A DNA stretch of 63,412 nucleotides, counting the filler, from Chrysochromulina tobinii (lineage: Eukaryota): the NCBI GenBank assembly GCA_001275005.1. It is 9 parts of 9 records of this genome, joined end to end, with 100 filler letters (N's around TTAATTAATTAA, not from the genome) between each part and the next. Parts side by side here need not be neighbours in the genome. Positions count along the whole stretch, not along the records: positions 8,233 to 28,080 come from JWZX01000247.1; positions 28,181 to 32,276 come from JWZX01000249.1; positions 32,377 to 36,812 come from JWZX01000250.1; positions 36,913 to 50,393 come from JWZX01000251.1; 5 more parts are not named here. One strand, given 5' to 3'. Under the pieces are notes generated by a model, which saw only the letters and a list, made by a program, of their open reading frames with translations, did not search any database and was not told the origin of the DNA. Position numbers and translations under genes: made by a program. Of the stretch, positions 1 through 63,412 are shown in pieces. Positions within the stretch are counted from its first letter, which is position 1. Each line of letters begins with the position of its first letter.

Positions 1-233
1 TTCTACAGACTCCCTCTTCTCTCCTTCTCCTTCCTTTCCCTTCTTCTTCTTTTTCTTTTATTTCTTCAACCGTTAGAAAAACGCCGCCAGATTTCGTGGT
101 GGAAACATAGACGACAAGTTTGAAGTTACGACCTCGTTGATTAAGTTAGAAGGCAACGGAAGAACTGTCGAGGGAGGTCATACTGTCTAGCGTTAGAGCT
201 CACAGCGGACAGAGTCGCAGTTTGTCGTGAGCG

Positions 234-953
234 TCAGTTGTCTTCTTCTACCCATGGTAGCTCCGGCAGCTGTGACAACCGCACCTGCACGCACTCGCAA
301 TTGTTTGCCTTAACACCGGTGAGCGCGTACACAACCTGCTTGTGTGCGACGATGCATATTGTGCTCTCGTCGCCGCTCGGCGGGTCGTTGCACTGAGTGC
401 GCAAGAACGCCATCAACTCCACCATTCGTGCAGTGAAGAGGTCTCGAGGCTCGCCGGCGCACAGGTACTTGCCAGGCGGTCGCCACTCGGAGTCTTTCCA
501 GCTCGCATCGCCCTGGTACCACCACCACTCTCGCAGCGTCTCTCGCAGCCTCCACTCGGGATCGAAGCGGGCCGCAAGCTTCGCCACAGGCGAACCAACA
601 TCACTGCTCAGAAAGAGGCGCTCGGCTGCAAGCGGCGTGACGAGTCTCTTGGAGATGCTGAGGCCCGCGAACGCGAGCTCCGATGTGTGGAGTGCTCGCT
701 GCAGCGGACTGCTGATCAGCGCGTCCACCCGCGGCAGCTCGGAGCCTCTGAGCTTGGCGTTGAGCTCACTCGCTTGTGACACGCCGAGCGGTGTCAGCTC
801 AGTGTCGAATAAGCCCGGGTCGACAAAGTTGGGCGCTCCCCACTCGCTACCTGGCTTCGACAGATACTCGTTCATATGAGTATGCCCATGGCGGATGAAG
901 AGCAGCCGCGGATCGGCCAAGGTGAGCGAGAACGGGAGAACTGAGGCGAGCAT
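234..953 (-). CDS. Histidine phosphatase / phosphoglycerate mutase-like protein
   Basis: FIRHGHT (RHG catalytic motif), SSPLQRALHT and C-terminal IVAHK; first ATG at 953 (the ORF-track start at 959 is TTG). Confidence 0.85.
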   Translation of the reverse strand: MLASVLPFSLTLADPRLLFIRHGHTHMNEYLSKPGSEWGAPNFVDPGLFDTELTPLGVSQASELNAKLRGSELPRVDALISSPLQRALHTSELAFAGLSISKRLVTPLAAERLFLSSDVGSPVAKLAARFDPEWRLRETLREWWWYQGDASWKDSEWRPPGKYLCAGEPRDLFTARMVELMAFLRTQCNDPPSGDESTICIVAHKQVVYALTGVKANNCECVQVRLSQLPELPWVEEDN

Positions 954-1033
954 TCGCAAAGTTTTTCACACGGCAGTTCACACGGCGTCGTCGCCGCCAA
1001 ACTTACGGAGAAATTTCCTCGCGTGAGCCCCCC

Positions 1034-4000
1034 ATGACGCGTCACGTGTCGTTTTCCTTCGATCAAGTCGGGCTGGATTTCGCGGGACAACCGAACCGGC
1101 CTCCAATGGCGCCGTCCGCATTCTCCTCGAGCGGTCTGGGCCACGGGGCGCTGGGCCACGGTGACGCGGCCGCCTCAACATTTGGCAGAGGACCCAGCCG
1201 TATGGCGCTGGTCCCCCAGGCGGGAGTCAATTCCGGCGGCTACATGCTGTCGGCCGAGGAGTCGGACGTGCTGAAGCCCGCGATCCGTGGCGGCTGCTTC
1301 GGGACCGCACCGGGAACGCAACGGGCGGCGCCACCCGTTGATGAGCGCTCGGCGCTCGACCCAAATTTGGATGCAATCAAGCCACGCGCTGCCGCCGTGG
1401 CCTTCGGCCCGCCACCCTCGGAGCTGTCTGCGGACGCGCACCGCGCGCCGTGGCCCGTGGCGGAGGCGCCGCCTGCGCCTGGCCCTGGGACGTACGACGT
1501 GCCGGCTCCCGGGAGGGTGTATCGACGGTCCCCGGCGGTGGCAATGGCGGCGCCGACGACGGCGGAGCGTGCGGCAGCGGAGGCGCGTAAAGACGCGGCG
1601 AACAAGGAGTGGGCAGCCAAGGCGGCGGCCGCCGAGGCGGCCGCGCTCGCCGAGCGCGAGGCCGACGCCGCGGCCGCCGCTGCACGCGCTGCCGAGCTCG
1701 CCCATCGCGCACCCTTCCTCTCCTCAGCGCCGAGGGAGTCTGGGACCAAGATCACGCCCGGGACGGCGCCCGCGCCGTTGGGCCTCGAGGCCCTCGAGGC
1801 CGTGGCCAAGGTGGTGCGGCGCGCGGTGCCCGCCTTCTCGTTCGGGGCGCCACCCCAAAACGGCGCTCGTGACGGCGCTCGTGACGGCGCTCGGGATGGC
1901 GCGGACGAGACGCTCGGGACGGCGCCCGGTGACGCGCCCGGGACGGCGCTCCCGGGCCCGGGGGCGTACGAACCCTCGCTCGAGCTCGTGACGAAACGCG
2001 CGCCGGCCGCGTCCTTTGGCATCGGCGCTCGCTTTGTGAGCAGCCCGAGCAGCGACGGCGCCGACTGCGTCGCGGGGATGGGCGAAGAGCCGCCGCCCAT
2101 GACGCCGCCGCGCTCCCTCGGAGGCTACTATGACTCATCGAGCCGCTCTGTGCGAGGTGGCGCCATCGGCCGAGCGCCGCGCTTCGGAAATGGCAAGGAC
2201 GCCAAGGAAGGGGCCAGTGCGGGATCGTCGGTGCCATTCTCGCCGACCGCTTCCACAGTGCTCTCGGATGCAGCGACGGACATCGCACCGTTGGATGAGG
2301 TCAGTCGCGCGGCTGCAACGGTGCGGCCTCGTGCGCCGACTGCACTGATGGCGCCGGAGCGGACGGCACCGAAACACTCTACAAAGCTGCGCGAGGAGCA
2401 GCGGCAAGCGCGCCTCGGGCCCGGCCGTTACTCTCCGAAGCGCTCGCTCGTCGAACGGAGTGTCTCTGGCCCCTCGTTCGGTCCGTCCGCCTCGGCCGCT
2501 GCCTCGCCCTCCGCCTCCGCCAACGGCTCCGGCGCTGCCACGCCGACGACCGAGCAGCGCTCGCGCCACCGGCGCCGTGAGCCGCCTTCGCCTGGCCCAG
2601 CCAGCTACGCGCCGCGCAACCTGCTCGACACGGCGCCGGTGTGTCCGGGGGCGGCTTGGTCGAAGCTCAGTGGGCGCGAGCCGCCAGTGACGCCCAAGAC
2701 GGCGCCCTCGCCCAAGACGACGCCTCCGGCGACCCCCTCGACCGTCAAGGCAGAGGCGGAGGCGAGGGAGAGGTCAAGGGCAGAGGCAAAGGCGCAGGCG
2801 GAGGCGAAGGCCAAGGCGGAGGCGAAAGCGAAGGCGGAGGCGCAGGCAAAGGCCAAGGCGGAGGCGAAGGCCAAGGTGGAGGCGGACGCCAAGGCGGCGG
2901 CGGTGGAGGCGGCGGCGAAGGCGAAGGCAAGGGCCGGCGGCGGCACCGCTGGTGGGCCGGGCACTTACGAGGTCAATTATGGGCTGGTGGAGCGATCGGC
3001 GATCGGCGGCTCTTTTGGCAAGCTGCCGTCGACGGCTCCCCGGCGCCGGGCCGCGGAGGCGAAGAGCACTGTGAGCCGCGCGTCGGACGTGTTTCGTCAA
3101 TGGAAGGCGAGATCGGCCGAGCTCGAGGCGCTGCTGCGAGGAGAGCCGAGTGCATTCGCATTCACGAGGCCCGCCGTCCCTAGTGGGGGCGCGGCGGATG
3201 CCGTGCTGCGCCGCTCATCGTCGCTCGTGGTCTATAAGCCGCCCGCGAACGTGGCACCCCGGCATCCGCCGCTACGTGAGCACCCGGCCGTGCCCACGTC
3301 CTTGGCGCGCCGCCCGCCCAATCTGGAGCCGGAGCCGTTACGGTTCAAGCCGCGCGCACCCAGCTACGACTTTGGCAAGCTGCCGAGCCGGCTGCGCTCG
3401 GTACGGCGCTCGACCTCGCGCGCGCCGGTGCCGGTGCCGGTAGATCGGTCGATGGAGGCGGCGAGGGCGTACCTCGAGCTTGCGCTGCACCGCACGGCGG
3501 TCGCGATCTGGAGCCATCTCACCGCCGTCCGGTTTCGTCAGGCGGCGTCCCAGAAGCACTCCGGCAAGGGCAGCGAGCAGCATGCCACCACGACGGCGCT
3601 CTCGGTGCGCCGCCGTAACGAGCGCTTCGAAGGGGACGTTCTCAATTTGGATGTGCTCAAGGCGCTGCTCTCCACACGGTTCCACAAGGCGCCTGTCATC
3701 CGGTGGCTCCTGCCCAGCACGACGCCTCGCAAGGCGCTCGTGCCGCGCTCGCGCTTCGCGCCGTCCATCATGACGGCTCCAGTGCTCCTGCTACCCGAAG
3801 GCTCCCACCTGCGCCGGCATGTGCCCACGCCTCTCTTCGGACCGAAGCGCCATCGTGAGCGCTCTCGAGCGGACGAAGCCGCGCTGGCCGACGCGCTGGC
3901 CTTCGGCGGGATGGCCACGCGCGACGTCGACTGGCTTTCTCTCGATGTCTTGGCAGCCACATACGCGGCGGTCGAGCGCGCCGTAGCGGGCGCCCCCTTT

Positions 4001-5065
4001 GGGGCGCTGAGCCAACGCCGTTTCGAAACGGTCACCGCCGCGGCCGCGCTGCTTCCAGAGGGCTGCGTACTCGAGCTCCACCCCAACTACGACCTGCTCC
4101 ATCCACACCACGGGACGCTCGTCAACATGTCGGTGGGCTTGCCTACTGGCCGTGGCAGCTTTCGCACGGTGGCCCTTGATCCGGACGCACCTGGCGGGCG
4201 TTTCATCGACCTGCTGCTGCCCGGGCCGGGCACGTACGACGTCGAGCCCGCCCTCAACTTGGTGCGCCCGCATGCAATGGTCGTCGACTTTGGCGCCGCG
4301 TCCAATCCCCGGATCAGTGGAGGGGCGGCTCTGGAGCGGAGCACTCTCGCGGCGCTGATGCCCTCCCCGGCCACGTACGAGGCCGCACACGCGTGGATTG
4401 CGCACGCCATCACTGGCGCCCGCCGCCCGCCCGCGTTCAACTTTGGGCTCTCGGCCGGCCGTGGCGGCGGCGCCGAGGACGTGAGGGGCGCAGGGCCGTT
4501 GGGCGAAGGGACGTTACTCCTCCTTGAGGTGGGACGTGAGACGGGCCGTGCGATGCGCCACGATGGCGTGGGCGGCGCGCTCTCCCTCAGCCGCCAGGTG
4601 GGGCGTGCGGAGCTCAGCCGCCCGCAGGCCGGCGGCGGCGCGTGCGGCCCTCTCTCAGCCGGTGACTATGACGTCGATGAGCGCCCCGTGCGCCGCCGCT
4701 GGCCCGCCGTCGACTTTGGGCTTGGGCCCGGGCGCTCTGAGACTGCTGCGGATGGTGAGGGCGACCAGCTCGATCTGCAGCTCGAGATGGCAAGGGCCGC
4801 TGTCGAGCCACGCGCTCGAGTGGTCGACTTTTCGAGTGCGCAGGGGCACGAGAGCGTCGCGGCGGACGCGAATCCGTTCGAAGGGCAGCTGCTCGACCTC
4901 CACCCGGACCCCGAGGTCATCCTGCCCCGCCACCCCGCAGCTGTGATCCACCGCGACCCCCGGCAGCGCCGAGTGCGCCGCCAGCCTGTGGTGCGCGTCG
5001 GAGACGACGGAATCCTCTGCGACATCGAGAGAGCGCTTGCCATGCACGAAGCTGGCGACGAATAG
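1034..5065 (+). CDS. SHIPPO / sperm-tail PG-rich repeat (STPG/ODF3-like) axonemal protein, 1343 aa
   Basis: About 8 PGPGxY-type repeats (PGPGTYDV, PGPGAYEP, LGPGRYSP, PGPASYAP, GGPGTYEV, PGPGTYDV, PSPATYE, SAGDYDV), often followed by PAFSFG-like segments; KAEA-rich helix at ~2750-2930; uninterrupted ORF. Confidence 0.75.
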   Translation: MTRHVSFSFDQVGLDFAGQPNRPPMAPSAFSSSGLGHGALGHGDAAASTFGRGPSRMALVPQAGVNSGGYMLSAEESDVLKPAIRGGCFGTAPGTQRAAPPVDERSALDPNLDAIKPRAAAVAFGPPPSELSADAHRAPWPVAEAPPAPGPGTYDVPAPGRVYRRSPAVAMAAPTTAERAAAEARKDAANKEWAAKAAAAEAAALAEREADAAAAAARAAELAHRAPFLSSAPRESGTKITPGTAPAPLGLEALEAVAKVVRRAVPAFSFGAPPQNGARDGARDGARDGADETLGTAPGDAPGTALPGPGAYEPSLELVTKRAPAASFGIGARFVSSPSSDGADCVAGMGEEPPPMTPPRSLGGYYDSSSRSVRGGAIGRAPRFGNGKDAKEGASAGSSVPFSPTASTVLSDAATDIAPLDEVSRAAATVRPRAPTALMAPERTAPKHSTKLREEQRQARLGPGRYSPKRSLVERSVSGPSFGPSASAAASPSASANGSGAATPTTEQRSRHRRREPPSPGPASYAPRNLLDTAPVCPGAAWSKLSGREPPVTPKTAPSPKTTPPATPSTVKAEAEARERSRAEAKAQAEAKAKAEAKAKAEAQAKAKAEAKAKVEADAKAAAVEAAAKAKARAGGGTAGGPGTYEVNYGLVERSAIGGSFGKLPSTAPRRRAAEAKSTVSRASDVFRQWKARSAELEALLRGEPSAFAFTRPAVPSGGAADAVLRRSSSLVVYKPPANVAPRHPPLREHPAVPTSLARRPPNLEPEPLRFKPRAPSYDFGKLPSRLRSVRRSTSRAPVPVPVDRSMEAARAYLELALHRTAVAIWSHLTAVRFRQAASQKHSGKGSEQHATTTALSVRRRNERFEGDVLNLDVLKALLSTRFHKAPVIRWLLPSTTPRKALVPRSRFAPSIMTAPVLLLPEGSHLRRHVPTPLFGPKRHRERSRADEAALADALAFGGMATRDVDWLSLDVLAATYAAVERAVAGAPFGALSQRRFETVTAAAALLPEGCVLELHPNYDLLHPHHGTLVNMSVGLPTGRGSFRTVALDPDAPGGRFIDLLLPGPGTYDVEPALNLVRPHAMVVDFGAASNPRISGGAALERSTLAALMPSPATYEAAHAWIAHAITGARRPPAFNFGLSAGRGGGAEDVRGAGPLGEGTLLLLEVGRETGRAMRHDGVGGALSLSRQVGRAELSRPQAGGGACGPLSAGDYDVDERPVRRRWPAVDFGLGPGRSETAADGEGDQLDLQLEMARAAVEPRARVVDFSSAQGHESVAADANPFEGQLLDLHPDPEVILPRHPAAVIHRDPRQRRVRRQPVVRVGDDGILCDIERALAMHEAGDE

Positions 5066-5275
5066 ATAGACCACTCAAGCCTTTGACCGTCCAACGAAAA
5101 CTTATGTACGGTCCGCGCTGTAACGCTGTAGTCGATGATGCAGACCAGGAGCGTTGAGGACGGTGTAGCACGGATTATCGGATTTGATCCGTGTCCAGTC
5201 GTTTTCGTTACGTGTTTTTGTATCTCTATCTGAATCGCGAAGTAACGACACCGTGGCTAAGTGTACCTACGCGAA

Positions 5276-8060
5276 CTACCCCTTCAAATCGTCCAAAGTG
5301 GCGCCCCGCACCTTGTCCCAGAGTGCCTGCAAATCTGGTGGTAACGGGCTTCCAGAACCGGTCTTATCATCCTTGAGCTCGAGTGCTTCGGCGTGGCCCG
5401 CCCTGCCTCGATGGACCGTCTCCAGCACGGTCGCCGCCTTGGCTTCCGAATCTTTATCTGCCAGCTTGTCAGCCGCGACAGCTTTCTTTCCGGCTAGAAG
5501 GGCTACCTGGGCTGACCCTAAGGGCTTCCGCTTCGAGCCGTAAAGGTTTGCCAAGACCTTAATCTGCGTTTCCTTCTCTTTGGGGCTGGGCACGTTCACC
5601 TGTGATTACAGCGGAGAGTACAGTGAGGCGGCTGCTCGTGCTCCTTGGAGCGGCGGGCGGCGGGCGGAAGGCGGCGGCTTGCTGATCAATCCTAGCAACG
5701 GGTTCCGTTTGCCGCTCTTGTCCGAGCACGCCGGCAATCAACTTAGCAATCACCTCCTCCCTCTTCTCCTTGTCCTTCTCCTTCTTTAGCTGGGCTGCTT
5801 TGGCGCGGCCCGCCTTGCCTCGCTGGATGGCTTGCAGCCTGATCACCGCCTTCTCGTCCACCAGAGTCGCCTTGCCAGCGCCAGGAGCCTCACCATCTGT
5901 GCCTGCAGCGGCCTTCGCATCCGCCGCTGCATCAAGCTCCTTCTCCAGGCGCCAACTCACCTTCTGAGAGCCATGCGGAGACTTGTTTGAACGACGAAAA
6001 GAATGCGGAGACGAAGACGGAGATGTCTCTTGGGCGGAAGGAGGCCTCAGAGCAGGCGATTTCGGAAGACCGTCGGGGCCGTGTCGAGGCGAGAACGACT
6101 GAGGCACTGGGCAAGCTGATGGCTGAGGTGGAGCCTTGTTTGCAGGGGTCTGAGCAGTCGGCTTCGCCAGCGAGTTGGACTCTCGTTCAGGCGTGGCCGT
6201 TTGCGGCACCGTGCGCTTCATCTCGAGCTGATCAAACATGCTCCCTTTCGAGTCCTGTCGAGGCGATGCTGATTGAGGAGGCAGTGGCCGAGCTGGAGGT
6301 CTTAGTTCAGGGGCGCTTGCCGTCTGATCATTCTTGTCGTAGGTATAGATTTGGCTCATCTTCGCATCTCTCACGTGGCTTGGCAGCGTCGGTGCCGCCG
6401 TTCTCGGGGCCGACGGCGGCGTACGTACCGGGAATGAATGCGAGCGCATCGCGACGGTGGCAAGATCAGAGAGTGCAGGCGCCACGCGATAGGATCGGAA
6501 GAGGGCCGAATCACGCGTCCAGTGTTGCCCCTCCGTGCGTCGTGTGGCCGATGGTAGAGGCGTGGCGCGCGCGGCATGCGTGGCGCGTGCCGATGGCCAA
6601 GGCGTGGCCATTACGCTGCGATCATCAGCCTGAGGCTCGGCGTCCTCGGGCTGAGGAAGAGAAGGTGGGTCGCGGAGGCGGGGGAAGATGCCCGCCTCCA
6701 AACGTGGGTCCCACTCGTCCACCACGGACTCCTGCTCAGGAGACGCTTTTGGTTTTTGGTCATACGCGCGACGCCTCTTCTTGCGATGGCGTCTGATGTG
6801 CCAGCACAAGTAGCCCTGGCCCGCAAGGAGCAGGAATGCGATCAAGCTGCCAAACACGCCAGCAACAATCCACCCGTTGGATTGGCTGGATATTAGTGGC
6901 GTTAGTGGCGTGGACGGAGCCAACGGCGGCTGTGAGGGCGGGGCCTGAGGTGGGGGATGATGTGGCGGTGGTGGCGGAGGCGGCCTAGACGGCGGTGGCG
7001 AAGGCGGCGGTGGCGAGGGCGCATCGGTTCCAATAGATAAGAGCGTTGACGCCGCTTGCAGCACCTGCACACCCAGCGCAGCCGTGAGCGTCGCGGCGGA
7101 GACCTGACCTTGCGCGAACGCCTCCAGGTTGACGGCGGTTGCAGGCAGCACGACCAGAGCATCAACGTGGAGGCTCGCTGCGAGCACTCGCAGGGAGATG
7201 CACTCTGGAAAGACGCTCGTGATCGTCTCCGTATAGCGTGCAAGGCGGTTGGCATAGTTCCGCTGCGCAAAGACGTTAAATTGGCTCACTGTAGAATCGA
7301 CGGTAGCCTGCACGCTCACAACCGGCCTGAACGAGCCTCCGGGGTTGAGCGGGGCTGGTGGGCTGGGCGGCGGTGGGCTGGGCGGTGGCGAGGGTGGCGG
7401 CGGCGAGGGCGGTGGAGGTGAGGGCGGCGGCGGCGAGGGCGGTGGCGGCGAGGGCGGTGGCGGCGGAGATGGTGGCTTCGGCGATGGTGGCGGGGAGGGC
7501 TCGGGAGGTGAGGGCGAGGGCGGCGGTGGGGGGGGCGGAGATGGCTCGGGTGGGTTGCATGGAGGCGAGGCTGATGGTGGCGAGAAGCTTGGCAGAGGGT
7601 TGGGCGGTGGCGAGGCCAAAGAGAGCGAGGATGTCACGGTGAGCTGTGCAGAGCTCACGTACGTGAAGTGAGCGTCGAGGGTGGCGGGCGAGCCGGCTGG
7701 CGCGACGCAGAGCTTGTAGAACATCGGGCCGCCGAGGCTTACGGTGAGCGAGCGGCTCGAGAGCACGCCGCCGGTCGGGAAGAGCCGGCGGGCCGCGGCG
7801 CCCGCGCACGCGTCGTCACCAGAGGGGAGAAAGGCGCACGTTGCGCCATCAGTCAGCGCGTTGCCGACAAAGGTGATGGCCGTGGGGACGTTGGGGGGGG
7901 CGGTTGCGGGGATGAGGGTGAGATCGGGAGGCAAAGGTGGTGGCGAAGGCGGCGGAGGAGAGGGCGGCGGCGAGGGCGGTGGCGAAGGTGGTGGCGGTGC
8001 AGCAGACCGAATCCCTTCTCCTTGCCCTCCCCGGCATGATGATGAATGTCCCGCGACCAT
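5276..8060 (-). CDS. Ser-Pro-rich (extensin/pherophorin-like) single-pass membrane protein with cytoplasmic IQ motifs; probably 2 or more exons
   Basis: SPPP tracts, TM helix WIVAGVFGSLIAFLLLAGQGYLCW followed by a basic stop-transfer run, IQ motif AVIRLQAIQRGKAGR. A CAG acceptor at 5602-5600 opens a frame (5599-5276) with a second IQ-like motif AATVLETVHRGRAGH. Donor and start are uncertain. Confidence 0.55.
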
Positions 8061-8132
8061 CTACGCTCACACATGGTCAGCATGAAGCACGCGGCTGTCG
8101 AGCGACTCCTTGAGCACCGCCGCCTTGGCCGC

Positions 8133-8232
8133 NNNNNNNNNNNNNNNNNNNNNNNNNNNNNNNNNNNNNNNNNNNNTTAATTAATTAANNNNNNNNNNNN
8201 NNNNNNNNNNNNNNNNNNNNNNNNNNNNNNNN
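8133..8232. other. Artificial contig spacer (also 28081-28180, 32277-32376, 36813-36912, 50394-50493, 55064-55163, 57245-57344, 60790-60889)
   Basis: Identical 44N-TTAATTAATTAA-44N block eight times; the 12-mer gives stops in all six frames. Confidence 0.99.
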
Positions 8233-8614
8233 TGTGCGCAAGCAGCGGGAGCGTGTCGAGGAGACGGCGCGCCGAGCGATCAAGAGCATGTCGCTTCAGA
8301 GCTTGCGAGCGGCGATGAACGCGTGGGTTGTCAAGTGGATTTCGATTTCAGAGGCTCTTCAGCTTGATCGACAGCGTTACCAGCAGGCGCTTCTCTCCCA
8401 GCACTTTGGAACATGGATCGCCGCGACACGGGTCAGTCAGAAGGACAGCTCAGCGCAGCGTTATATCAAGCATATCAGGAGAGAGGCAGCACGTTCGAGG
8501 CGACACAAGGGGCTCCTTGTCCAAGCCGCCACGGCATCGCTTACGATTTCCTTGTATTCGACGTGGCGGGCAACGACAGCAAGCAGGGCCAGCAGACTCG
8601 GCATGTACTCATGA
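8233..8614 (+). CDS. 3' fragment of a helical protein with Trp-spaced (Sfi1-like) repeats
   Basis: Open from the contig start; RAAMNAWVVKW, QHFGTWIA, LYSTWRA periodic motif; resembles RRNLARGWTAWHGMW in the 28557-30627 protein. Confidence 0.4.
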
Positions 8615-8871
8615 TTCAGGTCATCTACGCGGCGCTAAAAGCGTCTGGGGGGCGGCTCGGTCGCGTACGGCTTTACTTGAGTGGCTTCCGTTAGGCTCGC
8701 ATGGTCCGGTCAGGCACCTGGATAGCACCTGGATCGGCTGAACCTCGTTGTACATGGATGGCATGACGGCGTTTTGCGGTTTTGGCCTCTCACGGCATTG
8801 AGGCATTTAGACATTCGACCGTCACAACCGTTGGTGGTGCGGGTGCGGGCATTGAGGTGCGGGTTGCTATA

Positions 8872-8946
8872 GTGGTGCCCCGTTCTTCACTATGAGGTGC
8901 CCCGTTCTAGAGGTGCCCCGTACTAGAGGTGCCCCCTTCAGAGAGG
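8872..8946. repeat. Short tandem repeat of ~16-nt GAGGTGCCCCGTTCTA units
   Basis: GGTGCCCC core seen four times in succession. Confidence 0.7.
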
Positions 8947-9308
8947 CGGCGAGACAAGATCCGAGCTCATGAGCGCACCATCGACCATGTTGTGTTGTTG
9001 TGCATGTCTTGCAACCATGCTACCTGTCTGTGCGGTGCCATGGGGTCGGCACAGCGATTGAGACAACCATGAAAGGCACCGCACATTTTGGGTACTGTAG
9101 TCTCACTTAGATCACACCATCCTCGTCCATTCACTGACGGAAACGTGTCTATTCTTAGTTCGCATGCCCGTGCATGCGGGCTACACGGCGCGTCCTGCAA
9201 TCTCAAACCCACGAGGTCACGAGCAGAAGCTTTTCCGAAGATCCTGATCGAAGCTGCCCTCGCAATGAACCGAACAAGTCCATAGGTCTCTACCTTTCCG
9301 GGTTCGAG

Positions 9309-11885
9309 ATGACATTCTTCTTCCACGTGATCGTGAGCACACTCGCAGCCAGCGTGCTGCCCGTCATCGTGCGCCGTGCTGCGGATGCGCGCTTGCTCAT
9401 CGAGCTTCGGATAGACGGACGACCCTTGCGCAAGCTCCAACGGCCGTCGAACGAGGCGCTGGGAAGCTCACTCGGCAAGGTCGGCAGCGCATTTTCGCCG
9501 CCCAAGAGCGGGGGAAAGAATAGTCTGCAGCCAGCGGACCAGGTCGAAGCTTGCCTCCTATTCGACTCTCGCGGGACTCCTTTCGACTCGTCGATGAGTG
9601 CTCTAGAGGCATGGTCCACCGCGGTGCACTTGCAAGTGGGATCCACGGTGCGTGGCGTGATCTTCGAGCCCGCCGAGGTCGTAGCGCTCTTACTTCCAAC
9701 TGTGCCGCTCATTGGCGTGCCACTCACACCTTGCATCGAGACGCGGGGCTGCGAGCCATGGCAGTGCCGCTGGACATGGGAGAGGCTTCCGCCTGGCTCG
9801 ACGTGGCAGACTGTCGGCTGGACCCGTGATTACACGCCGAGCGCTCACGATGAGGGCGCACGGCTGCGTGTGAGCGCGACGCCTCCGCCCACCTGCACCG
9901 CGGACCAGGCCGCCCTCGCACTCCTTGCATGCACTGCTGAGGCTACCGGGCCGGTGGAGGTCTGTCCTCCACGGCGGCTTCTCGGGCCGCGTGTGCGCGC
10001 CTTGAGAGCCGGAGGGTTGCACGGCGGAGGGTTGCACGGCGAAGGGTTGCACGGCGAAGGGTTGCACGGCGGCGGCGGCGGCGGGCGCGGCCGCCGGTTC
10101 CGAGTGCTCTCGTACAATGTGCTCGCGGATTGCTATTCGCGCCACTGGGACGAGGCCGGCTCGGTGCACTCGTACTGCAGCCAAGCCCTCACGCGCGGTG
10201 CGCATCGGATGCCGAGGATTGCACGCTGATTGCTGGCTGATTGCTTGCTGATTGCAGGCTGATTGCACGCTCATTGCTTGCTCATTGCTGGCTGATTGCC
10301 TCCCTCATCAGGTGCGCTTCGGATGCCGAGGATTCTGCAGGAGGTCCTCGCCTTTGCACCGGACGTGCTGCTGCTGCAGGAGGTGGACCTCACGTGGTAC
10401 GAGCAGTTCTGGAAGCCGGCGATGGAAGGGCGAGGCTACGTGGGCAAGCACACTCTCAAGCGTGGCCGAGGGAGCAGCGAGGGGATCGCATCCTTCGCAC
10501 TCGCCGATGCGTTCGAGATTGTCGAGATTCGCGAGCTCTCATTGTCCCTCGACAGACCCGACTTGCCCGTACCACTCGCGCGGCTGCTCGGCGCTCACAC
10601 GAGCACGCGCGACGCGGAGATCCCGACCGTTGCACAGCTCCTGCTGCTGCGCGAGGCGGCACCGGTCGCGTCGCCGACGGCCGTGCCGCGTCAGGTACTC
10701 GTCGCGAACACGCATCTCTACTTTGCCAACGAGGCGATGCACGTACGCACGATGCAGACCGCCCTGATCCTTGATGGTCTGCGCGAGTGGTCGGACGAGT
10801 TGCAGCCGCAGCAGCAGGAGGAGCGGCAGCGAGCCATCGGCGCGCTGGCCGCCTCCGCGCCAGCCCTCATCGTAGCGGGCGACCTGAACGCCGACGCGAG
10901 CGATGCTGCGCTCCAGTTGCTCACGTCTGGTCTCGTGCGCGCGGACGACCCTGATTGGCTACATGGCGCGCTAAACTGGGCACCGTCACTTGAGCTGCCG
11001 GCGGCCGCGCGTGAGTCGGCATTTGAGCTCGCGGCGGCGCTCATCGACTGCGTGGACGAGCGCTACAACGCTGTGCAAGGGTCGGATGTTGAGGCGGCAT
11101 GGGCGGAGCATCTGCGGCATTCCGATGCGGCGCGGCGCGGCGCACACGAGGAGGCGACGCTCGAGGGCGCGCAGCGCATCGCACGCGAGTTTCACCTCCT
11201 CCGCAAGGCCGTCCAGCTGCCGAGCTCGGCACGCAGCCGAGCGCACAAGCTGCGTGCCGACGCTCGGGACGACGCGAGCGCTCGGGACGGCGCGAACGAG
11301 CTCGAGCGCTTTGCGGCGGCCGTTGTGCGCGACGCGGCCGCTGGGCGTACGCTGCTCGAGAGCGAGGCGCTCGCGGCGGCGGAAGTGGCGCACCAATTGC
11401 GCCTCCCTCTGCGTTTGGTCATCCATGGCGTCGCCCCCTCGGCCGAGGACAGGCAGACTTCCTGGTTTTCTGCCGCGCATGCGCGCCTCGACGAGCTTCG
11501 ATTTTGGCTCGAGGCTGCCCAGGAGGCGCTGCGCACACGCGTCGCATCGGAGGGCGGCGGCCGTTGGCGGCGCGGTGGCGCGGTGGCCGCCGCTGGTCAC
11601 GACCCATCGGCGGCGGAGCTCTGGGCGTTGCGAGCCGCCGGCGTGTCACTCTCGAATCCGAAACCGCTCGTGTCGGTGTACGGCCCGAATCCTTTGCCTA
11701 CGCATGCGGTGCCGCGGTACGCGAACACGCTCGATTGGATCTGCGTCGACAGCCACCACCTCGACGTCGTCGGCGTCGCGCCGCTACCACCCGTCGAGGA
11801 GCTCACGCGCCACGTGGCAATGCCGAGCGTCGAGTGGCCGAGCGACCATGTGTCGCTCTGCTGCGACCTCGCGTGGCGTGAATGA
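9309..11885 (+). CDS. PDE12: PDE12 / CCR4-like EEP-family exoribonuclease; exons 9309-10197 and 10312-11885
   Basis: FRVLSYNVLAD, PDVLLLQEVD, VANTHL, IVAGDLNA, TLDWI, WPSDH; N-terminal WERL...YTPS...GARLRV domain as in PDE12/CCR4. The GT-AG intron 10198-10311 removes an in-frame stop. Alternative ATG at 9174. Confidence 0.8.
10198..10311 (+). other. Repeat-built intron (114 nt) with a 24-nt flanking exon duplication
   Basis: GT...CTGATTGCCTCCCTCATCAG; 10197-10220 vs 10311-10334 match at 23/24; body of CTGATTG/CTCATTG units. Confidence 0.85.
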
Positions 11886-12599
11886 GTTGTATGTACTGTG
11901 CGCCCGAAAGATGTTGTTTCTGTCCGCCCCCCGCCCCCCGGTGTCCGCTTATAATAACCGGCAATCCTTCCCCACTCCCGGTTTCGTCAGAACGCACATG
12001 GAGGGAAGCCGGCAAGCCTCAGAGATTAACCGCACACCATGCCGCACACGTCGCGAAATTTTACTATTTTAGCGCTCGCGCGTCTCGATAGTTTTTGGGG
12101 ATACCTTTGTTATAACCACCACAGGTTGCCTCCTCCTCGTTCACACCGTCTAACGCATGCTCGGCATCAGCTGCGCACGCACTCAGAATCATCCAATCGC
12201 ACTCGGAAAGTCGGAATCAACTCACCCTTTGCACCACCAGAAGAGGGGTAGGCGTAACAACACGAGAGACTTCAGCAACCAGGGTGGGGAAGCCGGCGGT
12301 AGCACTCTAAACATAAAAAGAGACGGTCCCCAGCAGGGATAACTGTCCGAACCGGACAACCGAGCTCAAGACCGGAGTCCGGACCGTCCCGCAGCGGGAA
12401 CCGGCCTAGCCGCAAAAATGGCGCTACCAAAACCGCAGCGACAATGCGCAAATGACACCCACGAATCGCCAGTCACCACATCCCCGATTTGGCGCGATTA
12501 TGTGATGGAGACGGCGCCCACCCGCGATGCGCGCGCTCCATGTTGTGCTGAGCGTCGTGTTGAGCGCATCGCATTAAATTGCGGAATTCGTTTCCGCCC

Positions 12600-14789
12600 A
12601 TGGTGACCGCGCCGTCCATTGGCTTCTCCGCCCAGCCGGACGGCGTGCACGCCGCCAACTCACTACGCTCCGACCGCTTTCACATCCGCGGCCTTTCATG
12701 GTTTGGCGCTGAGGGCGCTGGCGCCGCGCCCGACGGCCTTTGGCAGCGGAAGGCGTCCGATCTGATCGGCATTGTAGCTCGGCTCGGGTTCAACGCGCTG
12801 CGCCTGCCTCTGGCCGTGGATCACGTGCTCTCGAATCCGAGCATCAACCGATGGACGCTGACCGCCAACCCTGAGCTGCAGCGGCTGCGGCACCTAGATT
12901 TGCTCGAGCGCATCGTGCGGCTCGCCGCAGCGCAGGGTCTGCTTGTGATGCTGGACATGCACCGGCTGCGCGCAAGCGTGTGGCCGACGACGCACGGCCT
13001 CTGGTACGACGAGGGCATGCCTGCGACACAGCTCGAGAGTGCGTGGCGACGGCTCGCGCGCACCTTTTGCTCGCACTGGAACGTCTTTGCGGCGGACCTT
13101 TTTAACGAGCCTTGGGGTGCGAGCTGGGGCGACGGCGACCAGGAGCGCGACTGGGCACTCTATGCGGGCCGACTGGGCAGCCTCGTGCTGGAGGAGTGTC
13201 CACGTTGGCTCATACTTGTGGAGGGCCTCGGCGTGGGCTCGTCGGCGCCTAGCCCGGCCTTTTGCGACCTGTGCTTCTGGGGCGAGAACTTTCTGAATGT
13301 GACCGGTGCAGGGGTGCCACGTCTATCGAAGCCCGAGCGGCTGGTACTCTCACCGCACCTTTACGGCCCCGGTACGAACTCGCGCATGTACTACTTTAAT
13401 CGGACCGTCTTCCCCAACTTCCCGGACAACATGGGGCCCATTTGGACGGATCACTTCCTTGCACCCGCGCGCGCGGCGCGTGCGGCGCTCTTGGTCGGGG
13501 AATGGGGCGGGCGGTACGTTGGTGATGATGAGCTCTGGCAGGACCGCTTCAAGGCGTTTCTGCTCGAGAATAGCCTCTCGAGCTTCTACTGGGCTCTCAA
13601 CCCGAACAGTGGCGACACGGGTGGCATCTTACTCGAGGATTGGACAGCGCCGCATGTCGAAAAGCAGCAGATGCTGAGCGAGCTACCGGCGTCCTCGGTG
13701 GCCCAAGCGCTCGCCTCGGTTGGACCCTTTGAGTGCCTCAAGCACGTGGGCGCAGCGCAGGTACCGGCGGCCCTCGGTGGCATCGCCAACGGCCTCTTCC
13801 GCTGCGGTGACGCGCGTAACGGCACGCCCATCTGCTTGCATGCGCAGCAAGCATGTAACGGAGTCTATGAGTGCCCCGACCATACGGATGAGCGTCGGGG
13901 TGCGTGTGCATCGCGCGCGGCGTATGAGGCGGCCATTGCGGTGGGCACTGCTGACAAAGAGAGCGGGAATGAGGCAAGCGGCGGCGGCGGCGGCGGGGAT
14001 GGTGGGCCCCCGGTGGCACCGGAAGTGGAGCCTCTCAGCCAGCCGTGCCTGACCGTCGCTGGCCAGGATGTGCTCCGCCCCTGCGTGCTGCCCTTCACCT
14101 ATCGCGGGGCACGCTTCACGGGTTGCTCTCTGGACGATGCCATCGACGGCAGGGCATGGTGTCCGACGGCCGTGGACGCGAGCGGCCGCTACTCGAGCTT
14201 CGATCATTGGGGCGTGTGCGGGCCGGGGTGCGCCAAGGAGACGGGCCGCCGCCTACACCGCGACGGCTGCAGCCACGTGCAGCGGCAGGCCGAGGGGCAC
14301 GAAGAGGGGCAGGCGGAGGGGCAGGCGGAGGGGCCGGCCGAGGGGGCGGAGCTGCTGAAGCACTGTGCGCCGCCGCCATCGCCGCCGCCAACACCGCCTG
14401 AGCCTCCGGCGGCGCCTCCGCCGCCGCCACCAGCGTCGCTGGCGGCCTTGGGCGCCACGACCGTGTGGGCCGCCTTGGGCGTGACGACGGCGGCATTGAT
14501 CCTCATGAGCGTGGTAGTCGGCCTTTGCACTAGGAGCTTGTTTCACAGCGCCTGGGCTGCGATCTGGGCCGATCTTGGCGGGCCCTCGGAGCTGCAGCTC
14601 GAGGAGGAGGAGGACGACGTCGAGGAGGCCGAGGAGCGCCGGCCGGTTCGAGTGTCGCCGTCCGTCCATGAGAAGCGAACTAGAGCTGGCGCGCGGGAGG
14701 ATACAGACGAGGAGGACGCGGTGCTGCTCAAGGGCCGGGCCCAGCAGACAAGCAGGCCCCTTGCTATGGCAATGGATGGCATGGATTGA
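12600..14789 (+). CDS. GH5 endoglucanase + LDL-receptor class A + fibronectin type II + Pro linker + TM helix
   Basis: GFNALRLP, LFNEPWG (acid/base Glu), SPHLYGP, VGEWGG (nucleophile Glu), FYWALNPNSGDTGG. LDLa: FRC...C...QACNGVYECPDHTDE. FN2: CVLPFTYRG..FTGC...WCPT...WGVC. No signal peptide in this frame, so an upstream exon is possible. Confidence 0.85.
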   Translation: MVTAPSIGFSAQPDGVHAANSLRSDRFHIRGLSWFGAEGAGAAPDGLWQRKASDLIGIVARLGFNALRLPLAVDHVLSNPSINRWTLTANPELQRLRHLDLLERIVRLAAAQGLLVMLDMHRLRASVWPTTHGLWYDEGMPATQLESAWRRLARTFCSHWNVFAADLFNEPWGASWGDGDQERDWALYAGRLGSLVLEECPRWLILVEGLGVGSSAPSPAFCDLCFWGENFLNVTGAGVPRLSKPERLVLSPHLYGPGTNSRMYYFNRTVFPNFPDNMGPIWTDHFLAPARAARAALLVGEWGGRYVGDDELWQDRFKAFLLENSLSSFYWALNPNSGDTGGILLEDWTAPHVEKQQMLSELPASSVAQALASVGPFECLKHVGAAQVPAALGGIANGLFRCGDARNGTPICLHAQQACNGVYECPDHTDERRGACASRAAYEAAIAVGTADKESGNEASGGGGGGDGGPPVAPEVEPLSQPCLTVAGQDVLRPCVLPFTYRGARFTGCSLDDAIDGRAWCPTAVDASGRYSSFDHWGVCGPGCAKETGRRLHRDGCSHVQRQAEGHEEGQAEGQAEGPAEGAELLKHCAPPPSPPPTPPEPPAAPPPPPPASLAALGATTVWAALGVTTAALILMSVVVGLCTRSLFHSAWAAIWADLGGPSELQLEEEEDDVEEAEERRPVRVSPSVHEKRTRAGAREDTDEEDAVLLKGRAQQTSRPLAMAMDGMD

Positions 14790-15284
14790 GAGAGCGCTGC
14801 TACGAGCGCGAAGTGAACCCGAGCCTCTCGGAACACTTTGGTGGTGAGTTGTTGCCTCGCATGATATCGTACCACCGATTCTGTGGGCCTGCTACGATGT
14901 GTTGTCGTAGACGGCCCCGTCGGTCACACCTCCGTCCATGTATTGCGGCCCCCGTGCTTGGGGGTCCGGAGAGTGTGCGCGTTATGTTTCACAGCCAATG
15001 TTTATAAGTCACGTTCACGTTCACGTTAAATTGCCGACACCCAGCAAGAACACCACAGATGAACCATTATTTTTGTGTGAAACTCATCAAGATCAACCTA
15101 CACACACGGGACACCCGTGGGGTCCTGTAAGGTGTGTGTATTCTGAGCGGGCAGTAACAGTGTCGTAGCACCGGCTGTCGCGTCTGTCGTGTTAACGCAC
15201 ACGGGCACACGGTTCACACAGAGACCCTCGACGAAACTGACGGATTAACTGTATGACGAACCCTACCAGTACAGTACCGGGGAT

Positions 15285-15487
15285 CAAGTCAAGTCAAGTC
15301 TATACAGAAACAACAGACAACCAACGGAAGCCTATCGAATGTGCTCCGGAAGCCAGCAGGGGAGGACGGGAGTCGATGGAGATGGCGGAGGGGGATCCAT
15401 CTAGAGGCGACACGTCATAAATGCTGACATACGTGCCCTCGGAGAACAGGTAGGTTGACTTGACTTGACTTGACTTGACTTGACTTG
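15285..15487. mobile_element. MITE-like element with inverted (CAAGT)n / (ACTTG)n termini
   Basis: (CAAGT)3C at 15285-15300, its reverse complement repeated at 15455-15487, and direct repeat GTACCGGGGAT at 15274-15284 and 15494-15504. Confidence 0.55.
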
Positions 15488-15549
15488 TACCCGGTACCGG
15501 GGATATCCACGCACACGGTTTTGAGACGCGGTTGGGCGACGTGATCATC

Positions 15550-16383
15550 ATGGGCGGTGGAAGCGACCTGCAGTTGCTCTCCGGCGGCGAGAATGTGGTG
15601 CTCGGCGTCGTGACGGGTGTCCTGTCCAAGTCGGTCAACTACCCATTCCTCTCGTGGAAAACTACCGTGCAGCAGGGCCTGCCAATCTCGCTCAACCCGC
15701 GGATTGTGTACCGAGGGCTGCCGATGGCCTGCATCAACCTCGGTGGCACCAACGCTGTGCAGTTTGGCTCCACCGGCTTCTTCCAGAAGACGCTTGCCGG
15801 TTTAGGCGGTGGCGCCGACCAGGTGCAAGTCGGCGGCGCCTTCCTCGGAGGGCTCGCCTCTGGAGTGCCGTGCAGCATCTGGGAGCTGTGCATGATCCAG
15901 CAACAGCGCTTCGGCGGCAGCTTGCTCGGCACGCCCCAGAAGTTCGTATCGGAGTACGGCATCTCCTCGCTCTCGCGCGGCGTGACAATGACGTGCGGGC
16001 GTGAGTCCATGTTCACCATGTCCATGCTGGGCATCACTCCGCTCATCCAGCAGAGGCTGGTGAGCGCCTCAGGATGGGAGAAGAACACGGCGCTGGCGGC
16101 GGGCTCGCTGATCGGCGCGCTGATCGCGGGCGTGGTCACCCACCCGATGGACACGATCAAGACGTGCATGCAGGGCGATCTCGGACGTGTGAAATACGAC
16201 GGCATCGTGCAGACTGGCCAGCTGCTCGCAAAAGAGTACGGCGTTGTGCAAGGTCTCTTCAAGGGCCTCTTCTTGCGCGTCTCGCTGATCTCGACCACCT
16301 TCTTCCTCGTGAACACGTTCAAACAGTGGATGGTGCCCGTGCTCTTCCCTCACACGGTCACGCCCGCGAAGAAGGCACTGTGA
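15550..16383 (+). CDS. Mitochondrial carrier (SLC25) family protein
   Basis: 277 aa with three repeats bearing carrier signatures YPFLSWKTTVQQ, IWELCMIQQQR, HPMDTIKTCMQ; YRGL and LFKGL motifs. Confidence 0.85.
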   Translation: MGGGSDLQLLSGGENVVLGVVTGVLSKSVNYPFLSWKTTVQQGLPISLNPRIVYRGLPMACINLGGTNAVQFGSTGFFQKTLAGLGGGADQVQVGGAFLGGLASGVPCSIWELCMIQQQRFGGSLLGTPQKFVSEYGISSLSRGVTMTCGRESMFTMSMLGITPLIQQRLVSASGWEKNTALAAGSLIGALIAGVVTHPMDTIKTCMQGDLGRVKYDGIVQTGQLLAKEYGVVQGLFKGLFLRVSLISTTFFLVNTFKQWMVPVLFPHTVTPAKKAL

Positions 16384-17272
16384 GCTGTGCTCGGCTCCCT
16401 CTTCATCCCTTGGACCTTGGACTTGTCGCTTGAGCGTGGTGTGGCATGGTCATGATGGACAACGGCGGGTGAGGTCAGAGGTGCGTGCGCAGAGCACAGG
16501 ATGTCCCTCTGCTCCCCTGCTCCGTCGTCATCAACAGAGGGCGTCGCGAAGGAAGCGTTGTTGGATCGATGTAGAGTGAAGAGGTGATGCTGATGACGTC
16601 GCGCCGGTCCATACACCATAGTACTACTAGGCATGTCTCTCTCGAGAGTGTCGAGAGGCTCGACTCGACGTCGAGGAATGGTTACCCGGAGGACTTGTTT
16701 GTTAGCGGCCCCGGTCGCCGCCGCTGCCATCCACGTTGAATGGGAGAGGGTGTCTTTGTTCGGTTGCATGTTGAAAAGTATTCTAGTTTGTCGCTTTCTT
16801 GTCCGCCGGCTGCGTGTTCCGTCGAAGCTAGGCGGATGCATTCCGATCCGGGGCGGCATCTTGAACCCCCGCGCCGCCCGCCCTATTTCCTCCGCCCCTT
16901 CGGGCAGGGGGCGGAGGTTCATTGGTCCCCCCCAATGAGAAGCCCCGTGTTCGCGATTGCATGTACAAGAATGGTCAGCCGTGCATGCCCCGTGCAGCAT
17001 GTCGTGTCCACATGTGCGTTCGTCGTCGTCGAGACTCTTCGTGGATAAATCATAAAAGTATATTATTATTAAGTGATGTAAAAGCCGGAGGAATTCACCG
17101 AGACCCCTGGGCTCGGTAGCTGTTGTGTGCAGCGGCCGTGCCGGCCACCGATCCGACCCGGTCGAGCATGCATGCATCAGTAAAGAACATAATTGAATTC
17201 CCAAAGCGGGACCCCAACATTTCTTCTTTGATTCCGTCGAAATTCCTTCTCCCCGGAAGGTCACGCTGCGGC

Positions 17273-18457
17273 ATGGGGGACCCAGGAGTGAGACCTGAGG
17301 AATGGGAACGGCTCGGCATCGAGGGCATGCAAGGGGCCATCAACAGCGACAATGTGGCCAAGGTTAGGCGACTCTGCCATCAACACGCCGCACTGGCAGC
17401 AAGCCAATCTGTTCCTCAATTTCCTCTTGAGTTTGGTGGGGTTTTTCGGCTGGTCATGATGGCAGCGTGTCGCGCCGGTTCCGACAAAGTCATTACATGG
17501 GTTGTCGCGGCATGCGGAGCCGAGACCTACTGGACTACGTGGAACAGGCATGAGCAGGCCCCGATAATTCGCTGCCCGATACTCCTGCCACATAAAAGTC
17601 ATCGAACGAAGGAATTTAAAACGATCAGTGTGCTGCACTCTGCGGCTTTGGAAGGGCATGTGCGCACTGTACGCGTGCTGCTTGACCTCGGTGCCGACAC
17701 TGAGCAGACAAATTATAAGGGAGAGACCACGCTTGCGACTATGCTCCGCAAGTGTGACACGCAGTATATGGCAAGTAGAGTGGAACCTTCTGAGCCTCGC
17801 CTGCACTGTCGCGTACTCAGCGACTATCACCTAGCATGTCTCTGCCTCCTCTTGCACCGCGGGGCGCACATCTCGCCCGAGATGCTGGCAAGTATAGGAG
17901 AGCGAACCTCCACGCCTCCGGGCAGAAGAAGGAACCGCGGCCGTATTTCGCCTCCCGCAGGCGCGGGGTTCCGCTCTCCTACGGCAAGCGCTCCGGCACT
18001 CGCGCGCTACTTGGAAGCGCCGCCACGCGACTATCCTGGCATCTCACGCTGCTCATCGCTGCAAGCTATGCGCACGCGCCATGAGCTTCTCCTCGCTTGG
18101 CATCTCGCTCAGCGTCAGCCACGGACGGCAAGCGTCGGCTTCCGCATGCTTCCGTTCGAGATCCTCAAGACGATCGCAGAGCAGATTGGCCCCTTCCTAC
18201 AAGAACCATCGCAGCAGACGATCCGGGAGGGGAACCAAATGATGATGCACAACTGGCATCGTCGTGTCCAAAAGGGGGATTCGTGGCATATTCCATACGA
18301 GAGCCTCGGCAACCCTTGGAACTTTGACAGGGGGCCCCCTCCGGAGAACCGGTGGCTCTGGACTCGTCGACTGCTAGGCAAGGGCAGGGCAGCAACTGCC
18401 ACCGCGGTAGCAATAGCTGTGCCTGTGGCAGCTGCCATGGTATGGTACCTGTCCTGA
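17273..18457 (+). CDS. Ankyrin-repeat protein with an F-box-like motif and C-terminal hydrophobic tail
   Basis: SVLHSAALEGHVRTVRVLLDLGADTEQTNYKGETTL; FRMLPFEILKTIAEQI; terminal AVAIAVPVAAAMVWYLS. Start uncertain. Confidence 0.6.
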   Translation: MGDPGVRPEEWERLGIEGMQGAINSDNVAKVRRLCHQHAALAASQSVPQFPLEFGGVFRLVMMAACRAGSDKVITWVVAACGAETYWTTWNRHEQAPIIRCPILLPHKSHRTKEFKTISVLHSAALEGHVRTVRVLLDLGADTEQTNYKGETTLATMLRKCDTQYMASRVEPSEPRLHCRVLSDYHLACLCLLLHRGAHISPEMLASIGERTSTPPGRRRNRGRISPPAGAGFRSPTASAPALARYLEAPPRDYPGISRCSSLQAMRTRHELLLAWHLAQRQPRTASVGFRMLPFEILKTIAEQIGPFLQEPSQQTIREGNQMMMHNWHRRVQKGDSWHIPYESLGNPWNFDRGPPPENRWLWTRRLLGKGRAATATAVAIAVPVAAAMVWYLS

Positions 18458-19525
18458 CTCATAGACTGGCAACACTATTCGGACTATTGATACCAATGAC
18501 GCTGGAAGATGACCACGAGCCGCAGAAACGCGTCGCGCTGATTCTACGCTGATTCGGGAAGAGCTCGGCTGAGCACAGAATGAACGGCTGCAAGAGGAGC
18601 TCTCGGGGAGCTTGTAAAGGCTGCAAGAGGAGCTCGAGGAGCTCACGAGGAGCTTGTACAGAAGCGCGCAGGCATGAATGCAGATCTGGGGATCCATGCC
18701 ACTTGATCATTCCATGCTGCCCTCGCAAGGGGCGCCGTCTTGGGAGACACCGCACCGGCAGCTCGCTGTCTGCTGGCTGTCTGTCCAGGCATGCTGTCAC
18801 TGGAGGTGGGTTCTAAGTGTGCACACTAGAGGGTGGGACCGTGGAGACTGGAGTAAAGTACTGTATGTAAACCGAACAGGGGCGCAACGGGGTTGGCACG
18901 CCTCTCTCGTCTGCTCTCTCTCGGATGTTTTGTGGACTTGCGACTTCGGACTTGCACTTGGAGTACAATACGCACTCTCTCGAGCGACTCGTCTCCGTTT
19001 GTCGGCTATGCTGCCATGTACCGGTACTGCACTGAGTCGCTTCTACGAAGGGGCGTTGACCGAGGGGTGCGGACAATTGGGTGCGGAGCCGTCCCGCGTT
19101 GAGACGGCGAATGCCACACACCGACCCAAGGCGGCGCACGAGTGAGCGAGTGCACTTACATCCTCCCGCTCATTTCAGGTTTCGTCCAGACGTTGAGGTG
19201 AGCTAGGGCCGCGACGAAACTGAACTGCGTCGTCTCGGGCGCATGTGCGACGTGACGGCCTTCATGCTCGTCCTCATCTGAGCAGACATGACCTAGACTC
19301 AGACTGGCGATCGCCTGCTGGGCACGCTGCCCGCGATTCTTCAGACAGTCGTCGGAAATTCCGGCGGGCTTGGTTCCTGTTAAAGGCCATGATTTCAACA
19401 AGGGTGTCGATCTTAATGAAGGATAATGAACCCTCCGTACGGTAATCCCGTTCCCGAAAACGATGCCGCCATATGGTAGTCGATGTGCGTAATTGGTATC
19501 GGGATGATGTTCGTGATGGGATTTC

Positions 19526-19662
19526 AAAGTTGCCCCCCTTCGTCTAAATCCTCCGGCACCGCTCTTTCCGGCGACATGCGACACCCTCTCGCAGAAAAGT
19601 TGCCCCCCTTTCTAAATCCTCCGGCACCGCTCTTTCCGGCGACATGCGACACCCTCTCGCAG
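19526..19662. repeat. Tandem duplication of ~69 bp
   Basis: AAAGTTGCCCCCCTT..TCTAAATCCTCCGGCACCGCTCTTTCCGGCGACATGCGACACCCTCTCGCAG at 19526-19594 and 19596-19662. Confidence 0.9.
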
Positions 19663-19687
19663 TCTGCGCTACTATACAGAAATAGCT

Positions 19688-20824
19688 TCACAAATCACAT
19701 GTTCTGACAAGCAGCGTCCGGTAGATCGGTCGCCACATGACCTCACAAACCTTGTCCCGCTCGGTCGGCAAGCCAAACGGGCGTACCCGCAGCCAGCCCC
19801 CTCCGACCGCCGCCGCCGCCGCCGCCTCGCCCTCGGCCGCCGCCGCCGCCTCCTCGAGCCACCGCCGCCGCCGCCTCCCCCTCGCCCTCCACCTCACCGT
19901 CGCCGCCGCCTTCTCCCGCCCCCGGCCCCCTTGCCCGCCCGAGCACCTTCGCCCCTCTTAGCGGCGATGCGGCGGTGGCGCACGTAGCCGCGCGCGGCCT
20001 TCCCTCCCCCTCGCCTCCCTCGCCCTCTGGATGAAATCCAGCCCCCTCCCCCCCAGCCCCCTCCCCCCCAGCCCCCTCCCCCCCTCGCTTTACGGGGCTC
20101 TGCCCCCAGCCCTGCCCCCAGCCCTCAGGCTCCGCTGCCGTCCTGTGGAGCTCATGCAGCGCGAATCGCCCGGTGCCCAGCAGCAGCGCTCGCATCTCAA
20201 GCGCAAGGGGCAGCACGTCCGTGGCCACGAAAACCTCCCCACCTGGAAGCAGCGAGTCCGCGATCGCTTCACAGAGCTCAGGTGTGACCATGCGCCGCGC
20301 CGCGTCGTGGCCTGAGCCGAGCCACGGGTCCGGGAATTGGATCGCCACGCGGCGCAAGTTGGGCACCCGCAGCGCCACCAATGACTCAGGAGTCGCGTTC
20401 GCCGAGATGAAGTGGAGATTGCGGCGACCCGTTGTGTCGCGCCATGCGTTCGCAGCCGTGACGAGAGGCGCGAAGATCTCGACGCCCACAAAGTTGTGCG
20501 CGCCGTAGCGTGCCGCGAAGGCCGCGTCGCCGCTCAGCGCGCAGAGGAAGCGCCCCTTGGCGCACCCAAGGTCGAGTAGCGTGGGCAATGAAGGGTCAGC
20601 AAAGACGTTGGCCCAGTCCGGCGCCTCTGCAGTCTCGCGATAGCTCTGCGGGTTGGCGAGGCGGCGCAGCCGGTTCTTCAGGTTGCGCTTGAGGCTGCCC
20701 GCGTGCACCGTCTCATCCACGAGGTGTGGTAGGAGGACCGCCGGCGCCGATGGCCGTAACACATGCAAGAGGACGGCCGGCGCCGCTGCCTCGGCCGCCG
20801 CTGCGGCCTCCGCCACGTCCGCGC

Positions 20825-20861
<37 letters not shown>

Positions 20862-21155
20862 TGCTTTTGCGGCGTGCTCACTGCAGAGTCCGCCAAGCCC
20901 GTCGGCCGCGGCGTTGCTGCAGAAACGCCGCCGCCGTGCGATCCAGAACGAGCAGCCGCCTTCGCGGCACGGCGCTGCCGCCTCGCGCTCGAGAGCTTTG
21001 CGCCGCTCGTACAGCGCGTGCCACGCCTCGTCGGCCTCGATGTCGGCGGCCGAGAGCTTACGGCCGGGGAACTCGGCAGCAAAGGCGGCTGAGCGCGCGG
21101 CGAGCTCGGCCTCGGCGGCGGCGAGGGCAGCACCGTGGTCGAGGGGCCTCTCCAT
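19688..21155 (-). CDS. trmB: tRNA (guanine-N7)-methyltransferase TrmB-like, with N-terminal TRM13-type CCCH zinc finger
   Basis: LLDLGCAKGRFL, NFVGVEI, NLHFISANA, IQFPDPW, VFVATDV. The family-like C-terminus WLRVRPFGLPTERDKVCEVMWRPIYR lies in another frame (19688-19897), so an intron or frameshift sits in the G-rich tract ~19900-20100. Confidence 0.8.
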
Positions 21156-21186
21156 GGGGTTCAAAGTGTGAAGTAGGAAGGTCTCA

Positions 21187-21392
21187 CCCACAGAGTGGTC
21201 AGCACGCCGAGAGTGGTCGCTAGCAAGCACCCCCCTATTTGCTACCTAGCATGCTTGATAGCTAACATGCTAGCAGGAATCTTTTTCGACTTGCTAGCAT
21301 GTTAGCTATCAAGCATGCTAGGTAGCAAATAGGGGGGGTGCTTGGACCTGCTAGGTAGCGACCACTCTTGGACCTAGCGACCACTCTGTGGG
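21187..21392. mobile_element. Nested foldback / MITE-like inverted repeat
   Basis: Arms 21224-21275 and 21292-21344 are reverse complements (one indel in a C/G run) around a 16-nt loop; outer inverted repeat CCCACAGAGTGGTC / GACCACTCTGTGGG. Confidence 0.75.
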
Positions 21393-21775
21393 AACACCCT
21401 TCCTATGTACGGGTACCCGGTACAGTACGCCGGTCCGGTGTCTTGGGTGTCGAATTCCAAACAGAGACACCGCTGTGCAGTACAGTACCGGTACAATAGT
21501 AAATCGACCTGCGGGCCAAATGTGCCAAGGATGGGACACCTCCACAACGAGTCGCGTCGTCTGAGTGTTGCCAACGCACCTGGTCAGAAGCGACAAACCA
21601 AAAGACCCTGGGGGGTGCCGGGACACACCGGTTCCGGTACTTTATGCACATGCACGTGAACAAGCGCATCCTCTGCAAGAATAGCGGTCCGAGCGGCAGA
21701 GCTCGGCGGAAGCATCCTTCCAACTCCCCCACCGTACTGATGGTGCTCGCCTCTCGGCGTGTGCTCTGTGCAGCC

Positions 21776-23164
21776 TCAGCGGATCCACCATCGCGGAGGC
21801 TGCTCCAGTTCAACCTCATGGCTGGGAGCTGCGGCATTCGCGAAGCGCAGGCGGTAGGCATGCAGCCCTATTGGTTCACAAGGCAGCCGCACCACTGGCG
21901 ACAGCAGCGGCGACGAATCTGAGATACAATCTGTCGAAGAATCTGAGATACAATCTGAGATACAATTTGTCGCAGGCTTCCGAGCATTCTCGGCGGCGGC
22001 AGGCACGTGCGGCGGCGGGTTGGTGAGCCCGTCGAGAGGCGGCGCGCCGTAAAGAACGTCCCCAACGATCGGATACCCTTCGAACGCGAGCTGTGCACGT
22101 AGCTGGTGGGTGCGACCCGTGTGGAGCCGTAGCTGGAGCTCGTACAACCACACGCCGTCCAATACTGCCGTTCGACCGTATCTGCCAGAACGAGCATGGC
22201 CACAGCCGCCGCTGCAAGCGACACCAGCAACGCCGCTGCCAGCGACACGAGCGACGCCGCACATGCCCCTGTCGCTCTCAACTCCATGCTCCAGCACCGC
22301 TGGCAAGGCGCATACCGCACGTGCGTGAAGCAGCTCGCACTCACAGCGCTGCCAGCCCGGCAGCGGCTCGGCTCTCATCTGTTTCGGCTCTCGGCTCTTG
22401 CCGTCCATCCAGTGCACCAGTGCTCGCTGCAGCTGTGGCTGCTTCGGGAGAAGCTGCTGTGGCAGCGGAGGCGATCGCGATGATGACGAGGCGCTGCCCG
22501 TGACGGCGCTGCCCGTGACGATGTCGGCGGCGCGTGGGTGCACGAGCGCGACGTAGTCTTTGACGACCTTGCGCTCGCGCAGCAGCTCGTTGAAATGGGC
22601 TTGCCACGCCCTTGTTTTCGCAAGCACGAGAAGGCCTGAGGTCGGCACATCGAGACGCGATGTGACCAGCAGCTCGATGCCCAACTGCCTTGCCATCCCA
22701 CTGAGCACGTTCTGGTGGAGGTTGTCGATGGTGCCGTGGATGGGTACGCCCGCTGGCTTGTTGCACACGACGTACTCGTCAGTCTCACGCACAACCTCAA
22801 AAGTAGACGGCATGGCCACCTCCTTGGGTTCGAGGTGCACGCGCAGGTAGGCGTCGGGCAGGACGACCTCATCTGCGCGCATTGCGCGGTGGCCATCGAG
22901 GTAGACGGCTCCGAAGTCGACGGCCGCACGGGCTCGAGCCTTGTCGAGTGAGAGCAGGTGCTGGAGTGTCGCATCGAGTTGCCGTGGCTCCCAGGCTGGA
23001 CCCGTGTTGATATGCCGTGTGTCACCCTTTTGGCCGTGATGCTGCAACGTCACGCTGCAGCCGTGTAGCGGTACCAGGAGACGAGCCTCGATCCGGCCGT
23101 CCTCGCGGACCATGAGGTGCGTCCGCACGCCCGGGTCGTCGGCAGTGGCAGCGAAGCAAAGCAT
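21776..23164 (-). CDS. RluA/RluC/RluD-family RNA pseudouridine synthase with an S4-like segment
   Basis: VVCNKPAGVPIH, SRLDVPTSGLLVLAK (catalytic Asp), LHTGRTHQLRAQLA..GYPIVGDVLYG, LHAYRLRF. Confidence 0.92.
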   Translation of the reverse strand: MLCFAATADDPGVRTHLMVREDGRIEARLLVPLHGCSVTLQHHGQKGDTRHINTGPAWEPRQLDATLQHLLSLDKARARAAVDFGAVYLDGHRAMRADEVVLPDAYLRVHLEPKEVAMPSTFEVVRETDEYVVCNKPAGVPIHGTIDNLHQNVLSGMARQLGIELLVTSRLDVPTSGLLVLAKTRAWQAHFNELLRERKVVKDYVALVHPRAADIVTGSAVTGSASSSSRSPPLPQQLLPKQPQLQRALVHWMDGKSREPKQMRAEPLPGWQRCECELLHARAVCALPAVLEHGVESDRGMCGVARVAGSGVAGVACSGGCGHARSGRYGRTAVLDGVWLYELQLRLHTGRTHQLRAQLAFEGYPIVGDVLYGAPPLDGLTNPPPHVPAAAENARKPATNCISDCISDSSTDCISDSSPLLSPVVRLPCEPIGLHAYRLRFANAAAPSHEVELEQPPRWWIR

Positions 23165-23349
23165 CGCGGTTTCGTCAGCGGTCCGCGGGCAGTTTCGTCA
23201 GGGCGCGCTAAATTTGTTCATGGGCCCGCAGATCTCGCGAAAAGGTATTTCACAGCCAGGTGGCGTGAAGCGTCGCCATTTTAGGCCCCTGGGTCGATGG
23301 CCTGGTTCGTGCTGGCGCTCACACCGTCGCGGAAGGAAGGATAAGAAGA

Positions 23350-25137
23350 ATGACCGACGTTGAGTTGACGTCATGGGCGCACCGAGCTCGTGAGCTTGCT
23401 GCACGCCTCCGCGAGCACCTTCACCTTTTGCGGCATCCCCAGGACCTGCTCGCATGCGATGTATGGCAGAGCGTGCCTGGAGACTGGCAGAGCTACCTTG
23501 AGAAACTGAGCTTCGCCGAGCTCGGACGGCTCCACATGGACCGATTGCCAACTCGCTGTGGCGATCCACCACTGTCCTTGGCGCACTTTCTCGCGCTGCA
23601 TGAACACCTTGCACTGCACCGCCAACCAGCCGACGACGATGAAGAGGAGGCCTCTGACTCTGCCTTAATCGGAGTCGTGAGGTCGTCCTCCAAGTCGGCC
23701 AAGCTGCACAAGAAGACGCACGAGGTCGAAAAGCTCTCGGCACTGATTGCGGCCGTGGCGGCAACAAGCCATTGCTCGCGTGCGATCGATATTGGCTGTG
23801 GCAAGGGCAGCCTCTCTGCTCACCTGAGCGTTAGCAGCGGGCTAGATGTTGTGGGTCTGGACGCCCAGGAGGTCTTGACGTCCGCCGCGGCCGCCTTGTC
23901 ATCCCGCCCGCCCTCTGCCGGTGGTGGCCGCGTGCGCATCTGGCAGCGCACCGTTCACTCTGATGAGCACGCGCCGGCGGCCGTTGATGGGATTTGCGAG
24001 GAAGCTTGGCCTGCGGCAGGTAGTGCCGCCGCCAGCTCGGGCGTGGTGCTCTGCGCGTTGCATGCATGTGGCGACCTGAGCCCAACCATCACGCGCTGCT
24101 TTGCACTGGCGCCCAGCGTCGCGGCCCTCGTGCTGGTGCCGTGCTGCTACAATCTGCTGACTGTGGACTCGGATCCGTGCGGCGCGGAGCACTCTCCGAT
24201 GAAGGTGGGGAAGTGCCATCCATGCCATCCGTGCGGCGCGGAGGAGTCTGACCCGCCGTCGACGAGGCCGTCCGCCTCGCCGTCGACGAGGCCGTCTGCC
24301 CCGCCGTCGACGAAGCAGGCACGGGTGCCGTCCGTGGCGAAGGCCGCTGCGGCGACGGCCGGCTTCCCGCTCTCCGAAGTCGTGCGAAGGACAGGCCTCA
24401 TCCTATCGCGCGACGTGCGCTGGATCGCCACACAACGCGAGGCAGCCGCATTGCCGCCTTCGTGGCTGGATGAGGCCTCGAAGGCGGACGGCGCTGCGCC
24501 GCCGGCCGCCTTGCTAGCGCAGCTGTGGAGAGCTCTCTTCGCGGCTCTGATGCGCGACCACTATGCCGATTGCGTGCCTGAGGGCACCCGTGTGTCCACT
24601 GGAGGGCATGCGAGGCATCGCCAGCAGGTGGCAGAGGCGGAAGGCCAAGGCAAGGCAAGGCAAGGCAAGGCGGAAGGCCAAGGCGACGACAAGGTGGCCA
24701 GCACAGCGGGCTTCGAGTTCGTCGCATTCGCCGAAGCGGCCCTCGCCCGAGCTGGGCTGCCAGCGAACCGGCTGGACCGCTCAGAATTGGCACGCTACGC
24801 AGCGGCGAGATGCGCCGATGGGGTTGTGAACGCTGCGCGCCGCGTGGCAGCCATGACAGCGCTGCAGGCGGCGCTGGCGCCACTGGTGGAGTCGTTACTT
24901 CTGACCGACCACGTCCTCTTCCTGCACGAGAGCGGTGTGTGCGAGGACATACGTGCGGTGCCCGTGTTCAGGCCGGCGCGCTCGCCGCGCAACGTCGCCA
25001 TCGTCGCCCGCAAGAGGATGACCGATGGGCCTACCGGTACAGGAGCGGCGCTCCTGCTCCCTACCAGCCAGCCCGAGGACGCTGAGCTCGCGGCCTGCAG
25101 CGAGCAGGTCGCGAGTTTCAGGTTGGCAGAGTCGTGA
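23350..25137 (+). CDS. METTL25/RRNAD1-like SAM-dependent methyltransferase
   Basis: KKTHEVEKL, IDIGCGKGSLS, LHACGDLS, VPCCYNLL, VFRPARSPRNVAIVARK. Confidence 0.85.
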   Translation: MTDVELTSWAHRARELAARLREHLHLLRHPQDLLACDVWQSVPGDWQSYLEKLSFAELGRLHMDRLPTRCGDPPLSLAHFLALHEHLALHRQPADDDEEEASDSALIGVVRSSSKSAKLHKKTHEVEKLSALIAAVAATSHCSRAIDIGCGKGSLSAHLSVSSGLDVVGLDAQEVLTSAAAALSSRPPSAGGGRVRIWQRTVHSDEHAPAAVDGICEEAWPAAGSAAASSGVVLCALHACGDLSPTITRCFALAPSVAALVLVPCCYNLLTVDSDPCGAEHSPMKVGKCHPCHPCGAEESDPPSTRPSASPSTRPSAPPSTKQARVPSVAKAAAATAGFPLSEVVRRTGLILSRDVRWIATQREAAALPPSWLDEASKADGAAPPAALLAQLWRALFAALMRDHYADCVPEGTRVSTGGHARHRQQVAEAEGQGKARQGKAEGQGDDKVASTAGFEFVAFAEAALARAGLPANRLDRSELARYAAARCADGVVNAARRVAAMTALQAALAPLVESLLLTDHVLFLHESGVCEDIRAVPVFRPARSPRNVAIVARKRMTDGPTGTGAALLLPTSQPEDAELAACSEQVASFRLAES

Positions 25138-25509
25138 TTCAGGACGTACTATAGGTTGTCTCGTGCACAAGATATGCTAGGGTCGGACCACCGTCGCTCC
25201 GAGGCTCGTGCGGCTGTGTCCCTTGTCTGGTGAACCGAGGTGCTCTGTTCTGCGCCTCGGCGGGCGTGGCCATTGCCTCATTTGAGGACGGAGTCGACGT
25301 ATTTTCGCTTTTTCGGGGACCCCGGTCCCCGCCCACCTTCCCACCTAAAATGAAAGTTGAAACCGAACCAGAGTGACCGAATACATAGACCTCCTTACGT
25401 TACAAAACTTCTCGTCTAGACCACGCCAGATGAACGGGAGCTACGGGCCGCGCGCCACTCGCGGGACAACTCGCGGGCCCAGTTGCAAGCCGCCGCGCGT
25501 TCAACGTGG

Positions 25510-27765
25510 TCAGCCAAAGACATCAAATCCATCACTGATGTGCTGCTGGCCCAAGGTTTGGTAGAGCGCTGCAGATTCCCGCGGTGCTGTCGGCCCGATC
25601 GCTGTCGATGCTGCGGCCGCACTGGCGGCCGCCCGCCTCACGAGCACCTCATACACCTTGAGCCGACTACGCACAGCCGCTCGCATCGCCACAAGCTGCG
25701 GGCACAGACTCTCGGCATGGCTGTCGGCGGAGCTCCGTGGCTCCGGCGCTTTGTAGAGCTCGGGTTCGTCAATTGAGCTCTGTGGCGTATTCGCAACCCT
25801 CGGCGCTACTAGACTTGTGGATACCGGCACTGCTGCTACAGGCGCCGTATCGAGCGCTGCTTTGGGCGCCTCGTCGTCGCTCGAGGCGAGCCTTGCAAGA
25901 CTGACGGCGACAGCTCGCTCCACCTCGTCGTGCTGCCGCGGCGCTTCCAAGGTCTTGGCGGGCACAGGCGGCAAGCCGGCCGCCGCGCTCGCCATGGCGC
26001 TCGCCAGCATGCGTGCATGCCACGCCGAGGGCGGCACAGCGGACTCCTCCGCCGCAATGACGCGGCTGAGTGGTTCACCTCGGGCGCCAGCGCTCATCAC
26101 AGCGCTCAGCAGTGCCTCGTGCAGAGGGTCGTTGCTCGCCAGGCTGCAGGCTGCCGCGGAGGCCACCGCGCGATCGACCGACCACAACGGCAGAGGCGCC
26201 AGCGCACAAGCTTGCTCAGCGGAGAGCGGCGGCGGTAGCTCGACGGCCGCCGCCGCATTCCGCGTGAACCACATTGCGAGCGCGAGCCGGCAGCCGTGGT
26301 GCACGCGGCCTACAGAGTGAGGATTCTCTGCTCCAGACGAAACACGGCGAGGAGATAAATTGAGATTGTGATGACGAAACACGGCGAGGAGAAGCCATCA
26401 GTGGTCATCAGAGGTCATCAGCGGTCATCAGAGGTCATCAGCGGTCATCAGCGGCACAGACGAAACACGGCGAGGAGAAGCCATCAGCGGTCATCAGAGG
26501 GTCATCAGTGGTCATCAGCAGCAATCAGCAGCAATCAGCGGCAATCAATGGAGCTCCAGGGCCATCAGCGGTCATCAGCGGTCATCAGCGGTCATCAGCG
26601 GTCATCAGCGGTCATCAGCGGAACTCAACGGCCATCCTCGGTCACCTGCTCCGGACGAAAACGTGAGGAGATCGCCTGCGGTCGGCTCGATGACCGTGTC
26701 GCGCTCCGCGTCGTGAAATGCAAAGGAGCCGCCTTCAAAGTGCTCACCCTGGCTCGTCAGGTACAGCACGGCCGACACGTCGTAGTCGGCCGCGTTGTGC
26801 TGGTCCACATGCGGCTCCCAGTAATCCTGGAGCGCGCGCAACGCCCAGGTAGCTGGGGCCACCGCCTCCGCCATCTCCGGGGCGTGGAGGCGCACCAGCA
26901 AGGCGCCGCGATGGTAGAGCGCCGAGGTGGGCACCGGTGTGGGCGCCGGTGTAGCGGCCGTCGGCCCCTGCGTGGGCGCGTCGCGCCTGCTCGAGCTCGT
27001 CGCCGGATGCTCCGAAGCGTCGCGCTTCGTGCCGCGGCGCGTGCCGCAGATCGGGCAAGTCTCGGCGCCCAAGTCGCGCGCAGCCGCGTCGTCCTCGGCG
27101 CACGCGCGCCGCACCCGCTCGAGCAGATGGAACAGTGTGGTGTAGCTTGCCGCGGAGCCTGTAGCAGCAAGCCGCTCGGGCAACCCTTCGACGACCGCGA
27201 GACTCGTCTGACCGCCTCGGCGGAAGGCGGAGACCATAGCGGCCAGCGCTGCAGCCCGGAGCTCGGTGCACTCTGACTCGGATGCGAAGCCGTTACGCAG
27301 ACGGCGAAAGCCGCTGCCACCCGGCGCAGCCTGCACGCCAGCTGATCTGTCGAAGGGTGCAGCGTCGTTCCCATCAACCTCTTCAACATGCGGAAGCAGT
27401 GTCGGTAGCGGTCTTTCACAGCCACTTGATGTTCCCACCGCGCCGCTCAGACCACCGATGGCGTCTTGCAAGCAGAGCAAAATGAGCTGTAGCGCGTGCG
27501 ACTCGCGTGCGCCCTCGTTAGCCACCGTACGCGCTCCTAGGCTTCGGAACCAGAGCGTGTGCGCCGCGCGAAGCCAGTGCTCTTCCATTTCGGACATCTC
27601 ACACGTCATTCCGTGAACAAAAGCGCAGGCCTTTCCGTTTCCCCACAGAGCGGGGGGCCAGCCGCGCTGCCCAGGCGCGCCTGAGAGGCGCCCCTGATGA
27701 GGGATGTAATTGCGCCTGACCAAAGCGCCATATCGGTCATGCATAGTGCCTTTAACAATTGGCAC
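25510..27765 (-). CDS. 2OG-Fe(II) oxygenase (OGFOD3/prolyl-hydroxylase-like); exons to 26646 and 26327-25510
   Basis: YWEPHVD (HxD), SAVLYL, FEGGSF. Splicing out 26645-26328 yields FSSGA|ENPHSVGRVHHGCRLALAMWFT with the distal His and Arg. True start uncertain. Confidence 0.8.
26328..26645 (-). other. Repeat-built intron (318 nt); its 3' end duplicates the end of the upstream exon
   Basis: GTGACC...many CTGATGACC/CTGATTG units...TTTCGTCTGGAGCAG versus exon end TTTCGTCCGGAGCAG. Confidence 0.85.
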
Positions 27766-28180
27766 GCTGACAGACCAAGAACGTGCACCTGAAATTTTGC
27801 ATAACCCTTTATTGGTCGGTTCTGATAACTGAGACCCAGAACAGATCTATTTCCTCGTTCTTGCGGCCGCGGCCCCCACGCCCCGAGCACGAGTCGGAAC
27901 CGTGTACGGTACGTGTCCCGTGTCCCCCGGTGCCTTCTGACCGGCACTGTACAACCTCTGTGAACACAAACCTCGTGTGACAAGACGTTCGCGGGAATCA
28001 AGGAGTCGAGCGTCTCTCGCTCTGGGAATTGGGAGTCGGGAGGGGTGCCTGTTTAATGTCGCCGGGGTAGCTCGCACCTANNNNNNNNNNNNNNNNNNNN
28101 NNNNNNNNNNNNNNNNNNNNNNNNTTAATTAATTAANNNNNNNNNNNNNNNNNNNNNNNNNNNNNNNNNNNNNNNNNNNN

Positions 28181-28266
28181 TACATGCAGGATACATGCAG
28201 GATACATCAGGATACGTATTGTATAGGAACCCCCCCCCAATTTGTATAGGAAACCCCCCGTCACCC
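28181..28266. repeat. GGATACATGCA tandem units plus a duplicated TTGTATAGGAA-C-run; possible transposon subterminal repeat
   Basis: Read directly at the contig start; no partner end is visible. Confidence 0.5.
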
Positions 28267-28556
28267 GGAGCACCTGTCCTCGTGCCGCCCGAGGCGGCTC
28301 GTTTCATGTCTGCGTGGCGCTCTAGTGGCGCTCCGGGATGCAGGCGTGCTGCCGCCGGAACTCGACCCCCACTTATCCGCACTACAAGTAGTTATGCGCC
28401 CTTGCACCGTCTCAAGGGCAAGGGCTCAAGGGATGTGGCAAGGGATGGCTCTGCACCGTCCGTCTCCGACACCGACAGATTCAAACTTTTCCAAACCTCC
28501 TCTGATCGGTCGGTCGTCAACTTTGCGTTTGACTGCGGACGAAATAAAAGTCAGAT

Positions 28557-30627
28557 GTGTGGGGAGTGCCCAACATGGCTGTTGAAACGTTTTACCGGTA
28601 TAAAGATAATGCACACGTGTGTGCTCGTCGCTTTGATCGAAACGGTTCAGCAATGAACGGGGGCGTGTGGCCCGCTCTGCAGCCGATCGGCTGCAGATCG
28701 GCACCCAAGCTCGAAATGCACTTTCCACGACGCCAAGCAGCGCGCAGCATCAAACTGGCCCATGGTGGCACTGTGCTCGCGCGCCACTTCTCAACTAGTG
28801 CACTGCTGGCGAAGCCCGTCAGCCAAAGCCCGTCAGCCAGCCGCAGACTCGATGAAGCGCTCGATGCTGTACGAGTGCAGCATCGCTCGCCTCCAACGCG
28901 CCCTCAGCCATCCGACCAGTGCGGTGCTATCAGCTTGAGTGTCGAGGCCATCGTGACGATGGCGCAGCGGCGGATTCGGCGGATGGAACTGGAGCTCCGT
29001 GGCCTACATCGCGTTGCTTCAGGGATAGAGCCTCCTCAGGCGGCCAGGCGATCGGAGCACCTTCGAGTTCTCGAGGAGCTACTTGGCCTCGAAGAGGAGC
29101 TCAAAAGGTATCAATTACAGCAGTGGCGGGCGGACGAGGAGCTTGCGCAGGTACAAGCGCGTGTCGCTACGATGGAGTCGGAGGCTGCACAGGGTGAGGC
29201 GAAACGTGAAAGCCTCGCAGACACCGTAGCGGGGCTGCAAGCGGCATTGCAGCGTGCGACGGAAAAAATGGTAGCAGACGCTGCCAAAGCAGAGGCGGCC
29301 TCGAAAGCGCAGGCGGCAGCGGCCGCGGCCGTGGCCGCGGCCTTGCAAGCGCAGGTCGACAAGGCGTCCACGGACTTGCAAGCGCAAGCTGATGAGGCGG
29401 CGCGCGTGCGTGCGCAACTTGAAGCCGAGCTGCAAGTGCAGGCCGACAAGGCCTCCGCGGGTTTGCAAGCGCAAGCGGCTGAGGCAGCGCGCGTGCGTGC
29501 ACGTCTCGAAGCCGAGCTGCAAGCGCAAGCGGACGAGGCGGCGCGCGTGCGTGCACAGCTCGAAACCGAGCTCGCCGAGCGAACGGCGTGCGCCTCGCAG
29601 CTCGAACAAGCTTGCAAGCGGATGGTGGCCGAGATGCTCAAGGAGCGCACGGCCGGTGACTCCTTTAAGGACACGCTTGAGGCTACGCTGGCACAAGAGC
29701 GCGCGCGAATGGAAGCGAACGCCGCCGAAGCAGCTGCGGCCTTGCAAGCGCAAGTCGACGAGTCGGCTTACGTGCGTGCACATCTCGAAGCAGAGCTAGC
29801 CGAGCGGACGGCAAACGTCTCGCAGCTCGAGCAGGCATGTACGCGTATGGTGGCCGAGATGCTCAAGGAGCGCGCGGCCAGTGACTCATTTAAGGACGCG
29901 CTTGAGGCCGCCAAGCGGTCCGCGGCCTTGCAAGTGCAAGCGGACGAGGCAGCGCGCGTGCGTGCGCATCTCGAAGCCGAACTGCAAGCGCAAGCGGACG
30001 AGGCGGCGCGCGTGCGTGCACATCTCGGTGCCGAGAAGGAGGCGCTTGAGGCGACGCTGGCACAAGAGCGCGCGCAAATGGAAGCCAACGCTGTCGAAGC
30101 AGCCGCAGCCTTGCAAGCGCAAGCCGAAGAGCAGCGTAAACAAGAGGAGAGGGACGAGGAGAAGCGCGTTCAACACTTGACCGAGATGATCGCTCGCAGC
30201 ATCCTCCGAAGGAATCTGGCTCGCGGCTGGACCGCCTGGCACGGCATGTGGGAGGAGAAGGTGACCACCAAGCGGTCCGCGGCTTTGCAAGCGCAAGTCG
30301 AAGAGGCGGGCGCGCATGCGTGCACATATCGAAGCCGAGCTAGCCGAGCGGACGGCGAACGCCTCTCAGCTCGAGCAGGCATGCACGCATTTGGCGGCCG
30401 AGATGCTCAAGGAGCGCGCGGCATGTGTTGCCGAGAATAAGGCGCTTGAGGCTGCGCTGGCACAAGAACGCGCGCGAATGGAAGCGAACGCCGCCGAAGC
30501 AGCTGCGGCCTTGCAAGCGCAAGTCGACGAGGTAACGAAGCTGCGGGTGTTCCTCAAGGTGATGCTGGTCCTCGGCCTCTCGATCAAGGACGAGAGCGAG
30601 GAGGAGTCGACGAGCATGCGCCTGTAG
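28557..30627 (+). CDS. Repetitive coiled-coil protein with a +1 frameshift near 30310
   Basis: Repeated LQAQADEAARVRAxLEAE and LAERTA..SQLEQAC..M.AEMLKER units. At ~30304-30315 the unit reads GAGGCGGGCGCGC instead of GAGGCGGCGCGC, and the repeats resume in frame 30316-30627. Start uncertain. Confidence 0.6.
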
Positions 30628-30835
30628 ATAGTTAACCTTCTTTTTTACCCATTAACGCAGTACCTGAGATCCGCATCCGGGCGGCGGGCGCCCGTCCGCG
30701 CCGTGGTCGCAGCCGTGTTATATAATCGGACGGGAGGGGACACGTCGACTAGTTCCGTGACGCGAGGAAGTCCGGTCGACCTCCACCTGTACGGTACCTG
30801 ATAGCCATGCGACACGCGCTTTGCGTAGCCGTGAA

Positions 30836-30927
30836 TCTGCGGAGCGGCCGAGCCTCGGAGGCTGGAGGCTGAGCCTGGCTCTCTGCGGAGCGGCCGAGCC
30901 TCGGAGGCTGGAGGCTGAGCCTGGCTC
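30836..30927. repeat. Perfect 46-bp tandem duplication
   Basis: TCTGCGGAGCGGCCGAGCCTCGGAGGCTGGAGGCTGAGCCTGGCTC twice. Confidence 0.9.
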
Positions 30928-30970
30928 GCAGGGCCACTGTCCAGGGGACGAACCCTCGTCCCCTTGATTA

Positions 30971-32276
30971 ATGGAGAATCCGGATAAGATGTCTGTTCCC
31001 GACCTCGCTCCTGACGCGAATTTTGACGCCATGAATGTCGCGACCCCTGGCAAGGACGCCCCGAACCTGGACAAGACCGCACCAAAGCGAGCGCTGTTCT
31101 CATCGCCGTCTGCGGTTGCGCACAACAAGACCAACATCTCAACACCCACAACGACCGACAAACACAACACCCGAGAGAGTAAGAACCTGATGGACAACCG
31201 GCACATGCAGCTCGCCGACAACGAGCAGATGGGCGACGTATGCAAGCAACTGCGCTTCATCTTCATCGAGAAGGCACACGCGAGCGAGGACGCGGTGAAT
31301 GACATGCGAAAGCAGATGACGGAGATGCAGACGAGGCAGAAGGCGGAGTTGGAGATGCTGACGAGGCAAAGGGAGGAGATGCACACGAGGCAGATGGCGG
31401 AGATGAAGATGCTGAAGACGATCATCGAGCAGCAGTGGACGATCATCGAGCAGCAGCAGACGATCCTTCGCAAGCTGCAGCAGACGATCAACAACCTCAT
31501 GCAGGCCGTCAAGCGCATGATGCTGCAGCGGTACAAGGAGGAGCAGGAGCAGGAGAAGGAGCAGGAGCAGGAGAAGGAGCAGGAGGAGCAGGAGCAGCAG
31601 AGGCAACAGGAGGAGGGAGAGGAGCAGCAGGAGGAGCAGCAGGAGGAGCAGCAGCGGCAGCAGGCAGCAGCAACAGCACTAGCAGACAGCAGCACTAGCA
31701 GGCAGCAGCAACAGCAGGCAACAGCGGAGCAGGATCAGCGGGATCAGCAGGAGCACAGAGTGCAGATCGACGGCAAGTGGCTCAGTGCGCGTGCAGACCG
31801 ACGACAAGCGGCTCTACAGCGGCAGGATAGGGAGCGGGAGGAACAGCAGTGGTTTGCCGTCACCGCCAACATCCCCACTACCTTCACCGCCTCTGCCATC
31901 GCCGCCCCCGCCATTGTCACCGCCGTCGTCCCCACAACCGTCTTAACCGCCGTCCCCACCATATCCACCGCCTTCACCGCCTTCGCTGTCACCACTGCCG
32001 TCACTGCCGTTGCCGTCACCGCCGTCACCATCACCGCCATCGCCTGCGCCCCCACCGCCATCTCCACCGCCGTCACCCATGCCATCTCTACCATCTCTAC
32101 TGCCTTCATCGCCTTCGCCATCGCCGCCATCGCCACCGCCATCTTCACCGCCGTCACCTCCTCTATCTCCATCGACTTCACCGCCTTCGCCGCCTCGGCC
32201 ATCGTCTTTGTTCCCTCTATCCCCAGAACCCTAGGGCCACGCAAACTCAGTGCGCGCGCAGACCGACGGCTAGCAG
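30971..32276 (+). CDS. Hypothetical Gln/Glu-rich coiled-coil ORF, truncated by the contig end
   Basis: Long open frame from ATG 30971; coiled-coil, poly-Q/E and a Thr/Ala low-complexity tract; LSARADRR occurs twice. Confidence 0.4.
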
Positions 32277-32376
32277 NNNNNNNNNNNNNNNNNNNNNNNN
32301 NNNNNNNNNNNNNNNNNNNNTTAATTAATTAANNNNNNNNNNNNNNNNNNNNNNNNNNNNNNNNNNNNNNNNNNNN

Positions 32377-35300
32377 TCGGATCGCACACCGAGAGGGTAC
32401 CGAGAGGGCCGCCGAGGGGCGGCCACAAGGCGGTCGCATGCCGCGCGCGCGCGATCGTCGCAGACCGCTACTGATCCCATCGCAGGCCGATCGCCGCGGT
32501 GGCTCATCATCTCAACTATGATTGCATCATGGATTACCATCGTGACTGTGCTCACCGACCGGGCTATCGAAAGGCAGCCGCGCACGACGATCGCAGTGTA
32601 CCGCCCGCTACGTGCGAATCAGAGGCTAAGTGCCAGTGATGGCTCATCAACCTGATCGTGATTGCATCATGATTACGTCATGATTGCTCACTGAGGGGGG
32701 CGCCGAGAGGCGGCCAGCGCCTCGCTCGCGCGCAACGCGAGCCGACCGCCCGCTACGAGCGAATCAGGGATGAGTGCCAGTGATGGCTCATCAACCTTAA
32801 TCAACCTGATCATGATCGCATCATGATTACGTCGTGATTGCTCACCGAGGGGCCGCCGAGAGGCGGCCAGCGCCTCGCTCGCGCGCAACGCGAGCCGACC
32901 GCCCGCGACGAGCGCATCAGAGGCGGAGTGCCAGTGATGGCTCATCAACCTTGATCAACCTGATCATGATTACATCATGATTACGTCGTGATTGCTCACC
33001 GAGGGGGCCGCCGAGAGGCGGCCAGCGCCTCGCTCGCGCGCAACGCGAGCCGACCGCCCGCTACGAGCGCATCAGGGATGAGTGCCATTGATGGCTCATC
33101 AACCTTAATCAACCTGATCATGATCGCATCATGATTACGTCGTGATTGCTCACCGAGGGGGCCGCCGAGAGGCGGCCAGCGCCTCGCTCGCGCGCAACGC
33201 GAGCCGACCGCCCGCGACGAGCGCATCAGAGGCGGAGTGCCAGTGATGGCTCATCAACCTAATCAACCTGATCATGATTGCATCACGATTATATCGTGAT
33301 TGCTCACCGAGGGACTGCCGAGAGGCGGTCAGCGCCTCGTTCGCCCGCTTACCAGCGATTCAGAGTCTGAGTGCCTTGGATGGCTCATCAATAGCTCACA
33401 CCAACCTGATGTCATGAGTGCATCATGATCACGTCATGATGGCTCACCGAGGGGGCTGGCGAGGGGCAACCAGCGCCTCGCTTGCGCGCAACGCGAGCCG
33501 ACCGCCTACCGACCGCCCGCTACGAGTGAATCGGAGGCTGAGCGCCAGTGATGGTTCATCAGCCTGATCATGATTGCATCACGATTACGGCGTGATCGCT
33601 CACGACAATGGGCCGCCGAGAGGCGGCCCTCGCTTGATCGCGCGATACGTGTGCCGACCGCCCGCTACGAGCGCATATATAGGAGAGTGCCAGTGATGGC
33701 TCATCAACCTTAATCAACCTGATCATGATTGCACCACGATTACATCGTGATTGCTCACCGAGGGGGCTGCCGAGAGGCGGCCAGCGCTTCACTCGCGCGC
33801 CACGCGCGCCGACCGACTGCTCACAAGCGAACCAGAGGCTGAGTGCCAGCGATGGCTCATCAACCTGATCATGATGGCTTCATGATTACATCGTGATTGC
33901 CCACCGAGGGGCCTCCGAAGGGCTGCCGAGAGGCGGCCCGCGCCTCGCCCGCTGACCACGCGCGCCGACCCCCCCCTAACGAGCGCTTCGGAGGCTGAGT
34001 GCCGGTGTTGGTTCATCAGCCTGATCATGATGGCATCATGATTACATCCGGATCACCCACCAAGGGGCTACCGAGGGTACCGTGATGGCTCATTGAAGGG
34101 GTGCCGAGAGGCGGCCCGCGCTCCGCTCACTCGCTGCGCGACGATTGTACACCTCAGCGTATACCGGCAGACCACGCCGCACCGCACCGCACCGCTCCGC
34201 ACCGCACCGCATAGTAACGACGCGCGAGATGCGTCGACGGCCCGCTACCGATCCGCGATCGCGTAGCAGGCGGATTGTCCGCAATGGCTCATCATATCAA
34301 TCATGAGTGCATCATGATTACCTCGGATCGCACACCGAGAGGGTACCGAGAGGGCCGCCGAGGGGCGGCCACAAGGCGGTCGCATGCCGCGCGCGCGCGA
34401 TCGTCGCAGACCGCTACTGATCCCATCGCAGGCCGATCGCCGCGGTGGCTCATCATCTCAACTATGATTGCATCATGGATTACCATCGTGACTGTGCTCA
34501 CCGACCGGGCTATCGAAAGGCAGCCGCGCACGACGATCGCAGTGTACCGCCCGCTACGTGCGAATCAGAGGCTAAGTGCCAGTGATGGCTCATCAACCTG
34601 ATCGTGATTGCATCATGATTACGTCATGATTGCTCACTGAGGGGGGCGCCGAGAGGCGGCCAGCGCCTCGCTCGCGCGCAACGCGAGCCGACCGCCCGCT
34701 ACGAGCGAATCAGGGATGAGTGCCAGTGATGGCTCATCAACCTTAATCAACCTGATCATGATCGCATCATGATTACGTCGTGATTGCTCACCGAGGGGGC
34801 TGCCGAGAGGCGGCCAGCGCCCCGCTCGCGCGCAACGCGAGCTGACCGCCCGCTACGAGCGAAACAGAGGCTGAGTGCCATTGATGGCTCATCAACCTTA
34901 ATCAACCTGATCGTGATTGCATCATGATTACGTCATGATTGCTCACCGAGGGGGCTGCCGAGAGGCGGCCAGCGCCTCGCTCGCGCGCAACGCGAGCCGA
35001 CCGCCCGCTACGAGCGCATCAGGGGCTGAGTGCCAGTGATGGCTCATCAACCTAATCGTGATTTCATCATGATTACGTCATGATTGCTCACCGAGGGGGC
35101 CGCCGAGAGGTGGCCAGCGCCCCGCTCGCGCGCAACGCGAGCCGACCGCCCGCTACGAGCGAATCAGGGGCTGAGTGCCAGTGATGGCTCATCAACCTAA
35201 TCGTGATTTCATCATGATTACGTCATGATTGCTCACCGAGGGGGCCGCCGAGAGGTGGCCAGCGCCCCGCTCGCGCGCAACGCGAGCCGCCCGCCCGCTA

Positions 35301-36510
35301 CAAACGCATCAGAGGCTGGGTGCCAGTGATGGCTCATCAACCTGATCATGATGGCTTCATGATTACATCGTGATTGCCCACCGAGGGGCTACCGAAAGGC
35401 TGCCGAGAGGCGGCCCGCGCCTCGCTCGCTAGCCACGCGCGCCGACCGCCCCCTAACGAGCGCTTCGGAGGCTGAGTGCCAGTGGTGGTTCATCAGCCTG
35501 ATCATGATGGCACCATGATTACATCGTGGTTGCTCACCGAAGGGCCGCCGAGAGGCGGCCCGCACATGATCACGCGCCACGAGCGCTGCCCGCCCGCTAC
35601 GAATGCATCAGAGGCTGAGCGCCGTCGATGGCTCATAAAAACCTGATCATGATGGCATCATGAGTACGTCATGATTTCTCACCGCGGGGGCTGCCGAGAG
35701 AGCAAAAGCCTCGCTCACGCGTAGCTCACGCGAGCGACACAAGCGCCGTCCGCCTGCTACGAGCGCATCGGAGGCTGAGGGCCAGTGATGGCTCATCGAC
35801 CTGATCATGATTCCGTCACGATTACCTCGTGATTGCTCACCGAGGGGGCGCCAGTGATGGCTCATCGGCCTGATCATGATGTCATCATAATCACGTCATG
35901 ATTGCTCACCGAGGGAACTGCCGAGAGGCGGCCAGCGCCTCGCTCGCGCGCAACGCGAGCCGACCGCCCGCTACGAGCGAATCAGAGGATGAGTGCCCCT
36001 GATGGCTCATCAACCTGATCGTGATTTCATCATGATTACCTCGTGATCGCTCACCGAGGGGGCTGCCGAGAGGCGGCCAGCGCCTCGCTCGCGCGCCACG
36101 CGCGCCGCCCGCCGGCCACGAGCGCATCAGAGGTTGAGGGCAAGTGATGGCTCATCAACCTGATCATGATGGCATCATGATTACATCATGATTACCTCGT
36201 AATCGCTCACCAAGGGGGCCGCCGAGAGGCGGCCCCCCATGCTTCGCTCGCGGGCACGCGCCGCGCGCCGGCCGCCAATTAACGGTTGCAACACCGGCTG
36301 AACGCTTGTGATGTGGCTCATCATCTTAATCATGATTACATCATGATTGCTCATCGAGAGGGGCTGCCGAGAGGCGGCCCACGCTTCTACACTCGCGCGA
36401 GGCACGTGCGCCGACCCCCCCTAACGAGCGAATCTACAGAGGCTGCGTGCCCCCGAACCGATCATGATTGCATTATGATTACATCGTGATTGCTCACCGA
36501 GGGGGCTGTC
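32377..36510. repeat. Satellite array, ~144-155 bp monomer, roughly 25-30 copies
   Basis: GTGCCAGTGATGGCTCATCAACC recurs at 32630, 32774, 32928 and onward; the monomer continues TGATCATGATTGCATCATGATTACGTCATGATTGCTCACCGAGGGGGCYGCCGAGAGGCGGCCAGCGCCTCGCTCGCGCGCAACGCGAGCCGACCGCCCGCTACGAGCG. Confidence 0.95.
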
Positions 36511-37040
36511 CGCTGTGTCGAGAGGCGGCCCACGATGGCTGATCGCAACGTGGGTCGAGATGGTGCGAAGAGGGTTCGAAGATGGTGCCCCTCGCACGGG
36601 AGGTGGTGGAGCGCAACGTAGGCGCGTGGATCCGCGAGGTCCGCGCCCACGTCATGCAGTCCAGGGCCGCTCAGAGCCACAACTGTCGAGCGGAGGGAGA
36701 GAGCGCGCGCGCGCATACGCATGAAATCGGCGGGTGGCGTCGTGGCCTTCCGGACTCGACGGTCTGAGTCTGGCGGACCACGCGCCCATACCCTGTCAGA
36801 GCGTCCCTGGACNNNNNNNNNNNNNNNNNNNNNNNNNNNNNNNNNNNNNNNNNNNNTTAATTAATTAANNNNNNNNNNNNNNNNNNNNNNNNNNNNNNNN
36901 NNNNNNNNNNNNCGAGAGCGCCTCGGAGATCGAGATCGTGACCTCGCGGAGCATCGCGCCCCTCGCCTCGGAGATCGAGATCGTGACCTCGCGTAAGATT
37001 CTGATGACCTCTGATGACCTCTGATTACCATCCTCATCAG

Positions 37041-37119
37041 GTGCATTGCTCGCCTCCATTCGACCCTGATGACACTGATGACCTCACTGATGACCTCCCT
37101 TGATTGACTCCCTCATCAG
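37041..37119 (+). other. Repeat-built intron module (79 nt) directly preceded by another module ending at 37040
   Basis: GTGCATTGCTCGCC...CTGATGAC units...TGATTGACTCCCTCATCAG; the next exon starts GTGCACAACTCGCC. Confidence 0.65.
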
Positions 37120-38577
37120 GTGCACAACTCGCCGGGCGAGGACATCGCCGTCCTGCTGCTAGGGTGTGAAGAGCCCATGCTCAAGATGCTGATGACCCTG
37201 ATGACCTCACTGATGACCTCCCTGATGACCTCCCTTGATGGCCATCCCTAATTAGGTACGAAGAGCCCATGCTCAAGATGCTTCGCGAGGCCAACCCGGG
37301 GCTGCAGCGGCGCTTCTCACCCGAGTCCGCCTTCCACTTTGCCGACTTTTCGGACGGGCAGCTCGAAGAACTGCTGCACCGCACCGCCGCGGCCGCCGGG
37401 CTCAAATGGTCGAGCCGCAAGGTGCGCAAGGCCGCGCTCGGGTTGCTGATTCGAGAGCGGATCCAGCCCAACTTTGGCAACGCGGGCTCCGTCAACTCGC
37501 TCCTCGGGCGCGTCAAGTCGGCGGTGGCCGCGCGCGGAGATGCGCGCGAGATTATCCTCGCCGATCTGGGGCTCGATGAGAACGCGGCGGGCGGCAGCGC
37601 TAAGACCGAGGCCCTCCTCGCCGAGGTCGAGGCCGAGATGAGCGAGCTGTTCAAGGCGGAGCATCTGCGCGCTCACTTTAACGACCTGGCCGCGAGGCTC
37701 ACGACCCTCGAAAAGGATGGCGAGCTCGATGCATCTCGTCCCGCCGACAAGGTGGGCTCGTACGTCTTCGTGGGCAACCCGGGCACCGGCAAGACGACGG
37801 TCGCCAAGGTGCTCGCCAAGTGGTTACGCGCCAAGGGCGTGCTCGTGTCGGACGTCGTGGGCGAGGAGTCGGCGCTCAACCTGCAGGGCGAGTACCTCGG
37901 CCAGACCAAGGAGAAGGTCAACAAGCTCATGGCGTCGGCCATCGGGGGGCTCGTCTTCATTGATGAGGCGTACAATCTCGGCGGCTCGGGCGGCCGGCGC
38001 GTCTCACTCTATGCGCAGGAGGCGGTGGACCAGCTCACGTACTGCATGACGGAGGACACACATAAGGGGCGTACAATCGTGGTACTCGCCGGCTACGAGC
38101 GCGAGATGAATGAGATGCTTGCGAACGCCAACCCGGGCTTCCGCTCGCGCTTCAAGCAGCGCATCGTGATGCCTGATTGGGACGCTGCCGATGTGGTCGA
38201 GTACCTTCGGCGGCGGTGCACCAAGAAGGGCATCGTGCTCGCGGATGCCGCGCAGCGCGTGCTACTCGGTGGCATTGACGATGTGCGCGAGCGGCTTCTG
38301 ATTGCCGCTGATTGCCACGTACGGCCTCTGATGGCCTCTGATTGCATCTCATTGACACGCACTGCCTCTCGTGGTCACTGATTGGCTCCCTCATCAGGTG
38401 CGCAAGCGGCCCGGCTGGGCGAATGCGCGCGACGCGGAGAGGCTGTACGATGAGCTCGAGGGCTTGCGGGCTGTGCGGCGCGCCTCAGCTGGAGATGAAG
38501 AGGAGCGGCCGACCTTTACCGAGCAGGACGCGATCTCGGCGCTGCTCGCCTTCGACAAGCTGCGCCCACCCGCCTAA
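37120..38577 (+). CDS. CbbX/SpoVK-type multi-domain AAA+ ATPase, 5'-partial; exons 37120-37163, 37256-38282, 38398-
   Basis: Spliced IAVLLLG|YEEPMLKMLREANPGLQRRF, PNFGNAG; Walker A VFVGNPGTGKTT, GEYLGQT, Walker B VFIDEAY, VLAGYE, NPGFRSRF, PGWANARD. Confidence 0.8.
37164..37255 (+). other. Repeat-built intron (92 nt) with a 27-nt exon duplication
   Basis: 37164-37190 vs 37256-37282 match at 25/27; CTGATGACC units; ends TGATGGCCATCCCTAATTAG. Confidence 0.85.
38283..38397 (+). other. Repeat-built intron (115 nt) with a 13-nt exon duplication
   Basis: GTGCGCGAGCGGC vs exon GTGCGCAAGCGGC (12/13); CTGATTG/CTGATGG units; ends CTGATTGGCTCCCTCATCAG. Confidence 0.85.
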
Positions 38578-38948
38578 TATGGCAACAAGCGCTTACTTCC
38601 ACCTAATCCGCTCCTTGTCGACGCCGAGGGCGAGGAATTGGGCCTCTGGATGATCGCCGGCCCGAGCCGCCAAAGCGCGAGCTGGAGGTGGTGAAGGAGG
38701 AGGAGCGCATCCGTGAGGTCATCCAGGGCGGCGACGACGACAGCGACAAGGGGCCCATGGCCGTTGTGCCTGCGCTGGCCGAGGCGTGTGTGGAGCTGGG
38801 GTTCGCTTCTAGTGTGCTCCACAGACTTAAGGGATGTTAATTGTTATGATGACTTAAGGGAAGTTATGATAAAACAGCCTGCCGACACGAATAATCACAC
38901 GACGCGCACGCTAAAACTTGCCGAACTTGGAAAGCTGGTCCGCCGCAA

Positions 38949-41459
38949 ATGGTCCATTCGCTCGTCCACTCACAGCTCGACGGACGCAAACACGGCATGG
39001 GGAGTGGTCCAAGCTCCTCTGCGGCGCCATCGCGCCGAGCGGATGAGGCGCCGAAGTCCTCATCGGACGTTGCAAAGCTGATGAGCACGACCAATGTCGG
39101 AGCTTGTACTGCTGCCCACCGTCGGGTATCGACCACAAAGCGGCTTCCCATCGACCGTCGAGCAGCCGTCAGTTCTGAGCGCAGAGGCGACTCCAACGCC
39201 GAAATGCTTACGCTCACACCCAAAACAGCAGACATTTCCTGCTCGCTGCTCGCTGCAATTCGCTCACACGCACTCTTCGAACACCTCGAGCAGTCGCTAC
39301 TGAAGCGCTGCATCGACGCAATGACTGAGCAGGTGGTCGTGGCAGGCCAGGTGGTGATTGCACAGGGCGACCAGGGTGATCATTTTTACACCGTGCACTC
39401 GGGCATCTTCGAGGCCTTCGACGCGGTCAAGTGCACCGTGCTGCAGACGTTAGGCTGCCCGTCAAGCGAGCTCCGGTCGGCGGGGCATGCAGAGCCATCG
39501 CGGTGCTTTGGCGAGCTCGCTCTCATGTATGATGCCCCACGTGCGTGCTCGGTGCGCGCGCTCACTGACGGCGTTCTGTTTGTGCTGGAGCGGCGCGCCT
39601 TCCGTCTTCTGGTGATGGAGCACAATTCGAATCAGAAGCACGGCCTCGAGCGCCACCTTGCAACGGTGCCCATACTGCGAGAGTTGCAGCCGAAGCAGCT
39701 CTCTATGCTTGCGGAGGCGCTCGAGGTGGGTAACACCTTTTCCGACGGCGAGTACATCCTCGAGGTCGGCGCGACCGCCGATGCACTCTTCCTGCTCCTG
39801 GCTGGCGAGGTGGTGTGCCATCGTGAGGGCGGAGATAAGGAGCTGCTACGGCTGCGGCCAGGCGCGTTCTTTGGCGAATCGGCGCTCAGCGGCGTGGAGG
39901 CGAAGCGGCTCGCCAACGTGGTCGCCGTCGGCGAGGTGCGCGTGGCCAAGCTCAAAACCAAAGACTTACAGCAGATGGTGGGCTCGTCCGGAGTGGATGT
40001 ACTTCTCCAGCGCAACTTCAACCGCAAGGTCCTCGACAGTGTGGAGATGCTCGCGTTGCTCGATGAGGGCGAAAAGGAGTACCTACTAGACGCGCTGCAG
40101 GACGTGAGCTTCGAAGCTGGCCACACCGTGATCGAGCAGGGCATGGTCGGCACCGACCTTTACATCATCAAATCGGGGTCCGTCCAGGTGCTTCAGGCCA
40201 ATGGTGTGGGCGGCGCGAGCGGTGAACGCAAGCTCATCAACACCCTCTCGTCGGGTACGTACTTTGGCGAGCGCGCGCTGCTCATGGCTGAGCCATGCAT
40301 CGCCTCCGTCGTGACTGCCGAGGCGACAAAGCTCATGACGCTAAATAAGGAGGCCTTTGAGCGTGTACTAGGCCCGCTGCAGGAACTACTCACGCGCCGA
40401 GTCAAGGAGCGCGAGGCTCAGGCCAAGCGGCGGACGTGCTCGCCAATGGAGTTCAACGAGCTACATCCGCTCGCGGTGCTCGGAGAGGGTTCCTTCGGGC
40501 GGGTGCGACTCGTGAAGCACCCGTCGCCACCGCCGACTGGCAGGCCATTTGCCCTCAAGAGCATGCACAAAGGGCTGCTGCTCAAGCTCCGGCAGGTGGA
40601 GCACGTGATCAACGAGAAGCGTGTCCTCGCGAGCTGCAACCACCCGTTCATCCTGCGCCTCGAGGCGGTCTTCGTGACACCTGGCCAGGTGCACATGCTC
40701 CTCGAGGTTGCGCTTGGGGGCGAGCTTTTCACACTGCTCCGCCAGAACGGTCGGCTCGATGCACACCAGGCATTACTGTACACGGCGATGGTGACGAGCG
40801 CCTTCAGTTACCTGCATGCGCGCCAGATCGCTCACCGCGACCTCAAGCCCGAGAACCTGCTTTTCGACGCTCAAGGGTACTTGAAACTCGTCGACTTCGG
40901 CTTTGCAAAGGTGATCAAGGATCGCACGTGGACGCTGTGTGGCACGCCCGAGTACCTTGCGCCCGAGATTCTCTCCAACCAGGGCCACAGTTGGGCGGTG
41001 GACTGGTGGACGCTCGGCATTTTGCTGTACGAGATGCTCGTGGGCGAGCCGCCCTTTGTCGCAGACACGCCCGTCGAGACGTATAAGAAGATCGTGAGCG
41101 GCAAGTACAAGACTCCTTCGGCGTTGCCGCACACGACAAAAGACTTTATGGCGCGCCTGCTTGCACATTCGCCCGCGCTGCGCCTCGGCTGCACGCGCGG
41201 CGGCCCCAAGGAGGTGAGCACGCACCCCTTCTTCGGCAACCTCTCCTTCCAGGGCCTGCAAGCACGCAAGATCGCTATGCCCTTTGTACCACCACTCATC
41301 GGCCCGCTCGACACGTCCAACTTTGATGAGTATCCAGAGGAGGACGAGAACGCCAATGTGTGGGCTGCCTACGACGACGCCAATTTTGAGCCGCAGTGGC
41401 TAGCAGAGTTTAGCACGGGGACGCTCTTGCTGACAACTGAGAGAGAGGCGGAGATCTGA
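38949..41459 (+). CDS. Cyclic-nucleotide-dependent protein kinase (PKG-like architecture: 3 cNMP-binding domains + AGC kinase)
   Basis: FGELALMYDAPRACSV, FFGESAL...RLANV, YFGERAL; LGEGSFGRV, FALK, HRDLKPEN, DFGFAK, TLCGTPEYLAPE, DTSNFD tail. Confidence 0.92.
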   Translation: MVHSLVHSQLDGRKHGMGSGPSSSAAPSRRADEAPKSSSDVAKLMSTTNVGACTAAHRRVSTTKRLPIDRRAAVSSERRGDSNAEMLTLTPKTADISCSLLAAIRSHALFEHLEQSLLKRCIDAMTEQVVVAGQVVIAQGDQGDHFYTVHSGIFEAFDAVKCTVLQTLGCPSSELRSAGHAEPSRCFGELALMYDAPRACSVRALTDGVLFVLERRAFRLLVMEHNSNQKHGLERHLATVPILRELQPKQLSMLAEALEVGNTFSDGEYILEVGATADALFLLLAGEVVCHREGGDKELLRLRPGAFFGESALSGVEAKRLANVVAVGEVRVAKLKTKDLQQMVGSSGVDVLLQRNFNRKVLDSVEMLALLDEGEKEYLLDALQDVSFEAGHTVIEQGMVGTDLYIIKSGSVQVLQANGVGGASGERKLINTLSSGTYFGERALLMAEPCIASVVTAEATKLMTLNKEAFERVLGPLQELLTRRVKEREAQAKRRTCSPMEFNELHPLAVLGEGSFGRVRLVKHPSPPPTGRPFALKSMHKGLLLKLRQVEHVINEKRVLASCNHPFILRLEAVFVTPGQVHMLLEVALGGELFTLLRQNGRLDAHQALLYTAMVTSAFSYLHARQIAHRDLKPENLLFDAQGYLKLVDFGFAKVIKDRTWTLCGTPEYLAPEILSNQGHSWAVDWWTLGILLYEMLVGEPPFVADTPVETYKKIVSGKYKTPSALPHTTKDFMARLLAHSPALRLGCTRGGPKEVSTHPFFGNLSFQGLQARKIAMPFVPPLIGPLDTSNFDEYPEEDENANVWAAYDDANFEPQWLAEFSTGTLLLTTEREAEI

Positions 41460-41728
41460 TAGGGCAACATCGTGTGAGTGATGTGGGCTGTCTACTACTG
41501 TAGGCAGCCTGCGATGCTAACCTGCGAGGTGTTACCATTGACAGGGTGACATGTCTGAGCGAGAATGAGTGCATGGAATGAGTGATAGCTTAGTTAACGA
41601 GTCTGCAATGGGTTTGTTGATTCGGGATTACTGTGTAACCACATAGAAATTCAATTCACAATAGATTCACAGTATAGTTTCGTCAGTCGGGTTTCGTTCG
41701 CTCCGACCATTCACTAACTTTGGTGTCA

Positions 41729-43963
41729 ATGCCGCCATTGCAAGTGCTCGAGCCCAAGCTGCCCGAGTTCGAGAAGCCTCAGAGGCCTGGGAAAAGCGGG
41801 GCCTCCGATACCAACTCTGCGAGCGACACACGTGCCCTCAACGTAATCACTCACTTTATGAAGGGCGACAATGAGCGGCACCTTGGCCTCAAGATCAAGC
41901 TTCCGGACAGCGTTGACGATCGCAGTGTCAAAGAGGCGATCGTCGACCCTTTTGTCGCCCAGTACGACAAAAAGTTCACAAAATATCCGGCGAGTGCCTT
42001 TCGTCCCTTTTTGCATATCAAGGTACTCGTGTGGAGCGGTCCGCGGCCTTGCGCGGCCGATGTGTTCCGAGACAAGGACCGGGACGGTGTGGAAGATATC
42101 CAGGAGGCGGAGAAGCCCATCTACGCTCTACTCGACGTCGAGCAGCCCGTCTCCGTGCTGCGTAAGCGCGCGCACAACAAGCTGCGACCGACAGTTGAGG
42201 TGGAGCTGGTGGCAGCGGAGTCTACGGCAATCGTGCTGCGAAGCTTCCCGACGACGACGCTTCTGGCGCCCGGCGAGCAGCTGCTCACGATGCTCACAGA
42301 CATCGATTGCGAGCCCGACGAGATGCACGCACTTGTGGACGCGGCGATTGCGGGCGGCGAGCTCGCCTACCTTGGCCTGACGAGCGCGCGCGATCGCGAC
42401 GGTCGGAACGCGCTGCACCTGGCCGTAACGCGCGGCGACCTGACGCTTTGCCGCAAGCTCCTGCGTCGGCGGCAGGATGTGCACGCAATGGACAGCAACC
42501 GCGACACTGCGCTGCACGTGGCGTGCTTGGCGGGCCGCCAACTGATCGTCGCCGATCTGGTCCAGCTCGGTGCCCACATCCACGAGAAGAATCGTGACCT
42601 CATGTCACCGCTTCAGCTCTCAGTGGTGGACGAAGCGCACGGCAACGGCGAGGTCGTGCGGATGCTCGTGGAGGCGGGCTGCGACATCGACGCCAAGTGC
42701 TGGGACATCACGCCGCTCATGGCGGCGGCCTCTGCAGGTCACGTCTGGGCGCTCGAGGTGCTGCTGGAGCTGGGTGCGGACACGATGGTCCGCAATGGAT
42801 ATGAGATGATGGCGCTGGACTACGCGCGCTGCCAGGACACAGCCGAGTTGATCCATGAATGGATGCGCGGCTTCTTGCTGCCGGACGCCGAGATGCTCGA
42901 GCGGCAGCAAGCGAGCCGCAATGCGCGCAAGCGCAACACGACGAACCCCCCGGCTATGAGCCACGAGACCGAGCACAAGGGACCGCGATTGTACCAGGCG
43001 ACGCGTGTGATGTCGCTGGAGGCGGCCTTCGAAGCACTCGAATTGCCCACAGAGTGGCTTGCGGGCTTCCGTGCGAGCGGCGAGCACTTTGGCGCCATGC
43101 GGCGCAAGTGGCGCCAGATTGTCCTTGTGCACCACCCTGATCGTCTGCCCGCCACTTTAACGGCCGCGGCGCAGCAGGAGCATACAGCCATCTTCACCCG
43201 CGCAATGGGCGCGTTCGAAGCACTCGACAACTTCTATGCGAGGCGGCATGCGCCCGATACGACGCCCCATTTGGCGGACGAGTGGGCGCCGGCACCCACT
43301 GGCGAGGCATCCGCCACACGCTCTGCCAAGGCGCGCGAGGATGCCGCCACGCGCAGCGGCGGCGGCAGCAGCAGCACCGCCGCCGCCGCCGCTACCGCCG
43401 CCGCCGCCGCCGCCACCGCCGCTTCCGCCGCCACCACCACAACTGCCGCCGCCGCCGCCGCCGCCACCACCATCGCCGCCACTGACGCCGTCACTGATGC
43501 CGCCACTGACGCCGCCGCCGCCGGCGGAAGCGATAGCGGCGACGGCACCGCGTCAGCTGCGCCGCCGCCGTTCTCTACCGAGCGCAAGTTTGCCACCAAA
43601 GATAAGGCCCCAATGGAGATCGAGGTCACTCTGGAGGCAACCACGCGTGCCGCACGGCCGCTGCTTTTCAAGCGGCGCGTACGCATTGTCGGGCTGGTAG
43701 CGAAGCCCGAACACAATGGCAAGCTCGGTCGGGCCAAGCTCTTCGATCGCTGCGCCAATCGGTATGGTGTTGAGCTCGAGGACGGCAGCGGCACCCTCAA
43801 GGTGAAGGAGGTGAATCTTGAGCTGGCGGAGGATGCGGAGGGGGAAGCAGAGGTCCCCGCCCTCAAGCCCGCGTACCCACCGAAACTAGCCAAGCCGATG
43901 CCCATCAGCTTTGACCACTCCAAGCTCCCTGAGCGGTTGTCATCGGTCAAGTTTGGGCCGTGA
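41729..43963 (+). CDS. Ankyrin repeats + DnaJ-like domain + C-terminal KOW/SH3-like domain
   Basis: GRNALHLAV, RDTALHVAC, ITPLMAAA; RRKWRQIVLVHHPDR (HPD); VRIVGLVAKPEHNGKLG...RYGVEL. Confidence 0.8.
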   Translation: MPPLQVLEPKLPEFEKPQRPGKSGASDTNSASDTRALNVITHFMKGDNERHLGLKIKLPDSVDDRSVKEAIVDPFVAQYDKKFTKYPASAFRPFLHIKVLVWSGPRPCAADVFRDKDRDGVEDIQEAEKPIYALLDVEQPVSVLRKRAHNKLRPTVEVELVAAESTAIVLRSFPTTTLLAPGEQLLTMLTDIDCEPDEMHALVDAAIAGGELAYLGLTSARDRDGRNALHLAVTRGDLTLCRKLLRRRQDVHAMDSNRDTALHVACLAGRQLIVADLVQLGAHIHEKNRDLMSPLQLSVVDEAHGNGEVVRMLVEAGCDIDAKCWDITPLMAAASAGHVWALEVLLELGADTMVRNGYEMMALDYARCQDTAELIHEWMRGFLLPDAEMLERQQASRNARKRNTTNPPAMSHETEHKGPRLYQATRVMSLEAAFEALELPTEWLAGFRASGEHFGAMRRKWRQIVLVHHPDRLPATLTAAAQQEHTAIFTRAMGAFEALDNFYARRHAPDTTPHLADEWAPAPTGEASATRSAKAREDAATRSGGGSSSTAAAAATAAAAAATAASAATTTTAAAAAAATTIAATDAVTDAATDAAAAGGSDSGDGTASAAPPPFSTERKFATKDKAPMEIEVTLEATTRAARPLLFKRRVRIVGLVAKPEHNGKLGRAKLFDRCANRYGVELEDGSGTLKVKEVNLELAEDAEGEAEVPALKPAYPPKLAKPMPISFDHSKLPERLSSVKFGP

Positions 43964-44683
43964 GAGCTGAAATGGCCTTGGCGCTCGCCGGGGAGGACGA
44001 CGCCTGTGCGCTGACCGCTGTGGCTGTGCGCGGTGACTGAGTGTGCGGTCTGAGCGCTCTGTGTGTGTCATGCGTGGGTTCCATCACACGCTGCTGTGAC
44101 GTGTGAGGTTCCGAGCACGCTGAGCAGTAGAACGCACGGCAAACCGAGCATCTTGGCGCCAAGCATTTCCGCGGAAGCTCCTGCGCATGCTCGTGCGGTC
44201 CTGGTTTGCGGTGCGGCCTCCCCGCTGCCCGGCCGCTCTGACGTTCGGCTCCCGCGCCGCGGGGACCAGCATCTCCCACGCGGGATCGAACCCCCGGGGA
44301 GCCCTCCAGTCGAGCCCGGCGCCTTGAAATTTAGTTACAATTTCGTTTCAGACAAAGCGAACCGGTAAAGGGGTAATTATTGCCGGTACAGGGCGCGCGG
44401 GCGGACCGGGATCGCGGGATCCGGGAATCGAACAGCGGGCGGAAGCGAAGCGAACGGTCAACCACGAGGTTCATACAAGTTCATACAATCGGACTTGGAG
44501 ATTGAAAGTCGTATCCTGACTGTCCGGTCACTGTGTAGTGCGGTCGGTGTACGGTGACCCCTGACGGTGACCCCGCGCCGAAAGCGGGCCGCGGCCGGCC
44601 GTGCGGGGTGCGCTGGTCGGGTCGGGTGCGCGGGCCACCTGACCGAGCTTTTTATACATTTTGAACGACAAAAAGCCCCCATC

Positions 44684-45961
44684 TTAGGGAGTCAACTCCG
44701 CGGCTTCCTTGAGCACAGTTTCCTTGAGGTCCTTGAGGTACTGATCTGTACGCCGCTGGCTTTCCATGAGGCTCGCCTGCTCGCGCAGTTTGGCATAGAC
44801 GCGCTCTTTGTCGGCCGACATCTTGTCGAGGAGATGCTGCTCCCGCTCCCGCTCCTTCTTCTTGACCGCCCGGTCGAGCTCCTTTTGGCGCTCGAGCCTC
44901 TGACGCTCCAATTCTTGCCCCTGCCGAATCTTCTCCGAGCGTGCGGTGAGCATATTCGTAATCTTCTGCTGCTGCGCCTTCTCCCTCTGCGCCGCACGCT
45001 CCAGTTCCTCCTTCTCATGCGCCTTCTGGCTCTCTACAAGTGCCTTTTGGCGCATGGCCATCAGCTTGGCCATCTCTTCCCTTTCCTTCTTCTGGCGCTC
45101 ACGCTGGCTCGCCACCTTGTCGCGCGCACGAGCAGCAACTTCGGCGCGCTCGGCCATCTCGCGCAAGGTCGCGTCCATGCGTGCCGCCTTCTCAGATTCC
45201 ATTGCATCTCTCGCTCTCTGGCGCTGCTCCTCCTTCGCTAGTCTCATCGCCGCGATGCCGTCCGACGACTCCTTCGCACGCTGCTGCAGCCGCTCCTCCA
45301 TCTCGGCGACCTTCTGCTTCGCATTGCGCGCGCGTGCTCGCTCCTCACGTCGCCTGAGCTTCTGCCATTGCGTATTCGTGTCCACAGCATGCGCGTTGTG
45401 CATCTGCGCTGCGCGTATGAGCGCATCGGTCGTCTGCGACGCCGCGTGCTTCGCGTGCTCGAATCGTTCGAGCTGCTGTTGGCGCTCCTCATCCATGCTG
45501 CGCTCGAACTGGAGGTACTCGGACTTGCGACGGTCTGCTGCGCGCTTTTCACTCTCATCGCGCTCATGCTGACGCCTGTCCGCTGCAGCCAAGTACGCAT
45601 CCATCCGACGCGCCTCGAATTCGACCACATCCATCATCCTCTCCTCGTGTATCCGTTTCTTGTTGATGAGCTCCACAGATTTGCTAGCAATGAGTTCCCC
45701 CCTCCGAGCCAAAACAGCTAGGCGCTGACTATTCACCAATTCCAGCCGAGCCGGATTCGGACCGTTGACAGCGAGCATCGACGAGGACGATGTGGCCATC
45801 GGACGATCGAGATCGAGGGAAGGCAATGAGGAAGGGACGTCAGGGACCGTGATCGGCCGAAAGCTTGTTGACGTGGTTGCCGCAGGATTGTTGGCGGCAA
45901 CTGCGAGGTTGGGCATGCTACCGCCTGCCCGGGCTGGTGGGATTTTGATGGGCAGCGGCAT
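44684..45961 (-). CDS. Charged coiled-coil protein of unknown function, 425 aa
   Basis: Long ATG-initiated ORF with E/K/R/Q-rich heptads; no catalytic motif. Confidence 0.7.
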   Translation of the reverse strand: MPLPIKIPPARAGGSMPNLAVAANNPAATTSTSFRPITVPDVPSSLPSLDLDRPMATSSSSMLAVNGPNPARLELVNSQRLAVLARRGELIASKSVELINKKRIHEERMMDVVEFEARRMDAYLAAADRRQHERDESEKRAADRRKSEYLQFERSMDEERQQQLERFEHAKHAASQTTDALIRAAQMHNAHAVDTNTQWQKLRRREERARARNAKQKVAEMEERLQQRAKESSDGIAAMRLAKEEQRQRARDAMESEKAARMDATLREMAERAEVAARARDKVASQRERQKKEREEMAKLMAMRQKALVESQKAHEKEELERAAQREKAQQQKITNMLTARSEKIRQGQELERQRLERQKELDRAVKKKEREREQHLLDKMSADKERVYAKLREQASLMESQRRTDQYLKDLKETVLKEAAELTP

Positions 45962-46402
45962 CCGAGCGAGCTAGCGAGCCGATATACGCCTGCAACAACG
46001 CGTCGTTAAATCTGAGCGTGGCCGCGTGAAAACGTGCGCGGTAGCCCAGGTCGTGGGCGGTGGAGCGGAGGGGGACCGTGTGGCAGGAAAGTGGATTCCG
46101 AAACGTCACCTTGCTCCAGACTTGGGGAATCAAACGCCACGTCACTTTTTATTGAGCCCCTTGCGCTGGTCACACGTGACTTCTAGGAACCTTCAGACGA
46201 CAAGTTTAAGTTAGAGTGGCCCAACCCTGGCGGGTGACGGGCTGGCGGCCCTGATTTATCTCTACGGTGTGTCCCTTTCACGTAACACGATCTCTGATAT
46301 TGAGCAGCTCCAGCCAAAAGATCTTGACGAGATAGAAGCCTCGCCCTTTCAATCCGTGCCGCTCAAAGCTTATGAATGCGCCGAGGCTGTTGGATGGCTG
46401 GC

Positions 46403-49400
46403 TCAGCATGGCCAAAGTCCGAGCATTTTCAGATTTGAGACGATTCGGACCAGAAAGTCTTTGATCCTTCGTAGAGTCTGATTTTTCTCTGACACGGTGA
46501 AAGCGAGTATCTCGGTGGGCTCGACCACGATCCATGTGAAGCCAAGGGAGAGCACCCAAGCGAGGATGACTTCGTGGACTTGCGCCGGTCCCATCGTCAC
46601 GCCGAAGATGATGGCAAGCAGGCAAAAAGAGATGAAGAGGAGAATATTGAATACCCACGCCAGCATGAAGCGCAGCAGGTGGAGTCTCGAGCTCATTGGG
46701 ACGAATCTACTTGGCGGCGTAAGCGCTGATGAGCCGGAGCCGGAACGGGAGTCGTCTGCCAACGAGATGGCCTGGCGCCTCTTAAAAATCACCCGAACGC
46801 GACGCCATAGTTTCGTGAGATTCGATGGCTCTGGGCGCCGCCTAAACCTAAGGCGATTACCCCAGCGGAAGACGACTTTGACCACTATCGTGATGGCCGC
46901 GAGAATGATGCAAGTGATCAAGCTGTAGATGATCGTGGTGATGCTGATAAGCGGCGCGCCTCCAGTAAGGATGCTGATCAAACACAAATTGCCCATCATC
47001 GTCGTCCAGAAGATCTGGATGATATCCTCGTCACGCAGGCGATCCCCAGCAGTATCTTCTCCTGCAGGTAGCACAGCAGAAACAAGGCCGTGCTCTCTCT
47101 GCAGCATCCTGTAGTACTCGCCGAAAAACGAGCGGAAATAGCGTCCGAGCTTCTTCGGCTGCAAACGTTCCTTGAGATCCTCATCAGCTTTCACAGCAGT
47201 CGTTGCCTCCACCTCGGCCTTGGCAGGCATGAAAGCTTCCACCTCAGTCCTTGGCTCCACCTCGGCCCCAAGCTTTGCCCGTGCTGCCATGTGCTGCCAT
47301 CGCTTTGCGCTTCCGCTGGCGCTGACGACCGCGGTGCCGGTTTCTTTGCGCAAAGACTCCCCTTGCCTGGGGGGCAACGGAGCCCATGCCGCTTTGGGGG
47401 TTTGCACGTGGACCCATCCTCGCGTCCATTCGTCCAGGTCCATCTTGCCATCGCTGTTAATGCCGATTTCGGCGACGAGCCTACCGATCACTTCCTCGTG
47501 TACGTCACCACGCTCGCGTAGGTACGCCTCCATCGATTCGATTGAGATGCGTACCGATCCATTGGCCACGACTTTGAATAGGCTCTCGGCGACCACGCGA
47601 TTCAAAGCCCAGGCCGCTTTGGGGGTTTGTACGTGAACCCATCCTCGCGTCCATTCGTCCAGGTCCATCTTGCCATCGCTGTTGATGCCGATTTCGGCGA
47701 CGAGCCTACCGATCGCTTCCTCGTGTACGTCACCACGCTCGCGTAGGTACGCCTTCATCGATTCGATCGAGATGCGTGCCGATCCATTGGCCACGACTTT
47801 GAATAGGCTCTCGGCAACCACGCGATTCAATGGTAGACGATGGGCAACGGTTGGAGGTGCGCGATGGGCAACGGTTGGAGGTGGACGATGGACCACGACT
47901 GGAAGTACCGATACATCGTCTTGCGGGCGTACCGTGGGCGTTTGCTCCCGCGAAACCGATGCACTATCTGTGCATGCAGATAGAGACGTGGCATTTGTGT
48001 CACGCGTGTCGTCGACGAGGACACTGGTTACGCTGATTGTCGAAGCTTGGGTTCGCTCCTCAAGAACCGACTTCTGCGCTGGCTCTTGCTCCCGGGTCGG
48101 TGCCGCAATCACGAAGTGCGCAGCTTGCTCAGGCGTGGCAGTGGACCTGATCGCTCTTGTTCCACGACCGGCCGCCTCGATAATGTTGCGTGCCTGTATA
48201 AGCTGATTGAGCAGCGTCTTGTGCACCTCGCCATCGTCACCCCTGCGCTGCGCTGCCGCCAGGTTTTCTCGCACTCGACGAGTGAGCAGCATGAACCTGC
48301 CGAGCACATGCTCATCAGGCGCCCCTGCCTCGATGCCCAGCACCTCGTAGGCGTCATTCAGAGAACTTTGAGTCGGCAGCCGTGACGGCCGAACACGAGG
48401 CGATGATAAAGATGGAGACGCCTTGCGACTCGTCGGTCTCTGGCCAGCTTGTCCGGCTCGTTCTTGGGCCTTGCGTTGTGCCTGTAGCTCTGCCGCGCGA
48501 TGTGCTGCAGCGCCCGCCTCCAGCGATGCTCTGAGATCACGCCCCTCGCGGCTGCGAGCCGAGCTTGAGGTAGTCGGTCGCACGAGTCGATCCGGCGGCG
48601 ACGGGGGTGGTGATGGCAGCTCGCCTGGCACCACCCGACGGTTGCTGGCGTATTTGTTACGAACCAACGCCTGCAACTTTGTGGCAACTACATCGGATCT
48701 CCCCAGCCTTTGTTGAATTCGAACGACCTCCGTGCGCAGCTCGGGCGGAAGAGAGACGAGAGACAAATTGTTTTGCTTCGCAAGTCGATACGCACGAGCA
48801 ATATTCTTCAGACGTGCTTCTTCTTGCTGCTTCATAATCGTTACTTTCTTCTCCGCCCAGTGCGTATCACGTTGCGCGTGACGTTCAGAGGCAATCTTCC
48901 GAATCTTAACGACGCGACGACGATGCCTGCGCCATCGCGCGAACAATATCATGAAGAAGTCAAGTCCAATCGCCGAGAAGACCATGCTGAATATGATTGG
49001 GTTCCCGGCGACATCAAAGTTTGTGAGCACGTCGGCAGCATCGTCCATAGTAAAGAAGGTGAACTCAATCGAAGTGATTTCTGCGAGCAGCTCTTCGGCT
49101 GACAGCGGGATGCGGACTATTCCTCCAAAGTCTGTCAAGTGTGACGAGTTGCAGTGTAGAAAGCCATCAGGAGCGCCGCCAGGGGGTGGCGAGATGCTCA
49201 AGCCTTGTGAACTCCACATCTGATTCTCTTCGTCCCAGTAGCTGCACAAGAGCTCCGTGGTGCAATTGTTGCCTGCCCAGCCCACGTTGCACTTGCAGAG
49301 GCCATCGACACACGTTCCATGCCCTGAACAGAGCCCGCTCTCGCTGCAGTCGCCGGCGCCGTGCACGACACGGCAGCCAAAGTATGTTGGAGGTGCGTTT

Positions 49401-49566
49401 GGTGGTGGAGGTGGTGAAGGCAAAGGGGACGGCGGCGGAGAGGGTGGTGGCGGGGAGGGAGGAGGGGAGGGAGGTGGTCGGGGAACGGGTGGGGGTGGTG
49501 GCGATGGCGGTGGTGGCGGCGGCGCTGGTGGTGGTGGTGACGGCGAAGGTGGCGGTGGTGGCGGTG

Positions 49567-49597
<31 letters not shown>

Positions 49598-50393
49598 GAA
49601 TGGCGGTGGCGACGGCGGCGGCGGTGATGGCGGATGCAAAGGCGGTGGAGGTGACATCGGAGGCAATGGTGGTGCAAACGGTGGCGGCCTAGGTGGAGGT
49701 GGCGACGGCGGTGGAGGAAGAGGTGCTCCAGTAGGTGGATACGGTGGTGGGGAGGGAGGTGGCGGGGAGGGGGGCGGTGGAGATGGGGGCGGTGGTAATG
49801 GTGGAAGGCTTGGCAATGGCGGCAGTGGTGCGCTGCCTGGTGGATACGGAGGTGGTGATGGTGATGGTGAACGCGGTGGGCGCGCTGGTGGTTGCAATGG
49901 TGGAGAGGATGGTGGCAGCAATGGTGGTGCCGATGGTGGCGGAACCTGGGGAGGGGGCGGTGGTGGCGCTGGAGGCGGCCTTGGAGGAGGCGAGGGAGGT
50001 GGTGGGAATGGTGGCGGAGAAGGCGGCGGAGAGGGCGGCGGTGGCGAGGGCGGTGGGCTGGGCGGTGGAGGTGATGGTGGTGGACGCGGAGGTCGAGATG
50101 GTGGCCGTGGTGGTGATCGTGGAGGCGACGGTGGAGGAGGCGATGGGGGCGGTGATGGGGGCGGTGAGGGCAGTGGAGGTGAGGGCGGAGGGCTCGGTGG
50201 AGGCGATGGAGGCGGTGGCGAAGGCGGTGGCGATGGTGGGGGGATAGGGGGTGGCGAGGGGGGCGGTGGCGATGGTGGAGGCCTTGGTGGTACCGGCGGA
50301 GATGGTGGCGGTGGCGATGGCGGTGGCGATGGAGGTGGTGGCGAGGGTGGAGGAGAAGGTGACGGCGGCGGCGGCGACGGTGGAGGCGAGGGC
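46403..50393 (-). CDS. Polycystin-1-like GPS membrane protein with Pro-rich stalk and EGF domain, 5'-partial
   Basis: SPPP stalk; EGF CSGHGTCVDGLCKCNVGWAGNNC; GPS CSYWDE...WSSQG...CNSSHLTDFG; TM; IQ-like ATKLQALVRNK; J-like DAYEVLGI; duplicated EF-hand-like unit; about 4 C-terminal TM helices. Confidence 0.75.
47381..47830. repeat. In-frame 225-bp tandem duplication (75-aa EF-hand-like unit)
   Basis: 47381-47605 and 47606-47830 are near identical (LNRVVAESLF...INSDGKMDLDEW...KAAWA). Confidence 0.9.
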
Positions 50394-50493
50394 NNNNNNN
50401 NNNNNNNNNNNNNNNNNNNNNNNNNNNNNNNNNNNNNTTAATTAATTAANNNNNNNNNNNNNNNNNNNNNNNNNNNNNNNNNNNNNNNNNNNN

Positions 50494-52309
50494 TCGTAGG
50501 CTGCGGCGTCGGGAGCGCTACTTCGGTGGCAGAGGAGCCAAACTCCGAGTAGAAGTCGACGGAAGAGAAGACCGAGGGCATTGCAATCTCGCGGTTCTTG
50601 AGCGCCAAGAGCGAGGCCGAGGGCGCTGCCCGACCGCCTGCATCCTTGACGGTCGTCGTCGAGGGATCCCGCACGCTGTTTAGACAAGAGATAACCGCAG
50701 TGTTCTCAAGTGTATCAGCGCGCAGGACCTGACTCTCGGACTTGGTCCGGGAAGCAGACGGCACAGGCTGCTGCGTGGTCGCGCGAGCTGCATCAGTCAC
50801 GACGAGCTCGGTCTCGGTCATGGCGTCGGCGCGCTCCGCGTCGACCTCATCGGTCTCGAGGAGCTCGCGCTCGAGGAGCTCGCGGGCGGCCTGCAGCTGC
50901 CCCTGCGTCGGCCTGGGCGTGCCGGGCTCGAAGCGACGAAAGGGCATCGTGGCCGAGTAGCGCCGCGGCATGGCCTTGAACGGGGCCTTTTGCCCACGTG
51001 GCGGCGGACGCCGGCCGCCGACATTCGCGCCGTACTTGGTGAGGGCGTTGTCGTCCTTGCGCTTGGCAGCATTCGTGTGCAGCGCCACCAGGTACATGTG
51101 CGAGCGGTGCTTCTTGGGCGAAGGGCAGACGGCACGTTTGTGCCCGGCGCCTCCGCAGCAGTCACACAGCATCTCGATCGACGGTGTGTCATCGGCGTCA
51201 TAGCACATTTCGACGGAGAACTCGTCTCCGCCGTCGCCGTCGGTGGCAGAGCGGGCAAGCTCCGTACGGCCAGCAAGTCGCCAGTCGGAAGTCGTCACGG
51301 TTCCCCGTGTAAGAGCGAAACCTGCTTCGGTAAGCTCACCGAGCGTACGTGAGGGCGAGCTGCCTCGGGTTGGCGGGGCGACACCGAGCGCGAATGCTTG
51401 TTCGGCTGCAACGTGTGCTCCGTCCGCCTGATGGCGACGGCGCACCTTGCCTGCCTGACCAGTGGCTGCAGCTACAGGGAGTGCCTTTGACTTGACAGCA
51501 GACTCCCATTGTCCTTGCCAAAATACGATGATACTGTTGAGGTCGCGAGGCCGTGGGCCGCCCGCAGCGGGCGCAGGCAGCTGAAACTGGCGGACGCCTG
51601 GCGTGCCAGGCACGCCTTCGACGGCGTCTAGCTCCTTCTTGGCCTCGAGCGCGAACATCCTTGAGCCGTGCTCAACCATGGAGAGAAGCTTCTCCGAGAG
51701 CTGATCATCGGTGAAGCGCCTCGCGAGTGGGAACTCGGCGTTCACGACCCGCAGCATCTTGATGGAGTCGGCGATAGAGTTGACGGAGATACCCACATCA
51801 GTGATGATCTCGATGAGCCAGAACTCGATTGTCATATCTTGCAAGTCACCTGTTGAAGGTGGCTTGATCACCTGCTGCATTATCCAGTCATAGGCATCAG
51901 GCCCATTATGGAACATTGGCGATAGCGGGTCGCCGAGCAGCTCCAGCGTGGAGGAGTCGCTGATGTGCGAGCAAAGGAAGGTGAACGACTGCTTGAGCCG
52001 GGCTTTGCGCGCTGCATGCTGAGCAGCAAGGGCGGCAGCTATCTGGCCAGCGTTACCACCCGGCACGGGAGGGACGCCTGCGCCAGGTGCAGCCAAGACG
52101 CCTGCTGGTGGCGGCATCGCGGTCGGCTGTCCATTCTGCACAGCATAGTCGTCAAGCCGTAGGAAGCAGTCAGTGATGGAGAACCCTTGCGTGTCCGCGC
52201 TGCCTCCGTTCAAGAGAAGGTTGCGCTGGAACTTCTTGCCTGCAGCCCCTGGCATCATATCAAATTGCTCGAATGCGAGCCTGATGTCAACTGTACGTTT
52301 GCCTGCCAT
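50494..52309 (-). CDS. gag: Retrotransposon Gag-like polyprotein, 3'-truncated
   Basis: CX2CX4HX4C zinc knuckle CDCCGGAGHKRAVC; ATG 57 nt after the PBS start; open to the contig end. Confidence 0.7.
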
Positions 52310-52750
52310 TGTATAGATGTTGTTCGGGATGGTATGAACCGGGTTGGATTCCCGGCGGTTGCACCAGGTTGTAGATAACGGTCGGCTCGTACCGTACACA
52401 CCTCAGAGTGTGGCCGCTAGCTTGGCGGCGGTCAAGAGGGCGGAGCACGCAGCTCTTAACCAATCTCAAAACACTCTCGAACACGCACAAAAGATCCCAA
52501 ACCCACACAGGTTTCGGGAATCACAGCCGGCGTGCATGAGTGCACACGCACACACAAAGGACCACAGGTCGAACCAGACCGACCCACAAAGGGGATAGTT
52601 CAGATTCCCACAACACGATACGCGACGTCACGAGACCGAACTTTTCGGCGTAGGCGGGTAGTTTGCCCCGTAGGCGCTCCCCTAAAACCCTCTAATGCAC
52701 ACACGAGGGAGTGCACTACCTACTTCCGAGTAGGTTTCTATGTATTAACA
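50494..52750 (-). mobile_element. 5' part of an LTR retrotransposon (LTR + PBS + gag)
   Basis: Candidate LTR 52750-52370 (TGTTAATA...ATCTACA), 3-nt spacer, PBS TGGTGCAACCGCCGGGAATC from 52366, then a gag ORF. The left LTR boundary rests on the TG..CA rule only. Confidence 0.75.
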
Positions 52751-52796
52751 GCCCATTCACACGAAGTTGCTTAGCGCCGCTCCTCGTGCCTCGAGC

Positions 52797-54241
52797 ATGG
52801 ATTTCGCCCTCTCTCTCGTCGGCAGGCACTGTATGCTTCGCAAGCATTTTCTGTTCCTGACAAGTGTTGGCTTGATTTGGGGTGCCTCCACTCCAACGCG
52901 CTCAGAACCGCATTCAAAGTCCCATGCGTCGTCGATGGCATGTATGCTGACAACGGTCCACGCACCCGACTACCTCGCCCTTGCTGCACGGTTGACTCTG
53001 CAGCGCCATTTCGCCCTAGGCCCAAAGCCCACCTTTGTCGTGGTCTTCGATGACAAGACGGCAGTGCGTGATTTTTGTGACACATACAGCGACCTCTGTG
53101 AAGACGTGACGTCCCTTTCCCTAGCTCAGCTTCTCGGTCGAAGACGATATGACTGGGTCAAAGGGTGGCTCAATGGGTCAGTGCAGACGACAGGCAGCAT
53201 GGAGTCGACCAAACGGCTGGAATCTACCACACATGTCGACTCCATGTTCAACTCCATGTTCAACTTCGTGTTCAAATCGAGAATCAGGCACTATCCGAAG
53301 CCATGCGAAAGCTCCCGAATCCATCTCCACGCTGGCTCCCAGGGCCGAATCTACCAGTCGATCAAGAAGATCTATGGTGCTCTGGGCGGCCCGTCCCATT
53401 GCCGCAAGTATTTCTTGTCGGATTCTGAGTCACTACCGTTCCGTCAGTATCACTGGCAGCACATCTCTGCTCCAGTACTGCTCCAGCGAGTGATCACTAT
53501 TATACAGCGCTCTGGTATAACATCCCAATGTGCAGCGGACAGCAAGATGATTGGCGGGACCCTTCTTGCGGCCTTTCCGTTGCGAAGGATCTGGGGCTGA
53601 TGCCGCAGGAGTTGCGCACCGAGCGCTTCTGGCAGCAGAATACCAATCCCGACCAATTTTGGTTTTGGGATAGATCTCTGGTCCATGACCTGGTCTCCGA
53701 GGTGGAGTCGACGATGAGGATGCCGTTCGCATGGGCTTTTCTGAGTTGGCGCTGGGTTGACGCGGGTATCTACAATTTTTGGGTGATCAAGCACGTTGCG
53801 AACAGCACAGCGGCCGGACTTCCACCGCTGCAGCAACTCCGCAACCTGCCTGTCGAGATTCAACGAGCAATGCCGGCGGCTCACCAAAAGTGCTGCCAAT
53901 GTAGCGAAGAGCGCAAGTTCCTTCCTTGCCACACCACGTACGACTTGCTGTCGCCGTGCATGTTGCATCAGGCAGGTGTAGCTAAGATCGCCTCATTCAT
54001 GAGGAAGAATCTCAAACTCTTTGCCAGCTGGCTTGAGTGGACTGATCGGTCCTCGAACGCAATTCCTTTTCCTGCCATCCTCGATGCTGGGGCGCTCTCC
54101 TGGTGCGTCAACAACTGCTTCAACAAAAGGGTTCTCGACATGCTCATGTCAACGAGCAGCATCAATTCGACATTTGCCTCTGTCCTAGCGTCTTCTCCTC
54201 TTGTCGTAAGCGCGTTTGAGGTTGACAAGCGCGGCGGGTAG
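52797..54241 (+). pseudogene. Putative secreted glycosyltransferase-like protein, frameshifted by an 11-bp insertion
   Basis: Hydrophobic N-terminal segment; FVVVFDD, YQSIKK, YFLSDSE (DxE). Two overlapping ORFs join in frame if one CTGCTCCAG+TA (53467-53477) is removed. Functional call is weak. Confidence 0.5.
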
Positions 54242-55163
54242 GTTGACAATCGCGCCCTACCTACAGCCGGACGAGATCCGGGGCGACGGCGCCTTCCCTG
54301 AGCGACGATGCGATGGGGGAGTGCAGCCCCACCCGTCGGCCGCCATGGCACGGTGCTGATCCCCATCCGGCTTGACACCTTTTGGCACTGCTGCCCGTGC
54401 GCCTCTGGTGTTCACACCCCTAAGACCGGGTTTGCGATCGGGATCCCCAGACGCGGGGGGCTGACCGGTGAGTAATCGAATCCATGTGGGCCGACCTCAG
54501 GCTCGTCTAGATGGTAGAACCCTAGACGGCCAAAGATGCACAAGGTGCTTTAGACTCTGTCGGTCACCGACGCACTCGCTCGACCGGCAATCTGCATCCG
54601 GCGCGTCGCGCGTGAAAAATAATGCAGAATCCGCCGGAATCTCCACTCGGACCGTACCTTCACCGCGGTTACCGGTCTAAGCTCTAACGTCTAGGCTCTA
54701 AGTATGGTTCCATTACTAAATCATTACGATGTAACATGTTCCATTAGCATGCCTAGAGCTTTCTAACGTTAAGAGGAAAACAGTGTTGAAGTGTTGAACA
54801 GTAACAACAGAACAACAGTATAAAGTCGTGAACAACAGAATGTGAACAGGACGAAAATTTTCTTAACGTTAACAGCAGACGGCAGAACGAGAGGAAATTC
54901 GCCGAAGCTGTATGTGCACTTGGCGCGAACGGGGGTGAGGCATCGCCCCAAAACAAAACCCGGTGTGCTTTTTAGTGTTTTTAACACCACCCACTCTCTC
55001 CCTACTCGCTACTGAGGCCTACTTATGTGCGCGTCTTGCTAGTGAAACTACAGAACTAGCTTTNNNNNNNNNNNNNNNNNNNNNNNNNNNNNNNNNNNNN
55101 NNNNNNNTTAATTAATTAANNNNNNNNNNNNNNNNNNNNNNNNNNNNNNNNNNNNNNNNNNNN

Positions 55164-57244
55164 GCCTGCGCGAGGGCACGGGCGGCAAGTTTGGCAACCT
55201 GATCCTCGCCAACGTCGCGACGCACCCTGGCATCCGCATCGACACCTGCACTAATGCATCCAGCGCCGCGCCGTCCATTGTGTCGGTGCTGCCGGCGTCG
55301 TCGGCGTCGCTCAACGATTACCTGTTCTTCTCGTCGAACAACATCATCGAGGGCCCCACCGCCGGCTTCCAAGTTGTGTCGCCATGCACTGGCACGGCGC
55401 CGACCTTCGTCAACGCCGATCCGTTCATCGCAGGAGGCGATTTCACCGAGACCAGCATGGTTCCGATCGACCCGCGCCCCGCTTGCGGCTCGGCCGCGTA
55501 CTCGAACGTCGACCCGGTGCCCAACGGCGACGTCTTTTTCAGCGCGACCACGTACAAGGGCGCGTTCGGCAGCGTCAACTGGCTCGATGGCTGGTCGTTC
55601 TTCAACCTGCCCAACCGCCCGGGCTTTGTCAGCGCCAGCTTCACCTGCCCCTCGGGCGCGGCCACCGACGAGGTTGCGCTGTGCGGCACCCTCTCGGCAG
55701 ACACCTTGCTCTTCGCGGGCCCAGTCTACATTCTCACGTGCCAGACGTTCGTTCCGTCAGGCATCACCCTGGCCATTCAGGCGGGCGTGACCATTTACGC
55801 CTCGCCGGTGGCTGCCGGTGGCGGCGGTGCGCCCGCCCTGATCATCGAGAAGGGCGGCTTTCTGCTCGCCGAGGGCTCTGCGACTTCGCCGATCACCTTC
55901 ACTGCCTTCAACCCCACCGAGTCGTCGTCGTCGTCGGTGTCGACTGACTCTACCAGTGCGGATACCGTGGTCGAGACGCGCGGCAAGTGGGGCGGCCTAA
56001 TCCTGCTCGGCAAAGCGCCGACCAACGTGGCGACCACCACCGCGATCGAGGGCATCACCGCGAAAACGTACGGCGGCACCAACCCGACCGACTCGTCGGG
56101 CTCCATGCAGTACGTGCGCGTGTGGCATGGCGGCGCGGTCGTTGGCGCGAACAACGAGATCAACGGCATCACCTTCGGCGGCGTCGGCTCCGGCACCGTC
56201 GTCGACCACTGCGAGGTGGCCTTCAACGTCGACGACGGCTTCGAGTTCTTCGGCGGCACGGTGAACGTCAAGTACCTGTCGGTGCTCTTCATGGGCGACG
56301 ACGGCTTCGACACGGACCAGGGCTACATTGGCAAGGGCCAGTTCCTGTTCGTCATCGAGGGCCTGACGGGCGACCACGCGATGGAGATCGACTCGGGCGT
56401 TGGCACGGATCAGGACGCGACCCCGCGCTCGCACCCGGCCTTCTACTCGTTCACCTTGATCGGCGGAGGCACCGGCACTGGCGCGCGCACGGGCGAGCTG
56501 ATGCACGTCAACGACGGCACGGGTGGCAAGTTCGGCAACGGCATCCTTGCGTACCCGAACTTGAACGGCCTCCTCTTCGAGGACTGCGGCTCGACGCTGA
56601 GCTACACGCAGACGCTGCCGGCGGCGTCGGTCAGCATTTCGAACCCCGGCTACTTTTACTTCTCGGCCAACAACATCATCGACACGGTGACGGCTGCGTC
56701 GCAGTTCGCTCTGCTCGCCGGCACCACCTCCGCCTGCACGCCCGCAGACACGTGGACGGCGGTGCTTGGTGCTCCCGGCTTCGCTGCCGTCGCCACCACT
56801 GACCTCCGGGAGGGCTCCGCCACCTTCAACCCTCTGCCGTCCGCCACCGGCGCGGCGTGCACGGGCACCAAGGACGCGCCCCCCAACGGCGACGCCTTCT
56901 TCTCGACGGTGACCTGCAAGGGCGCCTTCGGCTCCACGACGGACAACTGGCTCGCCGGCTACTCGTGGCTCGCGTGCAGCGGCAAGATGGCCGGCCGCAC
57001 GTGCACCGGCATTCCGGCCTCGCCGTTCGCGACTCTCCAGACAACTGTCACCTTGCTGCGAGCGCGATCGCATCCAACACGGTCCTCGGCGCGAGCATCT
57101 CGTACATTCTCGCCTCCCAGGTCTTCGTGTCAGCGACCCTCACGATCCCCGCTGGAACCACCATCTTTGCGCTGCCCGTGCCCACCGGCGTCGCCGCTCC
57201 AGCGCTCGTGGTCGTCAAGGGCGGCGCGCTCGTGGCGACGGGCA
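55164..57244 (+). CDS. Tandem bacterial-type parallel beta-helix surface-protein modules, partial at both ends
   Basis: GKWGGLILLGKAP, YGGTNPTDSSGSMQYVRV, NEINGITFGGVGSGT, DDGFEFFGG, DDGFDTDQGY, KGAFG..NWL.G(W/Y)S twice; a third module begins after a frameshift at ~57055. Confidence 0.75.
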
Positions 57245-57344
57245 NNNNNNNNNNNNNNNNNNNNNNNNNNNNNNNNNNNNNNNNNNNNTTAATTAATTAA
57301 NNNNNNNNNNNNNNNNNNNNNNNNNNNNNNNNNNNNNNNNNNNN

Positions 57345-60300
57345 GCAGCAGCCGCGCGAGCTCAGGCGTCCTGACACCTCCGCGTGCGAGCATCGCGTCC
57401 GACGCGGTCGCGTACAGCTCGGCTACCGTCCCCGGCATGCCAACGCCCTGCCGCAGCTCGTACACGGCAGCGACCATCGAGAGCATGAGCGGGTTGCTCG
57501 TCACCTTCTGGCCCGTGTCGTCGCGCGGCATCACGTCGCGCACGTACGGCAGCAGCGCGGCCGCGCGCTGAGCGCCGAGGCGCTGCTCGAGCGCGCGCTC
57601 CTGCTGCGCGTCAGAGAGCGGCGCGAGCGCGAGGCGGCGGAAGGCGGCAAAGCGCGCCTCGTCGACGCCCGCCGGCCGCGAGGTGCAGAGCAGCACTTGG
57701 CCCTGCGGCGCGAGCACGTCGACCACGTGGCGCTCAATGTCGTCGCGCTTGGCGCCGGCCTCGTCGAGCCCGTCGAGGAGGAGCAGCGCGCGGCGCGCCA
57801 TCATCGCCTGACGCAGCATGCGGTAGAGCGCGGGGCGGCTCGCCTCGTGCTCGAGGCGCAGGTAGGCATCGATGTAGTTCCATGCGGAGGCGAAGGCGTC
57901 GGGCGCCTCGAGCAGCCGCCGCTGCAAGACCTGCACCTTGACCAGGATGGGCACGAGCTCCGTGCGCTCGTCTTGGAGGGCGATCATCACCACCTGCGAC
58001 AGCAGCGTCGTCTTGCCGCTCGCGGGTCCGGCGGTGAGCAGCGCCGCGAGTGGACCCTCCGCTGGGCCACCATCGAGCCGCGCGCCGTGCTGCGCGAGCA
58101 ACCATGCGGTCAGGCTGTGCGCGTCGCGGATGGCAGTCGCCTCCGAGCCGGGTGCCACGGCCGCCCCGCCGAAGCCGCCACACCCCGCGCTGGGTGCACT
58201 GACCGCACTCACACCACCAAACGCCAACGTCGCGCCGTGGGGAGATGACATACCGACTTCCGGCATCGTGACCGCACCGAATGCTGGCAAAGCAGTGGCG
58301 GACCCTCCTAATGGCGACGGATCTACACCGAATCCGCCTCCAGCCGGTGCAGCGCCGCTTGTGGGATAGACGAGGTCTAGATGCGCGCCGGCCCTGCGAC
58401 CTGATGCAGGTGCTATCAGATCGAGCGTCGACAGGCTGGTGCTCATCTTGAGGAGCGCGCCCACGACGGCGCCCTCGGCCTCGCCCACCGCCTGGCCGCT
58501 CATCGACACCGACTCGCCTGATCGCAGCTCGCCCACGGGCATCACCCACTCGACCAGCCTCAGCGTCTGCAGCGCGCGGCCGGCCGAGACGAGCGCGACC
58601 GCCTCGTCCGCGCCCAGGCCGCTCCCGCTCACATCGAGCTCCGCCACCACGCACGACGCCGCGCCCAGCGCCGCTGCAAGCGTCGCGCCGTCACCCTCGG
58701 CCCACGCGCCGCTGCCGCCCAGCCGCAGCGTGCGCAGCGCGTTGCCCTCGCGACCCATCAGCGCGCACAGCGGCCGCAGCATCGCGAGGCACCGCGCCGC
58801 GTCGGCCAACGCGGCACGCTCGATGCACACCTCGACCGTTTCAACTTTAGAAGCACCGAACATCCCACCACCGAACATTCCACCACCAGAACAGCTGACG
58901 CCAAAGTGCACGCTGCTCGGCACGCCGCGCACCTCGGCGGCCCTCTGGCCGTTGATGTGCCACGCTAGCACGCCGCCGGCGAGCGTCATGCGGATCCGAT
59001 CGCCCGCCTTGTAGGTGGGCAGGCCGCTCTGGACCAGGGAGCCCTTGTGCTTGATGCTACCGGCCCCTGTGTAGCCCCAGCTCTCGGCGTCTCCACCCAG
59101 AGAGCTGGACAGGGCGTCCTTGCCCGGCAGCGCCGCGCCGATGTAGCAGCCACCCGGACAGGTGTTCTGCTGCACGACAAGCTCGACCATCGGCGAGACC
59201 GCGCCGAGCAGCGCCCGCCCGGTGTCCGCGAGCCTCACGCTCCGCCCGCCGTCGCAGAGTGTGGCGCTCGCGACCTTGAGCTCCGGCGCAAACAGGCTGG
59301 TCGGTACCTTGTGTGTCGATTCAACTGACCCTTTCTCAAACAGCAGCGCGAGCCGCTGCAGCGCGGCGGTGTCTGTCGCTTCGATCGCCTGCGCCGAGCA
59401 GTCGACCTCACGCAGCGACAGACGGCACGCGCCGCTCATCAGGGCCGCCTGCGACATCCGACCGTCCGTCGTGCACCGCGCCGAGAAGCGCCCGCCCGTC
59501 GTTGCCGAACCCTTCGCTCTTTTCGAGCCTCACGCTCCGCCCGCCGTCGCAGAGCGTGGCGCTCGCGACCTTGAGCTCCGGCGCAAACAGCAGCGCGAGC
59601 CGCTGCAGTGTGGCGGTCTCCGTCGCTTCGATCGCCTGCGCCGAGCAGTCGACCTCACGCAGTGACAGACGGCACGCGCCGCTCATCAGGGCCGCCTGCC
59701 GCTCCAGGACCGCCTCAAACGACATCCGACCGCCCGTCGTGTACAGCACGTTCGCGAGCCGCAGCTCGGCGAGCGGCGCCGCACTCTCGCGCAGGCCCTC
59801 GCCGATGAGACGCGCCGCCTCGGCCGCGCATGACGAGTCGCTCAGATCGAGCGTCGACAGGCTGGTGCTCGTCTTGAGGAGCGCGCCCACGACGGCGCCC
59901 TCGGCCTCGCCCACCGCCAGGCCGCTCATCGACACCGATTCGCTTGATCGCAGCTCGCCCACGGGCATCACCCACTCGCCAAGCCTCAGCGTCTGCAGCG
60001 AGCGGCCCGCCGAGACGAGCGCGACCGCCTCGTCCGCGCCCAGGCCGCTCCCGCTCACATCGAGCTCCGCCACCACGCACGACGCCGCGCCCAGCGCCGC
60101 TGCAAGCGTCGCGCCGTCACCCTCGGCCCACGCGCCGCTGCCGCCCAGCCGCAGCGTGCGCAGCGCGTTGCCCTCGCGACCCATCAGCGCGCACAGCGGC
60201 CGCAGCATCGCGAGGCGCCCCGCCACGTCAGCTACCGCGGCACCTTCGATGCGCACCTCGACCGACCCACTGAAAAACCGGCTGACACCAAAGTGCACGC

Positions 60301-60789
60301 TGCTCGGCACGCCGCGCACCTCGGCTGCCCTTTGGCCGTTGATGTGCCACGCGAGCACGCCGCCGGCGAGCGTCATGCGGATCCGATCGCCCGCCTTGTA
60401 GGTGGGCAGGCCGCCCTGGACATCGGAGCCCTTGTGGACTAACCTACCGTCCCCCGAGTAGCCCCAGCTCTCGGCGTCTGCACCCAGAGAGCTGGACAGG
60501 GCTTCCTTGCCCGGCAGCGCCGCACCGATGAAGCAGACACCCAAACACTGTTGCACGACGAGCTCGACCATCGGCGAGACCGCGCCGAGCAGCGCCCGCC
60601 CGATGTCCGCGAGCCTCACGCTCTGCCCGTCGTCGCCGAGCGTGGCGCTCGCGACCTTGAGCTCCGGCGCAAACAGCAGCGCGAGCCGCTGCGCCGAGCA
60701 GTCGACCTCACGCAGTGACAGACGGCACGCGCCGCTCATCAGGGCCGCCTGCCGCTCCAGGACCGCCTCAAACGACATCCGACCGCCCG
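57345..60789 (-). CDS. NLR-like protein: tandem SPRY/B30.2 + LRR modules followed by a NACHT NTPase; partial, frame break near 59460
   Basis: SPRY: IGAA...SLG.DAESWGY...YKAGDRIRMTL..GVLAWHING. LRR: LRTLRL, ELDVSGSGLG, LSTLDL. NACHT: GPASGKTTLL, LLLLDGLDE, CTSRP, NPLMLSM. Confidence 0.75.
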
Positions 60790-60889
60790 NNNNNNNNNNN
60801 NNNNNNNNNNNNNNNNNNNNNNNNNNNNNNNNNTTAATTAATTAANNNNNNNNNNNNNNNNNNNNNNNNNNNNNNNNNNNNNNNNNNNN

Positions 60890-62081
60890 GGTGCAGATTT
60901 GGGTCGATGATGCGCTTGAACCCAGACTCTCTCACGGCGAGCACGAGTTCATCTCGGCGCGCGAAGCGCTCTCCTTTTCCTTGAGCACGGTCCCGTGGGG
61001 GAGCACCTTCCGCGTCCTTGTGGGCAGTTTGAAGGTAATCGACAGGCCGGCCGTCCTTGTCGAAGAGTGGTGGTCGGCAATACCGATCTGGCTGCACCTC
61101 GGTGACGTGCGCCTGTACACTGGGCATGTCGTCCTCCTCGACCAGTCTCTCGTCGATGCAAAAGTTGTGCAGTCGCATGAGGGCCCCAATCAGGGGCGCA
61201 CGCCGATCAAATCGCTGGCGCAACTTGCGCCAGAGCACTCCCCACCTGCGGATCAAGATGCCAAACGCGCACTCGATCGCCATCCGATTCGAGCTCTGGT
61301 AAAAGTCGAAGTCGTCGAGGGCTGGGTCGTTGTTGGACGGCGTGATCATGCTTGGCGAGACTGTGAATGCCGAATCCCCGTTGAGGAAGAAGGGATAGGG
61401 TAAATCACCCGCCTCAACCCGCATGCCCAGCGGGGTTGCGCTCCATGCCGTGGAATCATGAGTGCTAGGGGCCATGCCAATGTCCACCCATGTGAATCGT
61501 CGCTTCGAGTCGCAGATGGCCATGGCGAGCAGGCAGTACGAATTCTTCCTGTCTACGTAATAGCGCTGGGCGTCGGGGACATCTCGCTCAGTGGGGCACT
61601 CCATTCGGAAATGGACGCCATCGATGGCACCCACCTGGCCCCGCCAGAATCCTCCCCTGCTGGCTGCGCTGAACTCCGCCTCCAGCACCTTGAGCTTCTC
61701 AACATCATCGATGGGGAAGTGCATGTTGTCGAGGTGCTTGTGGATCGCGTCGACCACACGCCAGACACAGTGCATGACCATCATTTTTGACATGCCATAA
61801 ATCAGCATGAGGTCTTGGGGATCGCCGCCTGCGAAGTACCTGAGCGCGGCGGCAAGCCGAGTTGGCAGCTCCACCGGCTTACCGCTGCGACAGTTGCAAG
61901 CCTGCTTCTCGTTGGTCACGGCAAGGGAGGGCGCCAGGATGGCGAGGAGCTTGTTGAAAGAGTGGAAGCTCAGCCTATATCGCAACTTGAACTGAGCCTC
62001 GCTCAAGCGTTGCACATGCTCGTCCCAGCTGAAGTCTGGAACAGGCACGTTGGCACCCCGGGATGTCCGATGACATCCCAT
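60890..62081 (-). mobile_element. PIF/Harbinger-type DDE transposase (HARBI1-like), 3'-truncated
   Basis: FKLRYRLS, RLAAALRYFAGG, GAIDGVH, STHDS, LNGDSAF, RMAIECAFGILIRRW, LHNFC. No TIR identified. Confidence 0.85.
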
Positions 62082-62589
62082 ATCCGTGTCAAAGAGGAGT
62101 AGCGCAGCGACTAGGCGCTTTCTTTGGGCCAGGCACGCGAGAGTGCGCTGCTCTGTGTGTGTTGCAGACGAGAGACGCGCACATGAGGTCAGTCAGGCAT
62201 CATCATGAGTCAGCCTGGGAAGAGTGTGATGTCCAGCACACCTCTGCCGCTCCCAAACACGTCGCAATCGCTGTCATCGCTGTCGTCTGAGTCACTGCTG
62301 CACTCGGACGACAAATCTCCCCAATCAGAGTCGCTGTCGCCATCGCCCAGGGCGAATTTAGAGTACGCCATGCTGATAAGGACCCGAAAAGCAACCTGCG
62401 GGTGGATCAAACCGGTGGCCCGAAGGAGGGTGTTTCGGAGTCCTGAATGGGAGTCCGATTTGGGAGAAAAGACGCGAAGTGTTTCTGGTTTTTACTGGCA
62501 GTAAGTTTGGTCGGAATCGCCGTCCGAGCTGCGGTCCGTCCCGACCTTCGCCTCCCAGTTCCGATGGCAGCGATTGTTCTAGGAATCCG

Positions 62590-63224
62590 ATGCTTTACAA
62601 GACGGTCACTGCCATCGCCATCGCCACGGCCTCGGCCCAAAAGGTGCGCCGCCGACCCCGTGCGCACGCGCGCACGCGCGCTCTCGGTCCGGGTGCGCTT
62701 CCTCCCACCTGAGACGCGGGCCATCATCATCATGCCGCTGCGCACCTTGCCTGTTTGCCACCTGCAGATTGGCACGTTGAAAACGGAGAGGCACCCCACG
62801 CTCGAATTTAAGGAGTGCGTCCTTACTTCCAACGGCGCGTCGTGCACGTCCCAGAGCAAGGAGGTCACCATCGATTCAAACTGTTTGTATCCTGCCTTTC
62901 GCATGTGACTTGCATGAGCGTGCCATGGCGTGGCACACTCAAAAGCGCGCTCACGGAGGATCTTGTATGGCGCGTTGCAGGGCGCTGGCTCCATAAGAAC
63001 AGCGATACATCGAACTGCTATTCGGGGAACCGTTGGGACCCTTCGATCTGCCCCGACGTGCAGTCGTGCGCCCAAAACTGCGTCCTTGAGGGTGCTGATG
63101 AGGAGTACACGGACACGTACGGTGTGAAAGCCTCGGGCGACAAGCTCGACCTGCAGTTCGTCACCCAGGGCCCGTACTCGAAGAATGTTGGCTCGCGCAC
63201 GTATCTGATGAATGATGAGCACAA
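62590..63224 (+). CDS. GH7 cellobiohydrolase/endoglucanase, first three exons (62590-62643, 62768-62882, 62981-63224)
   Basis: Signal peptide MLYKTVTAIAIATASA, then Q-K|IGTLKTERHP; IDSN|WRWLH; NCYSGNRWD..CPD..SCAQNCVLEGA..Y..TYGV; NVGSRTYLM. Both GT-AG introns preserve frame; next donor GTGAGC at 63225. Confidence 0.9.
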
Positions 63225-63412
63225 GTGAGCCGCGCTCATTCCTTTTTCGCAAGCCCTCCAACTTCCCTGACCCTCCCCAAACTAGGGACGAATCTCACTT
63301 GCCCATTCTTCCGCCTCCCACGTCGAGAGGGTCGAAGCGCGTTGTATCGAGCCTCGACGTGCCTCCGGAACCTCGGAGGGTCCGGTTTTAAGGCACAATG
63401 CCGAGGGACCAC

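Follow-up and report, generated by a model that had tools for sequence, protein, structure and literature searches.

How most new introns arise is unexplained, and a window of 63,412 nucleotides of joined DNA from the haptophyte Chrysochromulina tobinii (GCA_001275005.1; the whole stretch analysed) raises the question of how an intron can come to begin with a copy of the exon that follows it. Four such introns, each with a GT start, a CTGATTG/CTGATGAC-type body and a tail ending in AG, had been read from the sequence at 10198..10311, 37041..37119, 37164..37255 and 38283..38397, and all of these parts are found there. A protein encoded in the window agrees with one of C. tobinii at every position over 354 aa. 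The 5′ ends of the last three match the next exon at 11/14, 25/27 and 12/13 positions, as reported, and that of the first at 22/23 rather than 23/24. Introns built of an exon copy and a tail are real and widespread in Chrysochromulina, and the best reading of their origin, to which we give about an even chance, is local template-switch copying of half-introns.

Intron 1 (10198..10311, plus strand) lies in a PDE12-like EEP gene on JWZX01000247.1 and consists of an exon copy, 11-nt repeat units and a tail; homologues are contiguous at this site. The copy of the exon 2 start (10198..10220, plus strand) is the source of the GT donor and keeps a His codon of the homologues whose exon 2 counterpart is now Leu. 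The 20-nt family-1 tail (10292..10311, plus strand) combines a branch-site-like CTGAT, a pyrimidine tract and AG. In RNA run X15 the letters of the exon 1 end precede the 3′ end of intron 1, giving the junction 10197|10312. Runs X16 and X18 contain a short arm that fits splicing, at depths of 8.6 and 7.4, beside an intron-retaining arm at 4.7 and 2.8, respectively. An assembly artefact as the source of the duplication is ruled out, since both copies are spanned by RNA contigs of two runs and differ from each other. The PDE12-like gene is absent from freshwater run X21.

The other three segments lie on the plus strand in an AAA ATPase gene on JWZX01000251.1. The contig opens with an intron-like stretch (36913..37040, plus strand) that ends in a further tail (37021-37040), overlooked in the original prediction, and does not encode the upstream exon of homologues; segment 37041..37119 (exon copy, body and tail), which abuts that tail, is therefore the final module in a compound intron rather than an established free-standing one. 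An exon of 44 nt recognised from homologues (37120..37163) separates it from intron 3 (37164..37255), which comprises an exon copy, a body and a variant tail. Comparison with homologues confirms that the reading frame is kept across 37119|37120 and 37163|37256, and two RNA contigs that begin at 37255 are compatible with the latter junction. Intron 4 (38283..38397), with exon copy, body and tail, is crossed by an RNA contig of run X16 that joins 38282 to 38398; over 37255-38282, a stretch with 2-3 times the baseline DNA depth, this contig and the window disagree at 15 letters, so that the contig may derive from an allele or paralogue. The RNA joint tables were dominated by repeat artefacts. Two of the four proposed junctions are spliced in RNA. 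Removal from GT to AG, as in spliceosomal (U2) introns, is documented by RNA for introns 4 and 1 and by homologues for the rest, and the homologues confirm the frame that splicing had been expected to restore.

The intron positions are absent from homologues. Unspliced ORF calls of homologues pass through all four window sites, and the P0004 cluster is continuous at these sites yet carries the tail elsewhere. Downstream of intron 1, an empty CAG|GT site (10694|10695, within 10690..10700, plus strand) corresponds to the starts of proteins P0122 and P0160, which open with a translation of the tail; their first five residues match the variant of window intron 1, which occurs in 1/174 tails. P0121, P0124 and 14 other alleles among those listed are continuous at the site. 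A 99%-identical allele thus seems to have gained an intron here whose tail is the rare variant of the neighbouring intron, although the P0122 case, known from protein alone, could instead reflect a deletion that runs from intron 1 up to the site. No filled and empty allele pair was seen at the DNA level. Annotation is affected as well: assemblies are interrupted in introns of this kind, and gene models come out cut short or fused (P0124).

The scale of the class was assessed at 143 loci chosen by the tail itself on contigs other than the window, none of which overlaps it; their tie to the window organism is indirect and consists of the same tail, libraries of similar type and a likeness of 99% in four culture/lake locus pairs. 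An upstream copy of the next exon's start, 11-55 nt long (median 23), is present at 56/128 tail-bearing 3′ ends on these contigs, as against 0 in ~3000 cross-pairs, which places the match well beyond chance and bears out the idea that a long, variable exon duplication supplies the donor. A relaxed set has copies in 69/159 cases, with a pooled identity of 1635/1707 and 30/69 perfect. Among the 51 copies without a preceding tail, 38 start with GT, 9 with GC, 2 with GA and 2 otherwise, and independent left and right frame calls agree after splicing at the copy start in 37/49. Donor-like exon starts persist at tails without a long copy (36/51 GT, background 36%). Mismatches between the copies neither cluster at donor positions nor show a clear third-codon excess (18/13/11). 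The insert between the copies bears the AG and spans 19-159 nt; at the 19-nt minimum the repeat body is dispensable, so that the simple repeat, once taken as a defining part, is not one. Within 8/51 bodies the downstream exon is copied again in direct orientation (0.3% in the null), and within none in inverted orientation. At least two tails occur in 13/55 loci, a figure that lacks a sound background density. Rfam returned 0 matches in the window, so that readings of the CTGATGA motif as ribozyme or snoRNA are unsupported.

The same anatomy recurs with other sequence. A second tail family, unrelated to the first and mostly without the repeat body, has the exon copy in 15/28 cases (null 0.14%). 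In a 2OG-Fe(II) oxygenase gene, a putative mirror-type intron (26328..26645, minus strand) has its own GT donor, a 10-nt unit array and no family tail at a site empty in homologues; its 3′ end (26328-26356) is copied from the end of the upstream exon (25/29) and supplies the AG.

Likeness between introns is local. Bodies are shared by 17/77 same-contig pairs at most 2 kb apart against 3.9 expected (15/60 against 2.8 on culture-type contigs only), leaving 60/77 neighbour pairs without a shared body, and by 0/15 pairs more than 2 kb apart. Counted per contig, private body variants are shared within 2 kb in 12/27 against 3.3 expected (p=5e-5). In the window, a 26-nt string is common to the bodies of module 37041-37119 and intron 3 and occurs in 0/162 other introns; the alignment score of this pair, 35, is equalled or exceeded by unlinked introns (35, 39). 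Neighbours' exon starts have at least 6 nt in common on 7/27 contigs (0.94 expected), and such prefixes are not clearly commoner in body-sharing pairs (3/17) than in other neighbours (4/60). Microhomology of at least 2 nt marks the 5′ junction in 18/44 scorable cases (of 69) against a 17% null. The exact shared suffix including the tail does not rise in neighbours because these were found by a relaxed pattern, and there is no bias in direction (5 vs 3). Neighbour likeness could also stem from gene conversion after independent insertion.

Under local template switching, synthesis would begin at a G|GT(R) site in an exon and copy 11-55 nt of exon. It would then switch, often at 2-4 nt of microhomology, to the body of an intron already present, as a rule no more than ~2 kb away, and proceed through that intron's AG, so that branch site and acceptor come ready-made, before returning through shared exon-start letters to the start of the same exon stretch, which would be copied a second time. 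The product would be exon copy, half-intron and exon, spliced from copied GT to copied AG with the mRNA unchanged, as shown for two window introns. The setting may be DNA repair or replication, and the local template either DNA or the gene's own nascent RNA. In a mirror event the 5′ half would be copied and the upstream exon end duplicated. Unit slippage and whole-module re-duplication would follow, in keeping with allelic differences that are observed. Against local copying, the uniformity of the 20-nt tail on unlinked contigs calls for strong selection or a source in trans. With confidence somewhat short of even, we extend the proposal to an element-free chain reaction in Chrysochromulina, in which any intron seeds another within ~2 kb when repair synthesis places a copy of its 3′ (or 5′) half inside a duplicated exon stretch; thousands would have been gained, with intron families that expand by descent along genes and escape introner screens, and lake populations would still be polymorphic for the process.

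A fixed 3′ end, a variable 5′ end, variable duplication, 5′ microhomology and tandem copies are features of non-LTR insertion. These introns share them, with a 3′ end flush with the duplication, truncated 5′ ends (inserts of 19-159 nt), target-site duplications of variable length, junction microhomology and tandem tails, and a non-LTR enzyme might have copied short tail-ending RNAs (excised introns or a SINE-like master) in trans into nicked exons by target-primed reverse transcription, the duplication giving the GT. Non-LTR introners exist (PMC12130899). We nevertheless consider this route unlikely. Dispersal independent of the donor is not seen, there is no A-rich 3′ end, and a reverse transcriptase domain occurs in 0/24 ORFs scanned in the 63 kb of the window. 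Of the routes originally suggested, templated synthesis at a staggered break fits; a single tail-defined element moved by reverse transcription is not the best reading because bodies resemble those of neighbours and not genome-wide masters, a second, unrelated tail has the same anatomy, and the mirror intron reverses the polarity.

Turnover of older introns is less probable still. Tandem duplication across the 3′ splice site, exact loss of the first module and gene conversion would make the duplication a sign of turnover and not of gain, in keeping with the 14/56 copies that follow another tail (as at 37041), the variation of module number between alleles and the frequency of internal repeats (39/71 against 13/72 controls in a loose test that counts unit repeats). 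Yet homologue sites are empty, one allele has an apparently new intron of its own, exon starts are donor-like even without a long copy, and the origin of the first intron is left unexplained. A Daphnia-type origin, in which staggered breaks are repaired with random filler and selection then brings about convergence on a lineage-wide branch-site and acceptor consensus, is very unlikely: the tail is a good splice signal and end repeats are described from such repair (PMC4202315), but convergence alone cannot yield a tail of 20 nt, two distinct families and private bodies held in common, and repeats here are 2-5 times longer. The P0122 allele also suggests that even the youngest introns have their full tail. 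A MITE-like DNA-transposon introner with the short inverted repeat CTGATGA/TCATCAG is largely refuted and scarcely credible, for while the most frequent units complement the final 7 nt and a Harbinger-type DDE ORF lies at 60891-62192, a 7-nt inverted repeat begins just 4/51 inserts (as the claimed lack of such termini implied), duplications of 11-55 nt replace a fixed short one, folding is no stronger than in shuffles (z +1.1 to -1.3), and no end-to-end identity is found.

Local copying, if true, yields new introns without a transposon. Introners in the sense of Gozashti comprise many related introns at unrelated new positions, as found here (143 loci, empty homologue sites), and similarity reaching both boundaries, which is absent: 5′ ends are locus-specific exon copies, and the 3′ part alone is common. 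Current screens demand similarity at both intron ends and have therefore scored C. tobinii as introner-free; the published survey lists 0 families, so that the introns were not already catalogued there. The process predicts a simple screen for all eukaryote genomes, intron 5′ end against next exon, and its long, dated footprints (both exon copies and a donor that can be traced), left in an alga that is in culture and has been sequenced, make intron birth directly testable.

New introns from existing introns are known from same-gene intron pairs in Oikopleura. The literature searched holds no account of this tail or anatomy, and the tail string was not found in the introner-paper supplements searched; some supplements and subscription papers beyond that search may hold one. 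Family 5 of Chrysochromulina sp. TARA (PMC9860276), also haptophyte and TIR-less, is set apart by its description, with a 4-bp duplication and opposite polarity. The haptophyte E. huxleyi fam24 (PMC12130899), TIR-less and described as 'co-opt 5', carry 3'' with 10-bp terminal direct repeats, differs by description in its 5 members and 2-nt duplication call. In Symbiodinium and Polarella glacialis introner-like elements (classes 4/5 and 6/8/10; bioRxiv 10.1101/2020.10.14.339549), as here, the element brings the 3′ splice site, the target duplication supplies the donor with its 5′ end and the next exon start is biased to G-GT/GC. Their duplications are fixed per class (3-8 nt), with inverted repeats in Symbiodinium, whereas the introns here have duplications of 11-55 nt and neighbour-derived bodies, and lack both TIRs and full-length family identity. 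Tandem genomic duplication (PMC3443670) likewise obtains a splice site from an exon segment duplicated at a protosplice site and leaves the mRNA unchanged, but both sites come from duplicated AGGT without an insert, while here the two copies flank a half-intron of 19-159 nt that bears the AG. In Daphnia pulex, neointrons from staggered breaks (PMC4202315) share the exon-end direct repeat at the intron's far end and frequent internal repeats; their end repeats measure 4-12 bp and the filler is mostly unknown, as against 11-55 bp here and filler that can be traced to other introns. Sense-oriented descent from existing introns is shared with intron transposition, fungal introner-like elements and sister stwintrons (PMC3443670, PMC8469720), but those introns are seamless, whole and often stably structured, in contrast to a half-intron with no stable fold and a long duplication.

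Intron 1 (10198–10311, in a PDE12-like gene) and the segments at 37041–37119, 37164–37255 and 38283–38397 (intron 4) of an AAA ATPase gene carry the repeat bodies and common 3′ tails that the original prediction ascribed to them. The 5′ end of each copies the start of the next exon with 22/23, 11/14, 25/27 and 12/13 nt matching, respectively; only the first departs from the predicted counts (23/24). The copy inside intron 1 encodes His as in homologues and the exon encodes Leu, so the intron 5′ end is former exon sequence. Segment 37041–37119 has the predicted position, body and tail, but its upstream neighbour is an overlooked fifth tail (37021–37040), and the real upstream exon is absent from the contig. 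The window joins nine contigs with N spacers between them, and its source is C. tobinii or a very close relative, since the first 354 residues of the PDE12-like exon (10312–11885) are identical to the C. tobinii protein P0124.

The predicted splicing is exact in RNA contigs for introns 1 and 4. Removal of intron 1 leaves the junction 10197|10312; in two runs a form retaining it accounts for about one third of the combined depth, although contig depths are a poor measure. The contig that joins 38282 to 38398 differs at 15 letters of the exon before the intron and may represent an allele or paralogue. DNA depth over 37255–38282 is 2–3 times baseline and RNA contigs differ there at up to 15 letters, which marks the AAA ATPase region as multi-copy or allelic. 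In the C. tobinii model P0124 (10312–14786), the PDE12-like exon runs on into the cellulase downstream and exon 1 is missing; intron 1 probably gave rise to this annotation error.

The introns are missing from homologues, which are contiguous at all four sites; unspliced ORF calls on contigs of 8–38 kb (P0001, P0004, P0125 and P0136 clusters) run unbroken through them. The P0004 cluster starts with a tail translation, which makes its sequence genomic and part of the same intron system, yet three of the window introns are missing from it. Two alleles 99% identical to the window protein, P0122 and P0160, open with a translated tail; its position, 10694|10695, is continuous in the window, P0121, P0124 and 14 further alleles among the matches listed. 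The first five residues of that translation equal the window intron 1 variant, found in 1/174 tails, and on protein evidence P0122 and P0160 appear to carry an allele-specific intron. Unit and module numbers differ in two allele pairs. Intron gain in this system is likely ongoing.

An exact tail search of metagenome DNA returned at least 143 loci and at least 182 unique sites with sufficient flank, 128 of them terminal. The predicted exon match recurs there: a copy of the next-exon start (within 200 nt upstream, score at least 10, length 11–55 nt) lies at 56 of the 128 terminal tails in the loci listed, against 0 in ~3000 cross-pairs and 3/126 at a shifted anchor, and 42 of the 56 have no other tail directly before them. 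With a relaxed tail pattern, 69/159 sites have a copy, 51 without a preceding tail, and 47 of these 51 begin GT or GC. In 37/49 cases, splicing at the copy brings the independently called reading frames of the two sides into agreement. Where a tail has no long copy, the exon start after it still resembles a donor and 4–9-nt matches are in excess (over a background that is not frame-matched), suggesting the same origin with an eroded or short copy. Exon copies at L047, L133 and L033 begin GA and mark candidate GA-AG introns; L007, L012, L019, L111 and L118 show head-to-tail tails and modules whose exons have zero length, candidates for recursive splicing.

A second conserved 3′ tail family (core GCAAGTGCTCACCACGGCG, pyrimidine tract, CAG) occurs in locus flanks at L022, L054, L064, L067, L068, L076, L134 and others, and is not seen in the window. 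It has the same exon duplication at 15/28 sites, a count that leaves out 9 motif matches without a called AG and includes several matches that are modules of one compound intron. P0131, a homologue with 50% identity that comes from a different organism, holds, judging from the protein, an in-frame intron built to this plan but with another tail, lying 5 nt away from the site in the window. On the minus strand, a mirror intron at 26328–26645 shows the opposite polarity: its AG comes from a copy of the upstream exon end (25/29 nt matching), and homologues are contiguous there. L032 and L075 look similar. P0215, a 2OG oxygenase homologue with 44% identity, stops roughly one base away from this intron, possibly a parallel gain. 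The window also contains a ~154-bp tandem satellite (32646–34068, 9 copies) whose TGATTGCAT-like motifs resemble intron units, and a minus-strand ORF (60891–62192) with a DDE_Tnp_4 (PIF/Harbinger-type) transposase domain.

Bodies are shared by 17/77 same-contig pairs at most 2 kb apart (3.9 expected) and by 0/15 pairs farther apart; per contig, sharing is 12/27 against 3.3 expected. Microhomology is present at both insert junctions, and 8/51 bodies contain extra direct copies of the downstream exon. Taking this local relatedness, the microhomology, the internal exon copies, the second tail, P0131 and the mirror intron together, we prefer a local process of copying, independent of sequence, to a single element. 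Against local copying, the majority of neighbouring introns are unlike one another, conversion could mimic the neighbour signal, and the sequences compared include no filled/empty pair at the DNA level. A hybrid, in which copying proceeds via the gene's own nascent RNA, may also apply. The fixed 3′ end and the variable duplication would follow just as well from target-primed reverse transcription, an improbable insertion route that leaves the neighbour effect and the mirror form unexplained. Features of non-LTR insertion, of templated insertion by polymerase theta and of the Oikopleura same-gene introns serve as background for comparison.

This mode of intron gain is real, and parts of it (exon duplication, templated insertion and copied splice signals) are already known. 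As a whole it is apparently undescribed in the available portions of the introner and intron-gain literature (PMC9860276, PMC12130899, bioRxiv 2020.10.14.339549, PMC3443670, PMC4202315, PMC8469720, PMC3488318, PMC11282704, PMC4580454, PMC12480563); one introner survey gives C. tobinii 0 families (PMC12130899). Tests of the tail introns for a fixed TSD, a TIR and a stable fold found none of these, in line with the predicted lack of TIRs and variable-length duplication. The tail introns differ from introners in end-to-end similarity, TSD and TIR, but they operate like those that co-opt the 5′ splice site and carry the 3′ one.
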